IMG/VR virus record: IMGVR_UViG_3300027759_000001
Source: a virus
Lineage: Duplodnaviria > Caudoviricetes
DNA length: 64,000 nucleotides
Reading direction: 5' to 3' (one strand)
This document shows, piece after piece, positions 1 through 64,000 of the stretch (position 1 is the stretch's first letter; each line of letters begins with the position of its first letter). The position numbers were made by a program, and so were the translations under genes. Under the pieces are notes generated by a model. The model saw only the letters and a list, made by a program, of their open reading frames with translations, was not told the DNA's origin and searched no databases.

Positions 1-1035
1 GACCTTAACTATTCAGTTGTCATCTTAGTTGAGCCTTATGGTGGAAAACGAATTGCGGATGGTCAAAATATGTCAGGAGGTTATTCAGGTCATAGGAGAG
101 AAGAATGGAGTACAATTGTAGGTAAAGTTCCAAAATTAAAAGGTAAAGAACATTTGTTTGTTGCGGATCCATTGAGTACTGCTGAACAAAAAGTACTGAA
201 TGACTACAAAAATACTACCATCAATAAAGATGCGATTAAAGAACTTGGTAGTGAACAAGCAGCTGAAATGTGGCTTGAGCTTTCAAGTCCTGATTTAACA
301 TATAGAAGTAATGGTGATGAAATTTATCGTAACTTTACCGAAAATCTTAAAAACAAATACTTAGGGTTGGGAATGGACTTGACCGCTGAAATGATTAATA
401 ATTCTGAACCTAGTGTGTTGAAATATTATGCAGCAAGAAAACTTCAAGGTTTGATGTCAAAAAGTTTAGGTCAATTGAGTGATTCCGATATTGCATTCAT
501 CAATAGTCCTATAATGAGAGATAATAAGAAAAAATTAAGAGAAAAATTCTCAGGTCAATTAGCCGGAGTTAGTAGTAGTGGTTATGTTGGTCTTGAATAT
601 CCAAAAGATGATAACTCTAAGTATGTTGCATTATTTGGGTTTGATGATTTCTTTCAACATATTCCAACTAATACAACTATGATCCAAATGGAAAATACAA
701 GTAAAACTCCAATTGCTTTGGATTTACCGGAAAGTATTGGTAAATTAACCGAATTAAAAACATTGATTATTGATAATATGGTTAAGTCAATCCCTGAAAG
801 TATTGGAAATTGTACCAAATTGAAATTTATAAACTTACCTAATAACCCACAATTGGAAAGTATTCCTGAGGCGTTTGGTGAATTGTATTGTTTGAACTTC
901 TTCTCAACGGAGAATTCAAATCCTGGTATGAGAATACCTAAAAAATTAGAAGAATATATGACAGAGGATGAAGGATTTTGGTTTATCAATTTCCCTCCTG
1001 AATTGAAGAAACATTGTGGACCTATAAGATCTTAA
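1..1035 (+). CDS. 5'-truncated protein with C-terminal leucine-rich repeats
   Basis: Frame has no stop from base 1 to the ATG at 70; LPESIGKLTELKTL / IPESIGNCTKLKFINL / IPEAFGELYCL repeats. Confidence 0.8.
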   Translation, partial: DLNYSVVILVEPYGGKRIADGQNMSGGYSGHRREEWSTIVGKVPKLKGKEHLFVADPLSTAEQKVLNDYKNTTINKDAIKELGSEQAAEMWLELSSPDLTYRSNGDEIYRNFTENLKNKYLGLGMDLTAEMINNSEPSVLKYYAARKLQGLMSKSLGQLSDSDIAFINSPIMRDNKKKLREKFSGQLAGVSSSGYVGLEYPKDDNSKYVALFGFDDFFQHIPTNTTMIQMENTSKTPIALDLPESIGKLTELKTLIIDNMVKSIPESIGNCTKLKFINLPNNPQLESIPEAFGELYCLNFFSTENSNPGMRIPKKLEEYMTEDEGFWFINFPPELKKHCGPIRS

Positions 1036-1331
1036 TGATGAACGTAGACATAGAAATTTATATTAGTCAACTAATAACCTTTTTTGAAAAAAACCCAGGT
1101 GATTTTATGGATCTTGTTGGTGAGGTACAAAAAGAAGAATTCTTTCAAAAGATGAAAGAAAAATCTATTGAGAACTATGAGAAAGGTGAAGACTTTGTAT
1201 TAACCAAACAACAAATTATTGATGTTGTGGTTGATCTTAAATCACCTGAATTAAACCAAAAGTTAAGTTATACAAACAAAGTTAAAGGATTTATTCAAAA
1301 GACTAAGTTTGGGGATATCATACTTAATTGA
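1014..1331 (+). CDS. hypothetical protein
   Basis: ORF, operon-like packing. Confidence 0.75.
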   Translation: MWTYKILMMNVDIEIYISQLITFFEKNPGDFMDLVGEVQKEEFFQKMKEKSIENYEKGEDFVLTKQQIIDVVVDLKSPELNQKLSYTNKVKGFIQKTKFGDIILN

Positions 1332-1371
1332 TTTTTTTTATGTAAAGGCTTGTAGAATCCAAAAAATTGAC

Positions 1372-1379
1372 TATCTTTG
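1372..1379 (+). promoter_or_regulatory. Bacteroidota-type housekeeping promoter (-7 TAnnTTTG; -33 TTG at 1350)
   Basis: TATCTTTG 19 nt after TTG, upstream of 1405. Same -7 motif at 15088, 15644, 18510, 20164, 24833, 27077, 27980, 30242, 33274, 35400, 47006, 52374, 57204 and on the minus strand at 45159, 61521, 61668. Confidence 0.8.
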
Positions 1380-1404
1380 TAAGGTAATCTAAAAAACTAA
1401 TTAT

Positions 1405-2160
1405 ATGATCTATACTCCAGAATTAATCAAGTCAACCGCACCATCAATCTTCGCAACATCTCCATCGTCAAAAATGACAAACAAGTATGAATTTGTCCCT
1501 ACAGACAAGATCATGGAGTTCTTTGATAGAGAAGGGTGGGAAATTTCATCTGTTAAACAAAATGGTAGTGGTATCCACGCCTTACACGAAGTAAAGTTCC
1601 GTAATGGACAACTTCCATCTGTTGGTGATACTTTGGTTGAAGCAATCATCAAAAACTCTCACAATGGTATGTCGGCATTCTCAATGAGTGCAGGTCTTCA
1701 CAGATTGGTGTGTAGTAACGGATTAACGGTTCCTACGTCAGTAGCAGACCAATTCCGAATCCGACACAAAGATTTCCAACTTGACGATGTTAAAATGTTA
1801 ACGGAAAGTTTCGCAAAGAAATTACCAATGATTCAACACTCTGTTGGAAGAATGATGGAACGTCAACTTACTATGGATGAAAAAGTTGAGTTCGTTCAAA
1901 AAGCATCTAAACTTAGATGGGCAACAGGTTCAGTTCCTTCAACACTTGATTTAGTGGACTTGTTAACACCTAACCGTAACGAAGATGAAGGAGATGACCT
2001 TTGGAAAGTCTTTAACGTAGTACAAGAGAAATTTGTACGAGGTGGGGTTGAGTACAGATCACAAAGTGGTCGTAAGACAGGGTTAAGAGGTTTGAAAAAT
2101 ATTATGGCGGTAAACGCAATAAATACAAAACTTTGGGAGACTGCTGAGTCAATGATCTAA
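1405..2160 (+). CDS. DUF932-family phage/plasmid protein
   Basis: NSHNG...GLHRLVCSNGL...RIRH motifs. Confidence 0.85.
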   Translation: MIYTPELIKSTAPSIFATSPSSKMTNKYEFVPTDKIMEFFDREGWEISSVKQNGSGIHALHEVKFRNGQLPSVGDTLVEAIIKNSHNGMSAFSMSAGLHRLVCSNGLTVPTSVADQFRIRHKDFQLDDVKMLTESFAKKLPMIQHSVGRMMERQLTMDEKVEFVQKASKLRWATGSVPSTLDLVDLLTPNRNEDEGDDLWKVFNVVQEKFVRGGVEYRSQSGRKTGLRGLKNIMAVNAINTKLWETAESMI

Positions 2161-2167
2161 AATAAAC

Positions 2168-2192
2168 GTGGGGTGAACAACCCCACTTTTTT
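2168..2192 (+). terminator. intrinsic terminator
   Basis: GTGGGGT-gaaca-ACCCCAC + T6. Confidence 0.85.
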
Positions 2193-2206
2193 AATTTATA
2201 GTCAAT

Positions 2207-2530
2207 ATGTTTAAACGTGAGAATGATTTTTTGGACATCTTAAAAGAAAGACATGATAAATTATATGGTATCATTAAAGTTAATAGTACTATAGGACTAA
2301 CACCTAAGACATTAATAGAAAAGAAATTTGAAATTGAATACTTGGATAGTGTTGAGTTTGAATTTGAACTTAATCATTTAGAATCAATACTTAAACATAA
2401 ATCTGGGTTTTACTTATATTTATCTAAAATGGAGGTCGCAGATATGTCGTATCAGATGAAAATTTATTACGATATGGACCAATTAAACGAAGTATCATTC
2501 TTCATTAAAAACTTATCAAAAATTAAATAA
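2207..2530 (+). CDS. hypothetical protein
   Basis: ORF. Confidence 0.75.
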   Translation: MFKRENDFLDILKERHDKLYGIIKVNSTIGLTPKTLIEKKFEIEYLDSVEFEFELNHLESILKHKSGFYLYLSKMEVADMSYQMKIYYDMDQLNEVSFFIKNLSKIK

Positions 2531-2532
2531 AA

Positions 2533-2847
2533 ATGGAAATTACAAGTGTTGAGTTACAAGAAAAAATTAACTCAGGTAAAAAAGTTATCGTAGAATTTTG
2601 GGCAGAATGGTGTGGTCCGTGCAAAATGATGAAACCTTTATTTGAAAGAGTTGCATCTCAAAACACATCAAACGTTGAAATGTATACAATGAATGTAGAT
2701 TTAAATAAAGAAATTGGAGCATCATTGGGTATAAGAAGTATCCCAACAATTAAAGTTTTCCAAAATAGTAACATCATTGATACTAGAGTTGGTATGATGA
2801 ATGAGGGTCAAATAAACGGGATCCTAACAGAATTGATCAATGGATAA
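2533..2847 (+). CDS. trxA: thioredoxin
   Basis: FWAEWCGPCK, IRSIPT. Confidence 0.95.
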   Translation: MEITSVELQEKINSGKKVIVEFWAEWCGPCKMMKPLFERVASQNTSNVEMYTMNVDLNKEIGASLGIRSIPTIKVFQNSNIIDTRVGMMNEGQINGILTELING

Positions 2848-3127
2848 GTTAGCAATCATATTTTCAATGAAATCATGTGGTCATTGTAAAACACTTAAGG
2901 AAATGTTGGATAAAGAAGACATACCTTATATTGATAGAGATATTGACGAACATAGCGATGAATACGATATGTTTGTTTCAATTACTAAGAATGAATATGT
3001 TCCGGCATTTATGTTAATTGAATCACCGGGGCAAGAAAATTCTAAGACTGAACTTTACGCACCTGAAAGAGATTATAATGAACTTGATGAAGGTGTAAAA
3101 ATCATTAAAGAGTTTTACGAAAGATAA
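2840..3127 (+). CDS. glutaredoxin/NrdH-like redoxin
   Basis: CGHC and YVP motifs, adjacent to thioredoxin. Confidence 0.8.
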   Translation: MDKLAIIFSMKSCGHCKTLKEMLDKEDIPYIDRDIDEHSDEYDMFVSITKNEYVPAFMLIESPGQENSKTELYAPERDYNELDEGVKIIKEFYER

Positions 3128-3131
3128 TAAA

Positions 3132-3167
3132 AAACCCCATTTCTTAATAAGAGTGGGGTTTCTTTTT
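3132..3167. terminator. bidirectional terminator between convergent genes
   Basis: AAACCCCA...TGGGGTTT with A/T tracts; near-identical hairpin at 24786-24815. Confidence 0.8.
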
Positions 3168-3855
3168 AGAATATAATTACATCCTCTAATCTGTCCTGAA
3201 CCAAGTATGGTTTTTCTCCCTCAGGATCCAATATATCTTGGGTAAGGTCATAAGACTCCATTCTATTGGAGAAGTCCTCTAAATCAAAGTCAAATACGTC
3301 TAAAATTAGTGATCTGATTGTTTGTGGATTATACATTGACGTAGTCACAACTTTAATATCAACCTCATCATCTACTTTAGGTAAGAAATGAATATACATA
3401 CTTTCTGATCCGATTGTTGATGAAATTTGGTTAAGTATATAATGTGAGTAGTAAACCATAGATCTACCTGTACGTAAACTATAACCATATGGAAACTCAG
3501 AACTAATTGAAATTTCATCAAATGATTTATTCTCCTCAACAAATACATTTTTATTTGTATCAACCCAACCTGTTTCAATTGGGAATATCTCAACTCCGTA
3601 TTTGATTATATTAATGATATTAAAATGTTCTAAACCTAATGATTTAAGAATATCTTTATAGGTCTCATTGAATTCATTTTTTAATTCGTCAATGTTAAGT
3701 TCTGTTTCGCTTGTGGTCTGACCATTAACAACCATGAATACATCACAATCTGTGATTTGTATAATTGATCTTTCTTTTGGGTCAATTTTAGAAACGATGA
3801 AATCGGCAAATAAATTTACTATGCCTCGTCTTGAATTTTTATTGATTAATCTCAT
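3166..3855 (-). CDS. degenerate S-adenosylmethionine synthetase (MetK)-like protein
   Basis: Segments resemble MetK N- and C-domains (see findings); catalytic motifs absent. Confidence 0.55.
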   Translation of the reverse strand: [229 protein letters not shown]

Positions 3856-3906
3856 ATCTTTTTTTGTAATTAATATGAGTTTTAAATGAATATATAAATA
3901 GTTTAG

Positions 3907-5001
3907 TTAAATATAGTCTCCGAATATATCATTTATATCTTTGGTAACTAAACCGTAATCTGGGTAATCAGGTATTCTAAAGTCTAACCAATCATATTCA
4001 CCATCATCCATTAGTCGTTTCATCATAGTTGTATAACTACCCTCGTAATCTAATTTATCTTCACTATATTCACTACCCACACGACTGGAAAGAAATTTTT
4101 CCACATTACCTTGTAAGTCACGTATTTTAACATATTGTAACCATTTAGTTGTTTCACCTATTTTGGTTTGTTCTTCAAGTACTCTACCAACAAAGTGTAT
4201 ATCCAACTCTGACCAAATTAAACCATATATTTCACTTTGGTATGCCCCATTATATGCATTATTATGAATATTACTTAGTTCACTTTCTAATTCAGATAAA
4301 TCATCATCTAAAAGTTGTTTCATCGCTTCTTCATTCTTAATCAATTCATCTAAATTTTCTTCTTTGATTATGAAATAACCTTCAGTTCCTTGTTCTTCAG
4401 ATAAACCTTCAAAAAACTCTGAGTCATATTTTTCTAATGAAAACTCAACATTACCAATTTCTCTGAATATATAATTTCTTAATTTTATAACATTTTCAAC
4501 ATCTAATTCTTCAATTACATCTTCATAAACATTATTGGTTGAATCATAAAAATCTTCATAGTAATCTTCACCTAATACGTGTTCTGCAACATCTTTTGCC
4601 GTAGTATCGCGACCACGATCATCAAATAGTTCGGCAAGTTCTGTACGGTCTCTTAAGAATAGGTAATAACCATCTGATCTTCTTTCAACATCCCTTAGAA
4701 TGTTTCCGGATAACCATTCTAACCAAACTTCAGGATCCTGTTGTATTTTATGTAAGAGAAAATCATTCTCAAGAACTTCTGGTATAGATTTATATTCAAA
4801 GTTATCTAAAATTTTTGTTTTAACTAAAAAATCAAATGAGGGTACGTTATTATAAGGTATGTTGGATAAGTCTAACTCATTAATTAAACCTGTTCTAAGT
4901 ATAAAACTTAAAAATACCTCAATCCTATTATTGAATATTTTGGATATACCATTCCAATTACCTTCATTAAATTCTTCAATTAGTTCTTCAATATCATTCA
5001 T
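3907..5001 (-). CDS. acidic hypothetical protein
   Basis: 364-aa ORF, D/E-rich, TATTTAT upstream (5007-5013). Confidence 0.8.
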   Translation of the reverse strand: MNDIEELIEEFNEGNWNGISKIFNNRIEVFLSFILRTGLINELDLSNIPYNNVPSFDFLVKTKILDNFEYKSIPEVLENDFLLHKIQQDPEVWLEWLSGNILRDVERRSDGYYLFLRDRTELAELFDDRGRDTTAKDVAEHVLGEDYYEDFYDSTNNVYEDVIEELDVENVIKLRNYIFREIGNVEFSLEKYDSEFFEGLSEEQGTEGYFIIKEENLDELIKNEEAMKQLLDDDLSELESELSNIHNNAYNGAYQSEIYGLIWSELDIHFVGRVLEEQTKIGETTKWLQYVKIRDLQGNVEKFLSSRVGSEYSEDKLDYEGSYTTMMKRLMDDGEYDWLDFRIPDYPDYGLVTKDINDIFGDYI

Positions 5002-5067
5002 AACTTATAAATATAAAAAAAGGTGGAAAATACTTCCCACCTCAACTTTTTAACCAATAACCACAGA

Positions 5068-5208
5068 TTACTTTTTGTTGTAATACTTCTCAACAATTTT
5101 CTTTACCGACTCTTGAACCGAAGATTGGCTCGCCGCTGGTTGTTGTGGAGCTTGTTGAGGTGCCTGAACAGGTTGTTGATTTGCTTTATTTTTACATCCG
5201 CATCCCAT
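5068..5208 (-). CDS. 46-aa MGCGCK... Gln/Pro-rich small protein (below ORF-track cutoff)
   Basis: Hand translation MGCGCKNKANQQPVQAPQQAPQQPAASQSSVQESVKKIVEKYYNKK. Confidence 0.75.
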   Translation of the reverse strand: MGCGCKNKANQQPVQAPQQAPQQPAASQSSVQESVKKIVEKYYNKK

Positions 5209-5277
5209 AATATTTGTTTTAATAGGTTTATTTAATTATAAATATCAGAGAAGTATCATATTTTGTAAACCATTAAA

Positions 5278-5284
5278 TATTTAT
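5278..5284 (+). promoter_or_regulatory. TATTTAT putative phage late-promoter motif
   Basis: Lies 4-35 nt upstream of starts: 5278, 12576, 16043, 19610, 23608, 34488, 36726, 39378, 40736, 45235, 47212, 48194, 49556, 52890, 55769, 62484, 63466. Confidence 0.65.
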
Positions 5285-5290
5285 TGTAAT

Positions 5291-6826
5291 ATGAAAAAAG
5301 TTGTAAGGATTAACGAGAGTGATTTAATTGGATTAATAAAGAATATTATTATTGAACAAGATGATAGTGTTGAGTATGAAGATTTCACTCCACAAGAATA
5401 TATGGATTTATTAAAGTCTGTTAATTATAAAGCACAAGCGATTCCTAAGTTTCCTGATTTCAAAGGTAAAAAAATAAGAGTAAATGGTAACTTACCCTTA
5501 ATGGGTTTAAAACAAATAACTAATTTGGGTGAGTTAATTGTGACTGGTGATTTAAATCTTCGTTCCTCAGGTATTGTAAGTCTTGAAGGTGTTACAGTTG
5601 GTGGTAGTTTAAGTTATTGGGACACACCATATAGTAAAGAAATTGATAGAAGAAAAGAAATGGCTTTAAGGGCTGAAGCCAGACAAAGAAGAGAAGATGG
5701 TGAATGGGATTTAAATAATTCTAATATTGATGACGAAGGTTTAATGGCAAACGCAGTTTTTGATTATATGGTTCAAGAAGGTGATATTGGATATTTAGAT
5801 GGACCAGAACGTGAAGAATTAGAAGATTTGGAAAGAAGAATGGAAGAACTTGAGGAAAGAATAGATAACGAGGAAGATTCTGAAATTGTTGATGAATTGG
5901 AGATTGAACAAAATGATTTGCAATCCGAGATTGATGAACTTAAGGATAAAGATAATGATGTGTATGATTTAATACCTGAGGGTTCCCATTATGACTTATA
6001 TACATTTAGGTCAATACATAATGATGCTAGTGGTTATATTTATGCGGTTGGAACTGAAAATGAAGCGGATAGTTCCCTTAAAGAGTATTATGATGAAATG
6101 GTAAATGATTTAAGTAATTTTGATAAAAATACTTTATCTTACCATATTGATGGTGACGAAGTTGCGGAATATTATGAAGACATGATTCGTGAATGGGTTA
6201 TGGACGATCCTGAAAATTATGATGTTAGTAGGGAAACTAGTGTTAAACAAGATAAAGAAATTGAAAAATTACAAAACCAAAAAAGGTCACTTGAAATAGA
6301 AACATATTTAATTTCAAGTGGAGCTAGATCTCCTCTTATAGAGGAAGATGTTGAATCTGTAAAATACTTCAAATTTAATGATTATATGGATAATATTTTA
6401 ATTGTTGAATGGTCTGAAAATAAATGGCAAATTTACCAAAACGGTAAAAAAGTTGAGTCAGTAACTTATGAAGATGAAGATGAGGATGGTGAACATGAGT
6501 CGGATAATGAATCAAGGGTTGAAGAAATTGAAAGTGAAATAGAAGGTATAGACGAAGAAATACAAGATATAAAAGATGATCCAGATGGTGATTTAAATGA
6601 TGATGAGGTTGAAGAAGCCGTTGAGGATAGGTTATTTCAAATTAAAGATGACCCAATGAGTTGGTTAGATGAAATGGGTGATGACTATAATAATTTTATA
6701 GATAGACAAAGTTTATTAAATGATTTAATAGATGAGAATGATTATGGTGTAATAAGTAGTTACAACAATGAATATGACACCGTTTCAGTTAATGATTCAA
6801 CTTTTGTTGTAATGAGAATTGACTAA
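5291..6826 (+). CDS. highly acidic protein with leader motif and short LRR-like solenoid
   Basis: MKKVVRINESDLIGLIKNIIIEQ leader; ITNLGELIVTGDLNLRSSGIVSLEGVTVGGSL. Confidence 0.85.
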   Translation: MKKVVRINESDLIGLIKNIIIEQDDSVEYEDFTPQEYMDLLKSVNYKAQAIPKFPDFKGKKIRVNGNLPLMGLKQITNLGELIVTGDLNLRSSGIVSLEGVTVGGSLSYWDTPYSKEIDRRKEMALRAEARQRREDGEWDLNNSNIDDEGLMANAVFDYMVQEGDIGYLDGPEREELEDLERRMEELEERIDNEEDSEIVDELEIEQNDLQSEIDELKDKDNDVYDLIPEGSHYDLYTFRSIHNDASGYIYAVGTENEADSSLKEYYDEMVNDLSNFDKNTLSYHIDGDEVAEYYEDMIREWVMDDPENYDVSRETSVKQDKEIEKLQNQKRSLEIETYLISSGARSPLIEEDVESVKYFKFNDYMDNILIVEWSENKWQIYQNGKKVESVTYEDEDEDGEHESDNESRVEEIESEIEGIDEEIQDIKDDPDGDLNDDEVEEAVEDRLFQIKDDPMSWLDEMGDDYNNFIDRQSLLNDLIDENDYGVISSYNNEYDTVSVNDSTFVVMRID

Positions 6827-6858
6827 TACCTTTACAGAATACAATTATATTATTATGT

Positions 6859-7656
6859 TTGTGGGTAATGGCAAGAAATAAAAAAATAGAATTTGTAATG
6901 GACACCGATTGGATGTTTGAAAAGCCAATTGATAGTGAACATAAGGAATATAAATTACTATCATATTTCCAACGTATGGGTGAAAAGTTAGATAACATGG
7001 AACTTTATCCTGGGTTTATAGAATTATCATTACATTTAGCAAACATACAAACACTTATCAGGGATAAGAAAATCATATATACAAACAAAAAATTTAATTC
7101 AGTTGATGACGAACTTTTAGTGAAAGATCTTAAAATTAAAAGTGTTCCTGAAATGTCAACTGATGAATATGAAGAATTCACAAAAATTTTACAATACACT
7201 GCACCAAGGATGTCGGAATATTTTAATATTGCAAAATCTGTATGGACATTAGTTTATGATAGTATTGAGGCAAAATACAGGAAGAATAAAAAAGAAATTT
7301 TATCTAACAAAGGTTTCTTCTTCCATTTGGATAAGAGAGACAACAAGTATTATGTTTGGGAGTATGAAGTATCTCCGGCAGCAAAAAAATCACCAGAAAA
7401 TAAGACAAATGTTAAATTAATTTATTGTGATGATAAAAACAAATTGACAATACCAAAGATAATAACTACATTTTCTGAGACCGAAAACAAAACAAAGTTA
7501 CCGGTGTTAGAAATGATTAGTAAAGGTGATTTCCCAATTGAAGAAACATTATTACCATTATTTAAAAGAAAAACAATAATGTTAATTAATCAAACGAGAA
7601 ATTACAATATTGAACAAGAGGACAAGAAAAAAGAAAAAGAATTTTTAGAAGATTAA
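6859..7656 (+). CDS. hypothetical protein
   Basis: 265-aa ORF. Confidence 0.8.
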   Translation: MWVMARNKKIEFVMDTDWMFEKPIDSEHKEYKLLSYFQRMGEKLDNMELYPGFIELSLHLANIQTLIRDKKIIYTNKKFNSVDDELLVKDLKIKSVPEMSTDEYEEFTKILQYTAPRMSEYFNIAKSVWTLVYDSIEAKYRKNKKEILSNKGFFFHLDKRDNKYYVWEYEVSPAAKKSPENKTNVKLIYCDDKNKLTIPKIITTFSETENKTKLPVLEMISKGDFPIEETLLPLFKRKTIMLINQTRNYNIEQEDKKKEKEFLED

Positions 7657-7658
7657 AA

Positions 7659-7841
7659 ATGGGTTTTAACAAAAGATTTTTAAAGAAAGAGAACATCCTT
7701 AATCACCTTACAGATATTATGAATTATTTAGATGCCGACGCAGTGTTGTGTACGGATGAATTTTCACGCAATGTCTACAGGATGTTTAATGAGGGAAAAA
7801 ATGAGGAAGAAATAATAAAATACATAAATAAAAATAAATGA
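7659..7841 (+). CDS. hypothetical protein
   Basis: ORF with ATGA overlap to next gene. Confidence 0.75.
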   Translation: MGFNKRFLKKENILNHLTDIMNYLDADAVLCTDEFSRNVYRMFNEGKNEEEIIKYINKNK

Positions 7842-8956
7842 AAGTTAAGTTAGAATATGTGTGGATTGACGGATATACACCGGAGCCAAACCTTAGAAGT
7901 AAGATTAAAATTGTGGACTATGAGCAAATTAAAAATTGTTTAGTTCTAAATAATTTCCCTGAATGGAACTTTGATGGGTCATCAACATTACAAGCGGAAG
8001 GTAATAGTTCTGATTGTATTTTAATACCTGTTAGACATTATTTTTGTGATAATACAAACACAATTTACGTGTTGTGTGAAGTAATGAATTCTGATGGTAC
8101 ACCACACGAAACTAATACAAGATCAAAACTAATTGGAGATCAAGAAGATTTGTGGTTTGGGTTTGAACAAGAATATTTTATCTACGATAGAAATAACAAA
8201 TGTATTTTAGGACACAATGAAAACAACTTGGAACCACAAGGTAAATATTATTGTGGTGTTGGTGAATATGTTGCAGGAAGAGATTTTGTTGAGGAACATA
8301 TGGATATGTGTTTAAAATACGGAATTGATATTACAGGGATCAACGCTGAGGTTGCATTAGGTCAATGGGAATACCAAGTATTTTCAAAAGGTAAATTAAA
8401 GGCAGGTGATGATTTGTGGATGACCAGATACTTTTTATATAAAATCTCTGAAAAATATAATTATGGGATTGATCTACATCCAAAACCAATTCAAAAAGGG
8501 GAATGGAACGGGTCAGGACTTCATACAAATTTCTCCACAGATAAAATGAGAAATGATGGTAACGAAAAATATTTTATATCATTGTTTAATGCGTTTGAGG
8601 TAAGACATGAAGCCCATATTAAATCTTACGGGTCAGATAACAATCTTCGTTTAACTGGTAAATTTGAAACACAATCAATTGATAAATTTAGTTGGGGGGT
8701 TTCAGATCGTGGGGCATCAATTAGAGTTCCAAGAGATACTGCAAAAAATTGGAAAGGTTATGTTGAGGATAGAAGACCTGGATCAAATGCTGACCCATAC
8801 AAAATTATTAAAGAAATTGACATATCTTTAAATACTACCGATCAAATCTACGATGTTAAAATAATGATGAGTAAGGATTTTGATATGGAAGGTCTTAATG
8901 AAAAATACGGAACAATTTCAAATGATGAATTATTAAAAGAATATAGAGAAGAATAA
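7838..8956 (+). CDS. glnII: glutamine synthetase type II
   Basis: EYVWIDG, WNFDGSST, GFEQEY, NAEVALGQWEYQ, WNGSGLHTNFS, RLTGKFET, RGASIRVP, EDRRPGSNADPY. Confidence 0.95.
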   Translation: MKVKLEYVWIDGYTPEPNLRSKIKIVDYEQIKNCLVLNNFPEWNFDGSSTLQAEGNSSDCILIPVRHYFCDNTNTIYVLCEVMNSDGTPHETNTRSKLIGDQEDLWFGFEQEYFIYDRNNKCILGHNENNLEPQGKYYCGVGEYVAGRDFVEEHMDMCLKYGIDITGINAEVALGQWEYQVFSKGKLKAGDDLWMTRYFLYKISEKYNYGIDLHPKPIQKGEWNGSGLHTNFSTDKMRNDGNEKYFISLFNAFEVRHEAHIKSYGSDNNLRLTGKFETQSIDKFSWGVSDRGASIRVPRDTAKNWKGYVEDRRPGSNADPYKIIKEIDISLNTTDQIYDVKIMMSKDFDMEGLNEKYGTISNDELLKEYREE

Positions 8957-9222
8957 TGGAAAAAGAATGTGTATGTGGAGCTAACGTATTTTGTGAGTGC
9001 CCTCCAATAAAAGTAGAACAAGTTAATCATCCTAACCATTACGGAGGAGAGGATAATCCTTATGAAGCAATAAAAGTTATTGATGCTTGGGATTTAGGAT
9101 TTAGTTTAGGAAATACTGTAAAGTATATTTCAAGAGCTGGAAAAAAAGATAAAGAGTTACAGGACCTTAAGAAAGCATTATGGTACTTGCAACATCATAT
9201 AGAAACATTAGAGAAAAAATGA
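8956..9222 (+). CDS. DUF3310 family (T7 gp1.7-like nucleotide kinase)
   Basis: VNHPNHY...GFSLGNTVKYISRAGKK...DLKKALWYL. Confidence 0.9.
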   Translation: MEKECVCGANVFCECPPIKVEQVNHPNHYGGEDNPYEAIKVIDAWDLGFSLGNTVKYISRAGKKDKELQDLKKALWYLQHHIETLEKK

Positions 9223-10154
9223 AAATAGTAGTAACAGGAGGAGCGGGGTTTATAGGATCCGCATTTATAAATCACCTATTAGATAACTTTGAATGTGATG
9301 TTCTTTGTGTTGATAAACTAACATACGCTGGTCGTAGAATGAATATTAAACACAATGTTTCTTTTTTACAAAAAGACATTTGTGATGTAACGGAAGATGA
9401 ACTTGGTGATTTTGATTACATGGTTCACTTTGCTGCTGAGTCTCACGTTGATAATTCAATTAAGAATGGGTTACCATTTGTTAGAACTAATGTTGAAGGA
9501 ACATTTAATTTATTGGAGATATCAAGAAAAAATAAGAACCTTAAAAAATTCATACACATTTCAACTGATGAGGTATATGGTGATATGGATGAACACATTG
9601 CAATTAATCATACTGCAACTGAAGATGATAGTTTAAAATCTAGTTCCTATTATTCTGCAACTAAAGCGGCATCTGATATGTTAGTGTTATCTGCTAATAG
9701 AACTTATGGTTTACCATATATCATCACAAGAACTTGTAATAATTTTGGTGAACATCAGTTTGAGGAAAAATTCTTACCAACAATTGCAAGATCTATCGGT
9801 GAAGGTAAACCAATTCCAGTTTATGGTGACGGATTACAAGTTAGAGAATGGATGTATGTTTATGATAATGTAAAAGTCATTTGTGATTTAATGTTTGACG
9901 ATGAGATTGTAAATACCACTTATAATATTGGAACAACTTTCAGAGTGACAAATTTGGACATTATTAAAAATATTTCTTATATTTTAAACAAAGAGGTTGA
10001 TGTTAAATACGTTGAAGACAGATTAGGTCATGATAGGAAATATGGTCTTAATTGTACAAAATTAAGAGAATATTATATAACTAAAAATGGGGAGGTTCCT
10101 AAGTTTTTAAATTTGTTTGATTACTTAGATAGACAATATGGTGGTGAAAAATAA
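9219..10154 (+). CDS. rmlB: dTDP-glucose 4,6-dehydratase
   Basis: VTGGAGFIGS, HFAAESHVDNSI, ISTDEVYG, YSATKAASD, DRLGHDRKY; start moved to 9219. Confidence 0.95.
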   Translation: MKIVVTGGAGFIGSAFINHLLDNFECDVLCVDKLTYAGRRMNIKHNVSFLQKDICDVTEDELGDFDYMVHFAAESHVDNSIKNGLPFVRTNVEGTFNLLEISRKNKNLKKFIHISTDEVYGDMDEHIAINHTATEDDSLKSSSYYSATKAASDMLVLSANRTYGLPYIITRTCNNFGEHQFEEKFLPTIARSIGEGKPIPVYGDGLQVREWMYVYDNVKVICDLMFDDEIVNTTYNIGTTFRVTNLDIIKNISYILNKEVDVKYVEDRLGHDRKYGLNCTKLREYYITKNGEVPKFLNLFDYLDRQYGGEK

Positions 10155-10458
10155 AAAAGGTTTATCAAAAGAGATAAATGTGTTGGGAGCAATAACAACT
10201 CCCGGTGAACTTATTCGTGAAACCCTTATTAATTTTATGTGGGGATTTCTTGGAAATTCAATTGTAGTTTTTGTGTCAAAAGAACTGGACTTTTTGGTTT
10301 TAATCAACTACATTGCTTATTACATATTAATTTCTTATATTGTTAATAGGAAGAAATATGAAACTATGTTGGGTAAGTTTATTGTTTTACCGGGTTCGGC
10401 CGCAATAGGTGCCTTCACAGGATATAAACTAGCTCAAGCAATAACAAGTATAATTTAA
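10138..10458 (+). CDS. small multi-pass membrane protein
   Basis: Three hydrophobic segments. Confidence 0.7.
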   Translation: MVVKNKKGLSKEINVLGAITTPGELIRETLINFMWGFLGNSIVVFVSKELDFLVLINYIAYYILISYIVNRKKYETMLGKFIVLPGSAAIGAFTGYKLAQAITSII

Positions 10459-10464
10459 ATAAAA

Positions 10465-10671
10465 ATGAAACTAACAGAAGAACAAAAAAATCATATTCAG
10501 GATCAATATGATGCCTTAAAACAAACTGATAAAGAGTTTGAGGAAATACACGATATGATTGTTGAACATTGTGTGGATGAATACATTGTTGACTTATCAG
10601 ATGATGAGGATGGAGACCTTTACGAAGAGTTTTCAAATGAAGTATGGGATTATTTAGAAAGTATTAAATAA
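10465..10671 (+). CDS. acidic hypothetical protein
   Basis: ORF. Confidence 0.7.
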   Translation: MKLTEEQKNHIQDQYDALKQTDKEFEEIHDMIVEHCVDEYIVDLSDDEDGDLYEEFSNEVWDYLESIK

Positions 10672-10677
10672 AAAAAA

Positions 10678-11526
10678 ATGATAGAAACAGGAAAAATTAT
10701 AAGTGGAGATTGTATTGAAGTAATGAAAACATTACCTGAAGGATCTGTGGACTTAATTTGTACATCGCCTCCATATGGAGTCGGTATTGCTTATGATGTA
10801 CACGACGACGATGTTGAATTTGATGAGTATTTAGTATTTGCTAAGAACTGGTTAACTGAAGCGTATAACGTATTAAAAGATGATGGTCGTATTGCACTTA
10901 ACATTCCTTATGAGATTAACAGACAAAAAAAAGGTGGGAGAATTTTCTTTGTTTCTGAGATGTATCAGTTAATGAAACAAATTGGATTTGGATTCTTTGG
11001 TATCGTTGATCTTGAAGAACAATCACCACATAGATCTAAGACAACGGCATGGGGTTCTTGGATGAGTCCATCAAGTCCGTATATTTATAATCCAAAGGAG
11101 TGTGTAATATTAGCATACAAAAAACACCACATTAAAAAGGTTAAAGGAGAACCTCAGTGGAAAGGGACACCTACTGACATTGAACAGGAAGATGGGTCAT
11201 TAAAGAAAAAAATTGTATATGAGGAGAAGGATAAGAAAGAGTTTATGGAACTTGTGTTTGGTCAGTGGAATTACTTTGCAGATACTAAATCACTCACCAA
11301 GGCGACTTTCTCAATGGACATACCGACCAAGGCAATTAAGATACTATCCTACAAGAACGATGTAATATTAGATCCATTTGCTGGTTCAGGTACAACATTA
11401 GTAGCGGCTCAGATATTAGAACGTAGATGGTTAGGTATTGAGTTAAGTGAAAATTACAAACAAATTGCCGAAACAAGAATTAATTATTTCAAAGCTTTAG
11501 AACAAATAAAAGAACTCCCACTATAA
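10678..11526 (+). CDS. beta-class N4-cytosine/N6-adenine DNA methyltransferase (orphan)
   Basis: TSPPY precedes LDPFAGSGTT; no cognate REase nearby. Confidence 0.92.
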   Translation: MIETGKIISGDCIEVMKTLPEGSVDLICTSPPYGVGIAYDVHDDDVEFDEYLVFAKNWLTEAYNVLKDDGRIALNIPYEINRQKKGGRIFFVSEMYQLMKQIGFGFFGIVDLEEQSPHRSKTTAWGSWMSPSSPYIYNPKECVILAYKKHHIKKVKGEPQWKGTPTDIEQEDGSLKKKIVYEEKDKKEFMELVFGQWNYFADTKSLTKATFSMDIPTKAIKILSYKNDVILDPFAGSGTTLVAAQILERRWLGIELSENYKQIAETRINYFKALEQIKELPL

Positions 11527-11547
11527 TCAATGGGAGTTTTCCTTTTT
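11513..11547. terminator. terminator between convergent genes
   Basis: AACTCCCA...TGGGAGTT + T-rich tail. Confidence 0.75.
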
Positions 11548-11625
11548 ACGTAGTATTTATAACAAATTGTTTAATATGGAAGATGAATATGACAACGTAT
11601 GGGGTGATCACGTTATATGTCAATT

Positions 11626-12177
11626 TTAATTTATTGAAATCCATTTATTTTTAAAGTTATGATTACTTGAGCAATATCTTGCGTAATCATTAACCAATGG
11701 TCTTCCTGTGTTATAACATCCACATACGATAGTCCAGTCTTTGTATAACGTATATAATCTATTAAGTAATTTCATACTTGTTTCAACATTCAACTCAATA
11801 TCGTTGGTTAATCTTTTTTTGGTGTAATTAACTTTATTAATGTAGTCAGATGTTGCTGGCATAATTTGCATTGGGCCAACCGCTCCGGCAAATGATTCTT
11901 GATACGGGTTATAATTCCAATGGAAAGGACCTAAGTATCTTGTCTCCATATAGGCCACATTGTACGCAATATACTTTGGTATATGATATTGATCACTATA
12001 CTTTTCAATCAGTTCGTACATTCTTATTGATGTTGGTGATTGAACATTTGAATGATAGTTTGATTCTGTGAAGATAGAATCATTTGAGGTTTTCACATTT
12101 GACATTATTCCAAAAAATATGAATACCCCAAGACATAAACCAAGATAAGTTATTTTTGTTAATTTAAGGATATTCAT
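11626..12177 (-). CDS. SLT-type lytic transglycosylase with N-terminal membrane anchor
   Basis: METRY, GAVGPMQIMPAT, CYNTG; hydrophobic N-terminus. Confidence 0.88.
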   Translation of the reverse strand: MNILKLTKITYLGLCLGVFIFFGIMSNVKTSNDSIFTESNYHSNVQSPTSIRMYELIEKYSDQYHIPKYIAYNVAYMETRYLGPFHWNYNPYQESFAGAVGPMQIMPATSDYINKVNYTKKRLTNDIELNVETSMKLLNRLYTLYKDWTIVCGCYNTGRPLVNDYARYCSSNHNFKNKWISIN

Positions 12178-12183
12178 GGTTTT

Positions 12184-12501
12184 TTATTTTGATTTGTTAA
12201 TATAAATGTTATTAGCGTAAAGTTTAAAGATTGATACGCCAATTGAATCTTGGTAAACGGTATAATCACCTGTGGTTTTATCAATCACAATTAGATGATT
12301 ATTTTCATCTATTGCTAAATTAACTTGAGACCTATTAACTTTAATCATTTGAATGGTTGGTTTCTTAGGACCGTATTGTTGGTTATATAAATAACCTACC
12401 GAGAATCCTCCCAGTAAGGATGCCACTACAAAAATTACAACACCCATAGATTTAAATGTTGATTTCTTTGTTTCTAAAAAATTTGCGATTTTTTCTTTCA
12501 T
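12184..12501 (-). CDS. single-pass membrane protein, possibly lysis-associated
   Basis: N-terminal TM, co-oriented with the SLT gene. Confidence 0.65.
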   Translation of the reverse strand: MKEKIANFLETKKSTFKSMGVVIFVVASLLGGFSVGYLYNQQYGPKKPTIQMIKVNRSQVNLAIDENNHLIVIDKTTGDYTVYQDSIGVSIFKLYANNIYINKSK

Positions 12502-12586
12502 AATATATATTTTTAATTGGTTTAAGCTAATTTACATAAAAACATTGGATTTGCAAACTTTTTTTTGTTGAAAACTATTTATAACT

Positions 12587-14143
12587 ATGAAGAAAAAGTT
12601 AATAACGGAATCGGGAATAAGAAACATCAGGGAATTATCTAAAAGATACCCTGAGGCTAAGATATATTTTCACCAAGATTTAGATGGTGTAACCACTGCT
12701 TTAGGTATGAAAAATTACTTAGAACAAAATGGAATCAAAGTTGTTGACTCTGAGATTATTCAATATGGTGATAAGGAATTCGCAATTAAGAAGTTGGATG
12801 CTGAGGGTGATGTTATGCCGGTGTTAGTTGACTTTGCTCATGGTAAACCAATGTTTATTATACACACTGACCACCACGATACACAAGCGGGAGTTGAACA
12901 AGGTACCTCAACTAATTTTAAATCTTCAAGATCTAACGTTGAGACAATATCCCAAACCGTATCTCCAAGAGATATTTTCCCATCTGACGATATCACTTTG
13001 ATATCTACGGTTGACTCAGCAAATTATGCTCAATATGATATTAGTCCTGAACAAGTAATGAACTATTTGTTTAAGGTAGATAAAGATCAATCACTACAAA
13101 AAAACAAAATGATAATGGGTATGGTTGCTAATAAATTATTATTGGCATTTAAAAACAAACCAGGGTTCTTGGAAAATATTGTAATGAATGCAAATCCATC
13201 GTTATTAAGTATATTGTTAAACATCAGATCTCAGATCAAAGAAAAAAGTTATGCTGATGTTGGAGATTTAGAAAAAAACAAAGAGAGTTATGTTCAAACA
13301 ATGAAAACTCACAAAAATGTTAAAGTTGATGATAAAATTATAGTTCAGTATGGTGGGGGTAGTATGATGAAACCAGGATCATATGATAGATACACACCAT
13401 TCAGAAATAATCCTGATGCAGACTTCTTGGTGATTGCTTGGCCGTTAGGGTTGGTACAAGCGTCTTGTAATCCATTTAAGAAAGAAAGAGCACTTAAAGG
13501 TGTAAACTTAGGTGAGATCAAAGATGATGTCTTAAACAAGTGGAAATCACAATTACAAGATAAGGACATTTCATTATCTACAATAAAATGGATATCAGAA
13601 TCAGGAAAAGGTTTTGGTGAACAATCAGTTGGTTTTACATTCAGAGATTTTAACGCCTTATATGGTAAAGAATTTAAACAAATGGCCGATGGGGAAGATA
13701 TCCTTGGTGATGTTGAAGTGGCAATGAAAAAACCATTCAGTGATTTAACAGATAAAGAAATGAGAATGTTAGATTCTATTAGTGTAAACGCTTGGGATCT
13801 AATTCAATCCAATAGTGGTGGACACAAATGTATTACAAATATTTCTGGGTTGTCATACTTAGGTAGATCTAAAAGACCACCTAAGGGTAAATACAAATAT
13901 AATGAAGAGTCAGAGGATTCTCCTTATATTAAATTTACTAAGATGGTACAGAATGAATTTGTTAGAGTTTTAAAAGCAAAAATTGATGAAGACGGTGGTG
14001 ATAGATATGAGCCGAATTTTGAGGTTGAAATGACGGAACACTCAAGGTCATTAAGTAACGCTAGAAAACAAGGACAAGGATTAAGATTTCCAAAGTCGGC
14101 AGTAAAATCAAATCAAATGAGATTTAGACCAAATAATAGATAA
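12587..14143 (+). CDS. DHH/DHHA1-family phosphoesterase with leader and basic C-terminal tail
   Basis: HQDLDG, VDFAH, TDHHD, VDSAN, SGGHK. Confidence 0.8.
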   Translation: MKKKLITESGIRNIRELSKRYPEAKIYFHQDLDGVTTALGMKNYLEQNGIKVVDSEIIQYGDKEFAIKKLDAEGDVMPVLVDFAHGKPMFIIHTDHHDTQAGVEQGTSTNFKSSRSNVETISQTVSPRDIFPSDDITLISTVDSANYAQYDISPEQVMNYLFKVDKDQSLQKNKMIMGMVANKLLLAFKNKPGFLENIVMNANPSLLSILLNIRSQIKEKSYADVGDLEKNKESYVQTMKTHKNVKVDDKIIVQYGGGSMMKPGSYDRYTPFRNNPDADFLVIAWPLGLVQASCNPFKKERALKGVNLGEIKDDVLNKWKSQLQDKDISLSTIKWISESGKGFGEQSVGFTFRDFNALYGKEFKQMADGEDILGDVEVAMKKPFSDLTDKEMRMLDSISVNAWDLIQSNSGGHKCITNISGLSYLGRSKRPPKGKYKYNEESEDSPYIKFTKMVQNEFVRVLKAKIDEDGGDRYEPNFEVEMTEHSRSLSNARKQGQGLRFPKSAVKSNQMRFRPNNR

Positions 14144-14145
14144 TA

Positions 14146-14493
14146 TTAATCTTGTAATAATATAGTATCACCTTCGGCAATATCATATTTTGTACAAGAA
14201 CCACCTTTGAGTTCTAATATCATATCACCATTACCAGTATAACGATCACACTCAGGTGTTTTACATGGTTTACAATTATTATGTATTTTGGTAATTTTAT
14301 TCCCATTAATGAAAATTATATCCAAAGAGATAATACAATTCTTCATCCAAAAGGAATGGTCACCTTCCTTCATTATGAATAACATACCATCAAACGTTTT
14401 GTCAAATTTTTTACCCATCATACCTTTTTGTATGTCTTTAGTGGTCATCACACATTTGACATTGAATAAATTATTATTTACTATTAACTCCAT
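14146..14493 (-). CDS. DUF192-family protein
   Basis: KGMMG...GMLFI...FWMKNCIISLDIIFI...ILEL. Confidence 0.9.
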   Translation of the reverse strand: MELIVNNNLFNVKCVMTTKDIQKGMMGKKFDKTFDGMLFIMKEGDHSFWMKNCIISLDIIFINGNKITKIHNNCKPCKTPECDRYTGNGDMILELKGGSCTKYDIAEGDTILLQD

Positions 14494-14516
14494 ATAGTTA
14501 TAAATATATTCTTATT

Positions 14517-14927
14517 ATGAAATCAAATAGAAGTTCAGGTGTAATATTAAAATTTGGTGATAAAGTTTTATTATGTAAACGTGCTGACCACGAAACTTAT
14601 GCCGGAGAATGGTTTATTCCAACAGGACATTTAGAAAAAAATGAAACACCAAAAGATTGTGCTTATCGTGAATTTTATGAGGAAACAAACATTAAGATTG
14701 ATCAGGATATAAGTTTGGTTGGATTCATAACAAAGAAAAATAAAAAAGGAGAACCAAAGGGTTTAATTTATGTGTATTTATATGAATCTGATAAAAAAAA
14801 GATGCCAAACTTGGATAAGGCAGAAGATGGTCACGAACATTCAGATTGTGGGTTTTTTACGTTAGAAGACCTTCCTGTAGAAAAAAATGAGGAGTTATAT
14901 AAGATTTTAACAAAAATTTTATCTTAA
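14517..14927 (+). CDS. NUDIX hydrolase
   Basis: GHLEKNETPKDCAYREFYEETNI. Confidence 0.92.
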   Translation: MKSNRSSGVILKFGDKVLLCKRADHETYAGEWFIPTGHLEKNETPKDCAYREFYEETNIKIDQDISLVGFITKKNKKGEPKGLIYVYLYESDKKKMPNLDKAEDGHEHSDCGFFTLEDLPVEKNEELYKILTKILS

Positions 14928-15111
14928 AAGTAAAAATTCATTGACTTTTACTAAATTAAACTATATTTATATTACACAAAAACAGCCAATACCCTTCCTT
15001 TCTACGAATTAATTGGTTTATCAATATTAATCCCATATTTTTTGAGAAAAAACTATGGGATTTTTTATGCCGTGTCAATTTTATTTGTATATTTGTAGAA
15101 ATAAAAAACAT

Positions 15112-15303
15112 ATGAGCTCAATTCCTTTATACATTGTTGTTAATAGTCACTTAAGTGATTCACTTATTGAAATTGGTTTTAACCCTGAATTAGCGAGTAA
15201 AAGAATTCGTTTTGTGAAGGTGTTAACGAATATGTTCTCTGATCTTAGTCAGAGAATTGAAGAGGATGAATTAAATCGTATTTGGAAAGAAAAAATTATA
15301 TAA
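15112..15303 (+). CDS. hypothetical protein
   Basis: Start placed after promoter at 15088. Confidence 0.7.
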   Translation: MSSIPLYIVVNSHLSDSLIEIGFNPELASKRIRFVKVLTNMFSDLSQRIEEDELNRIWKEKII

Positions 15304-15305
15304 CT

Positions 15306-15638
15306 ATGGGAACTTACATACACACATTCAAGAAAAAATTTAACAAGAAAGTAACAATTGATGGTAATCCTGTTGTTGTTGGACAAGCAACATTTTTATG
15401 TCGTCAAGATTGGTCAGGTAATTACTCACCATCTGAAAGTAGAGAAATGACAAGAGCTTACGCTTTGACTGAAAATGATCAACCTGAATACATTACATTT
15501 GATGGTGAGATGGTTTATAAAAATAATAAAAAAGGTGTATGGTCAGACGGATCTGGTTTTTGGGGTGGTATTGACCACAAAAATGATTTTGTTGGTACAC
15601 TAAAAAAAGTGGGTAGAAAATTTGTTATTGTCAAATAA
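15306..15638 (+). CDS. hypothetical protein
   Basis: ORF. Confidence 0.7.
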   Translation: MGTYIHTFKKKFNKKVTIDGNPVVVGQATFLCRQDWSGNYSPSESREMTRAYALTENDQPEYITFDGEMVYKNNKKGVWSDGSGFWGGIDHKNDFVGTLKKVGRKFVIVK

Positions 15639-15655
15639 TTTAGTATCTTTGTTAT

Positions 15656-15931
15656 ATGAATAAAATGGGTTTCAACATAAAAGTAGTTAGTGATAAGTTC
15701 GGTGATTTAATCAACGAGACATTCATGGATCAGACACAATTCAAAATCTTTTTGAAGATGGTGCACGGAGCATTGGTATTAGAAGAAGACTTAAGTTTCT
15801 TCAATGGAGATACATTCTTGGTTCACATCCCAAGTAAAGTATTGAAAGACTCTGTTATTTTTACAAACGTTAGACAAGTTTCTTTAACTGAACAAGTTAA
15901 AAGTAAAATTGAGGCGTTGGTAACAATATAA
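15656..15931 (+). CDS. hypothetical protein
   Basis: ORF after promoter 15644. Confidence 0.75.
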   Translation: MNKMGFNIKVVSDKFGDLINETFMDQTQFKIFLKMVHGALVLEEDLSFFNGDTFLVHIPSKVLKDSVIFTNVRQVSLTEQVKSKIEALVTI

Positions 15932-15996
15932 TTGTTTCCTTGTTTAGAAAAATAAGGTGGTGGAGTCAGACAAATATTCAATGTCGGGCCTAAAAT

Positions 15997-16019
15997 GGGA
16001 ACTTAGGTTCCCTTTTTTT
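15997..16019 (+). terminator. intrinsic terminator
   Basis: GGGAAC-ttag-GTTCCC + T7. Confidence 0.88.
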
Positions 16020-16078
16020 ATTTATTTTTTATTATATGGTTATATTTATATAATAAATAAATTTAATAAGCAATATTT

Positions 16079-16291
16079 ATGTTACCTAAAATAAAATTAA
16101 CGGAAAGTGAAATCAGAGACATTTTGAGTAAACATGGTGTAAAGACTAATGTGTTGGTTGAACAAACTCAAAATTATACTACTGCGGATATTCAAAATTG
16201 GTTAAATTCTAATAAAAACGCAGGATTAGATGTTGACGGTAAATTGGGAATTTTAACGGTTAAGGCCATAAAAAATGCGTTAATGGGATAA
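16079..16291 (+). CDS. small peptidoglycan-binding-domain protein with leader
   Basis: IQNWLN...LDVDGKLGILTVKAI. Confidence 0.75.
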   Translation: MLPKIKLTESEIRDILSKHGVKTNVLVEQTQNYTTADIQNWLNSNKNAGLDVDGKLGILTVKAIKNALMG

Positions 16292-16294
16292 GAT

Positions 16295-18448
<2,154 letters not shown>

Positions 18449-18469
18449 TAAAAAAACAATAAATTTATT

Positions 18470-18494
18470 AAGGGAGACAAATCTCCCTTTTTTT
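18470..18494 (+). terminator. intrinsic terminator
   Basis: AAGGGAGA-caaa-TCTCCCTT + T run. Confidence 0.88.
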
Positions 18495-18521
18495 ATGCCG
18501 TTTTTTTTGTATATTTGTACT

Positions 18522-18941
18522 ATGGAAAAAATGTTATACATTGTTAGAGGAATACCGGGAAGTGGTAAGTCTACATTTGCAAAAAAATTAGTTGGTGATG
18601 ACTTTTTAGTTTGTGAGGCAGACAAATATTTTATTGATAAAGAAACTGGTGAATATAAATTTGATCTTTCTAAAATTAAAGATGCTCATAAATTCTGTCA
18701 AGATATGGTGGAAACTTATATGAAGGATTCGTTATTAAATGACCATTTTTATACGGAAATTGCGGTATCTAATACGTTCACACAAGAGTGGGAAATGGAA
18801 CGTTATTATGAATTGGCAAAACAATATGGATATAAAGTGTTTTCAATAATTGTGGAAAATAGACATGGTGGTCTAAATGAACACGGTGTCCCTGAAGATA
18901 AAATAGAATTAATGCGTAATCGTTTTGAAATAAAATTATGA
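18522..18941 (+). CDS. P-loop kinase (AAA_33 / polynucleotide-kinase-like)
   Basis: IVRGIPGSGKST, CEADKYF, VSNTFT, HGVPEDKI; start at 18522 after promoter 18510. Confidence 0.85.
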   Translation: MEKMLYIVRGIPGSGKSTFAKKLVGDDFLVCEADKYFIDKETGEYKFDLSKIKDAHKFCQDMVETYMKDSLLNDHFYTEIAVSNTFTQEWEMERYYELAKQYGYKVFSIIVENRHGGLNEHGVPEDKIELMRNRFEIKL

Positions 18942-19594
18942 TGAAATTTGATAAAATATTAACAACAGGTAAAGTGTGGGTTACATCGGACACACACTAC
19001 AACCATAAAAACATTTGTAGAGGAGTTACCGATTGGAGAACACTTGATGGAAAAGTACCGGAATATAATACAAGAGATTTCCAAACGTTAGAACTAATGA
19101 ATAACACATTAGTTAACAATATCAACTCAAAAGTTGGTCAGGACGATACTTTAATTATGTTGGGTGACGTTGCGTTTGGTGGTTTTGAGTTTATTAAAAT
19201 TTTCTTGGATCGATTGGTATGTAAAAACATACACTTGGTTCTTGGAAACCACGATCACCATATCAGAAACAATAGGGATAACATTAAAGATATGTTCTTA
19301 TCTGTTAGTGACTACTTACAGGTTAATATTGACGGACAGAATTTTGTAATGTCTCACTATCCATTTGAAAGTTGGAATGGACTTGGTAAAGGTGTTGTTC
19401 ACCTTCATGGTCACGTTCACTTACCGATAGGTAGAAAGTGGGGTAAAGGTAAAAGATTGGACGTTGGTGTGGATGGTAACAACTTACACCCATATCGTAT
19501 AACTGAAGTTGTACATATGATGGATAAACGAGACATTGTTCCTGAAATGGATGGTGATCATCACTTAGATGATATAGTTGGGGTTGTGGGTTAA
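18938..19594 (+). CDS. calcineurin-like metallophosphoesterase
   Basis: SDTHYNH, LGDV, LGNHD, SHYP, LHGHVH. Confidence 0.92.
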   Translation: MMKFDKILTTGKVWVTSDTHYNHKNICRGVTDWRTLDGKVPEYNTRDFQTLELMNNTLVNNINSKVGQDDTLIMLGDVAFGGFEFIKIFLDRLVCKNIHLVLGNHDHHIRNNRDNIKDMFLSVSDYLQVNIDGQNFVMSHYPFESWNGLGKGVVHLHGHVHLPIGRKWGKGKRLDVGVDGNNLHPYRITEVVHMMDKRDIVPEMDGDHHLDDIVGVVG

Positions 19595-19620
19595 ATCATA
19601 ACTCCAATATATTTATTACT

Positions 19621-20139
19621 ATGGATGATATGTTTGCATACAACTCACAATTTTTACCTGGAACACAAATTACCGTTGTGTTTAAGGAAAATCCAAATTA
19701 TAGTCAATTAAATGAATTTTTTAATGAGTATGGTTATGGATTTTATGCGCCTGAATTTAAAACAATTTTTATAGACGGTGAGATTTTTTTAGGTGAGGAT
19801 GGATTAACTATGGATGATTTACGTTTTATTGAAGCTCACGAAATATCACATTTAATATTAAAACATGATGGTCCAAGATCTGAAAATGATGAATTAGAGG
19901 CGGATCTAGGTGCATATATTCTTTTAAAGAATAAAAATTTATCAACTGATCGTCTTATTGACGAGTTTGAATATAGACACGGAATAGAATTCTCTGAAGA
20001 TCTTATAAATAAGATTGGAGATAAATTCCCACATACATTGAGAGAGAATAGTATAATCAATTGGGAACTACATCAACAACTGATGGAAAAAAAATACGGT
20101 AAAAGAAAAATAGAAACCGAATTTAAATTCAAAAAATAG
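19621..20139 (+). CDS. HExxH zinc-metallopeptidase-like protein
   Basis: AHEISH...ELEAD. Confidence 0.65.
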   Translation: MDDMFAYNSQFLPGTQITVVFKENPNYSQLNEFFNEYGYGFYAPEFKTIFIDGEIFLGEDGLTMDDLRFIEAHEISHLILKHDGPRSENDELEADLGAYILLKNKNLSTDRLIDEFEYRHGIEFSEDLINKIGDKFPHTLRENSIINWELHQQLMEKKYGKRKIETEFKFKK

Positions 20140-20178
20140 TTTGTAAAATCTAAAATAATTTACTATCTTTGTTCTTAT

Positions 20179-20370
20179 ATGAAAACCCCATGTAAGGAAT
20201 GTCCTCACGTTATTAAAAATCGTCATAATGATATGATTGTGGAGTTCGGTAAAAGAACAGGAAAGAAACATAATTGTCATATGACCGAAGGGGTGAAAGA
20301 TTTGTGGAATATTAAAAACAAAAAATTAGAATGTTATGGATCAAAGAGAGATGATTTACGGAGTGTGTGA
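20179..20370 (+). CDS. small Cys/His protein
   Basis: PCKECP...HNCHM...C. Confidence 0.7.
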   Translation: MKTPCKECPHVIKNRHNDMIVEFGKRTGKKHNCHMTEGVKDLWNIKNKKLECYGSKRDDLRSV

Positions 20371-20557
20371 TAAGACAGGGAAATGTGATTCCTATTTTGG
20401 GTTCTTCAAAAATGAGAAAGATGCGGAACACGAAGTTGAAATCCAATCCAACAGACTTAAGGAAGACTTGGGTATGATGGATATTGACATTCAAACAGAC
20501 CGAGCATTATTCAATGGTAAATTAGTAATAGTAATTCATAGATACGTATTAAGATGA
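20336..20557 (+). CDS. hypothetical protein
   Basis: ORF. Confidence 0.65.
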   Translation: MDQREMIYGVCDKTGKCDSYFGFFKNEKDAEHEVEIQSNRLKEDLGMMDIDIQTDRALFNGKLVIVIHRYVLR

Positions 20558-20916
20558 ATACAAGAGAAACTAAATTTGGAACATATATAGAAATGGAAAC
20601 AGAAACAAGCACAAAATTAACTGGTGATAAAATCACAGTATTTGTAGAAAGATTGAAAAAAATTGGAATTGAAGTTAAACTCGTTGGTAACTTTCCTTGG
20701 GTTTATATTGATGAAATCTGTGGTATCAGAGTGAAAGAGAAATTTGCGGGTAATCACGGGTTTACTTTAATATTTTTACCAGGTAGAAACGATAGTCCAC
20801 CATCTGATTTTACAGATATTGGAGAGACATTCAAACTAATACGAAAGTATAGTAGAGAGGCTCTTTTGATAAAAATGATGAAGGATGATCAAGAACTTGG
20901 TTTATATGACATTTAA
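20554..20916 (+). CDS. hypothetical protein
   Basis: ORF. Confidence 0.7.
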   Translation: MNTRETKFGTYIEMETETSTKLTGDKITVFVERLKKIGIEVKLVGNFPWVYIDEICGIRVKEKFAGNHGFTLIFLPGRNDSPPSDFTDIGETFKLIRKYSREALLIKMMKDDQELGLYDI

Positions 20917-20930
20917 AAAATTTATAAAAA

Positions 20931-22049
20931 ATGGAAAATAATAATAGTGTATGTTATGTTGGTTTGATCGGTGAGATTATACCAATAGAAGGTGCGGATA
21001 ACATTGAACTTGCATTGGTTGGTGGTTGGCAAGCCATCACCAAGAAAGGTGAATACCAAGTTGGTGATATGGTTGTCGTTGCAACCACTGATGCGGTTAT
21101 ACCACAAAAACTTTCTGATGACTTAGGTGTTACAAGTTATCTTCGTAAAGGTCAGAGAGTAAGAACTATAAAACTTCGTAAGGTTTATTCTGAATGTTTA
21201 ATAATACCAATAGGGTTTGTTCCGGAAAAATATAGATATGATGGTTCTGACTGCATGGAGTTACTTGAAGTGTTTAAATACGAACCACCAGTTAAGATGG
21301 TTCAGTTAAGTGGAGGTAGAAAATTTAAATACCACCAAAACCCTAACTTTCATGTTTACTACAAGTTTCCTAACTTAAAGAACGCACCTGAAATGTTTAA
21401 CGAGGAAGACATAGTTACTGTTACTCGTAAACTTCACGGAACAAATGCTCGTTATGGAATTGTTAGAAAGAAAAGATTTTCAATATTTGATAGAGTTAAA
21501 AAATTGTTTGGGGTTCAATGGGTAGGATATGAATACGTTTACGGATCTCATAATGTAGAAAAAGGTTCTGACTCTCAAGGGTTTTATGAAACTGATGTAT
21601 GGAGAGACACTTCTGAAAATTATCAAATCAAAGAAAAACTTTGGAAGTTTGTAAAAACATTTGGGTCTGAGGAATTTTTGGGTGATGGGTTAATCATCTA
21701 TGGTGAGATATATGGTCATGGGATCCAAAAAAATTACAATTACGGACTTGAAGATATAAAGTTTGCTGGTTTTGATATTGAATTAAATGGTAAATACTTA
21801 CCACACCACGATGAAAAAAACATCTTTGAAGGTTTGGACTTACCAAGAGTTGAAGTTCTTTATATGGGTCCATGGTCTAAAGATGAGCAAGACAAACACG
21901 TATTTAACAACATGATTAAAGGAACCAAAGTTCCACACGAAGGTGTTGTTGTTAAATCTGTTACTGGTGATAGACATAAAGTTGGTAAAGTTATCAATCC
22001 TGACTACTTGATCTATGGTGAAAAAAATAACGTAGGTGACTCCCATTAA
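20931..22049 (+). CDS. RNA ligase, DRB0094-like family
   Basis: N-terminal OB-like IEGADNIE; motif I TRKLHGTN; IYGEIYG, FAGFDI, HEGVVVK, KVINPDYL. Confidence 0.88.
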   Translation: MENNNSVCYVGLIGEIIPIEGADNIELALVGGWQAITKKGEYQVGDMVVVATTDAVIPQKLSDDLGVTSYLRKGQRVRTIKLRKVYSECLIIPIGFVPEKYRYDGSDCMELLEVFKYEPPVKMVQLSGGRKFKYHQNPNFHVYYKFPNLKNAPEMFNEEDIVTVTRKLHGTNARYGIVRKKRFSIFDRVKKLFGVQWVGYEYVYGSHNVEKGSDSQGFYETDVWRDTSENYQIKEKLWKFVKTFGSEEFLGDGLIIYGEIYGHGIQKNYNYGLEDIKFAGFDIELNGKYLPHHDEKNIFEGLDLPRVEVLYMGPWSKDEQDKHVFNNMIKGTKVPHEGVVVKSVTGDRHKVGKVINPDYLIYGEKNNVGDSH

Positions 22050-22071
22050 CTTGATGGGGTCACTTTTTTTT
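22036..22071 (+). terminator. intrinsic terminator
   Basis: GTGACTCCCA...TGGGGTCAC + T8. Confidence 0.85.
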
Positions 22072-22087
22072 ATTATTATTAAATAAC

Positions 22088-22297
22088 ATGGAACAAAAAT
22101 TAAATGTATTTTCATTTCTATCAAAGAATATTTTATTTTACGCAATTATTTTATTGATAGAGAATGATTACAATCCACTTAATTGGTGGATATTAAGTGG
22201 GTTCTTTCAGATTGTAATAACAATAGTTTTTGAGTTATATATACTTGGAACATCATTAGAAGAAAAAAATATAGAAAATGGGTATAAAGAAAATTAA
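22088..22297 (+). CDS. small membrane protein
   Basis: Two hydrophobic segments. Confidence 0.65.
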   Translation: MEQKLNVFSFLSKNILFYAIILLIENDYNPLNWWILSGFFQIVITIVFELYILGTSLEEKNIENGYKEN

Positions 22298-23246
22298 AAA
22301 AGAAAACAATTCAATTAACATTAGTTTAGTTGATTTAATGGGTAAATTAGATAATAGTGAGACTAAAAAGTATACACAATTTTTAGTTAAAATACTTAAA
22401 AAAAACTTTGATAATGAACAGGATTTCTTGGTAAGAGATTCTTCACATAGGGAAAGAAAGATTGATCAAGTTTTAAATACTAGTACGTTTGATGGTTGGA
22501 TTACAAGAAAAATACTTACTAATTTATATGGTTGGGATGAAGTTGATTCATTTATTAATTTTTGTGAATTTATGGAAAGAGGATTAATTAATGAAAAAGA
22601 CATTAGTAAATACGATAGTTGGGAAATGGTTACAAGTGAAGTATTCCAAGCTAAAAATCGTAATTTATTTAAAATGGCTAAAAAAGAAGTTAAAGTTGTT
22701 TACGAAGATGATCAATATATGTGTATTAAACCATTAACTTATGCGGCATCTGTTTCATATGGTTATCAAACTAGATGGTGTACTGCTTCAGTTCAGGAAC
22801 CTAGTTATTTCTACAATCACTCAAAAGACGGCGTACTTGTATATTTAATTGATAAAATCAATAATGTGAAATTTGGGTTTTACCATAATAGTTATCAAAT
22901 TCAAATATACAATCAAAAAGACGATAGAGTAGATTCAATGGAGACAGGTATTCCGGTAGAATTATTACATAAGTTGATTGGTGAAATGAAATCTGAAGCT
23001 AAAGATAAAAATTTTAATTATAAGTTATTTGGTGAAAGTGAATTGGAAAACATGAAAAAATATAGAGGTAATGATACTATGGTGGAACCAGTTCCAATGG
23101 ATGAAATGTTAATGGAGGAAGAACCAATACGTTATGAAAATGAAATAATGGAGCAAAGTGTGTCGGAAATGTTAAATAATTTACAAGAAAGAGTTCGCAG
23201 ATTAAGACCTACAAATCCACTTGAGATTGGTGATGACTTACCATAA
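22278..23246 (+). CDS. hypothetical protein, PcfJ-like WC motif
   Basis: PLTYAASVSYGYQTRWCTAS. Confidence 0.7.
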   Translation: MGIKKIKKENNSINISLVDLMGKLDNSETKKYTQFLVKILKKNFDNEQDFLVRDSSHRERKIDQVLNTSTFDGWITRKILTNLYGWDEVDSFINFCEFMERGLINEKDISKYDSWEMVTSEVFQAKNRNLFKMAKKEVKVVYEDDQYMCIKPLTYAASVSYGYQTRWCTASVQEPSYFYNHSKDGVLVYLIDKINNVKFGFYHNSYQIQIYNQKDDRVDSMETGIPVELLHKLIGEMKSEAKDKNFNYKLFGESELENMKKYRGNDTMVEPVPMDEMLMEEEPIRYENEIMEQSVSEMLNNLQERVRRLRPTNPLEIGDDLP

Positions 23247-23263
23247 TTTTAAAAAATTATAAT

Positions 23264-23548
23264 ATGGATGATTTAAGTAAAAACATTAAAAAAATGTATT
23301 TGAGAATAAATGGTGAAATAACTGACCATGAAATGTCACCTCCTCCATCAAAAAAAGTTAAAACTTTTACTCTTGATGAGGATCAGGTTAAAAAATTGGA
23401 GGAGTGGCAATCACACATAAAAGCGATATATGGTCAATATGGTGATTATGAGTATAGATTCTCAAGTAATGGAATTGGTCAAATTGTTACGGTATATAGT
23501 GAATTGGCTGACATTGAATTAGATCTAACTGATGTTAGTAGTTGGTAA
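23264..23548 (+). CDS. hypothetical protein
   Basis: ORF. Confidence 0.7.
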   Translation: MDDLSKNIKKMYLRINGEITDHEMSPPPSKKVKTFTLDEDQVKKLEEWQSHIKAIYGQYGDYEYRFSSNGIGQIVTVYSELADIELDLTDVSSW

Positions 23549-23566
23549 AAACAAATTATACGGAAG

Positions 23567-23596
23567 AACCCTCAGTAGAAATATTGGGGGTTTTTT
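23567..23596 (+). terminator. intrinsic terminator
   Basis: AACCCTCA...TGGGGGTT + T run. Confidence 0.75.
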
Positions 23597-23628
23597 ACTT
23601 TATGAAGTATTTATATTAAAAACCATTC

Positions 23629-24768
23629 ATGGAAGATAAAAAAATTATTATTGAAGAATTAAGTAGGATTAAAAATCTTATGGTTTATGATAGATCTAAA
23701 ACATTAAATGAAAATATTAATGAAGGTTTGTTTGACACTTCGGATGGTAAGATAGCGAGATGGTTATTACCTTCAGGTGATATCATTACCGGAGATAAAA
23801 TAAAAGGGATGATACCTACAGGGGCGGAACAGTTAAATGCTAAAAATGCGGAAAAAGCGATTGATATTGCTAGTGGGTTGAAAACCGCTTCCTCTCTTTT
23901 TGGTGGTGGAGGAGCAACTGCTGCGGCAACAGGTGCTGCTGAGGTTGGAGCTGGTGCCCTTGAGGTTGGAGGCATTACGTATAGTGCTGGTGCGGTTGGT
24001 GCTGGTGCGGTTGGTGCTGGTGCGGTTGGTGCTGAGGGTGCTGCAGCGGCTACTTTTTTAGGTTTAGGACCTGTTGGTTGGATAGTAATCGGTGTTGCAG
24101 GTCTTGCGGCTTTAGGTTATTGGGCGGCAACAAAGGATGATAAAATGGGTATGATTGAAAATTTATTTGGAATTTGTAAATCAAGTAAAGAAAAGGATAA
24201 GTGGAAAAGATATATGAGTGATGAGGAGGTTAGAAAAAATTCAGGTATATTATACCATGCTATGGAAGGTTGGGGTACAGATGAGGATGCAATTTATAAT
24301 GTATTTAAATTGTTTAAAAGTCCTGGTGATTTTTGTGCGGTAAGTGAAAAATATGAAAGTACATTTGACGAATCATTATTAGATGCTTTAGATGGTGACT
24401 TTGATTATGGTTGGGAACCAATTGCAAAATCTTTAGTTGATATGACTAAAAACTATGCTCAAACTGAGGCTGAAGATTATTGTAAAAATAACGTTAAAGA
24501 ATGTGCGGACAAATTAAAATTGTATTGTGAAAAAACGCCTGACGATCCTAAATGTAAAGTTTTGAAAACTAATGTTGTTGACTTTAAAAATTGTAATGGT
24601 GAATACTATAAAGGATGTAAGGGACCAAAAATAGTACAAATACAAAAATGTTTAGGTTTAACTGCCGATGGTAAATTTGGTGAAGAAACAGAAAAAGCGT
24701 TGGAGGAGAAAACAAAAAGTAAAACATTCAAAGACGTAGATGTTAAAACAATATGTGATAAAAAATAA
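23629..24768 (+). CDS. leader + Gly/Ala zipper TM + annexin-like repeat + PG-binding-like domain
   Basis: LYHAMEGWGTDEDAIYNVF; IVQIQKCLGLTADGKFGEETEKAL. Confidence 0.85.
   Translation: MEDKKIIIEELSRIKNLMVYDRSKTLNENINEGLFDTSDGKIARWLLPSGDIITGDKIKGMIPTGAEQLNAKNAEKAIDIASGLKTASSLFGGGGATAAATGAAEVGAGALEVGGITYSAGAVGAGAVGAGAVGAEGAAAATFLGLGPVGWIVIGVAGLAALGYWAATKDDKMGMIENLFGICKSSKEKDKWKRYMSDEEVRKNSGILYHAMEGWGTDEDAIYNVFKLFKSPGDFCAVSEKYESTFDESLLDALDGDFDYGWEPIAKSLVDMTKNYAQTEAEDYCKNNVKECADKLKLYCEKTPDDPKCKVLKTNVVDFKNCNGEYYKGCKGPKIVQIQKCLGLTADGKFGEETEKALEEKTKSKTFKDVDVKTICDKK
23986..24030 (+). repeat. 3 x 15-bp tandem repeat (AGAVG)
   Basis: GCTGGTGCGGTTGGT x3. Confidence 0.95.
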
Positions 24769-24785
24769 AATATTAATACATTTTT

Positions 24786-24815
24786 AAACCCCATTTCTAA
24801 AGAGTGGGGTTTTTT
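24786..24815 (+). terminator. intrinsic terminator
   Basis: AAACCCCA...TGGGGTTT + T run. Confidence 0.85.
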
Positions 24816-24844
24816 ATTTAAAAAAAATTTACTATCTTTGTACT

Positions 24845-24952
24845 ATGGTAGGTTTTATACTTTTTTTAGTGATAATAATGGTATCGTTTTTTATTAGGAA
24901 AGTCAATAAAGATAAGGATCATCCATTCAATAAATTCTTTAATGATAGGTAA
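24845..24952 (+). CDS. 35-aa membrane peptide
   Basis: MVGFILFLVIIMVSFFIRK..., follows promoter 24833. Confidence 0.55.
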   Translation: MVGFILFLVIIMVSFFIRKVNKDKDHPFNKFFNDR

Positions 24953-25217
24953 AAATAAAATATTAGTTATTTTAAATTTTTTGGACACACATTATGGTGA
25001 CTTAGTGTGTAGCCCAAAAAATCTTTGTTACCATAAAGAAGGTGAGATTTATTTTAGATTTAATTTAAAAGATGAGGTTATCTTTTTAGAGTATAAAAAT
25101 TTTATCCAACCAATATGTAAAGCGTTAAACATAAAAGAGGATATGTTAAATGATCTTTATGAGGTAATTAAAGAATGGATTGAATATGTTTTTAAAATTA
25201 AAGGAACAATAATGTAA
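24942..25217 (+). CDS. hypothetical protein
   Basis: ORF. Confidence 0.7.
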   Translation: MIGKNKILVILNFLDTHYGDLVCSPKNLCYHKEGEIYFRFNLKDEVIFLEYKNFIQPICKALNIKEDMLNDLYEVIKEWIEYVFKIKGTIM

Positions 25218-25219
25218 TT

Positions 25220-25804
25220 ATGAAAGTAATATTTTTAGATAACGATGGTGTAATTTGTCTATCCAATAATTGGGGTGGACGAACAAAGAAATGGTCAAAA
25301 TACCGAAGTGCAAATCCTGATTTAAGTGGTGAAAAAAAAGATGCTCCGGTATCTGTACGATTTGATGACTTTGATAAAAAGGCAATTAAAATCCTTAATG
25401 AGATACTTGAAGAAACGGGATGTGAAATTGTTGTAAGTTCTGATTGGAAATTACATGCAACTCTTGAAGAACTTGGTGACTATTACGAGAGTCAGGGGAT
25501 CATCAAACGACCAATTGCTTTGACGCCAAACATACAAAATTGTACGGTTCATGGTAATGTTTTTATATGGTCACGACAATGGGATTTAGAACAAGTCCGA
25601 ACTATTGAAATTAGACAATATCTACACGATCATCCTGAGGTTACACATTGGGTTTCTGTTGATGATTTGAATATGGGTAAAATTGGTGAACCTTGGAAAG
25701 ATGTTTGGGCAATTGACAATTTTGTTTTAACTCCAAAATCAAATGAGGGGATTAAACAATTAAGTATTAAAGAAAAGATATTAAATTTTTTAAAAGATGA
25801 CTAA
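25220..25804 (+). CDS. HAD-family phosphatase (HAD_SAK_2, RNA-repair type)
   Basis: IFLDNDGV, IVVSSDW, WVSVDD. Confidence 0.85.
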   Translation: MKVIFLDNDGVICLSNNWGGRTKKWSKYRSANPDLSGEKKDAPVSVRFDDFDKKAIKILNEILEETGCEIVVSSDWKLHATLEELGDYYESQGIIKRPIALTPNIQNCTVHGNVFIWSRQWDLEQVRTIEIRQYLHDHPEVTHWVSVDDLNMGKIGEPWKDVWAIDNFVLTPKSNEGIKQLSIKEKILNFLKDD

Positions 25805-26180
25805 AGAAGAAATGAATGGGTTTTTGGAATCCATTGGGGGATTAGAAAATGGATTTTACACGGATAGGGACCCTATTAAGGACTCTGGATTCTTTGAATG
25901 TGGGAATGGTTGGTTTCCATTAATTAAGGATCTAATAACCGATCTAATAGAGTTAGGTTGGGACAAACAAACTTGCCAGGTCAAAGAAAAGTTTGGTGCG
26001 TTAAGATTTTACATCAATACTGGATCTGATGAAATTTTTAAAAAAATACACTCATATGAAAATAAAAGTTATGAGATTTGTGAGACCTGTGGAGAAAAAG
26101 GGGAGTTAAGACTTGTAGGTTGGTATAAAACATTATGTAATAAACACCATGAAGAACATAAATCAAATATTCAAGAATAA
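25797..26180 (+). CDS. conserved phage protein with Zn ribbon
   Basis: GWFPLI...QVKEKFGALRFY...CETCG...C..H. Confidence 0.8.
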   Translation: MTKEEMNGFLESIGGLENGFYTDRDPIKDSGFFECGNGWFPLIKDLITDLIELGWDKQTCQVKEKFGALRFYINTGSDEIFKKIHSYENKSYEICETCGEKGELRLVGWYKTLCNKHHEEHKSNIQE

Positions 26181-26463
26181 TAAACATTTAATGGATGAAC
26201 CTGAAGTTATTGAACTTGTTGAATATACAAGAGAACTTGAGGAAATTGTACTCCAAAGAAAGATTGAGGATTCATATGATAAGGAACATATGTTAAGATC
26301 TATGTTATTAGATATATTAACAAGTTGTCGTGATATGGAAGACACAAATCAATTGTCCGAAAGATATCCTGATATGTATGAAAAATGTGATGCCGAATCT
26401 TTAGTTAAAAATTTAAAGATTTATATTATGGATATGAACTATAAAAATGATTTAAGAATATGA
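26149..26463 (+). CDS. hypothetical protein
   Basis: ORF. Confidence 0.75.
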   Translation: MKNINQIFKNNKHLMDEPEVIELVEYTRELEEIVLQRKIEDSYDKEHMLRSMLLDILTSCRDMEDTNQLSERYPDMYEKCDAESLVKNLKIYIMDMNYKNDLRI

Positions 26464-26771
26464 ACAAGATTAGTTTAAGTGAGAATTGTTTTGGTGTTGA
26501 TGTGGAGATAGATGACGAATCACTATTTATTCATGAGTATGATAATAGGAGTCCTGAGGTAATTAATGATTTACAGGATGAATTGATTGATAAGTTAAGA
26601 TTAATAAAAAATAAATTAAGTATGAATGAGTGGACTGAAATCCTTCAGTTAATTATTAGTCACGGGGATGAGTTTGAGTATGATGTTGAAAATTCAATGG
26701 ATTATGAATCTTGTGATCAGTGTGGTAATTGGAATCATAATCATATATATAACAAAAAGAAAAATGACTAG
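26460..26771 (+). CDS. hypothetical protein with C-terminal CxxC
   Basis: ORF. Confidence 0.7.
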   Translation: MNKISLSENCFGVDVEIDDESLFIHEYDNRSPEVINDLQDELIDKLRLIKNKLSMNEWTEILQLIISHGDEFEYDVENSMDYESCDQCGNWNHNHIYNKKKND

Positions 26772-27066
26772 AGTAAAATTATTTGTAATTGATGATAAAC
26801 CATATCTTGGATCTACCGAAGAGATATTTATTGGCGATGATGCTATTGTAACCGTAAATGGACAATACCCAATGATCGTTAAATGTGAAAATGAAATCGT
26901 ATTAAATTTGATAAAGGAGCCTAAATTAAGTTTAACACGAAGTTTTAAGATTCATGCTAAACCTGAAAAATTAAATTTAACTCCTGAAGACATTGATAGA
27001 ATATTATCTGTAGATGAAGGATTATGTGAGGTTGAAAATTTTGAAGGTAAGATTAGGTTTATTTAA
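26764..27066 (+). CDS. hypothetical protein
   Basis: Start placed at ATGA overlap. Confidence 0.65.
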   Translation: MTRVKLFVIDDKPYLGSTEEIFIGDDAIVTVNGQYPMIVKCENEIVLNLIKEPKLSLTRSFKIHAKPEKLNLTPEDIDRILSVDEGLCEVENFEGKIRFI

Positions 27067-27097
27067 AAATAATACATATCTTTGATAAAAATAAGAT

Positions 27098-27331
27098 ATG
27101 GTTAAAAAAGCTGAAATATTAAGTCAAGAGTTCAAGGTTACGTTTGCACAAGATGCTGACTGTCAAACAACTGAAGATCAGTTCTTAACAATCAAAACTG
27201 ATGATGGTGGTGGTGGTGACTTTTTTGTTATTGAAACAGAAAGATGGGCATTTGATTCCGTTGATGAGTTGATTGAGATATTCAATAAGTTCAAAGAGAA
27301 ACACGAAAAAATCAAAGAAGAAAAATTATGA
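27098..27331 (+). CDS. hypothetical protein
   Basis: ORF after promoter 27077. Confidence 0.75.
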   Translation: MVKKAEILSQEFKVTFAQDADCQTTEDQFLTIKTDDGGGGDFFVIETERWAFDSVDELIEIFNKFKEKHEKIKEEKL

Positions 27332-27573
27332 AAAAATTAATGTTTATTGTCTTACTGGGATTAACTTCCTGTAATATAAAAGAATATAGGTATGAGATTC
27401 GGGGTAAGGTTTACGTACCTACTTCAGGTATAAACCCAATGCACGATGCTATATGGTACACAGATACTATTAGTTTTGATGGTGATACGGCATATTACTT
27501 TAATAGTGATGGGTCTGAAGTAAGAATTTACCCACCATATGTTTTAAAAGATAATTCATTAAATAAGAAATAA
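27328..27573 (+). CDS. putative lipoprotein
   Basis: MKKLMFIVLLGLTSC lipobox. Confidence 0.75.
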   Translation: MKKLMFIVLLGLTSCNIKEYRYEIRGKVYVPTSGINPMHDAIWYTDTISFDGDTAYYFNSDGSEVRIYPPYVLKDNSLNKK

Positions 27574-27800
27574 TGGAAAAGAGAAGTACACATTACGGAG
27601 ACGTAGAGAAATGGGTGAGAAAGGTAATTGATTCCTGTGAGACCTATCAACAAATTTTTGGAGCAAAAAATTTAATTAAGAATTTTGAGGATCAAATGAG
27701 TCGTAATAAAGTTAACCCTAGTTTAATTTGGTCTGTTAGTTCTTCTTTAGGTTTTGAATTAACTTTAAAAAGAAATGAATTGTTAAAAAAACAAATGTAA
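27573..27800 (+). CDS. hypothetical protein
   Basis: ORF. Confidence 0.7.
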   Translation: MEKRSTHYGDVEKWVRKVIDSCETYQQIFGAKNLIKNFEDQMSRNKVNPSLIWSVSSSLGFELTLKRNELLKKQM

Positions 27801-27802
27801 AA

Positions 27803-27973
27803 ATGGAAAGTAAAAGTAGTAAAATTGCTGCAATAATTGGGATTATTATTGGTTGTATTATTGGATCTATGATTTCATATTCAATGTTAAAAGAACATAA
27901 AAAATGTGAGATTTTGGTTGAGGAAAATAAAATGTTAAGAGATATGTTATATGAGGAACAAAATCCTCAATAA
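27803..27973 (+). CDS. 56-aa membrane-anchored protein
   Basis: Hand translation MESKSSKIAAIIGIIIGCIIGSMISY... Confidence 0.65.
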   Translation: MESKSSKIAAIIGIIIGCIIGSMISYSMLKEHKKCEILVEENKMLRDMLYEEQNPQ

Positions 27974-28014
27974 TATTTGTATATTTGTAAAATATTATAT
28001 AAATAAACACAACA

Positions 28015-28623
28015 ATGATTGATAACATAGAAATTATAAAAACTTTATTGAATTTTTCTGAACAAGGAGATTTCTATATGTTGTATGTATTCAAACGTAA
28101 GAAAGATCAACCTGAAGGTGAGAGAGACAATCACCAATCTGTAAGGACTATTAAAACTTATTGTATTGAATCTATTGACCATTTGGAACGTAGATATGAT
28201 GAGATCAAACAACTATGTGAGATGTTTAAGGCGAGGGCGTATATTCACGTACAAAAACAAAATCATAAGGATGTTTCGTTAAATATGTTATCGTCACTTG
28301 CTGAACGTATCAGGGATGGTGTATCCAACCAGAAAGGGTTGTTTGATTCTGTTGTTGGGCAAATTAAAACTCAAGAGAAGATATGGATTGTTGACATTGA
28401 CACTAAGGATATTCAAGAATTAAGAAATGTTCAAGTGACTATTAATGGATGTAAACCTGAAGGACCTAAAACTAAATACGTTATTCCAACTAAAAATGGA
28501 TTCCATTTAATAACCGATAAGTTTGATGTTTTAGAATTTAAGAAACAATATCCTGAGATTGATATTCAAAAGAAGAACCCAACATTATTATATTTACCAA
28601 ACAGTTTAGAAGATGGATTATAA
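28015..28623 (+). CDS. AEP (prim-pol)-like fold protein
   Basis: RAYI, WIVDID, IPTKNGFHLIT, NPTLLY. Confidence 0.6.
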   Translation: MIDNIEIIKTLLNFSEQGDFYMLYVFKRKKDQPEGERDNHQSVRTIKTYCIESIDHLERRYDEIKQLCEMFKARAYIHVQKQNHKDVSLNMLSSLAERIRDGVSNQKGLFDSVVGQIKTQEKIWIVDIDTKDIQELRNVQVTINGCKPEGPKTKYVIPTKNGFHLITDKFDVLEFKKQYPEIDIQKKNPTLLYLPNSLEDGL

Positions 28624-29683
28624 GGAATTAAAACGAAAAGAATTTTTATTTGAGATTATTAATGATACCATTGATGGTATGGATATATATAATCATAATG
28701 AATCTCTTTGGTTAATTAAAACTGAAGAATCAAAATGGGCAATTGAATTTACCAAAGATAAAACATTGTGGTATAACTACAATTTATTTAAAAATTTATT
28801 TAAGGCAATTTCTTTAGATATTTCGGAAAATCAAAAATATGTAACTGAATGGTTTGAGTCAAGATTTTTGAATATGTCAAAGGTTAAAGATTGTTGTGAT
28901 CCATTTTTTGATCAAGATAAATATGTTGAAGAAACAATTCAAAGTGGGGTGAAGATTAGCGTATTTGATGATTTTGAAGAGATCCAATCTGTTAAAGACA
29001 CCATTCAAAATGGGGTTAAACAAACCGATTTTTCCATCCGATTGAATAATACTAGTATTGAAGATACCATTCAAAATGGTGTGAGACACACCGGATATGC
29101 GGGCGTTCGTATTCCATCAAAAGTTGAAGATGCTATTCAAAATGGGGTGAAACACACCCATGCGCAACGGTTCCATGAGTTCGTTGGAGTTGAAGATACC
29201 ATTCAAAATGGGGTGAAACACACCAAAGCCGATCTTGGTATTCAATCAATTATGCTTGAAGACACAATTCAAAATGGGGTGAAAGAAACCAAATTAAAAA
29301 GTGGTAAACAAACTGGTAAAGTTGAGGACACAATTCAAAATGGTGTTAAACATACCGAAGATGGTGATTGGTTAGATGGTGATGAAAGAATAGGAGATAT
29401 TATTCAAGAAGGTGTAAAGGAGACTATTCCCACACTACGACGTACTCTTCTTGGGGTTGATGATATTGTTCAAAATGGTGTTAAAGAAACCCATGAAGAT
29501 ACGTATCACCATAAAGGTAGAATCGGTGGTGTGATTAAAAAATTTATAACGATGATTAATAAAATGTTTTATCGGTTTAACAAATGGTTTGAAATAAACT
29601 TAGGTTGGTTCTTTGTTAATGGTAGGAAACAAGAAGTTTGGCATAAATACTTAAAAAAAAAATATAAAAATGGAGATAGATAA
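28613..29683 (+). CDS. protein with 9 interspaced VEDTIQNGVKHT repeats and variable 10-aa loops
   Basis: 356-aa ORF reading through the array without stops. Confidence 0.9.
   Translation: MDYKELKRKEFLFEIINDTIDGMDIYNHNESLWLIKTEESKWAIEFTKDKTLWYNYNLFKNLFKAISLDISENQKYVTEWFESRFLNMSKVKDCCDPFFDQDKYVEETIQSGVKISVFDDFEEIQSVKDTIQNGVKQTDFSIRLNNTSIEDTIQNGVRHTGYAGVRIPSKVEDAIQNGVKHTHAQRFHEFVGVEDTIQNGVKHTKADLGIQSIMLEDTIQNGVKETKLKSGKQTGKVEDTIQNGVKHTEDGDWLDGDERIGDIIQEGVKETIPTLRRTLLGVDDIVQNGVKETHEDTYHHKGRIGGVIKKFITMINKMFYRFNKWFEINLGWFFVNGRKQEVWHKYLKKKYKNGDR
28895..29521 (-). CRISPR. CRISPR-like (class 2 geometry) degenerate array embedded in a CDS; no cas genes in window
   Basis: 36-nt repeats, unique 30-nt spacers (one 33), internal palindrome ACCATT-CAA-AATGGT, GTTG/CA(C/A)C ends; strand inferred from similarity to VI-B/II-A repeats. 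Confidence 0.45.
28925..29491 (+). repeat. interspaced 36-nt repeats, 66-nt period
   Basis: Repeat starts 28925, 28991, 29057, 29123, 29189, 29255, 29321, 29390, 29456; consensus GTTGAAGATACCATTCAAAATGGGGTGAAACACACC. Confidence 0.97.
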
Positions 29684-29930
29684 ATTTGAACAGGCAAAAA
29701 AAGTTAAAGAAGATATTGATAGATTGGAAAGACAGAAGTATAAATTAGAATCTGTACTTAAATCCTGTAGTTTAGGTGTTACAATTGGGTTTACTCATTC
29801 AGGAGCATTTAATAGAAAAGATGAGGTAAGTGTTTATAATGGAATCCTTATCAAAGAAATGGTAACTAAAGAACTTGAAAGATTGGAAGAAGAAATTAAG
29901 TTAGTCAAAAAAGAATTTGAATTAATATAA
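29670..29930 (+). CDS. hypothetical protein
   Basis: ORF. Confidence 0.75.
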   Translation: MEIDKFEQAKKVKEDIDRLERQKYKLESVLKSCSLGVTIGFTHSGAFNRKDEVSVYNGILIKEMVTKELERLEEEIKLVKKEFELI

Positions 29931-30238
29931 TGGAAATAGATAAACTACATCAATTATGTAAGTATGTTTACGATTCTTCTGTTATGAGTTATAATGGTAA
30001 AACTAATCCTACCAAACAGATCAATAAAATTAAAGAAATGATCAGAACTTACATTAGGAATGAAGTAACACCTTGTGAACTAACGGATCAGGAAAAAATG
30101 TCATATATATTGGATAATGAAATGATTATTACTTCTGCGGTTATGAAAGGACATCAAGCTAGTGATGGTGATGAATTTCAGGATACAAGAGTTAAAATAA
30201 AACAATACAGAATAGAATTAGGTATAATAAAAAAATAA
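29930..30238 (+). CDS. hypothetical protein
   Basis: ORF. Confidence 0.75.
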   Translation: MEIDKLHQLCKYVYDSSVMSYNGKTNPTKQINKIKEMIRTYIRNEVTPCELTDQEKMSYILDNEMIITSAVMKGHQASDGDEFQDTRVKIKQYRIELGIIKK

Positions 30239-30253
30239 TACTATATTTGCAAT

Positions 30254-30664
30254 ATGACAAAAGTTAGAATTTATTTAGATGATGTTCGTACACCAGTAGA
30301 CCCAAGTTGGGTTGTTGTTCGTTCTTACGATGAGTTTGTTCAAAAGATAAACTCAATTGGGATGGAGAACATTGAATTGATATCGTTAGATCACGACTTA
30401 GGTGATACTGCAATGAGAGAATGGCATTATGGTGTTGTAAAAAACTATACAATCAATTACGATAACATCACAGAAAAAACTGGTATGGATTGTACCAAAT
30501 GGTTGGTTAACCAATGGTTGGATGGTAAACCTGTTGTGGAAGTTGTGGTTCACTCTGCAAATGCCGTTGGTAGTGGTAATATGATGGGATATATCAACAA
30601 TTACAGACACTTAAGTAGATTGCCTCAGAATTGTGTAAGAGTACAAATAGAACATACAGTATAA
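30254..30664 (+). CDS. cyclic-phosphate-processing receiver-domain protein
   Basis: IYLDDVR, ISLDHDLG, TGMDCTKWL, VHSANAVG. Confidence 0.82.
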   Translation: MTKVRIYLDDVRTPVDPSWVVVRSYDEFVQKINSIGMENIELISLDHDLGDTAMREWHYGVVKNYTINYDNITEKTGMDCTKWLVNQWLDGKPVVEVVVHSANAVGSGNMMGYINNYRHLSRLPQNCVRVQIEHTV

Positions 30665-30813
30665 TGATGACGGACGAAGAAAAGGATAATAGAATAAAAG
30701 AACTTGAGGAATTTCTTGAAGATGTTATTGAACATCCTTATATGTGTGGGTCCTCAATATGGGAAGAAGGTCGTAAATTACTAAACAAAGAAGAAGGTGA
30801 ACAAATTAGATAA
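30664..30813 (+). CDS. hypothetical protein
   Basis: Short ORF. Confidence 0.55.
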   Translation: MMTDEEKDNRIKELEEFLEDVIEHPYMCGSSIWEEGRKLLNKEEGEQIR

Positions 30814-31933
30814 ACAATACCAAGATTTACTCCAAACTATTTTAGATTACGGAGTTGAAAAACAGGATAGAACAGGTACAGGAACCAAAAGTATTTTTGG
30901 TTATACTATTCGTCATAATATGCAAGATGGGTTTCCAGTTCTTACAACTAAGAAAATGGCTTGGAAAACTATGGTGACCGAGTTGTTATGGTTCTTGAGT
31001 GGTGATACAAACATCAAGTTCCTTGTTGATAACAATTGTCATATTTGGGATGGTGATGCTTATAAGAACTATTGTAAAATTGTAGGGTCTATTGAAGAAC
31101 CTGATTATAGTGTTCATGTTGATGACCCTAACCAAAATTGTACTAGGTTAATGACTATGGAAGAGTTCATCGACAAAATCAAGACAGATGATGAGTTTGC
31201 TAAGAAGTGGGGTGACCTCGGACCTGTGTATGGCAAGCAATGGAGAGATTGGGGAAGTAAAAAAAGATATGGTGACTATGAACCTCCAATGTATGGTGGT
31301 ATAGACCAAATCCAAAATCTAATCAATGACCTTAAGAACAATCCAGACTCAAGACGATTAATGGTTAATGCTTGGAATGTCGGAGAATTAGACCAAATGG
31401 TTCTTCCACCTTGTCATTATGGATTTCAAGTTTATACAAGAGAGTTGAGTGCTAGTGAAAGAATCACGTATAAAAACACTAAACAAATTAATTTATTGGA
31501 TTCAAATGAACTGTTTGATTTTATAAAAAGTAATGTTAGTATAGATTTAGATAATGAGGTTCATAAAGAATGTGACAAATTTAATATTCCAACCAGAGCA
31601 ATCTCTTTAATGTGGAATCAACGTTCAGTAGATACATTCTTAGGTTTACCATTTAATATCGCATCTTATGGGTTATTACTCACAATTTTGGCAAAAGAAG
31701 TTGACATGATTCCTGACCAATTGATTGGAAATTTAGGTGATACTCACTTATACTTAAATCATATTGAACAAGCGAAAGAACAGATCGGTAGAGAACCATT
31801 TCAATTACCAACACTAAATCAGTTCCCAACCTATGAAGGTTCAAGACCAAGTATTGAATCTTATGTGGTAGGTGATTTTACCCTTAAAGATTATCAATCA
31901 CACGAAACAATTAAAGCACTTTTATCAAATTAA
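30797..31933 (+). CDS. thyA: thymidylate synthase (with insertions)
   Basis: DRTGTGT, FPVLTTKK, GPVYGKQWR, PDSRR, LPPCH, NQRSVDTFLGLPFNIASY, DTHLYLNH; GTG start. Confidence 0.96.
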   Translation: MNKLDKQYQDLLQTILDYGVEKQDRTGTGTKSIFGYTIRHNMQDGFPVLTTKKMAWKTMVTELLWFLSGDTNIKFLVDNNCHIWDGDAYKNYCKIVGSIEEPDYSVHVDDPNQNCTRLMTMEEFIDKIKTDDEFAKKWGDLGPVYGKQWRDWGSKKRYGDYEPPMYGGIDQIQNLINDLKNNPDSRRLMVNAWNVGELDQMVLPPCHYGFQVYTRELSASERITYKNTKQINLLDSNELFDFIKSNVSIDLDNEVHKECDKFNIPTRAISLMWNQRSVDTFLGLPFNIASYGLLLTILAKEVDMIPDQLIGNLGDTHLYLNHIEQAKEQIGREPFQLPTLNQFPTYEGSRPSIESYVVGDFTLKDYQSHETIKALLSN

Positions 31934-31937
31934 AATT

Positions 31938-32174
31938 ATGAACGAACAAAACAATTGGAATGATCCACAATTATCTGATGGAGATTTCCCACAATTAAAC
32001 AAAACAAAATTCCAAGTTGGGGACAAGGCGGTTAAATTAAAAGGATATAAATTTCCTTGTACCATTGTATCGGTATTCAAAACCGTAGATGGAAACGTTA
32101 GAATCGTTGGGGAGATGGACGAGTACGGACTTCTACATATCTTCAACGAGGATCAATTAGAACACATAAAATAA
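31938..32174 (+). CDS. hypothetical SH3-like protein
   Basis: FQVGDKAVKLKGYKFPCTIV. Confidence 0.7.
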   Translation: MNEQNNWNDPQLSDGDFPQLNKTKFQVGDKAVKLKGYKFPCTIVSVFKTVDGNVRIVGEMDEYGLLHIFNEDQLEHIK

Positions 32175-32189
32175 AAAAATTAAAAAAAA

Positions 32190-32498
32190 ATGACAGAAAA
32201 AATTATATTAAAAGAAACAATTACAAAAGGAAAACCTGAGGTAGAAAATAAGCCAAAGAAAAAATATTATAAACCTAGAAAGAAAAGAGAAATAATTGAA
32301 ATGGATATTAAAGACTTAGATGAAAATCATCTTTATGTTAAAAATGGAAGTATTAAATTACCCAAAAAAATAGGTAAATATTGTATTGGTGCAGATGATG
32401 GGTTTTGTATTCACTTTTATAAAAAACCAAATTGGTTACATAGAAAATGTATGAAACTATTTTTAGGTTGGAAATGGAGTGATTATACCAACAAGTAA
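32190..32498 (+). CDS. hypothetical protein
   Basis: ORF. Confidence 0.7.
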   Translation: MTEKIILKETITKGKPEVENKPKKKYYKPRKKREIIEMDIKDLDENHLYVKNGSIKLPKKIGKYCIGADDGFCIHFYKKPNWLHRKCMKLFLGWKWSDYTNK

Positions 32499-32503
32499 AA
32501 ACA

Positions 32504-32749
32504 ATGATAATTCATATTACTCCGGACGAATTTGAACCTGAGTTCCAAGATCCTTGGAAACAGGAACTTATTAAATCACCAATGATTGATTATGCGACAA
32601 ACGCAATACATGGATGGTTTGAAGGTAAAGATGTTATAATATTTAGATTCAAAGATTATGGATTTATTAATGATAATAGGTATAGTACTCGTGAGTTATC
32701 TGTCGGTGCTGCTGGCATAACATTATTAATAAAAAAAAGTAGAGACTAA
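32504..32749 (+). CDS. hypothetical protein
   Basis: ORF. Confidence 0.7.
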   Translation: MIIHITPDEFEPEFQDPWKQELIKSPMIDYATNAIHGWFEGKDVIIFRFKDYGFINDNRYSTRELSVGAAGITLLIKKSRD

Positions 32750-32752
32750 TTA

Positions 32753-33130
32753 ATGGGGGATAAAAAACCTGATAACTATGTTGAGAATCCTGGTATAATG
32801 CCGTATGGTACAGACTTAGGTGCTCCGTCAATTAGACCTGAGAATATTGAAAATTGGAAGAACTCCAAGATCATTAAAGTTAATAAAGAGTTTTCAAATA
32901 GGTATGAGTTTTTAAAAAAACAATATGATGATTTGATTGAAGAATTCAAATGGAATGATATGATTTATGGAAGTAAATTTAATTTTGAACCTGTTGTTGG
33001 TGAAACTTATCATTTATACTATGGACAAAATGGTAAAAAATTTCTATCTTTAATTGAACCGAATCAATGGAACAAAGAACACATTGGTACGTTTACATTA
33101 AACTTTGATAATAAATGGATAAAGATATGA
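32753..33130 (+). CDS. DUF2452-like protein
   Basis: PYGTDLGAPSI, FEPVVGETYHLY, FLSLIEP..W. Confidence 0.75.
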   Translation: MGDKKPDNYVENPGIMPYGTDLGAPSIRPENIENWKNSKIIKVNKEFSNRYEFLKKQYDDLIEEFKWNDMIYGSKFNFEPVVGETYHLYYGQNGKKFLSLIEPNQWNKEHIGTFTLNFDNKWIKI

Positions 33131-33273
33131 ATAACAGGGTTGAATTTTTTGGTGATATATTTAAAGGGATTGGTTTAGGTCTAACATTTGGATATGAATA
33201 TAAACTTTTAGTATGTTCAGCAACATTTTTATGTTTTAATTTTTATATTGAGGTATATTTGGGAAAAAAGTAG
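33127..33273 (+). CDS. 48-aa hypothetical protein
   Basis: Hand translation, ATGA overlap. Confidence 0.6.
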   Translation: MNNRVEFFGDIFKGIGLGLTFGYEYKLLVCSATFLCFNFYIEVYLGKK

Positions 33274-33285
33274 TATATTTGTATT

Positions 33286-33978
33286 ATGAAATTAACTATC
33301 ATATCAGACACTCACGGAAAACACAAACACGTACACCACGATTTACCTGGTGGCGATTTGTTGTTACACGCAGGTGACATCAGTTCTATGGGTTACGAAC
33401 ACGAGATCACTCAGTTTGCGGGTTGGTATGACAAAATCGTAACCTACGATCACAAAGTATTTATTGCGGGTAATCACGATTGGGGATTCCAAAACAATGT
33501 TGAGAAAGTAAAAGGTATCTTGACAGGTTACAAAACTATTGAATATATCCAAGATGAGTTAATGACCATCCAAGATGGTGATGGACCTGAGATTAAAATT
33601 TGGGGATCTCCTTGGCAACCTGAGTTCTACAATTGGGCATTTAACTTACCAAAAAATGGTGAAGAGTTGAAAGCAAAATGGGATATGATTCCTGAAGGAA
33701 TTGATATCTTAATTACTCACGGACCGGCTTGGGGAATATTAGATGATGTTGAAGGTAACCGCAATGTTCATTTGGGTTGTGAATTACTTGCTGAGAAAAT
33801 CAAACAAATCAAACCTAAAATCCACATCTGTGGTCACATCCATACAGGACACGGACATTACTTTGATGGTCACACACATTACTTCAATGCGTCTGTATTG
33901 AACGAGCAATATCTTTATTCTAAGTCACCTTGGAATATTGATTGGGATCCTATAACTAATGAAATTAATTTTTTATAA
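33286..33978 (+). CDS. metallophosphoesterase (MPPED-like)
   Basis: ISDTHG, HAGD, IAGNHD, ITHGP, CGHIH. Confidence 0.92.
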   Translation: MKLTIISDTHGKHKHVHHDLPGGDLLLHAGDISSMGYEHEITQFAGWYDKIVTYDHKVFIAGNHDWGFQNNVEKVKGILTGYKTIEYIQDELMTIQDGDGPEIKIWGSPWQPEFYNWAFNLPKNGEELKAKWDMIPEGIDILITHGPAWGILDDVEGNRNVHLGCELLAEKIKQIKPKIHICGHIHTGHGHYFDGHTHYFNASVLNEQYLYSKSPWNIDWDPITNEINFL

Positions 33979-34478
33979 TGGAACAACCAAGAATAATCAA
34001 CAACAGAATATTCTACGATGAGAGAGGATCATTTAGTCCTCTTTCGTTGTTTGAATTAGATAAAGAATGGAAACAAAGTAACATTAGTGTAAACCCAAAA
34101 AAGTTCACATTAAGAGGATTACATTATCAAAGTGGTGAAACTGCTCAGGCTAAATTAGTAAAGGTCATCAATGGAAGAATTTTAGATTTTGTAGTAGATT
34201 TAAGGGTACATCTCAGACCATATAATAACTGTCAATTTTTTGAAATGAATGGTGGTGATGAATTAATTGTACCAAGAGGATTTGCTCATGGGTTTATAAC
34301 TTTAGAGGAAAACACCATTGTTCAGTATTTGGTTGATAATGATTATAACCCAAAAACTGAAGGATCTTTATTGTGGTCTTCATTTTCTGACATTAAAAAT
34401 AAGATATTAAGGTTGGATAGTACGTTTGATATTTCCAACATAATTATATCACAGAAGGATTTGGTTGAAAAATCATAA
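33978..34478 (+). CDS. rmlC: dTDP-4-dehydrorhamnose 3,5-epimerase
   Basis: DERGSF, TLRGLHYQ, QAKLV, VPRGFAHGF. Confidence 0.95.
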   Translation: MEQPRIINNRIFYDERGSFSPLSLFELDKEWKQSNISVNPKKFTLRGLHYQSGETAQAKLVKVINGRILDFVVDLRVHLRPYNNCQFFEMNGGDELIVPRGFAHGFITLEENTIVQYLVDNDYNPKTEGSLLWSSFSDIKNKILRLDSTFDISNIIISQKDLVEKS

Positions 34479-34506
34479 ACTTTGATATATTTATTAATAA
34501 AAAACT

Positions 34507-35037
34507 ATGGAAAAAGATTTAACAGAAAAATTGTTTGAAGAATTAAAAAAACAAGGAATTTACGAACAGGAAGATACTATTGAAGATGATGAAAATGATG
34601 AAGAGGATGATGATGATGAAGAAGAAGAAGAAGAAGAGGATAACAACGACGATACAGAATCTTCCAACCATAATGAAGATTTCTGTGAAATGGTTTGTCA
34701 AATATTACATTCACAAACACAAATTCATATTTTCCATTTAGGGACTAAATCATATTCTGAGCACAAAGCCTTACAAAAATATTACGAAGGGATTGATGTG
34801 CTTGTTGATGGTGTGATAGAGTCTTATCAAGGTAAGTACGGTCTTTTAACTAATTACAAATCATTTAAGAATCAATCTTATAAAAACAAAAACCAAGTAT
34901 TAAAATACTTTACAAGTTTATTGAATGTGATTGAGGAAAATAGAGATTCGGTTGACGATAGTTATATCCAAAATCAAATAGATACAATTCAGGAACTAAT
35001 AAATTCTACTCTTTACAAATTAAAATTCCTTAAATAA
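34507..35037 (+). CDS. ferritin/Dps-like (DUF5856-type) protein with acidic N-terminus
   Basis: HIFHLGTKSYSEHKALQKYYEGI..ESYQG...LYKLKFL. Confidence 0.8.
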   Translation: MEKDLTEKLFEELKKQGIYEQEDTIEDDENDEEDDDDEEEEEEEDNNDDTESSNHNEDFCEMVCQILHSQTQIHIFHLGTKSYSEHKALQKYYEGIDVLVDGVIESYQGKYGLLTNYKSFKNQSYKNKNQVLKYFTSLLNVIEENRDSVDDSYIQNQIDTIQELINSTLYKLKFLK

Positions 35038-35394
35038 ATGAAACAATCAGTGTTATCTGAGAATGAAGAAATATCTTCACAACACGAGGATATTGATAGT
35101 AAATTGTTTTATTTCTTAATGAGAAGACTTAAGGTTAGCCAACGAGAGTTAGGTAGTAATTTGGGTGATTATGAACCATTAAAAGTTACGGAATACAAAT
35201 TTGAAGGATTCCCTGGTTATGGTTTTACAGATTATGTACCAAAAAAAAGGATGGAAACAAAAATTATTGAGATGTTATCTGAAAACGATATAACTGATTA
35301 TATTTACGATATGGATGAACAAAATCCCGAAAGAGTTAAAATTGTTAAGACAATAAGAAAATTTTTAAATTTTATGTTGTCAGATCAAAAATAA
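35038..35394 (+). CDS. hypothetical protein
   Basis: ORF. Confidence 0.7.
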   Translation: MKQSVLSENEEISSQHEDIDSKLFYFLMRRLKVSQRELGSNLGDYEPLKVTEYKFEGFPGYGFTDYVPKKRMETKIIEMLSENDITDYIYDMDEQNPERVKIVKTIRKFLNFMLSDQK

Positions 35395-35439
35395 ATTTGT
35401 ATATTTGTAGAAGTATTAATTAAAACAAAAAATAAAAAA

Positions 35440-35676
35440 ATGGGAAAAGGTTCAACAAAAGGTCGTTACATTTGTAAAGTTGGTTTTTTAGATGTTTATG
35501 CTGCAGACGCAATGAGAAAACAACCAGGTAGAGGTGATAAAAAAGAAGTTGGTTCAACTACTTATCAAATCGTACATGGTAAGAATATTAAAGAGCGTGG
35601 AATGAAAACAAAAGACATGGCTATTGAAAAAGCTTTGGAGTTGTTAGGTGATAAGAAACTTAACTACGGATTATAA
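35440..35676 (+). CDS. basic hypothetical protein
   Basis: ORF after promoter 35400. Confidence 0.75.
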   Translation: MGKGSTKGRYICKVGFLDVYAADAMRKQPGRGDKKEVGSTTYQIVHGKNIKERGMKTKDMAIEKALELLGDKKLNYGL

Positions 35677-35680
35677 AAAG

Positions 35681-35707
35681 AAAGTCGGACTTAGATCCGA
35701 CTTTTTT
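35681..35707. terminator. bidirectional terminator
   Basis: AAAGTCGGA-cttaga-TCCGACTTT. Confidence 0.85.
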
Positions 35708-36677
35708 ATTTATTATAAGTTATATTAACCATTATATTTTGAGACACATCTCTTCCTAACATTTCTGTAAATGATCTTTCAAAATAAGAGGTAACTGATG
35801 TCTTTAAATATTCTTTTGTAACACCAACCATATTATCTGTAAAGAAATCACCAGCCTCTCTATCTATCTTATTGTTATTTATCTTATCAACCTTATTAAT
35901 GTTTATATCTACCTCAGGCATTTTTTCATTAAATCTTACACCTGTATAATAGAATGAAAGTTTTAATCTTGGAAACCAACCAGCTCTAATTGTTTGTAAT
36001 GTACGTGAATCAATTAAGTTATCTATTGTTTCTGTAAACTTATTATTTTTATTTACGATTAACTGATCTGGTTTAATTGCTCCTTTTCTAATTTCACCCA
36101 TTTCATCTTTAGAACAAATTAACATTTCTTTACCTATTTTACTATTCCATCTTGTTGGTCTAGTGTTGTTCATTTGTTTTCCTGTTGAAGATGAATATGA
36201 TCCAGAAACCTCAAACCATTTTTTGTATTTGTAAATGTATATTGGGTACCAACCATATGAAAGAACAATATATCCCCAATCACTTTTACCATCTTGTTCC
36301 CATCTACCTTCTAAGTTAGATCCCTTAAATGGTAGTAGTTCTGATACTCTTTCAGAGGCATTTGTATTAGTTACTTTTTTAGCTTTTAAGTTGTGAACTT
36401 GTTTAAGTTCACTTGTTTTAGTGTCCTCATAGTTACCATCTTCTCTATAGTTCTGAGTATACCTATTATATAGTTCAAAAAAGTCGTCAAGTTTAAAACC
36501 AAAAGATGACGCATTACTTTGAATAAACTTATTTATTTGTTGTGATGTAGGGTTTGCGGATTCTTTATATTCATTTATAAATTTAAAGAATATTACTTCT
36601 CTTTTAGTAAACGCTTTATCGGCAACTTCCTCTAACAATACTTTTTTAATTATACTATGTAATCCTATATCTTTCAT
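35706..36677 (-). CDS. hypothetical protein with leader
   Basis: IIKKVLLEE leader; TATTTAT upstream. Confidence 0.8.
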   Translation of the reverse strand: MKDIGLHSIIKKVLLEEVADKAFTKREVIFFKFINEYKESANPTSQQINKFIQSNASSFGFKLDDFFELYNRYTQNYREDGNYEDTKTSELKQVHNLKAKKVTNTNASERVSELLPFKGSNLEGRWEQDGKSDWGYIVLSYGWYPIYIYKYKKWFEVSGSYSSSTGKQMNNTRPTRWNSKIGKEMLICSKDEMGEIRKGAIKPDQLIVNKNNKFTETIDNLIDSRTLQTIRAGWFPRLKLSFYYTGVRFNEKMPEVDININKVDKINNNKIDREAGDFFTDNMVGVTKEYLKTSVTSYFERSFTEMLGRDVSQNIMVNITYNK

Positions 36678-36753
36678 ACTCTATATAAATATGTTGATAT
36701 ACATATAGTTTTTCCTTTTATGTTATATTTATTGTATAACAATTAATTAAACT

Positions 36754-38754
36754 ATGGATAATAAATTAGATTATTACCTATCTAAGATAGAAAGACAATT
36801 AGATTTTCACAGAGGGTTACATTTATTTGAAATGGAAATGAATCCTAATTTTACAAATAAAGCAGTTTTTCTAAAAGAAAGTCAGGAAGAATATATTACT
36901 AATTTATTTGGTGATAATAAAAACATTAGAGAAAGTTATAACAGAGAATTTAATAATGTTCTTGTTGAATCTACATTCAACCCAAAGGATGAGGTTAAAA
37001 AATTCTTTTCATTTTTAAAAGAAAATTATATTAATGAAATAAATAAAACAAATCTAATAAATGAACAATCAAGTAAAACATTTATAAACGAACAATGGCA
37101 AAGAGGTTCAGATCCAGTAGGGTATTGGACAATTTTATTTAACCTACTTAAAGCGGCTGGAATAGGTGTTAAATGGGAAGTTGCAAATAATCCGGCAAAA
37201 TCTACATTCATGTATTGGGGACCTTGGGTTATATCAAAAGACATTAATAAAAATGGTGGGTGGCCTGTTAGTTTTACTAGTACGGATAAAAAACTTTGGT
37301 TGTTTAAATTTTCAGGTGGTAAATATGTCGGTCAACCTTTAGCGAATGTTGATTTAGAGTCTAAATATATTGGAACTAAATTTAACTTAGGTGTATGGGG
37401 TAAACTTACTGCAGCCAATGTAACACCACAATTTAACAAGTTATTTATTACCAAACCAAAAGTAGTAGTACCAAAGGCAACGGCTCAAGATTTACAGATA
37501 GGTCAAAAAGTATTTAATGAATTAAAATATGCCTTTGACGGTATGGGAACTTATGAAAACGAGGCCGTAGCGGCATTTAATAAAATAAAAAATAAATTCC
37601 AACTAGATGAACTAAATAGATTAGTTAAATCAAGAGGAGACTTTCCGAATGTATATGAATGGTTAAAGGATGAGATGAGTGATTATGACTACACACAATA
37701 CAGGGCAATATGGGATAGACTTAAAAGTATTGATAAAACAGTCGTAGCACCAAAAGTAAATAATGCATTAAGGGTGGCATCCGCGGTTGGTGATGTTACG
37801 GGAGTGAATGCGGTTGTTTCTGCAGGTGAGAAGGTTGGGACGGCTATTAAGGCAGGATTTACGTGGTTAAAAGATAAAGGTTTACCTTGGTTCATGGAAA
37901 AATTAAGAGAGGGTCTTAGTAGTACTGGAGGTGCAATTTTACAACAACTATTAAATTATACAGGTGTTGGTGCAATTGGTACTACGATATTATGGGCGGC
38001 ATTAACATTGTTTGATGTGTTTGAAATTTCTACAGGAATTGGTTCTTGGGCTAAATTAATATTTAGTGTTTTAGGATTGTTAACTGCGGGAGCGTTAGCA
38101 AAAACCATTGGTGGATTCCTTAAACCTTTATTTAAAAGTACTGGTGGTACTATAACCAAGTTTATTACATCAATTGCAGAAAAACCTTGGTTTATAAAAT
38201 ATATTAAACCAATAGTTGGTTGGATTGGAGGTAAACTAGGTTGGGCCGCAGGTTTATTAAAACAAGCTGGTGATTGGGTTGTTAAAAAACTTGGAGCAAC
38301 TACCATCGGTGGTATGGTTACTACGGGGGTTAAATGGTTAGGGCAAATATCTGAAAATTTAATTAAATTTGCTGGTTTTGAGAGTAAACAAACAACTGCG
38401 TATCTTGCAAAAAAAGATTTACAAAATCAAGGTAAAAAATTAGCAGCAAAAGCGGTTGTAGATCCAACAGTAAAGTATGGTAAAGACAAATTTGCGCAAG
38501 GTGCTGGATATGTTGGTGGTGAAAAGGCTAAAACTGCGGTTGAATTAGGTTATAATATAAAAGATTTAACTAAAAAACCACAAGATATAATTAAGCCTTT
38601 AAAGAAAAAGATTGATATAAAAAATCTTAGTAAATCTGGAGATGAAGTTATAAAAACATATGATAAATTTGGTAAAGTAATTGATCAAACCACCCAACTC
38701 GCAAGTAATGAACCTGTAGTTCCTGTTAAAAAGGTTACGGAACCTTTAGGATAA
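36754..38754 (+). CDS. large protein: multi-LxE N-terminus, annexin-like repeat, amphipathic/hydrophobic helical region
   Basis: LKYAFDGMGTYENEAV; GVGAIGTTILWAALTLFD...WAKLIFSVLGLLTAGAL. Confidence 0.8.
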   Translation: MDNKLDYYLSKIERQLDFHRGLHLFEMEMNPNFTNKAVFLKESQEEYITNLFGDNKNIRESYNREFNNVLVESTFNPKDEVKKFFSFLKENYINEINKTNLINEQSSKTFINEQWQRGSDPVGYWTILFNLLKAAGIGVKWEVANNPAKSTFMYWGPWVISKDINKNGGWPVSFTSTDKKLWLFKFSGGKYVGQPLANVDLESKYIGTKFNLGVWGKLTAANVTPQFNKLFITKPKVVVPKATAQDLQIGQKVFNELKYAFDGMGTYENEAVAAFNKIKNKFQLDELNRLVKSRGDFPNVYEWLKDEMSDYDYTQYRAIWDRLKSIDKTVVAPKVNNALRVASAVGDVTGVNAVVSAGEKVGTAIKAGFTWLKDKGLPWFMEKLREGLSSTGGAILQQLLNYTGVGAIGTTILWAALTLFDVFEISTGIGSWAKLIFSVLGLLTAGALAKTIGGFLKPLFKSTGGTITKFITSIAEKPWFIKYIKPIVGWIGGKLGWAAGLLKQAGDWVVKKLGATTIGGMVTTGVKWLGQISENLIKFAGFESKQTTAYLAKKDLQNQGKKLAAKAVVDPTVKYGKDKFAQGAGYVGGEKAKTAVELGYNIKDLTKKPQDIIKPLKKKIDIKNLSKSGDEVIKTYDKFGKVIDQTTQLASNEPVVPVKKVTEPLG

Positions 38755-38755
38755 T

Positions 38756-38956
38756 CTATTTTTTCTTATAGTTGTCCCAAAACTTTTTTAGTTCAACTTT
38801 ATTATATTTTTTGGATTCACTATCCCAACCACATGAATGACATAAATAAGGGTGTTTATCACCCTTTTCTTTTTTCCATGAGTGATCACATTTAGAACAT
38901 TTAATTTCATTTCCAAATAATATATCGGCTTGTTTCTCTGTGATTATAATTTTCAT
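38756..38956 (-). CDS. small Zn-finger protein with MKIIITE leader
   Basis: CSKCDH...CHSCGW. Confidence 0.75.
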   Translation of the reverse strand: MKIIITEKQADILFGNEIKCSKCDHSWKKEKGDKHPYLCHSCGWDSESKKYNKVELKKFWDNYKKK

Positions 38957-39019
38957 ATTAAATAAATATCACTACAATTACATAATAAAATTAACTATTA
39001 TATAAAAAAATCATTTGTC

Positions 39020-39373
39020 ATGGCACACCCATTAATACACGCAAAAAGTTCTGTTAAAAAATACGGAGGTAAGGAAGAAGATTATATCCATTTACATAAT
39101 TGGTTAGATGAAACCAAGGCGTGGGTTGGAAATTCATTACACAGGATGTTTAGACACCACTCAGAGGGTATATTTGAGATGGAAAAGATATTCGGATCAT
39201 CATTTATCAATAGTGATGGTAAAGTTGTTTATACACGATATGTGGGAGAAGATCACGTCAAAGAAGATTGTAATAATTATATCCCAAGTGCTCACGATTG
39301 GATAAAGGCGATTGAGTCAAACGAAAGACCAATGTGGATGATACGCACAATGAAGATGAAATTTGACGATTAA
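39020..39373 (+). CDS. DUF6915-like protein
   Basis: HPLIHAKSS, HRMFRHHSEGIF, GEDHVKED. Confidence 0.8.
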   Translation: MAHPLIHAKSSVKKYGGKEEDYIHLHNWLDETKAWVGNSLHRMFRHHSEGIFEMEKIFGSSFINSDGKVVYTRYVGEDHVKEDCNNYIPSAHDWIKAIESNERPMWMIRTMKMKFDD

Positions 39374-39398
39374 CTTATATTTATTATAAAATAGTATT

Positions 39399-40064
39399 AT
39401 GAAAAGATTATTAACATCATTTTTTCTCTTTTTAGAACAATTTGATACACCTGAAGCTAGCGTTTCCTTTGACATGGAGAGTGATGGTATAAGTTGGTGG
39501 AATGAAAAAGTATGGATTAATATACTTCGTAAAGACGTTAACATACCATCTAATTTTTTACCACTTTTTGATATGATTATAGATAACTATGGTCGTGAAA
39601 TATGGGAAGAATCTATGAACGAAGAGGAAGACGATTATTATAGGGCATCAATATCATTTAAAGTTGACCAAAGACTTATGATTATTACTAGTGTAATAAC
39701 AGAAAATGGTGAAGAACCTGCTAGTGATGATTATAATTTAAATAATAATGAGGATGTAAACACATTTTTGGATGAAAACAACCTTGACTCAATCATAATT
39801 GAATATCAGGGTGGTGGAGATGATGGGTATATTGAAAACAAAGGAAAAGATAATAATGATGATGAATATAGTTTAAGTGCAGGAATGGAAGATGTTGTTT
39901 ATTCTTATTTACAACAATCATTTGGTGGTTGGGAAAATAACGAAGGTGCCTACGGTAAAATTACGGTAACTAAAGAGGAAATTCAAATTGATCATATTTG
40001 GAATACTAGAGAAGACGTTGATAGTGATTTACGTCTTGTAATAAAACTTGAAGATGTAGAATGA
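39399..40064 (+). CDS. DUF6878-like acidic protein
   Basis: IEYQGGGDDGYI...WENNEGAYG. Confidence 0.7.
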   Translation: MKRLLTSFFLFLEQFDTPEASVSFDMESDGISWWNEKVWINILRKDVNIPSNFLPLFDMIIDNYGREIWEESMNEEEDDYYRASISFKVDQRLMIITSVITENGEEPASDDYNLNNNEDVNTFLDENNLDSIIIEYQGGGDDGYIENKGKDNNDDEYSLSAGMEDVVYSYLQQSFGGWENNEGAYGKITVTKEEIQIDHIWNTREDVDSDLRLVIKLEDVE

Positions 40065-40735
40065 GCAATAAGATAAATAAAATAGCTCAAGCGATATTCA
40101 TTTATCTTGAAGACATTGGTCCTTGTGAGGTATCGGTTCATTGTTATGATGAGGATATTGAACAAGTGGGATCATTCCAACCTACAGTTTTGTTTGATGG
40201 TCAAACTCATAATAGAGATAAAAAAGTACCTATGATTGGTACTTTTCGTAATTTCTTTATGGAATATACTGAAGACCATATGGGTGATTTAATTAGTCGT
40301 GTTGATTTTGATATCAATGATTATCATGAATTAGTTTTTAGAATATATCCTGAAGAAAAAAAGATAGACATTAAAAGTTATTGTTATTTTATTGAATACT
40401 CACCATTTGAATATAAATATGAGGAAACTCCTGAACATATTGTTGAAATGATGGATGAAGATAATGTTAGTTGGTTTAAAGTTGAGTTTTGGGGTGGTCA
40501 TGATGATTATTCATTTGATTATAGTAATATGGAAGGTGATGCAGATCCAGGTTTTGTTAGACAATTTGAGGACTATTTTGTTAAATATTTGGATAAAAAA
40601 ACTTCAAAATCTTGGTGGCAGGATCAAGGATCTGAAGGGGAATTCCATGTTAACAGGAACACAATTGATCTTGAATTAAATTTAAAAGATGAAGAGTTTA
40701 GATCTAGTGGATTCCACAAAGAAATTAAATTGTGA
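40061..40735 (+). CDS. tandem paralog of 39399-40064
   Basis: VEFWGGHDDYSF...WQDQGSEGEF. Confidence 0.7.
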   Translation: MSNKINKIAQAIFIYLEDIGPCEVSVHCYDEDIEQVGSFQPTVLFDGQTHNRDKKVPMIGTFRNFFMEYTEDHMGDLISRVDFDINDYHELVFRIYPEEKKIDIKSYCYFIEYSPFEYKYEETPEHIVEMMDEDNVSWFKVEFWGGHDDYSFDYSNMEGDADPGFVRQFEDYFVKYLDKKTSKSWWQDQGSEGEFHVNRNTIDLELNLKDEEFRSSGFHKEIKL

Positions 40736-40747
40736 TATTTATAAATT

Positions 40748-41884
40748 ATGGGTAAAAATATAATTATTGAGGAATTAGATAGGATAAAAACTATAATGGG
40801 TATTTTGGTTGAACAAGAACAACAATTAGAGCCATTGGTAAGTGGTGATTTAACTATTAAGTATAGTAATTTTGCACCTGACAGGAATTTCAGAAAAAAC
40901 TATGTTTATATTAATGGTGTGTCTGACAAAGATATTACTAAACTAAAAGAATTAAAATTATCAAATACAAATAGTAAAGTTATATTAAAAAACTATAACA
41001 CAAATGAAACGTTTGAATTTCCTCAAAAAGAAGTGAAGATAACAATAAATGGTAAATTATATATTCTTGATACGGAGTATAATAAAATAATAAAGACATT
41101 AGAGACTCATGAAATTGAATTGAATAAGGATTTCCTAAAAAAAATGGAGTCAAAGTTTCCTGATTTTATGATTAAAGTAATGAGAGAAGTTTATCCTAAT
41201 AATTGGGGTAAAAATGGTTTTACCGATAGTAATGGTATTTGTGATACTGAGGAAGGTTTAATAAATATTGAAGGGACTAATGTTCCTGGTCAAACTTGGT
41301 CAATACTTAATTACTTTGATACTAATCCTAAAGTAATACAACAATTAATTGAATGGTTTTATAGTGGTGTGTTTAATAATGATGAAACACCACTTAAATC
41401 AAGTATTAAGGATTTTGAGAGTTGGATAACAACCAATAAAGAAGAAATATTCAAAGGAGATAATTTAAATAAACTAGTATCACTTAACAGAACATCATAT
41501 GAAAATGGAATTAAGAGTGAAAATACTACAATTGATAAATTAACTCAATCACCATTCAACATTCCAAGAGAAAATATTAAACAATATTGTTCAGGATCAA
41601 GAGAAGATAGATTTGAGGCAAAAGATCTTAAAATAGAAACACCTGATGGAGATAAACACGTTCAAATAAAACCATTGGAATGGTTTAAGATTGATGAGAA
41701 AACAGGTGAATATATTGTTAAGACTTATTATATGAAAAACTATAAAGGTTATTTAAAAAGATACGGACTTAATTATATTGCGTTCATTAACAATAAAAAT
41801 ATATTAGTCTTTGATAATAAGGATTATGATCTTGATGGGTATCACTATGTGAAGTTCAAGAATAAACCTGTTGAAAAAATATAA
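40748..41884 (+). CDS. hypothetical protein with leader
   Basis: MGKNIIIEELDRIKTIMGILVEQ. Confidence 0.8.
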   Translation: MGKNIIIEELDRIKTIMGILVEQEQQLEPLVSGDLTIKYSNFAPDRNFRKNYVYINGVSDKDITKLKELKLSNTNSKVILKNYNTNETFEFPQKEVKITINGKLYILDTEYNKIIKTLETHEIELNKDFLKKMESKFPDFMIKVMREVYPNNWGKNGFTDSNGICDTEEGLINIEGTNVPGQTWSILNYFDTNPKVIQQLIEWFYSGVFNNDETPLKSSIKDFESWITTNKEEIFKGDNLNKLVSLNRTSYENGIKSENTTIDKLTQSPFNIPRENIKQYCSGSREDRFEAKDLKIETPDGDKHVQIKPLEWFKIDEKTGEYIVKTYYMKNYKGYLKRYGLNYIAFINNKNILVFDNKDYDLDGYHYVKFKNKPVEKI

Positions 41885-41886
41885 CA

Positions 41887-43383
41887 ATGAAGATAGTAAT
41901 AAGTGAAGAACAATTAAAAACTTTAGTACATCTCATCAAAGAAGATAATGGTAAAATTAATGTTATGTTTGTTGGTGATAGTCATAGTGCTGGCGATGGA
42001 TGGACATGGAACTATTTAATTGCAAAAGACCATCCAGAGTGGGACGTTACTCAATTAGCGGTAGGAGGTAAAACAACAAAATGGATGTTGCAAAATCTTA
42101 CAACAAAATTAAATGAAAAAAAATATGATTTAGTTTTCATTTATGGCGGAGCTAATGACGTGATGTCACCACAACCAATCTCAACACCAATAGGTAATAT
42201 ACAAAAAATGGTTGACTTAGTTAATGGTCAAGGAGGTAAAGTGATTGTGTTGGTAGGTTTTGACAGTGAGTCAATATTTAATCCAGAAAAAGTGACAACA
42301 ACTAAATATTGTGATAGAGAATGTATGATTGGTTTTAAACCTAAAAGAATAAAATATCAAGCTGATCTACCAAATAGTATTACAGGAGCAATAATAATAC
42401 CAAAATTAGTTGGTGATATAAGTTGGAGTAGTGATGGTGTTCACGTAGGATCCGCAAAACACAAGTTAATGAAAGATCACGTTTATAGTAATATGGGTGA
42501 TTTAAAAAATATAAAGGTTGACACTAAAACTAATAGTGGTACTAACACCGAAACTCAAAGTGCGTCACAAAAAATATTTAATTCAATTAAAAACATATTA
42601 TCTAAAAAAGATAAAATGGAAAGTACTGCAACGCCTGAAGACATTAAGACAATACAATTATCATTAAATGTTATTAATAAAGATGATTTACCAATGACAG
42701 GTCAAATAAATGATGAAACCACTAAAGCAATTGAAAACTATCAAGAAACAAATAATTTAGATAAAACTGGTAAATTAAGTCCTGATACAACAGGTGGTAT
42801 TATAAGTGATTTTTTATTTAAGATAACAGGTAAAAGATATACTTTTGGTAAATCAAGTACTACTGAAAAATCAGAACAAAATTTTAATCCGATGGTTATA
42901 ATAAATCCTGGTGTAAAAGTAAAGACTTTTCCATCTGACATTGAAACTAAGTTCAAAAATGCGGTTGGTGATAATTATGATAGTTTTATTTCTGACGTTG
43001 AGGAGATTGGTTTAGATCCAAAAATTGCAATTAGACAATTATATACTGAATCCGCATTTAGTCCCGATGTTATGTCATGTAAAAGAACATCAACTGCGGG
43101 AGCTAAAGGTATTGCTCAGTTTATGCCAGGCACTTGGCCGTCATATGGTGGTGGTGGTAATCCTTGTAATATTAGTGACGCATTGAAAGCATATCCTAAA
43201 ATGATGAAAGTATTGTTAAATAAATTCCCAGGAAGACTTGATCTTTCAATTGCGGGGTATAATAGCGGACCTAACTTAAAAGCTTATTCTAACGCATTAA
43301 AAAACAAAACACCTTTTACGGAACTTAAAGGCGTAATACCAAATGAATCTTATAACTACGCATCTTCAATACTCCAACCATAA
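41887..43383 (+). CDS. SGNH/GDSL esterase + PG-binding + SLT lytic transglycosylase fusion
   Basis: FVGDS, GGKTT, GGAND, DGVH; AIENYQ..TGKLSPDT; TESAF, GIAQFMPGT, AGYNSG. Confidence 0.88.
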   Translation: MKIVISEEQLKTLVHLIKEDNGKINVMFVGDSHSAGDGWTWNYLIAKDHPEWDVTQLAVGGKTTKWMLQNLTTKLNEKKYDLVFIYGGANDVMSPQPISTPIGNIQKMVDLVNGQGGKVIVLVGFDSESIFNPEKVTTTKYCDRECMIGFKPKRIKYQADLPNSITGAIIIPKLVGDISWSSDGVHVGSAKHKLMKDHVYSNMGDLKNIKVDTKTNSGTNTETQSASQKIFNSIKNILSKKDKMESTATPEDIKTIQLSLNVINKDDLPMTGQINDETTKAIENYQETNNLDKTGKLSPDTTGGIISDFLFKITGKRYTFGKSSTTEKSEQNFNPMVIINPGVKVKTFPSDIETKFKNAVGDNYDSFISDVEEIGLDPKIAIRQLYTESAFSPDVMSCKRTSTAGAKGIAQFMPGTWPSYGGGGNPCNISDALKAYPKMMKVLLNKFPGRLDLSIAGYNSGPNLKAYSNALKNKTPFTELKGVIPNESYNYASSILQP

Positions 43384-43961
43384 TGATAATAAGTGAGTCA
43401 AATATTGATGATATGAAATATGAGGTTGAGCAATCCATTGAGGAGTTTGGCCTGATTAAAACATTAAAGAGATATAAATTTCCGTTTAAGTTGGCAAATA
43501 TAATGTTCCAACTTACAAGACCATTTACTAGTGAAGAATGTAATCAAATATTATATTATTATCTTGTTGAAAAGAAAGTATTATCAAAAACGTATGAAGA
43601 TAAAGATGTTGATGTTGAGATTTCTACCGATAATTTGGAGGGATCTTGGCGTTTTATAATAGAATTTAAAAAAACCAAAGAAGCTATGAGCGGTTATGGT
43701 ACAATGTTTTGGGGTGATGAGGATATTTTACCAATAGATGTGACGGTATATAGTAATGAGATTCGTAATTATGATACTGACACAGAGTTAAATTATCATG
43801 TTAATATTAATTTTGAATTTCATAAGATATCTGAGTTGTTAGATTGGTTTAATTCAAATTATTATGATATTATTATAGACACTTGTACTGATTGGTTAGA
43901 GGAATGTAGATTGGAAATGTTTGAATGGTTATCACAAAATGATCCTGACTATATTGACTAA
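43383..43961 (+). CDS. hypothetical protein
   Basis: ORF. Confidence 0.75.
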   Translation: MIISESNIDDMKYEVEQSIEEFGLIKTLKRYKFPFKLANIMFQLTRPFTSEECNQILYYYLVEKKVLSKTYEDKDVDVEISTDNLEGSWRFIIEFKKTKEAMSGYGTMFWGDEDILPIDVTVYSNEIRNYDTDTELNYHVNINFEFHKISELLDWFNSNYYDIIIDTCTDWLEECRLEMFEWLSQNDPDYID

Positions 43962-43988
43962 TTAAATCAAATACCATATAATTAAAAT

Positions 43989-44195
43989 ATGGGAAATAAT
44001 AACAATAATAATGGTGGAGGAATGGGTTTAGGAACCATTCTATTTTTAATATTCTTAGTCCTAAAACTTACAAATTATATTGATTGGTCTTGGTGGTGGG
44101 TAACTGCTCCATTGTGGATTACTGCGATATTATACATTGTTATCGCAATAATAATGGCAACTTATTTTTCAAAAAAAGATTGGAGAATAAAATGA
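43989..44195 (+). CDS. small phage membrane protein
   Basis: LFLIFLVLKLT.YIDWSWWWVTAPLW. Confidence 0.85.
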   Translation: MGNNNNNNGGGMGLGTILFLIFLVLKLTNYIDWSWWWVTAPLWITAILYIVIAIIMATYFSKKDWRIK

Positions 44196-44440
44196 TACTT
44201 GATCAGATAGTTGAGAATTATCCTGATGAGGAAATATTAAAGGCTGATGGTCTTGATGATGGAATCATAGGGATTGAGGAGAATAGTATGAGATTAGTTT
44301 ATTCTAAATCAAAAGTAATTGAAATACTAATGAGTGAGGATATGACAGAGGAAGATGCTCTTGAACATTATTACTTTAATATTGTTGGGGCATATGTGGG
44401 TGAGAAAACGCCAATTTTTGTTGAAGATACTTATATATAA
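44192..44440 (+). CDS. conserved phage hypothetical protein
   Basis: ADGLDD.IIG...YS...YFNIVGAYVGEKTP. Confidence 0.8.
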   Translation: MILDQIVENYPDEEILKADGLDDGIIGIEENSMRLVYSKSKVIEILMSEDMTEEDALEHYYFNIVGAYVGEKTPIFVEDTYI

Positions 44441-44444
44441 TATT

Positions 44445-44672
44445 ATGGAAAAAACACCAGTAGACACACTTATTAAATTCATTAACGAGGAGAACCCAAG
44501 TAATGAACAGATTGTTGAAAAATTAAATAATCTAAAATCTAATGAAGAAAATATTATTAATAGAGCTTATTTAATTGGATTTTACGATAAAGAAAGTAAT
44601 AGGAAACAAAATAATAATTATTACAAAAATCAATACGGACCAAATTGGTTCACTAATATGTCAAAAATATAA
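44445..44672 (+). CDS. hypothetical protein
   Basis: Start moved to 44445. Confidence 0.65.
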   Translation: MEKTPVDTLIKFINEENPSNEQIVEKLNNLKSNEENIINRAYLIGFYDKESNRKQNNNYYKNQYGPNWFTNMSKI

Positions 44673-44679
44673 TAGACAA

Positions 44680-44808
44680 ATGAAAAAATATATAATTATA
44701 TTCCTTGTGTTCTTAACAATACTATGTTCTTGTAAAACATCTAAAAAAGCCAATTGTGATGCGTATACCCAAAACGTAGTAAAAGATTCAACGGTTACAT
44801 ATTTTTAA
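44680..44808 (+). CDS. small putative lipoprotein
   Basis: MKKYIIIFLVFLTILCSC...CDAY. Confidence 0.65.
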   Translation: MKKYIIIFLVFLTILCSCKTSKKANCDAYTQNVVKDSTVTYF

Positions 44809-45154
44809 GTACCGCTTCAATAACACCAATACTATTTTTATCCTGTACGGTTTTATTAACTTTAGACTTTAAATAACGAAGACTATCTTCAAGTTCTTGG
44901 CGTTTACTTTTAGTTTCAACAACCTCAAACTCAACATCAATAGTTTGTTCTACATTTGAATTAGGCTTAGTGTTAACCTTAACATCGGAGAAGATAAATT
45001 TAACTGCGGATTTTGACTTCGCAATACTATTAGACTTAACAAAAGTGATCAAGAACACAATCACCTTACCTAATATGGTTAATACTCCAACGATGATGTT
45101 GTACAACACGTCAATAACTTTAATCACAATATCTTTAATTTTCATATCTTTCAT
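44795..45154 (-). CDS. membrane-anchored hypothetical protein
   Basis: N-terminal TM; promoter at 45159-45188 (minus). Confidence 0.75.
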   Translation of the reverse strand: MKDMKIKDIVIKVIDVLYNIIVGVLTILGKVIVFLITFVKSNSIAKSKSAVKFIFSDVKVNTKPNSNVEQTIDVEFEVVETKSKRQELEDSLRYLKSKVNKTVQDKNSIGVIEAVLKNM

Positions 45155-45247
45155 ACTTCAAAGATAGTAAAAACATTTGACTTTGCAAAATAAAAGAACT
45201 ATCAATGGGCAAAATGTTTTTTTGTTTTAACTGGTATTTATCATTAT

Positions 45248-46414
45248 ATGTCAGAGGAACACAAATTATCACCATTCTTTAAAAGAAGGATTGACCATCA
45301 TAAGTTTGAAAAAATGATGAGGAAAGGTATTATCTATATGTATCAAGAATCAAATTCCCTTGAAGAATTTAAATTTAAGTTAGTTAAAGCAACATTAGAA
45401 AATTATATTTATTATAAATATAATATTGATATTGAAGATTTACCTCACAATGATGTGGATAATTTTATTGATTATATGGTTGATACTTATGAACCTGTAC
45501 TTAAGATGTATTATTATAATGAAAGAAAAAATAGTGGTAATATAAATGAAAATTATAGTCCAGCAGGAAAAGAAATTACACCAAACAAAATTGTTATACA
45601 TAAATCTAACCCAAAGTTTAGAGATATAATATCAAATGAAGGGTTAAAAGTAAGGGCTGGAGAATGTTATAAAATATATGCAGGTTATGGTGAAAAATGT
45701 ATACCAGCAATCTTTGCAACTAACTCAATAAATAAAAGAGCATCGTTTGATTCCACATATGATGACGATGTTTGGGAAATTGATACTGAAATGATACCTG
45801 ATGTTAAGTGGTACAAAGATAAACACTATGAATCAAGATCAAAACATATAGTAACATTTGAAAACATACCTGCAGATGCAATAACATTAAAACATGAAGG
45901 TACAGGTAAGGATTGGGGATTAATGGAATCAACTAATGATGATAAGTTAAGTAAAGAAACAATGGTGGGTACATTTCAAGACATTGTTGAGGAAACGTTG
46001 GAGGAAATTAGAAATATTTGTGAAGTACTTGATATAGATACTTTCCCTGGTTGGTTGTCGTTTGATGGTTGTGATGTTGTTGATACTATAGATAAAATAA
46101 CTATTGTAAATATAGAAAGAAAAAAAGGTATAAGTAGAATTCCTATGTTTGAAGTTGATGTAAATCTGACGCTTAATGGTATTTGGGGAGGAATTGATTA
46201 TGATGATTTTATTTATACTATTTCGGATAGAATAATTGGTAAATGGAAGATACATTTAATTTTTAATATTAAAGAACAGGAGAATAGTAATAAACGAGAA
46301 ATGTGGGAATACGCAAGGACACTAAAAAATGCAAGAACTCAGGGATCCAAATTAAGGTTCTCTAAGTCTGCAGTCAAAGCAAACCCTATGAGGTTTAGAC
46401 CATACAATAGATGA
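45248..46414 (+). CDS. modular protein: RR-domain + ADP-ribosyltransferase/Tpt1-like fold + shared basic C-tail
   Basis: VIHKS...IISNEGL...AIFAT...VWEID...NIPADAI. Confidence 0.6.
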   Translation: MSEEHKLSPFFKRRIDHHKFEKMMRKGIIYMYQESNSLEEFKFKLVKATLENYIYYKYNIDIEDLPHNDVDNFIDYMVDTYEPVLKMYYYNERKNSGNINENYSPAGKEITPNKIVIHKSNPKFRDIISNEGLKVRAGECYKIYAGYGEKCIPAIFATNSINKRASFDSTYDDDVWEIDTEMIPDVKWYKDKHYESRSKHIVTFENIPADAITLKHEGTGKDWGLMESTNDDKLSKETMVGTFQDIVEETLEEIRNICEVLDIDTFPGWLSFDGCDVVDTIDKITIVNIERKKGISRIPMFEVDVNLTLNGIWGGIDYDDFIYTISDRIIGKWKIHLIFNIKEQENSNKREMWEYARTLKNARTQGSKLRFSKSAVKANPMRFRPYNR

Positions 46415-47001
46415 AAGAGTTAATTAGAAAAATATTGAAGGAAGAAAGAATGAACCCAATCAAAAAGTTCTTCTTTAATCATTGGGATGAAATAAGATCC
46501 GAAGGGGAATACCCAACTATTGATTATAGTTTAATTGGTAAACTTGGATTTAGAAAAAAAGCAATAGAAATACATGATTACTATCTTGAATACATTGGTG
46601 GTGAAGGTATTGGTGAAGAAAAATTATTAGATTTTTTGTCAAATCAAACATTTGATTCTAGTGAACTAAATTTCAGAAGACACTGGGATGATGAAGATTT
46701 AAAATTTACGTTTAAGTTAAGTAATGTTCGTATTACTAATGATAGAGATGGGGATAAAAACATTGATGCGGATGCGGACATACTTGAGGGTTATATTAAT
46801 ATGACAGAGTATAATGATATAGAGGACGAACATTATCAAAACAGGTATGATATTTCAAGGGGTAATAACGAAATAGATGATATGTCCTCTTACTTTGAGG
46901 TTCAGGATGAACTTAGGGCAATAATTCAATCATTTATTATTGATTTTGCAATAAAATATGGTACAGAAATTACCGAAGCTGAGGTTGAATTATTAAAATA
47001 A
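46411..47001 (+). CDS. hypothetical protein with leader
   Basis: MKELIRKILKEE; paralog of 47226. Confidence 0.8.
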   Translation: MKELIRKILKEERMNPIKKFFFNHWDEIRSEGEYPTIDYSLIGKLGFRKKAIEIHDYYLEYIGGEGIGEEKLLDFLSNQTFDSSELNFRRHWDDEDLKFTFKLSNVRITNDRDGDKNIDADADILEGYINMTEYNDIEDEHYQNRYDISRGNNEIDDMSSYFEVQDELRAIIQSFIIDFAIKYGTEITEAEVELLK

Positions 47002-47024
47002 TTTGTATATTTGTATTATTAATC

Positions 47025-47165
47025 ATGTCTAACAATATACAAACATACAAAAAGATGAAAACTATAGAGATCACAATTCAAGAAATCTGGGCGGCAACAA
47101 GACCTATTGTTCAGAAGAGCAAGAAATCTTACACTCGTAAGAGAAAACATAAGAATGTGGATTAA
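47025..47165 (+). CDS. 46-aa basic protein, ArfA-like tail
   Basis: ...RPIVQKSKKSYTRKRKHKNVD; own promoter 47006 and terminator 47174. Confidence 0.65.
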   Translation: MSNNIQTYKKMKTIEITIQEIWAATRPIVQKSKKSYTRKRKHKNVD

Positions 47166-47173
47166 TTCCATTG

Positions 47174-47208
47174 ACCTGATAAACTACGTCTCAGGTTTTG
47201 TTTTTTTA
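47174..47208 (+). terminator. intrinsic terminator
   Basis: ACCTGA...TCAGGT + T-rich tail. Confidence 0.7.
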
Positions 47209-47225
47209 TGATATTTATAATTTAT

Positions 47226-47780
47226 ATGAAAGATTTAATCAGAAAAATATTAAGGGAAGAAAAGGTTAATCCTGTAAAGAAATATTTCTTTGATCTTTGG
47301 GATGAACAGAAATCATTAGGTGATACACCAAGATACGATAAGAAGATGGTAAAGAGGCTTGGTTTTAGTACAAAACAAAGGGACATAATGGGTTACTACA
47401 GAGAATATATGGGTAATGTTTATGACATGAGAAAAGATTTTGAAAGATATCTAACTAGTAAAAAAGAATTAACCACAGACGATATGGAAGATGAGGGTAT
47501 TCATACAGGTGGATATGATTTTTCATTTAAATTTCCATATGTTTTTGTAAGAGAAGAAAATAATCAAGTTGAGATATTTGTTGATTTTGATATTACTCAC
47601 GGTAGTGTTACTTTAATGACAAACGGTGAGGAATATGATTTAACTGATCACGAATCAATTGAGGATGATCTTTGGTTAGAACTTAGTTCAGAAATACAAG
47701 ATATGATACAAGATTTTGTTGTGGCAACTGCGAACTCATTTGGTGTGGAATTTTATGACGTATATGTTCAATGGGGTTAA
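47226..47780 (+). CDS. hypothetical protein with leader
   Basis: MKDLIRKILREEKVNPVKKYFFDLWDE. Confidence 0.8.
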   Translation: MKDLIRKILREEKVNPVKKYFFDLWDEQKSLGDTPRYDKKMVKRLGFSTKQRDIMGYYREYMGNVYDMRKDFERYLTSKKELTTDDMEDEGIHTGGYDFSFKFPYVFVREENNQVEIFVDFDITHGSVTLMTNGEEYDLTDHESIEDDLWLELSSEIQDMIQDFVVATANSFGVEFYDVYVQWG

Positions 47781-48163
47781 GCGTACCAATTAGTTGGAGT
47801 AACTTCATTAGTTAATGGATTGATATCAATCTTACAATTTTGTGGTAATAAAGAACTAAATGTTCCACGGAACATATTCACCAATTCATCACACCATATC
47901 TTATCTACATGACATTTACAAATAACATCAATTCTTAACACATAATCTGTAGCATGAACTATCATCTCAAAATCGCTATATTCGTTAGAAGTAATACGCC
48001 TACCTTCATATCTTACCGTTGGTTTATCAAGTTTTTTAAGGTTGATAGATCTAACATTATATACCACACCGTTACTCATCTCAACTAAGAAATCCTGGAA
48101 TAAATGAAATCGTCTCTCAAGGTTCATAATTACAATTATAATAACCACGTATAACATAATCAA
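47777..48163 (-). CDS. hypothetical protein
   Basis: ORF filling gap on minus strand. Confidence 0.6.
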   Translation of the reverse strand: MIMLYVVIIIVIMNLERRFHLFQDFLVEMSNGVVYNVRSINLKKLDKPTVRYEGRRITSNEYSDFEMIVHATDYVLRIDVICKCHVDKIWCDELVNMFRGTFSSLLPQNCKIDINPLTNEVTPTNWYA

Positions 48164-48205
48164 ATACTATTCTGTTAAAACAATTTTTAAATATATTTAT
48201 ACTAT

Positions 48206-48898
48206 ATGAAAGAACGTTTTAATCCGTTTATTATTAGGAGACTGAAACAAATTGATGATCTTGTTGATGAGGTTTACCATGAGGTAACACCTTGTGATTA
48301 CGATGAAGATAAGTTTTATATGTACTTCAGGGAGATAACTAATTGGGTGGTAGAAAACTTTGTAAATAATAACAATTTAGGAGACGATGATATTGCAATT
48401 GATTTACATCATTTCATAAGAGAAAGATATTTTGATGAGTTTTTAGATTACTTTGATAATGCACAATTAAGTTGTAATGAATCTTTAAATGAATCTGAGG
48501 ATTTAGGTGATTTTAATTATAATAATAACGAAGAAAAGAAATTGGATAAAAAAAAAGTAACTCCTTCAGATTTAAAAAAGATTGAATTTATTGCCGATTA
48601 TATTGAGATGGTAAGTGGTGAATATTTAAATAGGTCAAATTATAAACCTTGTTTTGTTTCAGTTCAAGCGGGACATAATAAATTTTATATAGTTGTAATT
48701 GTTACTGATAAAAAATATACTTTGGAAGGATACGAAAAATTCATTAATGAAAAATTACATAAAACATTCAAAGGGATGGACATTTATGTTTTATTAATTG
48801 ATAATAAATATGACGATGGTGATAGTATTCCTAAAAGTTGTGATGATTATTTTAACCATATACCTAAACTTCCTAATACAATTACTATAGAATTTTAA
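48206..48898 (+). CDS. RR..PC.Y-domain protein
   Basis: IIRRLKQIDDLV..TPCDY. Confidence 0.75.
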   Translation: MKERFNPFIIRRLKQIDDLVDEVYHEVTPCDYDEDKFYMYFREITNWVVENFVNNNNLGDDDIAIDLHHFIRERYFDEFLDYFDNAQLSCNESLNESEDLGDFNYNNNEEKKLDKKKVTPSDLKKIEFIADYIEMVSGEYLNRSNYKPCFVSVQAGHNKFYIVVIVTDKKYTLEGYEKFINEKLHKTFKGMDIYVLLIDNKYDDGDSIPKSCDDYFNHIPKLPNTITIEF

Positions 48899-48901
48899 AA
48901 A

Positions 48902-49504
48902 ATGAGAGATATAATTAAAAAAGTATTAAAAGAAGAAGACGAAAGACAAAGATACATCAAATCTACAGATAGTCTTAGAAAAGTTATCACATTATTTCTT
49001 AATGATTATATTGAGGATGGTAATAGAATAATAGGTAAAAAATCTCGTAACTATGGTAATCTTCGCGAGGATTGGTGTGTTAACGGTAAAGAAGTTATTA
49101 CCGCAATATACTATTACGAAGACGGTAAATTTGATAATGGTACATTACTGATATCATGGGTATTAGTGAAAAAAATAATGAAAATTTTTAACACAAGAAA
49201 AAACTTTGTGATGAGTATAATAGAGGAATGGTATGAAGATACTATGATTCCAAAGTTTGAACAAATAGTTGGTGAAACAGGTTTTTATTTTGATGATGTT
49301 GATCTATATGATGGAGACCACGATTGTATTCCTGAACCAGTTAAACCTGAAAATATTACAGATGAAGAAATGCTTGAGTTTATTGTAGATAATACCGCTT
49401 ATCGTAGAGATGAGGTTATTAATAAAATTGAATCAGGTGAAAGAGACCTTGAAGATTTTTATTTGGATATTGTTCATACTGTTGAAAATAAAAAAAGATA
49501 CTAG
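48902..49504 (+). CDS. hypothetical protein with leader
   Basis: MRDIIKKVLKEE. Confidence 0.8.
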   Translation: MRDIIKKVLKEEDERQRYIKSTDSLRKVITLFLNDYIEDGNRIIGKKSRNYGNLREDWCVNGKEVITAIYYYEDGKFDNGTLLISWVLVKKIMKIFNTRKNFVMSIIEEWYEDTMIPKFEQIVGETGFYFDDVDLYDGDHDCIPEPVKPENITDEEMLEFIVDNTAYRRDEVINKIESGERDLEDFYLDIVHTVENKKRY

Positions 49505-49567
49505 TAAAGTTGATTATTAAATTGTTAAGTGATATGTTAAGTGTAATGTGAATTATATTTATTATAT

Positions 49568-50290
49568 ATGGATTTAAACAAATTAATAACGATTGTAATA
49601 CCTTGTAAGAATGAGAAGGATATTATATTAAAAACCTTAGATCTCTTAAATCATCAAAAAAACATACAGGGAGTAAAAGTAATTGTTTGTGATGCATCAA
49701 ATGATGGTGTAACAAAACTTGACCTATTGAATAGATTAGAGTATCAGCACAGAACCGATATGTTTGATTTACATTTAATGGATGGAGGTCTTCCAGCAAA
49801 AGCAAGAAACAACGGATTTAAAATTGTAACAACACCATATGTGTTGTTTATGGACGCTGACGTATTTCTATTAGATCCAAAGGTACTAAAAAGATCAGTA
49901 GTAAGAATACATAGATACCATTTAGATCTAGTAACGGCAAAGTTCCGTTCGGACAATGGAAGATATAACTACGTATATAAGGTATTTGATTTAATACAAA
50001 CACTTTCCAAGTGGTCAACACCATTCTGTCTAGGTGGATATATGTTAGTTCGTTCAGAGACGTTTAAATCAATCGGAGGTTTTGATGAAGAGATTAAAGT
50101 AGCAGAAGATTATATGTTTTCAAAACAAATCAAACCAAAGAAATTTGGAAGAATAAACAATATTGTATATACACCACCAAGAAGATTTGAAAACAAAGGT
50201 GTAATGTATATGTTAAGACTTATGTTGTCATCATTTTTTAATAGTAACAATAAAGAATACTTTACAAACGACAAAGGTTATTGGAAATGA
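49568..50290 (+). CDS. glycosyltransferase family 2
   Basis: IVIPCKNE, ARNNG, LFMDADV, GGFDE...EDY. Confidence 0.92.
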   Translation: MDLNKLITIVIPCKNEKDIILKTLDLLNHQKNIQGVKVIVCDASNDGVTKLDLLNRLEYQHRTDMFDLHLMDGGLPAKARNNGFKIVTTPYVLFMDADVFLLDPKVLKRSVVRIHRYHLDLVTAKFRSDNGRYNYVYKVFDLIQTLSKWSTPFCLGGYMLVRSETFKSIGGFDEEIKVAEDYMFSKQIKPKKFGRINNIVYTPPRRFENKGVMYMLRLMLSSFFNSNNKEYFTNDKGYWK

Positions 50291-51000
50291 AAAAGTGGAG
50301 AACAATTATAATGAGTGATTTGCACTTAGGTGCAAGACAATCACAAACAAATAAGATATTAAAATTCTTAGAAGAGAATGAATCTGAAACACTAATATTA
50401 AATGGTGATATTATAGATGGATGGGCATTAAAGGGTGGTGGTAAATGGAAAAAAGAATGTTCAAAGGTATTCAGACGTTTTATGAAACGATCAGAAGAGG
50501 GAACAAAGGTAGTTTATATCAGAGGAAATCACGATGACTTTTTAAAACCATTTGTTCCGTTCTTATTAAACAACATAGAGATTGTTAGAAAATACACACA
50601 CATTGGTGCGGACGGAAGAAGTTACTATTGTTTTCATGGGGATGTATTGGACTTTGTTATTATGAAAGTAAGATGGTTGGCGGTTCTTGGTGGATGGTCA
50701 TATGATTTGATTATTAGATTAAATACAATATACAACTATATCAGGAGAAAGTTTAACTTACAATACCATTCCTTAGCAAATGATATAAAACAATCTGTAA
50801 AGGGAGCAATCAACTTTGTATCTGATTTTGAGGATAACGCAAAAGGTTTAACAAAACAAAAAGGATTTGATGTTGCGGTATGTGGGCACATCCATCAACC
50901 TAAGTTAGATGTGGACTATATGAACTCAGGTGATTTCTGTGAGAACTCAACTTGTCTTGTTGAAGATTTTAATGGTAATTGGAAAATATTAGAAATTTAA
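50287..51000 (+). CDS. UDP-2,3-diacylglucosamine hydrolase (LpxH)-like metallophosphoesterase
   Basis: SDLHLG, LNGDIIDGW, RGNHD, FHGD, CGHIHQP, NSGD. Confidence 0.85.
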   Translation: MKKWRTIIMSDLHLGARQSQTNKILKFLEENESETLILNGDIIDGWALKGGGKWKKECSKVFRRFMKRSEEGTKVVYIRGNHDDFLKPFVPFLLNNIEIVRKYTHIGADGRSYYCFHGDVLDFVIMKVRWLAVLGGWSYDLIIRLNTIYNYIRRKFNLQYHSLANDIKQSVKGAINFVSDFEDNAKGLTKQKGFDVAVCGHIHQPKLDVDYMNSGDFCENSTCLVEDFNGNWKILEI

Positions 51001-51063
51001 TTTTTATTTGTAAAACCTATTTTCTTTGTGGATTTAAATCCCTATCATTAAAATAAAAATCAT

Positions 51064-51633
51064 ATGAAAAATTTAATCTTTTCTTTATTCGTGAGTTTAT
51101 TTACACTCATGAGTTTTTCACAAACACCTATTGATGTTTATGTTATTAATCCTAACGGATGTCCTTATAGTATTACAAGTACATGGACAAGTCCTTTTGG
51201 TGGTGGTAACTCAACTATAATTTCAGTAGATAGTTTAATAAATCAAGATGTATGGCATTTGGAAGTTGCAGATTCTAGCAATCAAACAATGATAACGGTA
51301 TGTACAGTTCCAGCACCACCTTGTAATTGCCCTATTGAATGTATGGGACCAATTACTGTTACCCCAAACATGGCAATCACATTAATACTTTGTAATACTA
51401 TAAATGTTGACGAATTAAATGTTTTAACAATTGAAAACCCAATGGAGGGAGTAGTTGTATTCCCACTTTCTGAACCAACTAATTTTTATTTAATTAACTC
51501 AGAAGGAAAAATTATTAAGTGGTTAAAAAACACCACATCAGTGTCTTTTAATTCGGAAGAGTTACCTTCAGGTTTTTACCATTTAATTTTGGAAACTCAA
51601 ACAACTAAAAGAATATATAAACTATTAAAATAA
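51064..51633 (+). CDS. secreted protein with T9SS (Por) C-terminal sorting domain
   Basis: Signal peptide ending FSQ; ENP...LINSEGKII...ELPSGFYHLIL....YKLLK. Confidence 0.75.
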   Translation: MKNLIFSLFVSLFTLMSFSQTPIDVYVINPNGCPYSITSTWTSPFGGGNSTIISVDSLINQDVWHLEVADSSNQTMITVCTVPAPPCNCPIECMGPITVTPNMAITLILCNTINVDELNVLTIENPMEGVVVFPLSEPTNFYLINSEGKIIKWLKNTTSVSFNSEELPSGFYHLILETQTTKRIYKLLK

Positions 51634-51639
51634 AAAAAA

Positions 51640-52191
51640 ATGAAACAACTTGTAATTGACCAAGCCCATTCTGATTTGGGATTTAAAATCAGACACCTTA
51701 TGGTTTCTAATATAAAAGGAACCTTAAAAAACTATTCTGGTGGAATGAACTACACTATGGAAGATATGGGAGATGCCCAAATTCGTTTTGAGGCCGAGGT
51801 TAACTCAATCTCAACAGGAAATAGTGACAGAGACACACACCTTAACGCAGAAGACTTCTTTAATACGGAAAGATTCCCAAGAATGTATTTTGAATCAACC
51901 TATTTAAATATTACTGATGGTAAAATGAAAGGTGAAATGACAATCAAAGATACAACTAAAATTATTGATTTGATTGTTGATTATAATGGAAAATCAGTTG
52001 ATCCTTGGGGTAATACAAAACATGGGTTTGAAATTACAGGTGTTATTAATCGATCTGATTTTGATCTTACTTGGAATGCAACACTTGAGACAGGTGGTGT
52101 GTTGTTGGGTGATGAGGTTAAGTTAAATTTGGATGTTCAGATGATGGAATTAGTTGGTGAAACGGAACCACAAACTGAAATCGCAGAATAA
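51640..52191 (+). CDS. YceI-family lipid/polyisoprenoid-binding protein
   Basis: IDQAHSDLGFKIRHL, SISTGNSDRDTHL, DPWG..K.GF..TGVINRSDF. Confidence 0.93.
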   Translation: MKQLVIDQAHSDLGFKIRHLMVSNIKGTLKNYSGGMNYTMEDMGDAQIRFEAEVNSISTGNSDRDTHLNAEDFFNTERFPRMYFESTYLNITDGKMKGEMTIKDTTKIIDLIVDYNGKSVDPWGNTKHGFEITGVINRSDFDLTWNATLETGGVLLGDEVKLNLDVQMMELVGETEPQTEIAE

Positions 52192-52385
52192 TATAATTTT
52201 AGTAAAACAATAAAATATAAAATCCCTACTTACAACCTAAGTTAGATGTGGACTATATGAATTCAGGTGATTTCTGTGAGAACTCAACTTGTCTTGTAGA
52301 AGATTTTGATGGTAACTGGAAAATTATCACAGTAAAATAACAAAAAACTTTTGTAAACACAAACTAAATTTCATATATTTGTTGT

Positions 52386-52868
52386 ATGAATATTTTTCTA
52401 TTAGATACAGATACAAAAAAATGTGCACAATATCATTGTGATAAACACGTAGTAAAGATGATATTAGAAACCGCTCAGTTATTGTGTGGTGTTCATCATA
52501 TGACCGACCAAGTAACCGACCAAGTACCGTACAAGTTATCACACAAAAATCATCCCTGTGCAATATGGTCAAGAGAATCTCTATCAAATTATTTATACCT
52601 ATGTGATTTAGGTTTGGAGTTATGTAAAGAATATACATATCGTTATGGTAAAAGACATAAGTCTCAGGATGTAATAGAATGGTGTGTCACAAATAAACCC
52701 AACATTTGTGACAAAGAATTTACAGAGCCCGCACGAGCAATGCCAAATGAGTATAAAGTTGATAGTGTGGTAGAATCATATAGAAATTATTACATAGGTG
52801 AGAAATCAAAGATTGCCGTATGGAAGAATAGAGAGATCCCTGAATGGTTTAAAATGGAATTGGTGTAA
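52386..52868 (+). CDS. pyrimidine-dimer DNA glycosylase-like protein
   Basis: MNIF.LD...CAQYHCDKHVVKMILETAQLL, H.NHPCA.W, SYRNYY. Confidence 0.85.
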   Translation: MNIFLLDTDTKKCAQYHCDKHVVKMILETAQLLCGVHHMTDQVTDQVPYKLSHKNHPCAIWSRESLSNYLYLCDLGLELCKEYTYRYGKRHKSQDVIEWCVTNKPNICDKEFTEPARAMPNEYKVDSVVESYRNYYIGEKSKIAVWKNREIPEWFKMELV

Positions 52869-52900
52869 GTATATTATCAACCAATGATATATTTATTACT

Positions 52901-53746
52901 ATGAACTTACAAGAGAACATACAAAGAATTAGATCAATGATGGGTCTCAGGGAAGAAACTGAGATAAAAGATATTGATATGGATATTTCTTACAAATACG
53001 ATCCAAAAGTAATTGAAATTCAAAAAGAATTAACCAATAAAGGATATTATATTGGAAAATTTGGTGATGATAAAGATGGTATTGACGGAATATATGGTCC
53101 AATTACAAAGGCGGCACATGAATCTTACAAAAAAGAAATACCACCAGAAGAGTTTGAATCAAAAAAAACTGAAATGGCTAAAGAGTATGTAGATGAAGTG
53201 GATGTTAGTGATTTAAAAGAATTTAAATTTCATAAAATACCTGGAGGAACAAATAATTGGAGATCGGCTCAAATAACCGCAGATGTATTACCTTCAGTAA
53301 TTAAAAAATATGGTATAAAAAATATTATCAGAATGAGTGGTGATGACGAAAAACATAAAAGTGATCACCCTAAAACATCTTTAGATACTGAACAAAAAAT
53401 ATGTGAAGAAAATGATTGTACTTACCATTTTATTAATGCTCATAGTGGATATAAATTAGGTAAAGGTTATACTAAATCAATACAAAAAATTAATGACATT
53501 TTAAATCAAGGTAATACATTAATTCACTGTGCTCACGGTGCTGATAGAACTGGAGGAATGGTTGGTGCTTATCTTAAAAATAATGGTTATATGACAGATA
53601 AAGATGAATTATGGAAATATACCACACAATTTAATAGTTGGCAAAGCTTAATTAATAATAATAATTTTTTTGGAAGTGGTTACGACAAATATGCCGACGG
53701 ATTTTACCCTATCTCAGAATTAAAAAATTCAAAATGGGTTAAATAA
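52901..53746 (+). CDS. leader + PG-binding domain + Cys-based (PTP/DSP) phosphatase
   Basis: IQKEL..GIDGIYGPIT; WRSAQ; IHCAHGADRTG (CX5R). Confidence 0.88.
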   Translation: MNLQENIQRIRSMMGLREETEIKDIDMDISYKYDPKVIEIQKELTNKGYYIGKFGDDKDGIDGIYGPITKAAHESYKKEIPPEEFESKKTEMAKEYVDEVDVSDLKEFKFHKIPGGTNNWRSAQITADVLPSVIKKYGIKNIIRMSGDDEKHKSDHPKTSLDTEQKICEENDCTYHFINAHSGYKLGKGYTKSIQKINDILNQGNTLIHCAHGADRTGGMVGAYLKNNGYMTDKDELWKYTTQFNSWQSLINNNNFFGSGYDKYADGFYPISELKNSKWVK

Positions 53747-53756
53747 AAGATATAAT

Positions 53757-54239
53757 ATGACCTTACAAGAATCCATAAGAAAAGTATTAAGGGAAGAATC
53801 AATACAAGATAGTTTGTTTGACATGATTAAAACCGATGGATTTAAAAAGGCAGCAAAAGCCGTTGGTGGTGGTAAAAGATTAATGAAGATATTAAATATT
53901 GATGATGAAGATCTTGATGAATTTATATACCAATATCTAACGGATAATCTACATCCTGATTATAATTGGGGACCCAAATTACACAATTTATATAAAGAAG
54001 ATGTAAAAAAATATGGAATTTATGAATTTTCAATAAACGATAAGTATCGTTATGCGTATCTTGGTGAATGGGATGGTTATGATTACTTATACACTTTAGT
54101 AATTAGTGAATGGGCGAATAACGAATTAACATCATTATTTGGTGATAAATGGATTCCTGTATTTAAAAGATGGTTTGAGTATAACTCAGGTCTTGAAGTT
54201 AGGAAAATAGATTTAAAAAATAGATATTTACATTTATGA
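53757..54239 (+). CDS. hypothetical protein with leader
   Basis: MTLQESIRKVLREE. Confidence 0.8.
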   Translation: MTLQESIRKVLREESIQDSLFDMIKTDGFKKAAKAVGGGKRLMKILNIDDEDLDEFIYQYLTDNLHPDYNWGPKLHNLYKEDVKKYGIYEFSINDKYRYAYLGEWDGYDYLYTLVISEWANNELTSLFGDKWIPVFKRWFEYNSGLEVRKIDLKNRYLHL

Positions 54240-55006
54240 ACCTACAAGAAACCATAAGAAAAGTATTATCTGAAGAAACATTAAAGGATAGTTTAACTGA
54301 TCTAATTAAGACTGATGGTATTGAACGTGCATCAAAAACGGTTGGTGGTTTAACAAGGTTGGCAAAAATATTAGAACTTGATCTTGATGACGTAGATACT
54401 CAAGAAATGTTGGTTAAAAATTTTATTTACCATACTAAAATTGATCAGATTGATGTGTCATTTATTGAGGTTAGACCATCTGCTAGTGGAGGTAAGATTC
54501 TTACCATTAATTTAAAAACTGATGATACTGCGTCAAATGTAACAAGTTGGTATGTGCATGAGATATGTAATTATTTTAATGGGAGACAGGACTCACCAGA
54601 AGTGAATAAAAAATTATTTCCTTTTAAAGTAAAACCAGCATGGCATCCTGTTTTTGCTTTAAGTGGATGTAAAATATTTTTAGATGCTGAGATAGTTGAT
54701 GATGAAGAAGATGATGAGGACTTAATGGAATCTAAACAGAAAGGACCAAGAGAAATACCAAATGAATTAAAACGAAGATCACAACGTTTAGATGATCTAA
54801 TTGTAAAGGTAATAAAAGATATAGAAATATGTGAGTATAATACACCTGATGAGTTTATTTATGTGGTTGTTGACGAACTTATATGGGAGTTAAGAGATGA
54901 CTACCATGGAGACCTTAATAAGTTAGATAAATTTGATGTGACACAATATGTGTATGACTTCAAATACCGTGAGTTAGAAGATTATTTTCTTGAGAGTTGT
55001 CAATAA
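54236..55006 (+). CDS. hypothetical protein with leader and C-terminal RR domain
   Basis: MNLQETIRKVLSEE; ELKRRSQRLDDL..ICEY. Confidence 0.8.
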   Translation: MNLQETIRKVLSEETLKDSLTDLIKTDGIERASKTVGGLTRLAKILELDLDDVDTQEMLVKNFIYHTKIDQIDVSFIEVRPSASGGKILTINLKTDDTASNVTSWYVHEICNYFNGRQDSPEVNKKLFPFKVKPAWHPVFALSGCKIFLDAEIVDDEEDDEDLMESKQKGPREIPNELKRRSQRLDDLIVKVIKDIEICEYNTPDEFIYVVVDELIWELRDDYHGDLNKLDKFDVTQYVYDFKYRELEDYFLESCQ

Positions 55007-55102
55007 AGAATATACGATATTAAATAAAAATAATTAAAATTATGGATGTTTTGAATATACTTATTTTATGTAGATAATACATAAAAAAAAGACAATAAAA
55101 AA

Positions 55103-55717
55103 ATGACAATTACAGAACAGAGATTACAAGAATTAACTAAGATTGCCCCAACAGTATCAGTCAAAATGGATATGGAATGGTTGAGTTCAACAACAAACAC
55201 CGCAGACTTTCAGATCCGATTAACAAACACTGGTACATCAGTGATTAAATTAAATGCTTTGATTATTCGTGGTGTTCATTCACCAAAGATAACGACAGGA
55301 ACTATAACATGGAAGGCGTTAAATGACAATACTGATCCATCATGGTTAGGATGGCCTAAAAAAGGAACAGATAACTTACCATATATCTCAGGACAAAGGA
55401 AATTAAATTTCTCTTCAGCAACAAATATCTTTACCAATGAAACGTCTCCTATCATACCAACGGGAACAGGAGTAGTGGTTGGAACCTTTAGGGTTTCAAC
55501 AACAACAACATGGAACCCAAATAGCAACTTTGGTTTTGTATGGGAAATGACAACAGGTGGAGTTGTTGGTTATGTAAATTTTGAAACACAGTCTTCAACT
55601 ACATCACTACCAGTTGGTTTTATGCATTACGGACCAACAACAAATACAAATATAGGTAAATGTTTAACGGTAACATCACCTAATGAACAAATATTAAATA
55701 ACAGTCCAAAGATATAA
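55103..55717 (+). CDS. Thr-rich beta-sandwich-like hypothetical protein
   Basis: FQIRLTNTG; beta-rich composition. Confidence 0.7.
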   Translation: MTITEQRLQELTKIAPTVSVKMDMEWLSSTTNTADFQIRLTNTGTSVIKLNALIIRGVHSPKITTGTITWKALNDNTDPSWLGWPKKGTDNLPYISGQRKLNFSSATNIFTNETSPIIPTGTGVVVGTFRVSTTTTWNPNSNFGFVWEMTTGGVVGYVNFETQSSTTSLPVGFMHYGPTTNTNIGKCLTVTSPNEQILNNSPKI

Positions 55718-55730
55718 TAAACTATTAAAG

Positions 55731-55757
55731 ATCCTTCACTAATAATGGGGGATTTTT
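55731..55757 (+). terminator. intrinsic terminator
   Basis: ATCCTTCA...TGGGGGAT + T run. Confidence 0.75.
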
Positions 55758-55780
55758 ATTTATTAACATATTTATCTAAT

Positions 55781-55810
55781 ATGAACCTACAAGATAACAT
55801 TTTTAAATGA
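55781..55810 (+). pseudogene. orphan truncated leader (MNLQDNIFK*)
   Basis: ATGAACCTACAAGATAACAT matches leader DNA; TATTTAT at 55769. Confidence 0.65.
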
Positions 55811-56145
55811 AACGACTTGATACCCTATTAGAACTTTTAAAAACTTATGATTTACCATATGGGGAATACGCAGTGTTTGGTTCGGCTCCTCTTGTTATTA
55901 CGGGAATGATTAAAGACGTTAATGACCTTGATGTCATTATAAAGCCTAGATATTGGAGTTTTGATGGTGATGGAGAATATAGGACCAATGATATTGAATT
56001 TTTTGATAATTGGCCAGGTTTTGATGTTGACGATTTAATTGACAATCACACATTTGAATTTAATGGTGTGTTGTTTGTTTATCCTGAAAAGGTTATTGAA
56101 TATAAACGAAAACTAAATAGAATAAAAGATAAAGGGTTATTTTAA
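55807..56145 (+). CDS. minimal nucleotidyltransferase (Pol-beta superfamily)
   Basis: VFGSAPL..G..DVNDLDVII...IEFF. Confidence 0.75.
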   Translation: MKRLDTLLELLKTYDLPYGEYAVFGSAPLVITGMIKDVNDLDVIIKPRYWSFDGDGEYRTNDIEFFDNWPGFDVDDLIDNHTFEFNGVLFVYPEKVIEYKRKLNRIKDKGLF

Positions 56146-56151
56146 TCATAT

Positions 56152-56490
56152 ATGAACCTACAAGAAAACATACAAAGAATTAGAGAAATGATGGGGGTTA
56201 ACGAATCTTTTTTAGATTGGTTTAAATCATCCGACAGTAATAATGACGATGAGGATTTTTTAAAATCTGAAGAAGAAAGATTTACTTGTTCCGATTGCGG
56301 AGAAAAAGATTATAGTATGTACATGGTTAATGATGAGATATGGGACGAACATGGTAATGATAAATTAACTTTATGTAAGAGTTGTTTAGAAAAAAGAATG
56401 GGAAGGAAATTAACCAAAAAAGATATTTCACAACATAAAGATGCGTTAGTTAATATACATAATCCTGAAATGAAAGATTTAGAATATTAA
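56152..56490 (+). CDS. leader + Zn-finger protein
   Basis: MNLQENIQRIREMMGVNES; CSDCG...LCKSCLEKR. Confidence 0.8.
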   Translation: MNLQENIQRIREMMGVNESFLDWFKSSDSNNDDEDFLKSEEERFTCSDCGEKDYSMYMVNDEIWDEHGNDKLTLCKSCLEKRMGRKLTKKDISQHKDALVNIHNPEMKDLEY

Positions 56491-56491
56491 T

Positions 56492-56851
56492 ATGAACCTA
56501 CAGGAGAACATACAAAGGATTAGATCAATGATGAATCTGAATGAGTCAGATAAAAATAAGATTTGGTTATTAAGAAGACTGGAAACCCAAGATATAAAAG
56601 ATTACCTAAATGAACAAATTGATAGTTTAACCGATCAAATTAGTCCTTGTGGTTATAGTACATCTGAAGATTATAAAGATGTAATTTTTGAAGTTGCAAG
56701 TTCTAATTTTATTAATCATTTTAGTGATGAACTTTATGTTAAACATGAAATGTCAGAAATTGAAGAAATTATATGGGACTTATTAACTAAAAAATATGGT
56801 AATTACCTTATAAATCAATTTGACGGTAGAATCTGTGATGATGAGTATTAA
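56492..56851 (+). CDS. leader + RR..PC.Y domain
   Basis: MNLQENIQRIRSMMNLNES; WLLRRL..SPCGY. Confidence 0.8.
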   Translation: MNLQENIQRIRSMMNLNESDKNKIWLLRRLETQDIKDYLNEQIDSLTDQISPCGYSTSEDYKDVIFEVASSNFINHFSDELYVKHEMSEIEEIIWDLLTKKYGNYLINQFDGRICDDEY

Positions 56852-56852
56852 T

Positions 56853-57173
56853 ATGAACCTACAGGAACACATAAGAAAAGTATTAAAGGAAAACAATAAT
56901 GGATCAAAATTCTTTCATAGAAGAATTGATTTAGATGAGGTTAAATGGTTACTTTCAATTAATGCAGAACAAATATTTCATGAAACAAAAAGTTTTAAAC
57001 AATTTAAATATGAAGTAACTTTAAGGGCAGTGGAATCAATTATGTGGAATGAACATGGAATCGGGTGGGAAGATTTACCTGAACAAGAAGAAATAGATTT
57101 TGTTACAAAAGTATCAGATATGTTTGAGTACATGATTATAGATTTATATAAACATATTCGTGGTAAGTTATAG
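56853..57173 (+). CDS. leader + domain paralogous to N-terminus of 45248
   Basis: MNLQEHIRKVLKE; FFHRRID..WEDLP. Confidence 0.8.
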   Translation: MNLQEHIRKVLKENNNGSKFFHRRIDLDEVKWLLSINAEQIFHETKSFKQFKYEVTLRAVESIMWNEHGIGWEDLPEQEEIDFVTKVSDMFEYMIIDLYKHIRGKL

Positions 57174-57202
57174 ATCCTCCATTGTAGAATGGGGGATTTT
57201 TT
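57174..57202 (+). terminator. intrinsic terminator
   Basis: ATCCTCCATT-gtag-AATGGGGGAT + T run. Confidence 0.85.
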
Positions 57203-57337
57203 GTATATTTGTAATGTAGTCAGTTATTAATCATTAAAAAAAATATAGTTATGGAATTAAGTGTGGGGTTATTAGGTATTTGTGTATTAATTTTAATTGC
57301 CGTGTGGGATTTAAATAGTTAAAATAAACTTTGTGAT

Positions 57338-58027
57338 ATGTTAAAAGTATTAGTTTTAGGTCAAGGAAAATTAGGAACGGAGATAACCTACCAAACAAGG
57401 TGGGATAGTTTATCAAGAGGTAAGGATAACATAGATGTAAATAATTTTGATGAATGGGTTCATAAGATGAACGGATATGACGTAATTGTAAACTGTATTG
57501 CAAACACAAACACCTACTCCAACATAAAAGAAGAACACTGGAATGTTAACTATAAATTTGTATCACAACTTGTAACGTATTGTAATGAGATGGGATCAAA
57601 GTTAGTACATATATCAACGGACTATGTATACGCAAACTCAGTAGAATTAGCAAAAGAAACAGATGTTCCTGTACACGATAATAATTGGTATTCATATACT
57701 AAACTATTAGGTGATTCACATATAGAGTTAATGTCAAACAATTATCTTATCTGTAGATTATCACACAAAGATAATCCATTTACTTATGACCATGCGTGGA
57801 CAGATGTAAAAACAAATGCTGACTACACTGACGTAATATCATCATTGGTTGTGGGATTAATTAATTCTGATGTGAAAGGAATATATAATGTGGGAACGGA
57901 AGAGAAAACAATATATGATTTGGCGAAGAAAACAAAAGTAGATGTGAAAGAAACATTATCACCAACACACGTACCAAAGAATGTTACTATGGATATAAGT
58001 AAGTTATTAAAACTAAGGAAAGTATAA
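57338..58027 (+). CDS. rmlD: dTDP-4-dehydrorhamnose reductase-like SDR
   Basis: LGQGKLG, VNCIANT, HISTDYV, YSYTKLLGD, GIYNVG. Confidence 0.85.
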   Translation: MLKVLVLGQGKLGTEITYQTRWDSLSRGKDNIDVNNFDEWVHKMNGYDVIVNCIANTNTYSNIKEEHWNVNYKFVSQLVTYCNEMGSKLVHISTDYVYANSVELAKETDVPVHDNNWYSYTKLLGDSHIELMSNNYLICRLSHKDNPFTYDHAWTDVKTNADYTDVISSLVVGLINSDVKGIYNVGTEEKTIYDLAKKTKVDVKETLSPTHVPKNVTMDISKLLKLRKV

Positions 58028-58035
58028 AATGTGAG

Positions 58036-58764
58036 TTAATCGCAACTGACTAACTCACAATCTTCCATTCCCTCAACGTACTCTAACAGGTTGGTTAAAA
58101 GTTTTCCATCAAAATCAGTGAACCATTCACCTTTAACTTTTCTGTCTGAAAACTTGTTATGAATTCTACTTTCAATTAACTCAACACCCATACCTTTAAC
58201 AAACCAAGTCTTCTCAACCGAAATATCATATGGACATGAAGTATTAAGTATACGAAGTCTGTCACTTAAGTTATGAGTAATTCCTATTTTTTTAATAGGG
58301 TTTGAAGATAGATCAGGGTGAGTAGAGTCGTATTTTAAAAAATATAGAATACCTTTACTTACTTTGTAGTAATTGATGATCTGTTTTCTTGCAATTACAG
58401 GACTAAAGTTTCCTTTTTTATATAGTTCCGATACCAATATATCATCTCTTTTTAAATCCATCTCATAATAACCTTTTTTTATAAAGTCAATAAGTTGTAA
58501 CGGTTTCCATTTATGTATTAATAACATCTTAGTAAAGAATAAGTCATGAGTATCATTTATAAGGTGGTAATGAATGTCATCAATTTTATCGGCAATGTAT
58601 TTTCCGTAGTGAGGCCAATACTTAGTCATTCTAGATAAGATCATTTTACCTCTATCGTATTTTTCTTTTTTATGTAAGTCATTACGTTTACCTTGCATCC
58701 TAGGATACATTTCTATGGATTCAATAAAATAAAGTCGCTCTTTGTTTAATTCTTCAATATTCAT
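58036..58764 (-). CDS. GIY-YIG (T5orf172/Mug113-like) domain protein
   Basis: LYFLK..KIGIT..RL..LNTSCP..ESRIH..KGEWF. Confidence 0.85.
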   Translation of the reverse strand: MNIEELNKERLYFIESIEMYPRMQGKRNDLHKKEKYDRGKMILSRMTKYWPHYGKYIADKIDDIHYHLINDTHDLFFTKMLLIHKWKPLQLIDFIKKGYYEMDLKRDDILVSELYKKGNFSPVIARKQIINYYKVSKGILYFLKYDSTHPDLSSNPIKKIGITHNLSDRLRILNTSCPYDISVEKTWFVKGMGVELIESRIHNKFSDRKVKGEWFTDFDGKLLTNLLEYVEGMEDCELVSCD

Positions 58765-58937
58765 AGGTGTAAATTTTAAATAGGGGAGATTGACAGGAGA
58801 ACTTCCCGTGATTTAATACAAATATAAATAAATAAAAACATATAAACAAGAAATATTTAAAAATTATACCTGATACATTTTTCATGTATAAACAATTACC
58901 GTTTATATAAACAAGACTAATCTTTACTGTAATGAGG

Positions 58938-59747
58938 TTAAAGTATCTTTGACCCTTTTTTTAGGTTATCAGTTGCCCATAAAGGTTGTAAGTTGGTATA
59001 ATGATTAAGTTTAATAATTTCCTCCTTTATCTTTGTTGATGATAATGGAATTATGTGATCAATATGCCAACCAATAGGACCATAATTATCCCAAGACATT
59101 CCGTCAACAAATTTAGTTTCTATATAATCACGTAATTCCTGAGGGGTACAACCGATCATTTCATAGGTTGATTTTGATATCCTACTCATAATACCAATTA
59201 ATTTTAAATACGACCTAAGTCTATTTCTTAAGTTTGTTGTTAGTCGAAAAGACTCATCAACCTCCCTTCTTTTTTTAACGTACTTTGTCTGTCGTTTACT
59301 TATGTGTTCCGAATTATCTTTAGTGTATTGTTTTTTTTGATTTCCTATAGATTCTGAATTATTTTTGTAATATTCACGAGTAACTTTAACCCTACATTCT
59401 TTACATGCAGTGTTTAATCCATCTGATGTAATTCTAAGTTTACCAAAACACGACTTTTCTAAAATTTTTAAACAACTATAACAGTATTTCATACCTAATC
59501 TTTTAGACTCCTCAATAACGTCATTTTCTTTAATGACATCCTCCAAACTCATATTTCTTTTTTTAGAACTTTTTTTAAGTTGACGTATTTTAACGGATTC
59601 TTCAGTCTCGTTTTCTTTTCTATATTTTTTTATACATGATTTACAATCAATATTTAACCCATCTTTTATTACAATGTTTTTATAGAAATTTTCTTTTGGT
59701 TGTAATAACCCACATTTGCGACAAACTTTATTTTCCATAATAAACAA
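58938..59747 (-). CDS. HNH endonuclease with N-terminal CxxC repeats (homing-type)
   Basis: CRKC..CKSC, CYSC..CKEC; WHIDHIIPL..HYTNLQPLWATDNLKK. Confidence 0.9.
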   Translation of the reverse strand: MFIMENKVCRKCGLLQPKENFYKNIVIKDGLNIDCKSCIKKYRKENETEESVKIRQLKKSSKKRNMSLEDVIKENDVIEESKRLGMKYCYSCLKILEKSCFGKLRITSDGLNTACKECRVKVTREYYKNNSESIGNQKKQYTKDNSEHISKRQTKYVKKRREVDESFRLTTNLRNRLRSYLKLIGIMSRISKSTYEMIGCTPQELRDYIETKFVDGMSWDNYGPIGWHIDHIIPLSSTKIKEEIIKLNHYTNLQPLWATDNLKKGSKIL

Positions 59748-60961
59748 ATATAGTTAATCTAATTTATTTAGTAAAACAAAATTAATAAGAGTATAGGATC
59801 AATTTACTCATTCCATCCTACCGTTCGTAAACTCACTACGGATTTCATTCCTAATTTTATCCTATACTCTTTTACCGTCATACTCTGACCATACGGTAAA
59901 ATGTAAGTTATTTACCGTTTACATTCCTATTAAGGATATGTCCTATATTTTACCACATATCCTTTATCGTAATGGGGATTACTGTAATGTACATTTCGTT
60001 TACATGATGAGGTTATCAGGTATAGAAAGTTTACATTATATAATAGGTTAATCGGAATATATCCGTTTATCTATGATGTTGTTTACAGTAAACAGGTTAG
60101 TGTAAACCATTCGTATATGGATTCGTATATATACGGATAAATACGTATATAAGTCCACAACCTTATATGGTAAAATATAATTTACAAACTAAGGGGTATT
60201 TGTAAAAAGTATTTTCAGTTATCTAATGTACACTTAATCGACATGATCCATTCTAATGTCGAAAAAACACAAAAAAATCGACATGAGTAAACTTATACCC
60301 GATAGGGTATTAAATTATACCTTTAGTAAACAATTATACCTTATCGGGTATAAATTTCCCCCACATAAACTAATGACCCCATTTATAAGTAGACAAATCC
60401 ATTACACATTTTGCGTAACACATTATGTATAATTGTATGGGAGACCAAATGGTCTTGATGAAGGTAATTGTTATGGTGTGTTATTAGTTGGTAGATGAAA
60501 GGGACAATGAGTCTTATAAGGGAAATAACCCTATGGGTTTGTGTAGTATAAGAAACATTATGTCCCCACTTATTACCACTTTACTTGTATGTATTAGTTG
60601 TCTATTTTTAAGGGGTCAAAGGTTGAAAGGAACTTAAGTTGGACACTAAAGTGGTCGTTGAAGTTATCTTTTAGTGATCTACTAACGTCCTAAAGGACTG
60701 TCCACGGCTTATGTACCATAACTTCATATATTTAGCTGGAGTTTTTGTATATGGAAAAAAGTGGTCCTGTAGGTATCTACAGAGGGGATTTATTGGTCTT
60801 TACACTATCATCAGGTATGATTGTGGTGGTAAGAAGTGGTAAGTATATACTATAGTAAAAGTGGGAGAAAGTGGTAAAATCATTGTGTAGTGACGCGAAC
60901 GAGCCTGACATTTTGACAAAAACAAGTTTTTTAACATATTTATTTATTAACAATCCCCATT
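59748..60961. other. 1.2-kb non-coding region with nested inverted and direct repeats
   Basis: No ORF >=60 aa in track; IR element 60293-60353. Confidence 0.75.
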
Positions 60962-61261
60962 ATGGAAGAGATATTAGAAGTTTTCAACAAAGTTATTAAC
61001 AAAAGTGGTAGTACCATAACCCTGACATATTGTCACCATAACTTTTCTGGCACGTGTGTTTACGAACAGGTGACTACAAAGGGACTAAAGAAACCAATTG
61101 TTCAAAACTTTTTGGTATTAACTTCAACTGACATGGGAGATGTGATAGAGTATGTGCACAAAAAATCCCCACTATCAAGTGAGGATCTTACATCTATGAA
61201 TAAACTAATCAGAGATCATTCGTTGTTGGTAGTTGAGAACTACCTTAATGATCACCATTAG
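60962..61261 (+). CDS. hypothetical protein
   Basis: ORF with TATTTAT at 60937/60941. Confidence 0.55.
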   Translation: MEEILEVFNKVINKSGSTITLTYCHHNFSGTCVYEQVTTKGLKKPIVQNFLVLTSTDMGDVIEYVHKKSPLSSEDLTSMNKLIRDHSLLVVENYLNDHH

Positions 61262-61437
61262 GTCGGGGGGTCAAGGTCTTCATCGGTAATTAAAGTCCTA
61301 CGGATCCAGTTCCCCAATTTAGAGTGGGGGAACCTAACTAGGATGAAGACACAGAGTATAAGTAATAATAGGTACATTATAGACACAATGGCCAAATACA
61401 ATAATATATTACTTAATATGTTAATTATCGTCATCAT
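61258..61437 (-). CDS. 59-aa membrane protein
   Basis: Hand translation MMTIINILSNILLYLAIVSIMYLLLLILCVFILVRFP...; minus promoter 61521. Confidence 0.6.
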   Translation of the reverse strand: MMTIINILSNILLYLAIVSIMYLLLLILCVFILVRFPHSKLGNWIRRTLITDEDLDPPT

Positions 61438-61577
61438 TATTATATATCCAATTAAAAATTACCAACCCAAATATTATTATCCATAACACAACATATACAT
61501 CTATGTTACTATTCATAATACAAAGGTAGGTAAAATAAATCTTGGGGACAAGTGTTACGAGTAAATAATTATCAGAC

Positions 61578-61663
61578 CCTTATTTTTTTTTATAAGGTAG
61601 GTTGGAGTCTACACTCCAAGGGGATATACTTTCCCCCAGCCCGTTTCGGACTTAACCACCAAC
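61578..61663 (-). ncRNA. candidate structured small RNA
   Basis: Four consecutive hairpins directly after minus-strand promoter 61668. Confidence 0.4.
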
Positions 61664-61712
61664 ATAACAAAGGTACAAATTATTTTTGACATAACCTAAT
61701 ATTTATAGTAGT

Positions 61713-62207
61713 ATGTTAACAAAAAAACAAGAACAGGGGTTAAGGATATTGGAGAGTATAGTCCAATCACAATATCCATTCGTGGTGTCACTAAGTAAGT
61801 CAGATAAATATAGATTAGATGAATACGCAACAACAATGGGGATCATATTAGAGATAGATCCAACTACATTAAGTAAGTTCGTAGGTCTACCATTCGCCAA
61901 GAAGTTTAAGGAGACCCCAAGTATATGGGATTACTATATGAGGGATCGTGATCTATCATATATCCTTCACCTGTTTGAAGATGAACACCAACACATAATG
62001 GGGTGGCAGTTTAACAAAGGTATGGAAGAGTTCATTACTAAGGTATACAGTCAACTCCCCACCAACATGAGGGTGAACATATATAGTGATTCCCCTGACT
62101 ATGACATACCTGATTGGGCAAGGAGAACATTACATAGTCCGAGATCATTAACCATTGATAGATTCTTCTTGGCACCAGATAGTAAACCTCCTAAGTTTGA
62201 GGACTGA
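61713..62207 (+). CDS. hypothetical protein
   Basis: 164-aa ORF. Confidence 0.75.
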   Translation: MLTKKQEQGLRILESIVQSQYPFVVSLSKSDKYRLDEYATTMGIILEIDPTTLSKFVGLPFAKKFKETPSIWDYYMRDRDLSYILHLFEDEHQHIMGWQFNKGMEEFITKVYSQLPTNMRVNIYSDSPDYDIPDWARRTLHSPRSLTIDRFFLAPDSKPPKFED

Positions 62208-62496
62208 CACCATGTCATGTTCATAACTTCTTATAACTAAACTTATACACCCCCCATTGTTAATAACTTTATATATGACAAGGGGATCCTGGCATACCCC
62301 CTCCCATATGGGGGTCTTGGCATATGTACCCCTCCCCCCCTCCGTATCCCCCCCATATATGACATTTTGACAGGTAGAAAGGGGGTTCAATGGCGTGAAT
62401 GAAATATTGGTAAAAAAAATTCTGGAAAAATTTTTGGGAAAAAATTGGAACTATTTCCCCATTCCAATTATAGAGTGATGGTATATTTATTGGTAT

Positions 62497-62802
62497 ATGA
62501 ATCACAAGTTAAAAAAAATTGTTAGGGGGGTATTAAGGGAAGAAATGAAACCCCCAAATTATATCAAGAGAAGATATATTTGTATGGATAAATATATAAC
62601 AAAATTAGAAAATGGGGAAGAAACCCTCCCTATAAGAATAAGACGATTAGATTGGACTCATTACCAAATAATAGTGACCGCTTTTATAAGATCTAATTGT
62701 GACGATGGTGATGGGTATTATGATCCAATTATACATTCAAAGATTATGGATACATTTGGTGATAGATTATATGAATGGTATAACGATAATATTGATATAT
62801 GA
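62497..62802 (+). CDS. hypothetical protein with leader
   Basis: MNHKLKKIVRGVLREE; YIKRR. Confidence 0.8.
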   Translation: MNHKLKKIVRGVLREEMKPPNYIKRRYICMDKYITKLENGEETLPIRIRRLDWTHYQIIVTAFIRSNCDDGDGYYDPIIHSKIMDTFGDRLYEWYNDNIDI

Positions 62803-63143
62803 ATAACAAGTTAAAAAAAATTATTAGGGGAGTATTAATGGAATCTTTAACTGAGTCAGAACCTCTTTGGTATAGATTACCTAATAATATACTTAATGAA
62901 TTGGGGATTGAATTATATAACCCTGATGATGAGGCTTATGTTGTTGAGATACATTTTGATACTAAGAACGTATTGATTCAATTATATACAGTAGAATTTA
63001 ACGAATTGGTTCCGTATTGGAATTCTAATCAAATACCTGGTAATATAAAAGATAATTTTGATATACCTTTAAGTGAAATCCCAAAAAGTTTAAAAAGTCT
63101 TATCTTTAGAAGATTAAACCCTAGTTATCACAAATACCTATGA
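62799..63143 (+). CDS. hypothetical protein with leader
   Basis: MNNKLKKIIRGVLMESLTES. Confidence 0.8.
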   Translation: MNNKLKKIIRGVLMESLTESEPLWYRLPNNILNELGIELYNPDDEAYVVEIHFDTKNVLIQLYTVEFNELVPYWNSNQIPGNIKDNFDIPLSEIPKSLKSLIFRRLNPSYHKYL

Positions 63144-63421
63144 AGATCATTATAACGGAATCACAATATAATAGAATATGGTTACTACGAAGATATAAAT
63201 TAGTCAGGGATAGTTTTGATGAAATTCTTATGTATATTAAAAATCCTTGTGTGTATGATTCTTTTGAACATTACGAAAGAACATTTGTGGATCTTATGTT
63301 GGATGAACTTCACCCCGAATATTATTTGATTGATAATTTTGATTATGAAGGGATGATCTCCGAACTAAAGGATATGTTCTATGTTGAGTTAACCGAATTA
63401 TACTACGAACGTAATTGTTAA
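63140..63421 (+). CDS. leader + RR..PC.Y domain
   Basis: MKIIITESQ; WLLRRY..NPCVY. Confidence 0.8.
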   Translation: MKIIITESQYNRIWLLRRYKLVRDSFDEILMYIKNPCVYDSFEHYERTFVDLMLDELHPEYYLIDNFDYEGMISELKDMFYVELTELYYERNC

Positions 63422-63488
63422 TATATTAATCCCCCCTTCAACAAATAGTTTTTTGTTTTATAAACTATTTATTAGTAAATAATATACT

Positions 63489-63737
63489 ATGGGAAGATTA
63501 ACAGAATCAGATTTATCACGTATTGTTAAACGTGTTGTTAATGAAAATCATAACCCTTTAGATAGACTTAGGGATGATTTAAATTTGATATCACGAAAAC
63601 TTTTAAGATCTATGGATGAATATTCAACATTAACTAAAAAAGGGGATTATAAAAGAATGGGTGATGAAGTTGATAACCTTAGAAGAATGGTTCGTAGGTT
63701 AAAAGACGTTATCCAAGAAATAGAAACTAAAATATAA
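63489..63737 (+). CDS. leader + coiled-coil protein
   Basis: MGRLTESDLSRIVKRVVNE. Confidence 0.8.
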   Translation: MGRLTESDLSRIVKRVVNENHNPLDRLRDDLNLISRKLLRSMDEYSTLTKKGDYKRMGDEVDNLRRMVRRLKDVIQEIETKI

Positions 63738-63755
63738 ATTAGAAAAGAACAAACT

Positions 63756-64000
63756 ATGAAAATCATTATAACAGAACGACAGTCCAAACTATTAAGACGT
63801 ATTATTAGTGAAGAATCGGATTACGAAATGGATGAAATAATTTATGATATTAAAACAACAGATTGTGAAGGATCTAGTCTTGGTAATATGTCTTCAATGG
63901 GCGTTGATGAGGATGAGGATGGAAACATTGTTGTATTTATCAGATATTGTAAAGGTGATGACGAGGAGTTAGAACATCTTAAAATGAAAGCAAGAATGGA
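63756..64000 (+). CDS. 3'-truncated protein with leader
   Basis: MKIIITERQSKLLRRIISEE..., open to window end. Confidence 0.75.
   Translation, partial: MKIIITERQSKLLRRIISEESDYEMDEIIYDIKTTDCEGSSLGNMSSMGVDEDEDGNIVVFIRYCKGDDEELEHLKMKARM

Follow-up and report, generated by a model that had tools for sequence, protein, structure and literature searches.

The window, a 64,000-nt stretch of phage DNA, is AT-rich (~30% GC) and has the majority of its genes on the plus strand. On the minus strand at 3166..3855 (stop codon counted in) lies the coding sequence of P0001, a protein of 229 amino acids recognized as MetK-derived from its fold and hereafter called MetK-like. Two further minus-strand genes lie upstream of it: one (3907..5001) encoding a very acidic protein of 364 residues, and o46 (5068..5208), a 46-aa ORF that starts with MGCGCK, is Gln/Pro-rich in its middle and ends in a basic helical tail. 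In most related loci o46 shares the strand of the MetK-like gene and sits immediately upstream of it (39-70% identity); roughly a dozen of the remotest loci gave no match to it, and neither did Pfam. The 364-aa protein is confined to loci with the short (229-232 aa) form of the MetK-like protein and absent from all long-form loci, a co-occurrence that may be lineage-bound. On the plus strand, a SAM-dependent N6/N4 DNA methyltransferase (o282; 10678..11526; PF01555, E 3e-34) is syntenic wherever the flank reaches.

All 63 IMG/VR loci retrieved with two family members have one gene order: methyltransferase, DUF3310, (GlnA-like), o265 and an acidic 511-aa protein, and on the opposite strand o46, (the acidic 364-aa protein) and the MetK-like gene, which stands tail to tail with Grx, Trx and, farther on, an LRR protein. 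A search anchored on the methyltransferase recovered a family member in all 35 loci with sufficient upstream flank and found it absent from none. The MetK-like gene is core, not accessory, in this clade of T4-like freshwater jumbo phages. Contigs of the relatives reach 318 kb, and a T4 gp23-type capsid gene is present in each of five records that are complete or nearly so (257-318 kb). The hosts of the clade are probably Bacteroidota.

Rates of divergence differ along the locus. In one group of related loci (L096-L159), the methyltransferase (10678-11526, plus strand) and DUF3310 (8956-9222, plus strand) are 78-94% identical to the window copies, and o265, Grx, the LRR protein and the MetK-like gene are a mere 25-48% identical, which suggests unusually strong constraint on, or recent exchange of, the first two. 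The MetK-like gene was considered as a hypervariable cassette (~25-30% identity versus 84-91% for the methyltransferase); this was rejected because the other neighbours have diverged equally, so that the methyltransferase and DUF3310 are the unusually conserved ones. A glutamine-synthetase-like gene (372 aa; 7838-8956, plus strand; PF00120 and PF03951) is variably present or absent at the same position in related loci. Among phages with 95-100% identity elsewhere (L009-L027), the stretch separating the MetK-like gene from Grx (3127 to 3166 in the window) ranges from ~40 nt to ~1.3 kb, and in some of these loci Trx is only 71% identical with neighbours at 98-100%, a pattern suggesting that the convergent terminator is a hot spot of indels and replacement. 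Elsewhere in the window, a 269-aa ORF (58938-59747, minus strand) has a weak, sub-cut-off match to GmrSD_C, the C-terminal domain of a type IV restriction endonuclease (E 1.3e-4).

Promoter-like box and transcription unit

A promoter-like box, TATTTATA, lies 38 nt before the ATG of the MetK-like gene (3893..3900, minus strand), as seen in the sequence and in related loci. Its (A/T)TATTTA core at -45 to -49, the terminator and a leader of ~40 nt recur in loci whose MetK-like proteins are as little as 34% identical. Downstream, a hairpin with T runs on both sides (3132..3161) has the form of a bidirectional terminator for the minus-strand MetK-like gene and the convergent, plus-strand Grx gene. 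The upstream genes have signals of their own: o46 is preceded by its own TATTTATA box (5237-5244, minus strand) and followed by a terminator (5020-5043, minus strand), and the gene for the 364-aa acidic protein has the box 5 nt upstream of its ATG.

The box is a feature of the window at large. TATTTAT occurs 68 times, 29 of them in sense and within 80 nt upstream of starts, a space amounting to 6.6% of the sequence; the corresponding count for the control motif TATAAAT is 9/63. Its distance to the ATG peaks at 4-7 nt. Boxes ending 4-7 nt before the start are found in at least 14 genes (for example, at 12576-12583, 40736-40743, 48194-48201 and 61700-61707), and such spacing implies leaderless or near-leaderless mRNAs. 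Many boxed genes open with K-[IL]-[IL]-[TI]-E-type leaders resembling T4 capsid-targeting sequences; the capsid-cargo leader ([IL]-x-E) is absent from the MetK-like protein. Nucleotide-metabolism genes in the window are without the TATTTAT box. The major capsid gene, where the box was also sought, mostly sits directly after another gene. Upstream of a DUF932 gene (1405-2160, plus strand), the element TAtcTTTG at ~1340-1404 matches the Bacteroidota -7 consensus TAnnTTTG, in keeping with a Bacteroidota host and with a host-type early class separate from the TATTTAT class. Sigma-70-type promoter sites are not enriched around the MetK-like gene. Judged by these sequence elements, the MetK-like gene forms a transcription unit of its own in a phage-specific TATTTA box class, not the host-type early class, and we infer that it is expressed after the early phase driven by host promoters.

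Homology to MetK and the missing middle third

MetK is among the most conserved enzymes in biology. The canonical enzyme, MetK/MAT (EC 2.5.1.6), with the domains PF00438, PF02772 and PF02773 (for example E. coli MetK; PDB 8bb1_A, 7lnn and 1xra), makes SAM from ATP and methionine as a tight dimer with shared active sites. As a single sequence, the 229-aa protein had no Pfam match even at E 10 and only noise in PHROGs and among PDB sequences. The family A1 profile found nothing meaningful among PDB sequences, and the phage GenBank collection records compared, as DNA and as protein, held no match for the 229-aa protein or for a 55% relative. A comparison with the ESM Atlas yielded no usable match, and one with BFVD returned a single uncharacterised family member.

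Four independent lines of evidence identify the protein as a MetK look-alike: Pfam matches of individual members, AlphaFold2 modelling with Foldseek, VIA-align superposition and domain-specific profiles. Five of 50 family members singly match S-AdoMet_synt_C (best E 4e-5), and one of the 50 matches S-AdoMet_synt_N (E 0.039), all below Pfam thresholds. The AlphaFold2 model, made from a 50-sequence alignment, has a pLDDT of 93.4 and a pTM of 0.89, and a Foldseek search of the PDB with it returned MetK/MAT chains exclusively, with at least 150 matches at E <= 0.001 (top E ~2e-7, prob 1.00). VIA-align superposed 221 of the 229 residues on chain residues 9-381 of E. coli MetK, with a Z of 17.5 and an rmsd of 3.4 A. 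By both structural methods, the MetK alpha/beta fold and native domain arrangement are present for two of the three domains. In hhalign comparisons with E. coli metK (NC_000913.3) and five phage MetKs, the similarity is domain-specific: for the N half, E is 7e-4 with the MetK N domain but 0.22 with M and 0.64 with C; for the C half, it is 2.6e-3 with the C domain but 0.39 and 0.24 with the other two. The preliminary description, made from the sequence alone, had called the protein a two-domain MetK look-alike and proposed profile and Foldseek searches as the check; both led to MetK, and all four of the segment pairings with E. coli MetK that it had proposed recur in the same register in profile-profile alignment with real MetKs. 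Thus DPKERSII...NIDEL pairs with MetK 35-68, a C-half segment pairs with LTLLVREFFDL, and KPYLVQD pairs with FPWEKTD.

On this alignment, residues 1-85 (3601..3855, minus strand) are the domain-specific counterpart of the N-terminal Pfam domain PF00438 and form, in the AlphaFold2 model, beta1, a helix (9-22) and strands 30-36, 40-47 and 79-85. Residues 116-229 (3169..3510, minus strand) are the counterpart of the C-terminal domain PF02773 (hhalign E 2.6e-3 to 6e-3, with the Pfam matches in five of 50 members noted above). Between them, residues 86-115 (3511..3600, minus strand) make a short connector of ~31 residues that replaces ~150 residues of MetK. The protein is thus like MetK in fold, in the arrangement of N and C domains and in a consistent profile register, and individual positions are shared: G45 with G55, F121 with F263 or H258-G259 depending on register, R131 with R273, the FDF helix with FFDL, and KPW with FPW. 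It is unlike MetK in its 9-15% identity, its sub-threshold Pfam scores, the shortened middle and the loss of GHPDK, E43, E56, K266 and D272.

The deleted segment, MetK ~100-250, comprises the gating loop, the GAGDQG motif and the whole S-AdoMet_synt_M domain. In crystallographers' nomenclature it is most of the 'N-terminal' structural domain, and 'middle third of the sequence' is therefore a safer name for it. The three Pfam domains PF00438, PF02772 and PF02773 are not found above threshold in the 229-aa protein, and it has no similarity to the M domain. That the central domain and the GHPDK, GAGDQG and GGGAFSGKD motifs are missing had been noticed from the sequence, and the hhalign register agrees. 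GHPDK, in which His15 is the acid catalyst and Asp17 a Mg ligand, followed by Lys18, is aligned with N7-S8-R9-R10-G11; H15, D17 and K18 are all replaced, and S8 alone is semi-conserved in the family. E43 has become Q33 and E56 has become Q46, both at positions that vary within the family. GAGDQG and the Q99 gating loop fall inside the deleted segment. The triphosphate loop GGGAFSGKD (K266, K270, D272) corresponds to SSEFPYGYS...TGR; the register of residues 116-128 is ambiguous, the profile alignment and a gap-free reading differing, so that K266 is either G124 or deleted, and D272 is G130. Among those phosphate-loop positions R273 is the sole residue kept, as R131. With the middle domain and every catalytic or substrate-binding residue examined lost, and read against established MetK enzymology, the 229-aa protein is predicted to lack SAM-synthetase activity: it cannot be expected to make SAM. 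Being homologous to an enzyme family, stripped of its catalytic residues and under purifying selection, it qualifies as a pseudoenzyme.

Phages also carry full-length MetKs (139 records in the phage collection, among them Faecalibacterium phage FP_Brigit, Erysipelothrix phage phi1605 and Streptococcus phages). These resemble the MetK-like family in being phage-borne members of the MetK superfamily whose genomes also have DNA methyltransferases. They share, however, 45-63% identity with E. coli MetK along 95-99% of the E. coli protein and retain every motif, whereas the MetK-like family is a separate, dead lineage; an intact MetK was found in none of its five complete relatives. In a full-text literature search, neither a MetK-derived pseudoenzyme nor a two-domain MetK turned up.

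Family, conservation and selection

The family comprises 648 matches in an index of 5.8 billion proteins, with no informative source annotation, and 201 representatives at 50% identity in an exhaustive HMMER search. Members in the HMMER set are ~205 to 277 aa long, and none has the length of MetK; one HMMER match taken for a long member, P0223 (1423 aa), was rejected as an unrelated Thr/Ser/Gly repeat protein. No fused or three-domain relatives were found, the search for longer homologues having spanned 486-2000 aa, and a close-relative search of 185,579 bacterial and archaeal genomes found no close relatives.

Conservation was counted over 103 members with pairwise identity below 60%. Conserved positions are N14, I32, F40, G45, T47, F62, D82 (N in the window copy) and Y86, then the loop S119-x-F121-P122-x-G124-x-S126 followed by R/K131 and Y136, and farther on S182, L185, D186, F188, D189 and F190. 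The best-conserved motif of the family in the 103-sequence alignment is S-x-F-P-x-G-x-S...R/K (residues 119-131; 3463..3501, minus strand), with S119 in 99/103 sequences, F121 in 98/103, P122 in 98/103, G124 in 99/103, S126 in 90/103 and R/K131 in 100/103. Its position is that of the MetK triphosphate-binding loop, minus K266 and D272. The dN/dS ratio of the MetK-like gene is 0.09-0.29 against five orthologues (0.09-0.16 for the four closest) and resembles those of Grx and Trx. The gene is functional, given dN/dS of ~0.1, about 200 clusters at 50% identity and presence in 35 of 35 loci.

Relatives of ~245-277 aa, and a class of 283-295 aa from more distant phages, have 15-80 extra residues exactly at the deletion site. 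The model of a 273-aa relative (pLDDT 96) folds its insert as a helix, a beta-hairpin and one more strand, and the aligner placed 263 of its 273 residues on MetK (Z 17.5); as modelled, the insert is consistent with a stub of the lost domain. The inserts have no sequence similarity to the MetK middle domain (E 0.44 for the 283-295 aa class; no Pfam M match). On its own, the 283-295 aa class matches the MetK N domain at E 8e-4 and the C domain at E 1e-3, and it retains just S...G.S of the conserved loop. In a midpoint-rooted family tree, with weak deep nodes and an unreliable root, the length classes are interspersed. The segment at the deletion site is evolutionarily labile.

Candidate roles and dependence on SAM

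Our main reading, to which we give a probability of roughly one half, is that the MetK-derived pseudoenzyme is a binding module organized around the remodelled loop S-x-F-P-x-G-x-S...R/K. It is a descendant of MetK that kept the N- and C-terminal alpha/beta domains in their native arrangement, and it most likely acts through binding, not catalysis. The former active-site face, which in MetK is the subunit pairing face, would bear the best-conserved motif, namely the remodelled former phosphate loop, and the conserved polar residues N14, T47, D82 and Y86 are predicted from the MetK alignment to accompany the loop on that face. The protein may form a homo-oligomer, or a complex, that uses the face as a new site for a ligand or a partner protein, and it would serve the phage's own biology rather than deplete host SAM.

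The genomes of the relatives bear on this last point. A Dam-type methyltransferase is encoded in four of the five complete relatives, 5-7 kb from the MetK-like gene in three, and no MetK M or C domain was found in the five 257-318 kb relatives. Conserved SAM-dependent DNA methyltransferases without an own MetK mean that these phages depend on host-made SAM, and from this dependence we infer a service to phage biology, not host SAM starvation. The preliminary description had offered 'a dominant-negative MetK mimic or a repurposed scaffold'. The scaffold half stands, given the MetK fold without catalytic residues, the purifying selection and the clade-wide presence; the SAM-lowering half sits badly with the context (methyltransferases kept, a core gene, no host-type early promoter), and a dominant-negative, SAM-starving role is thus not supported by the predicted gene content and promoter class.

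The T3 SAM lyase, another phage protein with a proposed action on the SAM supply of the host, is the functional analogy drawn in the preliminary description. It is the product of gene 0.3 (PF23780; PDB 8bb1, 7ock) and both cleaves SAM and inhibits MetK by binding. T3 is not known to carry a SAM-requiring DNA methyltransferase. The lyase differs from the MetK-like protein in being an active enzyme and in its unrelated beta-barrel fold. PF23780 had no match in the five complete relatives, in a search run without a positive control, and none in the 229-aa protein, whose fold is that of MetK and not a beta-barrel. Binding and inhibition of MetK by the T3 SAMase give a precedent for targeting MetK, and its contacts on MetK are T130, P212 and W215 (10.1101/2023.02.27.530186). 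These three residues sit in the domain that the MetK-like family lacks, which counts against an analogy based on SAM starvation.

In a rival reading, the protein would be a dominant-negative subunit mimic that docks its flat beta-sheet face onto host MetK. The resulting heterodimers would have both shared active sites incomplete, SAM would drop, and type I/III R-M and BREX would be disabled. We consider this unlikely. The MetK fold, including the dimer-face sheet, is retained with catalysis lost, the T3 SAMase does inhibit MetK by binding (10.1101/2023.02.27.530186), and the best-conserved loop of the family appears to lie at the former interface and active site. Yet one third of that interface is gone, and the MetK-invariant face residues E43, E56, K266 and D272 are variable or different in a family that is 9-15% identical to MetK. 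The clade, moreover, retains SAM-dependent DNA methyltransferases without its own MetK, the gene is core and not an accessory anti-defence gene, and the host-type early promoter and the capsid-cargo leader are both absent.

The conserved polar residues of the proposed binding face could equally make a new catalytic site, and the protein might still be an enzyme with new chemistry at a site formed from N14, T47, D82, Y86, S119, S126, R/K131, D186 and D189. Some ten polar positions recur in 75-97% of the 103 diverse sequences, under strong purifying selection. Against this, none of the metal- or phosphate-binding acidic or basic residues of MetK is retained, no other enzyme family was matched, and the candidate site is not invariant, since the 283-295 aa subfamily keeps S...G.S alone. 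A new enzyme is therefore improbable. Somewhat harder still to credit is a virion structural or assembly protein, made together with the products of other TATTTA-box genes. The box is common to ~25 genes of the window, many with T4-type cargo leaders, and the MetK-like gene is core; but the protein has no [IL]-x-E leader, its box lies at -38 with a leader, unlike the leaderless spacing of 4-7 nt, its neighbours are metabolic (Trx, Grx, GlnA-like, methyltransferase), and no structural-protein family was matched.

A very improbable reading is that the rebuilt MetK pocket acts as a non-catalytic sponge for a SAM-related or adenine-nucleotide molecule such as SAM-AMP, countering host immune signalling. 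The pocket of MetK holds adenosine, methionine and triphosphate together, and type III CRISPR of Bacteroidota reportedly makes SAM-AMP as a second messenger from SAM and ATP (Chi et al. in Nature, 2023); most of the residues that contact ligands in MetK are gone, however, and the gene behaves as core, not accessory. Finally, that the gene is a functionless, decaying relic of a once-active phage metK, as the loss of one domain and all catalytic motifs might suggest, is already contradicted by the selection and conservation data: dN/dS is ~0.1, hundreds of divergent copies keep an intact frame, conservation extends to motifs, promoter box and terminator, and the structure models are very confident.

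To our knowledge, the MetK fold has been known essentially from active SAM synthetases alone. The large dead-MetK family described here (~200 clusters at 50% identity), under purifying selection and core in a clade of freshwater jumbo phages, shows that the MetK scaffold can lose a whole domain and be reused. The 229-residue protein offers a defined, foldable target for finding out how a phage uses such a look-alike: it may interfere with host MetK, be tied to SAM-dependent methylation of the phage's own DNA, or have a role outside SAM biology altogether.

What the first reader, a model, noticed from the sequence alone, without database searches (positions are those of the whole stretch)
5291..64000. 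About 25 unrelated proteins share interchangeable N-terminal leaders ending in [ILV]-x-E: candidate capsid-targeting / injected-cargo system
SEEN: leader classes MKK..[IL][NT]ESD[LI]..[IL][IV]K..[IV].E (5291, 12587, 16079, 16295, 63489), MKII[IV][TS]E.Q (38956-, 41887, 63140, 63756), M...IIEEL.RIK..M (23629, 40748), MK[DE]LIRK[IV]L[KR]EE (46411, 47226, 48902, 36677-, 62497, 62799) and MNLQE[NST]I.[RK] (52901, 53757, 54236, 56152, 56492, 56853). They are fused to different bodies: DHH esterase, PTP, SGNH-SLT, annexin-like, Zn fingers. KNOWLEDGE: the T4 internal-protein capsid targeting sequence is an N-terminal peptide removed by prohead protease gp21 after [IL]-x-E. INFERENCE: a large, modular arsenal of head-packaged proteins delivered at infection.
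Basis: partly seen in the sequence, partly recalled or inferred. Interest (0 to 1): 0.8.

Follow-up and report, generated by a model that had tools for sequence, protein, structure and literature searches.

The report
Shared head-cargo leaders on phage proteins
About 25 otherwise unrelated late proteins of this uncultured T4-like giant lake phage start with interchangeable short leader peptides that end at the cutting motif of the phage's head protease. They are therefore probably loaded into the capsid and trimmed there, as T4 does with its three internal proteins but on a far larger scale; nobody has shown packaging or cutting.

Summary
All listed ORF starts exist. The leaders are strictly N-terminal: 65 regex matches in N-termini against 0 in 92,356 internal residues. 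They are selected as peptides, not as DNA. The same body occurs behind three different leader classes, always joined right after a Glu.

In a 99%-complete relative, 61 of 348 ORFs carry a leader. One leader class alone hits 7,886 protein clusters in metagenomes.

Support for the capsid-cargo reading is circumstantial but coherent:
- Five large relatives all encode a T4-type gp23 capsid protein and a gp21-type (S77) protease.
- Their capsid protein has LINE|A where T4 has LTE|A.
- Leader genes use the same late-promoter motif as sheath, tube, baseplate and protease genes.
- When leader-tagged modules occur fused inside longer proteins, a hydrophobic-x-Glu motif sits exactly at the joint in 10 of 25 cases, where chance gives about 2% per case.
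- Sec-signal, radical-SAM-tag and mRNA-level explanations failed their tests.

No virion proteomics or cleavage data exist. I rate it a much-expanded, bipartite variant of the T4 capsid-targeting sequence, with confidence about 0.6. This scan noted similar leader and polyprotein systems before, in other freshwater T4-like phages and in neighbouring windows of this genome.

The parts
5291..6826 (+). Class A leader (MKKVVRINE|SDL..NIIIE|Q) on a 511-aa body with no Pfam family
   Evidence: HMM A, E 5e-12. TATTTAT at -13. The G006 orthologue G26640 has a different leader joined at the same E|Q.
10465..10671 (+). Weak class E-like N-terminus (MKLTEEQKNHI..), 68 aa
   Evidence: HMM E, E 5e-6. Uncertain member.
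12587..14143 (+). Minimal 8-residue leader MKKKLITE|S on a DHH-like body, with the shared basic C-terminal tail
   Evidence: The G006 orthologue has MKMVITESQYKRLLNE|S on the same body. TATTTAT at -11. DHH match is weak. C-terminal tail.
16079..16291 (+). Class A-like N-terminus (..KIKLTE|SEIRDIL..), 70 aa
   Evidence: Seen by eye. Below HMM threshold.
16295..18448 (+). A/D-like leader (MKKITDSLLKKIVRQSLNE|S) on a 717-aa body with PG_binding_1
   Evidence: Below HMM threshold.
23629..24768 (+). Class F leader (..KKIIIEELSRIKNLM..) on an annexin-repeat body
   Evidence: HMM F, E 3e-7. Annexin 25.9 bits. TATTTAT at -21, after a terminator-like GGGGGTTTTTT.
35038..35394 (+). Possible class E-like N-terminus (..VLSENEEISSQH..) followed by the FYFLMRRLK domain
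   Evidence: By eye only. Uncertain.
35706..36677 (-). Class D-like leader (..HSIIKKVLLEE|V), 323 aa
   Evidence: TATTTAT at -14. Conserved in L001-L004.
38756..38956 (-). Class B leader MKIIITE|KQ on a 66-aa CxxC protein
   Evidence: HMM B, E 4e-11. TATTTAT at -12.
40748..41884 (+). Class F leader (MGKNIIIEELDRIKTIMGILVE|Q), 378 aa
   Evidence: HMM F, E 7e-7. TATTTAT at -12.
41887..43383 (+). Class B leader (MKIVISE|EQLKTLVHLIKE|D) on an SGNH esterase + PG_binding_1 + SLT transglycosylase
   Evidence: Pfam. In 91 homologues the leader is as conserved as the SLT domain, 0.81 against 0.83. AlphaFold2 gives residues 1-20 pLDDT below 50 and the SGNH domain 77-96.
45248..46414 (+). Leaderless multi-module protein: an FFKRRID module, a joint ..SGNINE|NYSPAGKE.. 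near residue 101, and the shared basic C-terminal tail
   Evidence: Module 2 stands alone behind MNLQESIRRILRE|DD.. in L019. Tail.
46411..47001 (+). Class D leader MKELIRKILKE|E, 196 aa
   Evidence: HMM D, E 4e-10.
47226..47780 (+). Class D leader MKDLIRKILRE|E; paralogue of 46411
   Evidence: HMM D, E 1e-10. blastp.
48902..49504 (+). Class D leader MRDIIKKVLKE|E, 200 aa
   Evidence: HMM D, E 2e-8.
52901..53746 (+). Class C/F leader MNLQE|NIQRIRSMMGLRE|E on a PG_binding_1 + dual-specificity/Tyr-phosphatase-like body
   Evidence: HMM F, E 7e-11. Pfam. TATTTAT at -11.
53757..54239 (+). Class C/D leader MTLQE|SIRKVLRE|E
   Evidence: HMM C, E 5e-11.
54236..55006 (+). Class C/D leader MNLQE|TIRKVLSE|E
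   Evidence: HMM C, E 1e-11.
56152..56490 (+). Class C/F leader MNLQE|NIQRIREMMGVNE|S on a 112-aa CxxC protein
   Evidence: HMM C, E 3e-14.
56492..56851 (+). Class C/F leader ..MMNLNE|S followed by a WLLRR domain
   Evidence: HMM F, E 5e-12.
56853..57173 (+). Class C/D leader MNLQE|HIRKVLKE|N followed by an FFHRRID domain
   Evidence: HMM C, E 6e-12.
62497..62802 (+). Class D-like leader MNHKLKKIVRGVLRE|E
   Evidence: TATTTAT at -13.
62799..63143 (+). Class D-like leader MNNKLKKIIRGVLME|S
63140..63421 (+). Class B leader MKIIITE|SQ followed by a WLLRR domain
   Evidence: HMM B, E 3e-11.
63489..63737 (+). Class A leader MGRLTE|SDLSRIVKRVVNE|N, 82 aa
   Evidence: HMM A, E 8e-13. TATTTAT at -23, after a terminator-like T run.
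63756..64000 (+). Class B leader MKIIITE|RQ; the ORF runs off the window
   Evidence: Translation.

Best explanation
The leaders are an expanded, diversified counterpart of the phage T4 capsid-targeting sequence. Each is an 8-35-residue N-terminal peptide. It typically has a short MK-hydrophobic-..-T/S-E head and then an amphipathic helix that ends in hydrophobic-x-Glu.

Inferred mechanism: late in infection the helix docks the protein onto the scaffolding core of the assembling prohead. The gp21-type (S77) head protease then cuts after the Glu residues, which removes the leader and separates the modules of fused polyproteins. The mature proteins stay in the head and leave with the DNA at the next infection.

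Shown here:
- The leaders are N-terminal, selected as peptides, and interchangeable.
- The leader/body boundary lies after Glu.
- The genes carry the late-promoter motif.
- Relatives encode a T4-type protease and capsid protein.

Inferred, not shown: docking, cutting, packaging and ejection.
For: 1. Position and selection
- 315 of 328 leader hits in 1,380 ORFs of related loci are N-terminal.
- 145 of the best 150 database hits start at residue 5 or earlier.
- Synonymous codon choice inside class A and B leaders is about random, 0.55 against 0.46 expected and 0.54 against 0.53.
- In 91 homologues of the 41887 protein the leader is as conserved as the catalytic SLT domain.

2. Interchangeability at a fixed Glu
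- The body GLHDTSW.. follows class A (..KRVINE|G), class B (..RLQKE|G) and class F (..MGVINE|G) leaders.
- W12587 and W5291 have leaders different from their G006 orthologues, joined at the same E|S and E|Q.

3. Protease context
- 5 of 5 large relatives that carry the MNLQENIQRI leader encode PF07068 gp23 and PF03420 S77 protease.
- All five capsid proteins have ..ENQAS[HFY]LINE|A aligned with T4 ..AFGSFLTE65|A.
- T4 IPII/IPIII MKTYQEFIAE|A and gp24 MAKINELLRE|S have the same design as class D MKELIRKILKE|E.
- gp21 cuts after L/I-x-E, and the T4 sequence is 10 residues long (PMC9026906).

4. Timing
- TATTTAT is 10-fold enriched upstream of genes.
- It precedes the tail sheath, tail tube, baseplate wedge, adaptor and protease genes.
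- It precedes 41 of 79 leader genes against 82 of 377 other genes (odds ratio 3.9, p 2e-7).
- The host-type TAnnTTTG motif is depleted upstream of leader genes (2 of 79 against 45 of 377).

5. Joints
- 33 families occur both standalone and fused. In 24 the fused form has hydrophobic-x-E within 3 residues of the joint, against a 14% background.
- Among the 25 without a recognisable internal leader, 10 have the motif ending exactly at the homologous residue, where chance is about 2%.

6. Capacity
- One copy each of the 61 G006 leader proteins is about 1.6 MDa.
- SPN3US heads hold more than 40 MDa of ejection proteins (PMC7411985 abstract).

7. Structure
- AlphaFold2 leaves the leader of 41887 as a low-confidence detached helix.
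Against: - No direct evidence of packaging or cleavage exists. No cultured phage carries the leaders, so no virion proteome can be consulted.
- Some 18% or more of all genes would be head cargo, far beyond any characterised phage.
- Many database proteins keep a complete second copy of the helix internally (48 of the best 150). This is more than a cleavage site needs and hints that the helix has a function of its own.
- The residue after the Glu is mostly E/S/N/D/Q, not the Ala of the T4 sites read here.
- Several bodies are cell-wall enzymes or carry LysM, PG-binding or Ig-like domains. They could equally be tail-, surface- or lysis-associated.
- The same FFxRRID body also occurs without any leader (45248, 48206).
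- Nine of the 25 joints lack the motif.
Confidence: 0.6

Rival explanations
1. The leader is a docking or assembly helix for another late destination, and the head protease does not remove it. Candidate destinations are the virion surface, tail or fibres, a phage-encoded hub or chaperone, or self-association.
For: - Full helix copies are kept internally in 48 of the best 150 database hits.
- The heptad-like hydrophobic spacing is typical of protein-protein docking.
- Some bodies have Ig-like, CarboxypepD_reg, LysM or PG-binding domains that are common on virion exteriors.
- Late expression fits any virion component.
Against: - It does not explain why a bare hydrophobic-x-E is kept exactly at fusion joints that have lost the helix.
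- It does not explain why three unrelated leader classes all end at the same Glu before one body.
- It does not explain the match to the capsid protein's own LINE|A site.
Confidence: 0.2
2. There is no common function. The leaders are conserved N-terminal remnants spread by duplication and cassette-like recombination in hyperplastic regions, and the bodies diverge quickly behind them.
For: - Tandem arrays of leader genes.
- Three paralogue pairs in the window.
- Classes C and D share more synonymous codons than expected, 0.72 against 0.54 and 0.77 against 0.50, which suggests recent duplication or conversion.
Against: - Classes A and B show random synonymous usage with strict amino-acid conservation.
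- The leader is as conserved as a catalytic domain down to about 41% body identity.
- Class A alone heads 7,886 clusters at the 50% identity level.
- Bodies belong to unrelated Pfam families.
Confidence: 0.1
3. The conservation acts at the mRNA level. TATTTAT lies only 11-13 nt before the ATG, so the late mRNAs may be nearly leaderless, and the first codons would be constrained for translation initiation.
For: - TATTTAT peaks at -11 to -13 in front of many leader genes.
- Bacteroidota make little use of Shine-Dalgarno sequences (general knowledge).
Against: - Synonymous sites are randomised in classes A and B.
- Leader copies occur inside ORFs, without a Met and far from any start.
- Leader genes inside operons, without the promoter, keep the leader.
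Confidence: 0.04
4. The leader is an export signal, or the recognition tag of a modifying enzyme, as with a RiPP or radical-SAM tag.
For: - Several bodies act on peptidoglycan and would need to reach the periplasm.
- An earlier scan note reports a phage N-terminal tag linked to a radical-SAM enzyme (e1-127136).
Against: - Leaders are not hydrophobic. Their maximum 10-residue Kyte-Doolittle mean is 0.51, against 2.75 for true signal peptides in the same genomes. The longest uncharged run is 5 residues against 20.
- No radical-SAM gene is found in three near-complete relatives, while the control rang in 14 of 14 genomes.
- A separate leaderless PG_binding + GH19 endolysin sits beside two small hydrophobic ORFs that look like holins by eye.
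Confidence: 0.03

Closest known systems
Phage T4 capsid targeting sequence on internal proteins IPI, IPII, IPIII (and the Alt and gp24 propeptides), removed by the prohead protease gp21 (PMC9026906, PMC3012670)
   Same: - An N-terminal peptide that is transferable between unrelated proteins.
- An amphipathic pattern ending in hydrophobic-x-Glu.
- Late genes.
- The phage lineage encodes a gp21-type S77 protease and a gp23-type capsid protein whose own maturation site has the same form.
- Cargo genes are scattered in variable regions.
   Different: - No sequence identity to MKTYQEFIAE.
- At least six intergrading leader classes instead of one.
- Leaders are mostly 17-35 residues long, with two or more potential cut sites flanking a conserved helix.
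- 60 or more tagged genes per genome instead of about four.
- Tagged modules are also chained into polyproteins.
- The residue after the Glu is mostly acidic or polar rather than Ala.
- Nothing has been shown experimentally.
Ejection / inner-body proteins of phiKZ-like giant phages (phiKZ, 201phi2-1, SPN3US), processed by a diverged gp21 homologue at S/A/G-x-E (PMC9026906, PMC7411985, PMC10052503)
   Same: - Dozens of head proteins with N-terminal propeptides cut after Glu.
- Propeptides with several redundant cut sites.
- A large protein mass carried in the head.
   Different: - Different phage lineage and a different P3 preference.
- No shared, interchangeable leader families have been described there.
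- Here the head genes are T4-type proper.
Encapsulin cargo-loading peptides and P22 scaffold-domain cargo targeting
   Same: A short transferable peptide directs unrelated proteins into an HK97-fold shell.
   Different: Those tags are C-terminal, are not removed by a maturation protease, and are not part of an infectious particle (encapsulins).
Phage P1 Dar antirestriction proteins packaged in the head (PMC9024508, PMC12810830)
   Same: Head-packaged, injected proteins whose packaging depends on an N-terminal region.
   Different: Hierarchical protein-protein dependence rather than a common cleavable leader; only a few proteins.

Membership tests
T4-type capsid-targeting sequence / prohead-protease-processed head cargo | The phage encodes a gp21-type (Peptidase_S77) prohead protease and a gp23-type capsid protein | tested here: met
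   5 of 5 large relatives carrying the same leaders have PF03420 and PF07068 matches above the cut-off.
T4-type capsid-targeting sequence / prohead-protease-processed head cargo | The tag lies at the extreme N-terminus | tested here: met
   65 N-terminal against 0 internal regex matches. 315 of 328 HMM hits are N-terminal. 145 of the best 150 database hits start at residue 5 or earlier.
T4-type capsid-targeting sequence / prohead-protease-processed head cargo | The tag ends in the protease motif (L/I-x-E) at the tag/body boundary | tested here: met
   97% of leaders have at least one site and 85% at least two. The motif is 3-4 times denser than elsewhere, z about 10 against shuffles. Leader swaps and fusion joints fall exactly after the Glu. 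The capsid protein has LINE|A at the T4 LTE|A position.
T4-type capsid-targeting sequence / prohead-protease-processed head cargo | The tag is transferable between unrelated proteins | tested here: met
   Evolutionary evidence only. One body occurs behind classes A, B and F. One leader class occurs on SGNH-SLT, lysozyme-LysM, DHH-like and CxxC bodies.
T4-type capsid-targeting sequence / prohead-protease-processed head cargo | Expressed late, together with the head proteins | tested here: inconclusive
   The promoter-like motif TATTTAT is shared with the sheath, tube, baseplate and protease genes and is enriched before leader genes, OR 3.9. No transcript data exist.
T4-type capsid-targeting sequence / prohead-protease-processed head cargo | Sequence similarity to the T4 sequence MKTYQEFIAE | tested here: not met
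   T4 IPII and IPIII N-termini read from NC_000866 share only the pattern M-K-x-hydrophobic..hydrophobic-hydrophobic-x-E with class D. There is no alignable identity.
T4-type capsid-targeting sequence / prohead-protease-processed head cargo | The protein is physically present in the virion with the leader removed | not testable with these tools
   Needs virion mass spectrometry or N-terminal sequencing. No cultured relative was found.
Sec/Tat/lipoprotein signal peptides | A hydrophobic h-region of about 10-20 uncharged residues | tested here: not met
   Longest uncharged run has a median of 5, against 20 in true signal peptides of the same genomes. Maximum hydropathy is 0.51 against 2.75.
RiPP-like / radical-SAM recognition tags | A modifying enzyme (radical SAM/SPASM) encoded in the same genome | tested here: not met
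   PF04055 is absent from three relatives that are 97-100% complete; the control rang in 14 of 14 genomes.

The most novel reading that the evidence does not exclude
A whole lineage of freshwater Bacteroidota-type T4-like jumbo phages devotes about a fifth of its genes to a plug-in protein-delivery system. Interchangeable bipartite leaders (a T4-like head plus an amphipathic helix, flanked by two protease sites) load 60-100 different proteins per genome into the capsid. The cargo includes peptidoglycan-cutting and peptidoglycan-binding enzymes, phosphatases and many orphan proteins. Modules are freely chained into polyproteins that the head protease cuts apart. This would be by far the largest and most modular virion cargo known.
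Probability: 0.45. Interest if true: 0.85.

Novelty: new variant of a known kind. Interest (0 to 1): 0.62.

Why it matters
If the reading is right, the T4 trick of tagging a few proteins for the capsid has been scaled up in uncultured giant phages. It would be a general, evolvable cargo system covering thousands of protein families, and it would assign a cellular address to a large share of phage 'dark matter' ORFs.

It would change how we think about the first seconds of infection, because dozens of pre-made enzymes, several aimed at the cell wall, would arrive with the DNA. It would also give ready-made, naturally diversified packaging tags and protease-cleavable joints for engineering phage capsids as protein-delivery vehicles. 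The leaders would become a simple sequence marker for finding candidate injected proteins, such as anti-defence and takeover proteins, in metagenomes.

Tried and rejected
The window's own head module could not be read, so I used the relatives G006-G010 instead.
- The nearest record, G001, and the loci L001-L004 are fragments without head genes.
- tblastn of two 30-residue leaders against 50,697 GenBank phages found nothing at E <= 1. No cultured model or proteome is therefore available.
- Flavobacterium phage immuto, the only GenBank nucleotide hit, is not T4-like and has no class A leader.
- A region-limited word search with the 52901 leader returned only 10 hits: seven full-length close relatives (90-98% identical) and three that share only the leader stretch. 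It was not informative about body diversity.
- PHROGs and PDB searches gave no name to the head-module neighbours that carry class D-like N-termini.
- Literature searches for the motif strings, and for 'capsid targeting sequence' together with metagenomes, found nothing relevant.
- Rejected readings: Sec-type signal, radical-SAM tag, nucleotide-level conservation, simple paralogy.
- Single-linkage clustering of N-termini at score 36 chained in noise, so I replaced it with regex-seeded HMMs.

Full report
**Context.** The window is 30% G+C with about 108 mostly plus-strand ORFs and no tRNA genes. Earlier notes of this scan describe the genome as a roughly 290-kb uncultured freshwater T4-like phage whose head module lies upstream of the window. 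A protein of the window lies on a 291,788-bp contig. I therefore worked with relatives:
- L001-L004, 46-83% identical in the 41887 protein.
- Contigs found with a back-translated MNLQENIQRI pattern: 101 stretches in IMG/VR, many on 200-320-kb contigs.
- One 99%-complete relative, G006 (291,867 bp), which I fetched whole. It shares mosaic genes with the window at 66-95% nucleotide identity.

**Observation.** All listed starts are real. The similarity of N-termini is far above chance:
- 28 pairs score 35 or more in the first 25 residues, against 3 for internal segments and 0 for shuffled N-termini.
- Six regexes for the leader types give 65 N-terminal matches and none in 92,356 internal residues.

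HMMs seeded from these regexes find 78 N-terminal leader proteins: 17 in the window and 61 of the 348 ORFs of G006. One further G006 protein, G37804m, scores only through an internal class A copy at residue 205. In 1,380 ORFs of about 90 related loci, 328 have a leader and 315 of those are N-terminal. The classes intergrade: the MNLQE.I head is joined to either a ..VLKEE or a ..MMG.NE tail. They are best seen as one loose superfamily, a short MK-hydrophobic-(T/S)-E head followed by an amphipathic helix ending in hydrophobic-x-Glu.

**Peptide, not DNA.** Where two leaders have the same amino acid, they use the same codon about as often as genome codon usage predicts in classes A and B (0.55 against 0.46, and 0.54 against 0.53). 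Classes C and D show an excess (0.72 against 0.54, and 0.77 against 0.50) that fits recent tandem duplication. In 91 homologues of the SGNH-PG_binding-SLT protein (41887), down to about 41% identity, the leader is as conserved as the SLT domain, 0.81 against 0.83. AlphaFold2 on a shallow alignment models the SGNH domain well (pLDDT 77-96). It leaves residues 1-20 as a low-confidence helix.

**Interchangeability and the boundary.**
- The body GLHDTSW.NDEGDK.. occurs behind a class A leader (..KRVINE|G), a class B leader (..RLQKE|G) and class F leaders (..MGVINE|G). It also occurs fused inside a longer protein after ..EEQTE|G.
- A pterin-4a-dehydratase body (Pfam) occurs behind C/F, B and E leaders.
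- In the window, 12587 has only MKKKLITE|SGIRN.., where its G006 orthologue has MKMVITESQYKRLLNE|SGIRN...
- 5291 (..NIIIE|Q) and its orthologue (MSIKNIIKNMVLE|Q) have different leaders on the same body.

The junction is always directly after a Glu.

**The cutting motif.** [ILVM]-x-E is 3-4 times denser in leader N-termini than elsewhere. 97% of leaders have at least one such site and 85% have at least two. Shuffles that keep composition give 88 +/- 7 sites against 160 observed. The middle residue of the last site is Asn in 26% of leaders, against 7% background.

On its own the motif is a weak criterion, because 46% of other N-termini also have one. The stronger evidence comes from fusions. 33 module families occur both standalone behind a leader and fused inside a longer protein. 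In 24 of them the fused form has the motif within 3 residues of the joint, against a 14% background. Among the 25 whose joint no longer scores as a leader, 10 have the motif ending exactly at the homologous residue, where chance is about 2%. Examples are ..GGIME|SVDKSE....KPMNE|STFF.RRVD....TLSE|MIKLD.. and, in the window, 45248..SGNINE|NYSPAGKE... Selection for a bare hydrophobic-x-Glu at joints is what cleavage after Glu predicts.

**Protease context.** All five large relatives tested encode a gp23-type capsid protein and a Peptidase_S77 protease. In G006 the order of the main head genes is portal, protease, scaffold-position gene, capsid protein; small unidentified ORFs and an opposite-strand 64-aa ORF lie between portal and protease. 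I aligned T4 gp23, read from NC_000866, with the relatives' capsid proteins, and also used the PDB match to mature gp23*. The conserved ..ENQAS[HFY]LINE|A[AT] falls at the T4 ..AFGSFLTE65|A site, and all five genomes keep it.

T4 IPII and IPIII begin MKTYQEFIAE|A and gp24 begins MAKINELLRE|S. This is the same design as class D MKELIRKILKE|E. According to PMC9026906:
- gp21 cuts after L/I-x-E.
- The first 10 residues of IPIII suffice for packaging.
- Residues 4 and 7 serve targeting and residues 8 and 10 serve processing.
- The authors suggest the sequence may let T4-like phages package various proteins.

Genes next to the capsid gene in relatives carry class D-like N-termini: MKNLDRLIKQVLRE|D, MIERTIKNILKE|ATS, MNIQDIVNKIILE|ATT and MNLRESIKKHLILE|K.

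**Timing.** TATTTAT is the most enriched upstream heptamer, 10-fold, in 123 of 456 genes. It precedes the tail sheath, tail tube, baseplate wedge, head-tail adaptor and prohead protease genes. It precedes 41 of 79 leader genes against 82 of 377 other genes (odds ratio 3.9, p 2e-7). The host-type TAnnTTTG motif is depleted before leader genes, 2 of 79 against 45 of 377. Many leader genes are single units: a terminator-like GGGGTTTTTT, then TATTTAT at -11 to -13, then the ATG.

**Scale.** A 36-column profile of class A leaders hits 7,886 representatives of 50%-identity clusters at E <= 1e-3, and 342 at E <= 1e-10. The ten I looked up are unnamed or 'hypothetical' metagenome proteins. 48 of the best 150 carry a second, internal copy of the core ..LTESDL.RIVKRVI.E. 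One copy of each G006 leader protein amounts to only about 1.6 MDa, so head capacity is not an obstacle. SPN3US heads, for comparison, hold more than 40 MDa of ejection proteins (PMC7411985 abstract).

**Cargo.** Most bodies have no Pfam family. Those that do are often aimed at the cell envelope:
- SGNH + PG_binding_1 + SLT.
- PG_binding_1 + phosphatase-like.
- Lysozyme + LysM.
- LysM.
- CarboxypepD_reg/Ig-like.
- Annexin and EF-hand.

A separate leaderless PG_binding_1 + GH19 enzyme lies beside two small hydrophobic ORFs that look like holins by eye, and it is the likelier endolysin. The tagged wall enzymes are therefore extra, which fits a role at entry.

**Rivals.**
- A Sec-type signal is excluded: the longest uncharged run is 5 residues against 20, and hydropathy is 0.51 against 2.75.
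- A radical-SAM recognition tag is excluded: there is no PF04055 in three near-complete relatives, while the control rang in 14 of 14 genomes.
- mRNA-level conservation is unlikely.
- Simple paralogy is unlikely.
- The serious rival is a docking helix for another late destination, without cleavage. It would explain the complete internal helix copies and the surface-type domains. It would not explain the conserved bare motif at joints.

**Verdict.** The library holds no paper with these motifs or on an expansion of the capsid-targeting sequence in metagenomes. This scan has noted analogous leader and polyprotein systems in other freshwater T4-like phages and in neighbouring windows of this genome. 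Those are unverified AI notes and I do not count them as support.

Noticed in passing
window 14027-14140 (C-terminus of 12587 protein) and 46298-46411 (C-terminus of 45248 protein); also G006 G239705m and 8 other loci: A shared, very basic 38-residue C-terminal tail (..R[TS]L.NAR.QG..LRF.KSAVK.N.MRFRP.NR) ends at least 9 otherwise different proteins, most of which carry an N-terminal leader. In three proteins it lies internally, before a further module. It could be a DNA-binding tail or a second sorting or processing element.
   Followed up: partly
window 45248, 48206, 56492, 56853, 63140, 62497, 35038 (N-terminal regions): A recurrent small domain with an FF.RR(I/V)D / WLLRR signature is often the first module after the leader (..NE|S.FF.RR.D). 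It also occurs with no leader at all (45248, 48206). It has no Pfam family.
   Followed up: no
upstream of many genes, e.g. window 5278-5284, 12576-12582, 38968-38962(-), 52890-52896; G006 throughout: The late-promoter-like motif TATTTAT peaks only 11-13 nt before the ATG. It is often preceded directly by a GGGGTTTTTT terminator. Many late mRNAs would therefore be almost leaderless.
   Followed up: partly
G006 246308 (531 aa), L039:178+, L080:5841-, L009:20+ and relatives: Multi-module polyproteins occur in which standalone leader-tagged proteins of other genomes are chained. The joints are complete internal leader copies without a Met (..IISITEEQFQRLFE..) or bare hydrophobic-x-E joints.
   Followed up: partly
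G006 37804- (446 aa; L122:16464-17804:-): An EF-hand protein has a class D-like N-terminus and a second, internal class A-like leader at residue 205.
   Followed up: no
G006 239705- (L132:19301-19705:-): A pterin-4a-carbinolamine dehydratase (PF01329, E 6e-24) carries both an N-terminal leader and the basic C-terminal tail. This is an odd enzyme to find as putative head cargo.
   Followed up: no
G006 156088-156282 (+), L116:2658-2852; same place in G008, G009, G007: A small bS21-like basic ORF (64 aa in G006) lies on the opposite strand between portal and protease in the head module.
   Followed up: no
window 2533-3127, 7838-8956, 30920-31933: By eye there are a thioredoxin (WCGPC), a glutaredoxin-like protein (CGHC), a glutamine-synthetase-like ORF and a thymidylate synthase. 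The thymidylate synthase is 75% identical in DNA to that of Flavobacterium phage immuto.
   Followed up: no

Follow-up and report, generated by a model that had tools for sequence, protein, structure and literature searches.

Type VI-B CRISPR arrays are defined by 36-nt direct repeats and ~30-nt spacers (Smargon et al., bioRxiv 10.1101/092577). CRISPR mini-arrays and single repeat units borne by viruses have been reviewed (PMC11656645). Spurious 'proteins' translated from CRISPR arrays are known (PMC7673337), as are CRISPR-like false positives in tandem-repeat genes (PMC5294841). In the literature, no report was found of a CRISPR array recruited as protein-coding sequence, and the related work concerns mistaken translation (PMC7673337).

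The array gene studied here lies in a 64-kb window, which is the whole stretch of phage DNA that was analysed. Like VI-B arrays, it has a 36-nt repeat, a 30-nt insert and a 66-nt unit, its inserts are mutually unrelated, and units are gained and lost collinearly. The antisense strand of the core also matches VI-B repeats in register at 22–25 of 36 positions, including the AUUUUGAA-GGUA-CAAC half. Unlike VI-B arrays, which are non-coding and whose transcripts are processed to 66-nt crRNAs, the gene is translated, its repeats are only 56–94% identical, every insert is a multiple of 3 in length, conservation extends to both array ends, the antisense core has a GGUG 5' end, the repeat fold is lost, and there is no cas13b within the window. 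Virus-borne mini-arrays of the same repeat family occur in the same phage group and are a plausible source of the coding array, although they are non-coding, have 1–10 spacers and near-identical repeats, and in some cases lie beside a TnpB/Cas12f-like gene. The gene product resembles the spurious CRISPR proteins and false positives in being a spaced-repeat protein that matches geometry-based CRISPR finders. In contrast to these, purifying selection acts on its reading frame, which adjoins conserved folded domains and persists in thousands of phages.

Cassette-type repeat proteins, which include the ~20-aa beta-hairpin repeats of choline-binding proteins and clostridial toxin CROPs as well as recombination-driven variable surface proteins, offer another comparison. 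Like the array gene, these proteins are built of short hairpin units that vary in copy number, with conserved segments between which recombination occurs. They differ in that here whole 10-aa loops are unrelated and the cores are conserved at synonymous sites, and the structural match is weak.

Organisation of the array gene

The product of the gene is a three-part protein, with a ~100-aa N-domain, nine 22-aa units and a helical tail. The 66-nt array is the coding sequence for the middle of this expressed phage protein, and each unit consists of a 12-aa core (VEDTIQNGVKHT) and a ~10-aa cassette. The features are as follows.

28015..28623, +, upstream gene, 202 aa, phrog_14949; adjoins the array gene in conserved synteny in most relatives
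28613..29683, +, cassette-array protein ORF P0001, 356 aa; from the ORF list, more than 2,320 homologues and conserved synteny; overlaps the 3' end of the upstream gene by 11 nt
28613..28924, +, N-terminal alpha/beta domain, aa 1-104; family-wide conservation and AF2 model
28925..28960, +, core 1, VEETIQSGVKIS, degenerate; copy search and core mapping
28961..28990, +, cassette 1, VFDDFEEIQS; common to close relatives
28991..29026, +, core 2, VKDTIQNGVKQT; copy search, R2 profile match on the - strand
29027..29056, +, cassette 2, DFSIRLNNTS; core mapping and comparison of relatives
29057..29092, +, core 3, IEDTIQNGVRHT; copy search, R2 E=0.017 on the - strand
29093..29122, +, cassette 3, GYAGVRIPSK; nucleotide-identical in L004
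29123..29158, +, core 4, VEDAIQNGVKHT; copy search and R2 profile search
29159..29188, +, cassette 4, HAQRFHEFVG, 53% GC; nucleotide-identical in L004
29189..29224, +, core 5, VEDTIQNGVKHT, same as the family consensus and, of all copies, the one most like the repeat; 25/36 to Flavobacterium VI-B repeats, R2 E=0.0025
29225..29254, +, cassette 5, KADLGIQSIM; unique so far among the compared relatives
29255..29290, +, core 6, LEDTIQNGVKET; copy search and core mapping
29291..29320, +, cassette 6, KLKSGKQTGK; core mapping and comparison of relatives
29321..29356, +, core 7, VEDTIQNGVKHT, differs from core 5 at six synonymous sites; core mapping
29357..29389, +, cassette 7, EDGDWLDGDER, 33 nt; kept in 88/151 relatives, in both clades
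29390..29425, +, core 8, IGDIIQEGVKET, degenerate; copy search and core mapping
29426..29455, +, cassette 8, IPTLRRTLLG; conserved among relatives
29456..29491, +, core 9, VDDIVQNGVKET; copy search and core mapping
29492..29521, +, cassette 9, HEDTYHHKGR; conserved among relatives
29522..29683, +, tenth-core remnant (IGGVIK...) followed by the C-terminal tail; two helices predicted in the tail, which is unlike that of relatives

The nine 36-nt cores thus span 28925–29491 with a period of 66 nt (once 69 nt). A copy search returned nine copies over 28924–29496, with start-to-start distances of 66, 66, 66, 66, 66, 66, 69 and 66 nt, and TRF reported the central 2.6 copies only. Seven of the cassettes between cores are 30 nt and one is 33 nt long. 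The 36/30 geometry of the original prediction, with its 66-nt period and single 33-nt insert, was therefore recovered by both copy search and core mapping, and the predicted consensus GTTGAAGATACCATTCAAAATGGGGTGAAACACACC holds both for this gene and across the family. The array is stop-free and in frame within the ORF, as had been stated.

Pairwise identity among the nine cores is 56–94% (mean 77%). Identity to the copy at 29123 is, in order, 64, 76, 74, 100, 90, 74, 76, 62 and 76%, a series that bears out the claim that the central copies are best conserved and that conservation decays toward both ends. The core alignment likewise confirmed that the copies at 29321 and 29189 differ at 6 sites, all synonymous, and the GGT variants contain the ACCATT-CAA-AATGGT palindrome. 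The GC-rich inserts that had been noted correspond to three cassettes with 47–53% GC in a window of ~30% GC. Differences between cores fall mostly at third codon positions (75, 54 and 175 at positions 1, 2 and 3, respectively), which indicates selection at the protein level. Cassette lengths are multiples of 3 without exception, and arrays of the family run up to 27 units without any stop.

The protein family

More than 2,300 homologous lake-phage proteins share one plan: a conserved N-domain is followed by 3–27 units, each made of VEDTIQNGVKHT and a ~10-aa cassette, and the terminal units are conserved. This VEDTIQNGVKxT cassette-array family is very large, unnamed and confined to Bacteroidota-type lake phages. 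P0001 is a member, with an N-domain that carries the EFTKDKTLWYNYN and WFESRFL motifs and is followed by the 22-aa units. Many alleles of the family occur within single lake samples. In L004 the flanking genes are 95–100% identical to those of the window and the array gene itself 66%, and the nearest phage record (G001) has no homologue of the array gene. The locus is present in RNA libraries, as contigs, which carry neither strand nor processing information.

The N-domain has invariant columns in alignments A1 and A2, and AF2 gave a confident fold with pLDDT of 87–94 for residues 1–80. Searches of Pfam and PDB with this domain gave no match; its look-alikes in the Atlas are stand-alone viral proteins of ~100 aa, all unnamed, with TM of 0.70–0.79. 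The core was modelled with low confidence as a putative beta-hairpin with an NG turn, and a fold search with the repeat region gave only weak beta-solenoid-like matches (Z at most 7.3). Pfam, PHROGs and Rfam yielded nothing useful for the array gene, and tblastn against cultured phages gave weak tape-measure noise only.

A distant subfamily, L192 (core VEEVLNNKVSTT), has the same 12+10-aa layout, with cores that match VI-B repeats at only 11–18 of 36 positions. Hence, the protein layout could predate any capture. Degenerate members of the family are also far less repeat-like.

Relationship of the cores to type VI-B repeats

The antisense core was compared with five real VI-B repeats located beside cas13b (NF038190), from F. 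columnare (L111), Flavobacterium sp. J27 (L092) and loci L137–L139; the F. columnare repeat was taken from genomes. The 22–25 in-register matches approach those of the real repeats among themselves (24–29/36), and the alignment shows agreement at 17 of the 19 columns invariant among four aligned repeats. The closest genomic repeats belong to Flavobacterium, the host genus of the nearest cultured relative of the phage. As judged by our own reading of the sequences, only a single antisense frame runs through the Flavobacterium repeats without a stop, and this is the one in which the gene is read.

A sequence profile built from four real VI-B repeats (R2) ranked cores first (E 0.0025) and second (E 0.017) in the 64-kb window. 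In ten loci totalling 93 kb and four whole phage records totalling 512 kb, its only matches were true arrays and family cores. The scores are moderate (12–16 bits per core) and the E-values roughly calibrated. In a codon-shuffle control, the synonymous codons leaned toward the repeat with P = 9e-5 for the four repeats and P = 1.9e-4 for the three found only through cas13b, whereas the reversed-profile control gave no signal (P 0.95). The resemblance of the cores to CRISPR repeats, as seen in the sequence comparisons, thus exceeds chance, and the reverse complement of the core is, as originally proposed, a statistically recognisable relative of Cas13b-type repeats from Flavobacterium and other Bacteroidota, with similarity above shuffled-codon controls.

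A conserved stretch of 21 nt in the core is complementary at 19 positions to the most conserved half of the repeat. The synonymous sites of codons 1, 2, 5, 6 and 7 and the rare codons ACC, GGG, GTG and CAC are fixed in two clades that have no variable cassette in common and whose N-domains are saturated at synonymous sites. Among 401 sampled Flavobacterium genomes, cas13b was present in 3. Single pattern matches in Flavobacteriaceae genomes proved to lie in unrelated proteins.

Variation of the cassettes

Exactly 30 nt is the length of 133 of 152 cassettes (87%) and of 86% of real spacers. Pairs of cassettes are either at least 80% identical or no closer than random sequence, without intermediates, and no shifted or inverted copies were found among them. 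Whole units are gained or lost among relatives in collinear order. The proposed comparison of related ORFs therefore revealed turnover of inserts: entire units come and go and the cassettes are variable, with the terminal units conserved. Most likely, the alleles diverged as recombination between cores added, removed or replaced whole 66-nt units.

The GC content of the cassettes is 0.386, as compared with 0.40 for stop-free real spacers, and GC3 falls from 0.40 in real spacers through 0.32 in rare and 0.26 in common cassettes to 0.22 in phage genes. The cassettes also show the GC1>GC2>GC3 gradient typical of coding sequence, which counts against capture.

Spacer matches, which the original prediction would have led one to seek, did not appear. 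Cassettes matched the window, flanks of relatives, 401 Flavobacteriaceae genomes, cultured phages and 120 real spacers at chance level only, the best outside match (20/21 nt) lying within an unrelated ORF. In the reverse direction, spacers of host and phage arrays gave no match to the window.

CRISPR arrays in related phages

Relatives of the phage carry genuine arrays of the VI-B-like repeat type. L156, which shares six genes in the same order with window positions 6868–15931, has three canonical repeats. The L173 repeat is the best match to the core (28/36) and has the same ACACC end. In L188, a TnpB/Cas12f-like gene and a mini-array lie ~1.5 kb upstream of a family gene. The mini-arrays on L156, L173, L183 and L188 have their repeat family and phage group in common with the array gene. 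Mini-arrays have stops in all frames, and the repeats of the real arrays found here are 93–100% identical. The mini-arrays near family genes are oriented opposite to the coding cores, so that an inversion would have to accompany capture. The region of the window that is syntenic with L156 has no mini-array and lacks the conserved flank motif. A search of the phage contigs that bear arrays gave no cas13b, and four phage records with family genes gave no TnpB-like gene; most of these sequences are fragments, and the negatives carry little weight. VIPR systems, with GGYNN repeats, are unrelated.

Origin of the array gene

A phage-borne CRISPR array was probably exapted into coding sequence. This is the best-supported origin given the translation, the VI-B geometry, the kinship of the repeats and the real arrays in relatives; since the repeats read backward resemble those of Cas13b systems and of the relatives' mini-arrays, a captured array probably became the cassette protein. 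The source would have been an array carried by a phage, with 30-nt spacers between 36-nt repeats of type VI-B-like sequence, and read on the antisense strand in the sole frame open through the repeat. Fusion of the array to an N-domain gene would have turned the repeats into the constant core and the spacers into peptide cassettes. We infer both a capture event and its direction, and the product may serve as a scaffold that presents variable loops in a conflict between phage and host or between phages. Moderate similarity, a repeat fold that was not kept, cassettes with no matching source and the rarity of cas13b were counted against capture. The best-supported part of the original prediction is a captured array translated with variable loops; a functioning decoy and live extension are not supported.

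It is rather unlikely that the gene encodes an ordinary protein tandem repeat, with a 22-aa hairpin unit and a free loop, whose 36+30 geometry arose by chance. The likeness to Cas13b repeats would then be a coincidence helped by AT-rich composition, and the fixed synonymous sites would result from recombination or gene conversion between cores or from a local mRNA hairpin. Such an origin agrees with the clear protein-level selection on the cores, the conserved terminal units, the L192 layout with cores unlike VI-B repeats, the loss of the VI-B fold, the coding-like GC gradient and the cassettes without matches in the window, relatives, Flavobacteriaceae genomes, cultured phages or spacers. It is harder to reconcile with a profile of independent repeats that places cores at the top of the window and elsewhere finds only true arrays and family cores, with synonymous codons biased toward the VI-B repeat (P about 1e-4), or with an in-register match whose closest genomic counterparts are in Flavobacterium, the host genus of the nearest cultured relative. 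Real arrays in relatives, one with a repeat matching the core at 28/36, and the bimodal cassette identities also argue against it.

The array does not work as a CRISPR array today, and a live array, extended by host Cas1-Cas2 in 66-nt steps or mis-called as an ORF, is close to refuted and highly improbable. It would account for the 36/30 geometry and for gain and loss of whole units, and spurious CRISPR-derived proteins do exist in databases (PMC7673337). However, the cores are far from the near-identity of real repeats, and 9–27 stop-free units with cassettes all in multiples of 3 lie between conserved N- and C-terminal regions of the protein. Conservation is highest in the units at the C-terminal end of the gene, where a leader would lie, and no protospacer was found in the searched sequences; the suggested ongoing extension by Cas1-Cas2 is not supported. 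The window has no cas gene, as predicted, with no ORF of Cas13b or Cas9 size (the largest is 717 aa) and no TnpB-like match. The suggested functioning array or antisense crRNA decoy fared no better: a covariance model with the VI-B repeat fold (R1) scored the cores at noise level (9.8–11 bits, E 4–9), and the Rfam CRISPR-DR families, which may not include VI-B repeats, did not match them. The antisense 5' end is GGUG, in place of the GUUG that in VI-B repeats is complementary to the CAAC-3' end, and the L173 repeat, the closest host or phage repeat, falls short of the near-identity of an RNA anti-CRISPR. Also improbable is a dual-use locus, encoding the protein and also a nucleic acid that acts on CRISPR machinery. 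As an RNA anti-CRISPR, antisense RNA could mimic the repeat and so decoy host Cas13b or the TnpB/Cas12f-like effectors of rival phages, or the many-copy mRNA could pair with the 3' half of repeats in pre-crRNA. Viral single repeat units as RNA anti-CRISPRs are already a known idea (PMC11656645), and the synonymous sites and rare codons fixed in two clades, the 19/21 complementarity and the presence of the locus in RNA libraries are in line with it. Against it are the loss of the repeat fold and the 5' GUUG end, RNA-library contigs that can show neither strand nor processing, the rarity of Cas13b in likely hosts and hairpin models without covariation. Two such models for the core were rejected, the pair counts being unsupportive.

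Exaptation of a captured array may also have left a living hybrid, although this is doubtful: a protein and a nucleic-acid player in CRISPR conflicts, in which selection on the nucleotide sequence would maintain the DR-like core. Its antisense or sense RNA might interfere with Cas13b or with TnpB/Cas12f-like effectors of rival phages. Alternatively, real phage or host arrays might still donate spacers by recombination in the shared repeat segment, and CRISPR spacers would be continuously turned into peptide cassettes.

If true, the exaptation of a captured array would represent a new route of gene birth, from non-coding immune memory to a modular protein, would link CRISPR biology to hypervariable phage proteins and could explain hundreds of unrelated 10-residue cassettes in a phage protein. 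On a cautious reading too, the genes form an abundant, unnamed and fast-rearranging family of lake jumbo-phage proteins. The same phage group also has VI-B-type mini-arrays, as well as compact TnpB/Cas12f-like genes accompanied by arrays; both are candidate players in warfare between phages and potential small genome editors. Any geometry-based CRISPR finder will report the genes of this family as arrays.

Organisation of the array gene

A 36-nt core occurs nine times at window 28924-29496, with start-to-start steps of 66, 66, 66, 66, 66, 66, 69 and 66 nt, and the array lies in frame within a 356-aa ORF at 28613-29683 (+). The cores all encode variants of VEDTIQNGVKHT. The inserts (cassettes) that follow cores 1-6 and 8 measure 30 nt, as does the stretch after core 9, taken as cassette 9; cassette 7 is longer, at 33 nt. 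Tandem Repeats Finder detected the central 2.6 copies only, because the inserts are unrelated. Pairwise core identity is 56-94% (mean 77%), with 75, 54 and 175 differences at codon positions 1, 2 and 3, respectively. The testable descriptive claims that the original prediction had made about the array were all borne out, and the copies at 29189 and 29321 differ at six sites, every one synonymous. No CRISPR family in Rfam matched the array. As had also been predicted, cas genes are absent from the window, in which no ORF reaches the size of Cas13b or Cas9; nor was any TnpB-like match found in it. The array is a translated gene rather than a guide-RNA array, and its product is almost certainly a cassette-array protein.

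The array protein has more than 2,320 metagenome homologues and no Pfam domain. Family members share a conserved N-domain of ~100 aa followed by 3-27 units of core plus cassette, mostly of 22 aa, the last units being conserved. AlphaFold predicted the N-domain with pLDDT ~90, and no match to it was found among solved structures; the units were modelled at low confidence as hairpins (strand VEDTIQ, turn NG, strand VKHT). A putative role of the protein is that of a loop-display scaffold in conflict.

The window belongs to the genome of a lake jumbo phage, the closest cultured phage being Flavobacterium phage vB_FspM_immuto. The gene is present in 65 viral contigs with conserved synteny. In one relative (L004) the array gene is 66% identical, as compared with 95-100% for the flanking genes. 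An RNA-repair set (the first three features below) surrounds the array gene, and two further genes lie near it:

20931-22049, RNA ligase (PHA02142 OB domain)
25220-25804, HAD_SAK_2
30254-30664, cREC_REC
30797-31933, ThyA
33286-33978, metallophosphoesterase

The locus is present in RNA libraries, whose contigs do not reveal strand or processing; they agree with the window at every position of 28000-28979 and 29118-29371. The C-terminal tail of the window allele (29522-29683), KKFITMINKMFYRFNKWFEINLGWFF..., stands in place of the relatives' common tail NGVKEVQPLPAQDGNMDWGNYY...; the two are unalignable in nucleotides and keep a W..NG..YL pattern. Some phages (L038, L040-L043, L048) carry two tandem family paralogues, short then long. 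A 379-aa ORF at window 23629-24768 matched an Annexin repeat at borderline level (25.9 bits, cut-off 25) and, weakly, a tape-measure PHROG.

Variation of the cassettes

The cassettes behave like spacers. Those common to several phages have the same nucleotides and unrelated neighbouring cassettes, and between the arrays of relatives whole units are gained or lost in collinear order. Identity of cassette pairs is bimodal: a pair reaches 80% or more, or stays at the random level. Pairwise comparison revealed no shifted or inverted relatives. Among 387 loop clusters in 152 proteins, 229 were met once; 133 of the 152 distinct DNA cassettes are exactly 30 nt. As compared with the phage proteome, cassettes are enriched in Arg, Ser and His, which is expected from translated random sequence of the same base composition; a GC1>GC2>GC3 gradient is nonetheless seen in them.

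Lake metagenomes contain numerous alternative 30-36-nt inserts on the same cores within a single sample. At window 29155-29231, contigs of these metagenomes cover the consensus core 10-30 times as deeply as its flanks; therefore, many different alleles coexist in one sample.

Comparison of the cores with type VI-B repeats

The F. columnare VI-B repeat, used as a pattern against 185,579 species genomes, gave arrays confined to three Flavobacterium species, each with cas13b, and further VI-B repeats were obtained by an independent search for Cas13b. The antisense core agrees with five real repeats, in register, at 22-25 of 36 positions; the real repeats agree among themselves at 24-29, apart from one close pair at 33/36. 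At the invariant columns of four aligned repeats the core agrees at 17/19.

Under a fold-aware covariance model of real VI-B repeats the cores did not stand out (E 4-9), and the repeat fold is therefore lost. With the four-repeat sequence-only profile, cores took the first two places among all matches across the window (E 0.0025 and 0.017) and made up four of the top six. The same profile, run against 93 kb from ten loci and 512 kb from four phage records, recovered only genuine arrays and family cores, scoring 14-32 and 12-15.7 bits, respectively.

The codon-shuffle control that the original prediction had called for, with the peptide fixed and the codon usage of the phage, gave P = 9e-5 for an equally repeat-like recoding, and P = 1.9e-4 with three repeats discovered solely via cas13b. 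The core scored 21.9 in this test, as compared with 13.6 for the highest window background; the reversed profile gave no signal (P 0.95) and the sense orientation scored only 5.2. The rare codons ACC, GGG, GTG and CAC predominate in the cores of two clades that have no variable cassette in common and whose N-domain synonymous sites are saturated. Flavobacterium repeats, as read from their sequences, have one antisense frame alone open throughout, VVDT[LF]QNKGF[PH]N, and this is the frame used by the array gene. A true evolutionary kinship of the cores with VI-B-type repeats is likely.

Arrays in related phages and origin of the gene

Viral contigs were scanned by a repeat-type pattern which the coding core does not fit, and many 66-nt non-coding arrays were found, including that of one phage contig, L156:

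L156, 3841-4008, mini-array of three canonical VI-B repeats (32 bits) and two spacers, cas-less

This phage has six genes in common with window 6868-15931, in the same order; no target was found for its spacers. The flank GGTATTTGGTGAGTGGAA is conserved between L156 and L183. Two contigs, L183 and L173, have single genes in common with the window, and their arrays directly follow a TnpB/Cas12f-like gene; the L173 repeat matches the core at 28/36, with the ACACC end common to both. Contigs L188, L191 and L146 each have a degenerate family member with a mini-array of 3-4 repeats ~1.5 kb upstream of it, and on L188 and L191 a TnpB-like gene is located just upstream of the mini-array on the same strand.

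Real spacers (n=120) are 30 nt in 86% of cases and open in the antisense frame in 53%, and real arrays include up to 8 open units in a run. The GC content of stop-free real spacers is 0.40, as compared with 0.386 for cassettes. GC3 is highest in real spacers (0.40) and falls through rare (0.32) and common (0.26) cassettes to phage genes (0.22), the trend to be expected of gradual amelioration.

The array had been interpreted as a captured CRISPR array, exapted into a repeat protein and/or still working. A working array is highly improbable, and this part of the interpretation was abandoned; the full exaptation scenario was retained and is somewhat favoured. Several findings count against capture. 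Core-repeat likeness is moderate, Cas13b is rare in the sampled genomes (3/401 in the phylum, 3/401 in the genus), and the mini-arrays near family genes run opposite to the coding cores. No source of any cassette was found in searches of cultured phages, the window, relatives' flanks, 120 real spacers and 401 Flavobacteriaceae genomes. Degenerate family members are less repeat-like, and a distant subfamily with a homologous N-domain, 22-aa units and core VEEVLNNKVSTT (L192; G1187, 2887-3408, minus strand) retains the 12+10 layout and bears little resemblance to the repeats. L192 and the L183 mini-array are on one contig.

Compact TnpB/Cas12f-like genes and Flavobacterium loci

Phage contigs of 29-362 kb carry genes for TnpB/Cas12f-like proteins of 428-443 aa (PF07282 + PF01385), each followed on the same strand by a 36/30 mini-array of 3-10 VI-B-like repeats:

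L183:2464-4214, TnpB/Cas12f-like gene and mini-array
L173:7809-10006, TnpB/Cas12f-like gene and mini-array
L188:7158-8938, TnpB/Cas12f-like gene and mini-array
L141, L182, L185, L191, L163, further contigs with both

This combination is a candidate phage-encoded miniature RNA-guided system.

Among bacterial VI-B loci, F. columnare ATCC 23463 and strain J27 have an intact cas13b, and in Flavobacterium covae (G004, L113-L118) stop codons divide the array-adjacent cas13b into several frames. In Flavobacterium sp. J27 the VI-B array (L092:4733-6263) contains both 36-nt repeats and long ones of 88 nt, in which the repeat halves are parted by a conserved insert, and which resemble the long repeats of Smargon et al. 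(bioRxiv 10.1101/092577).
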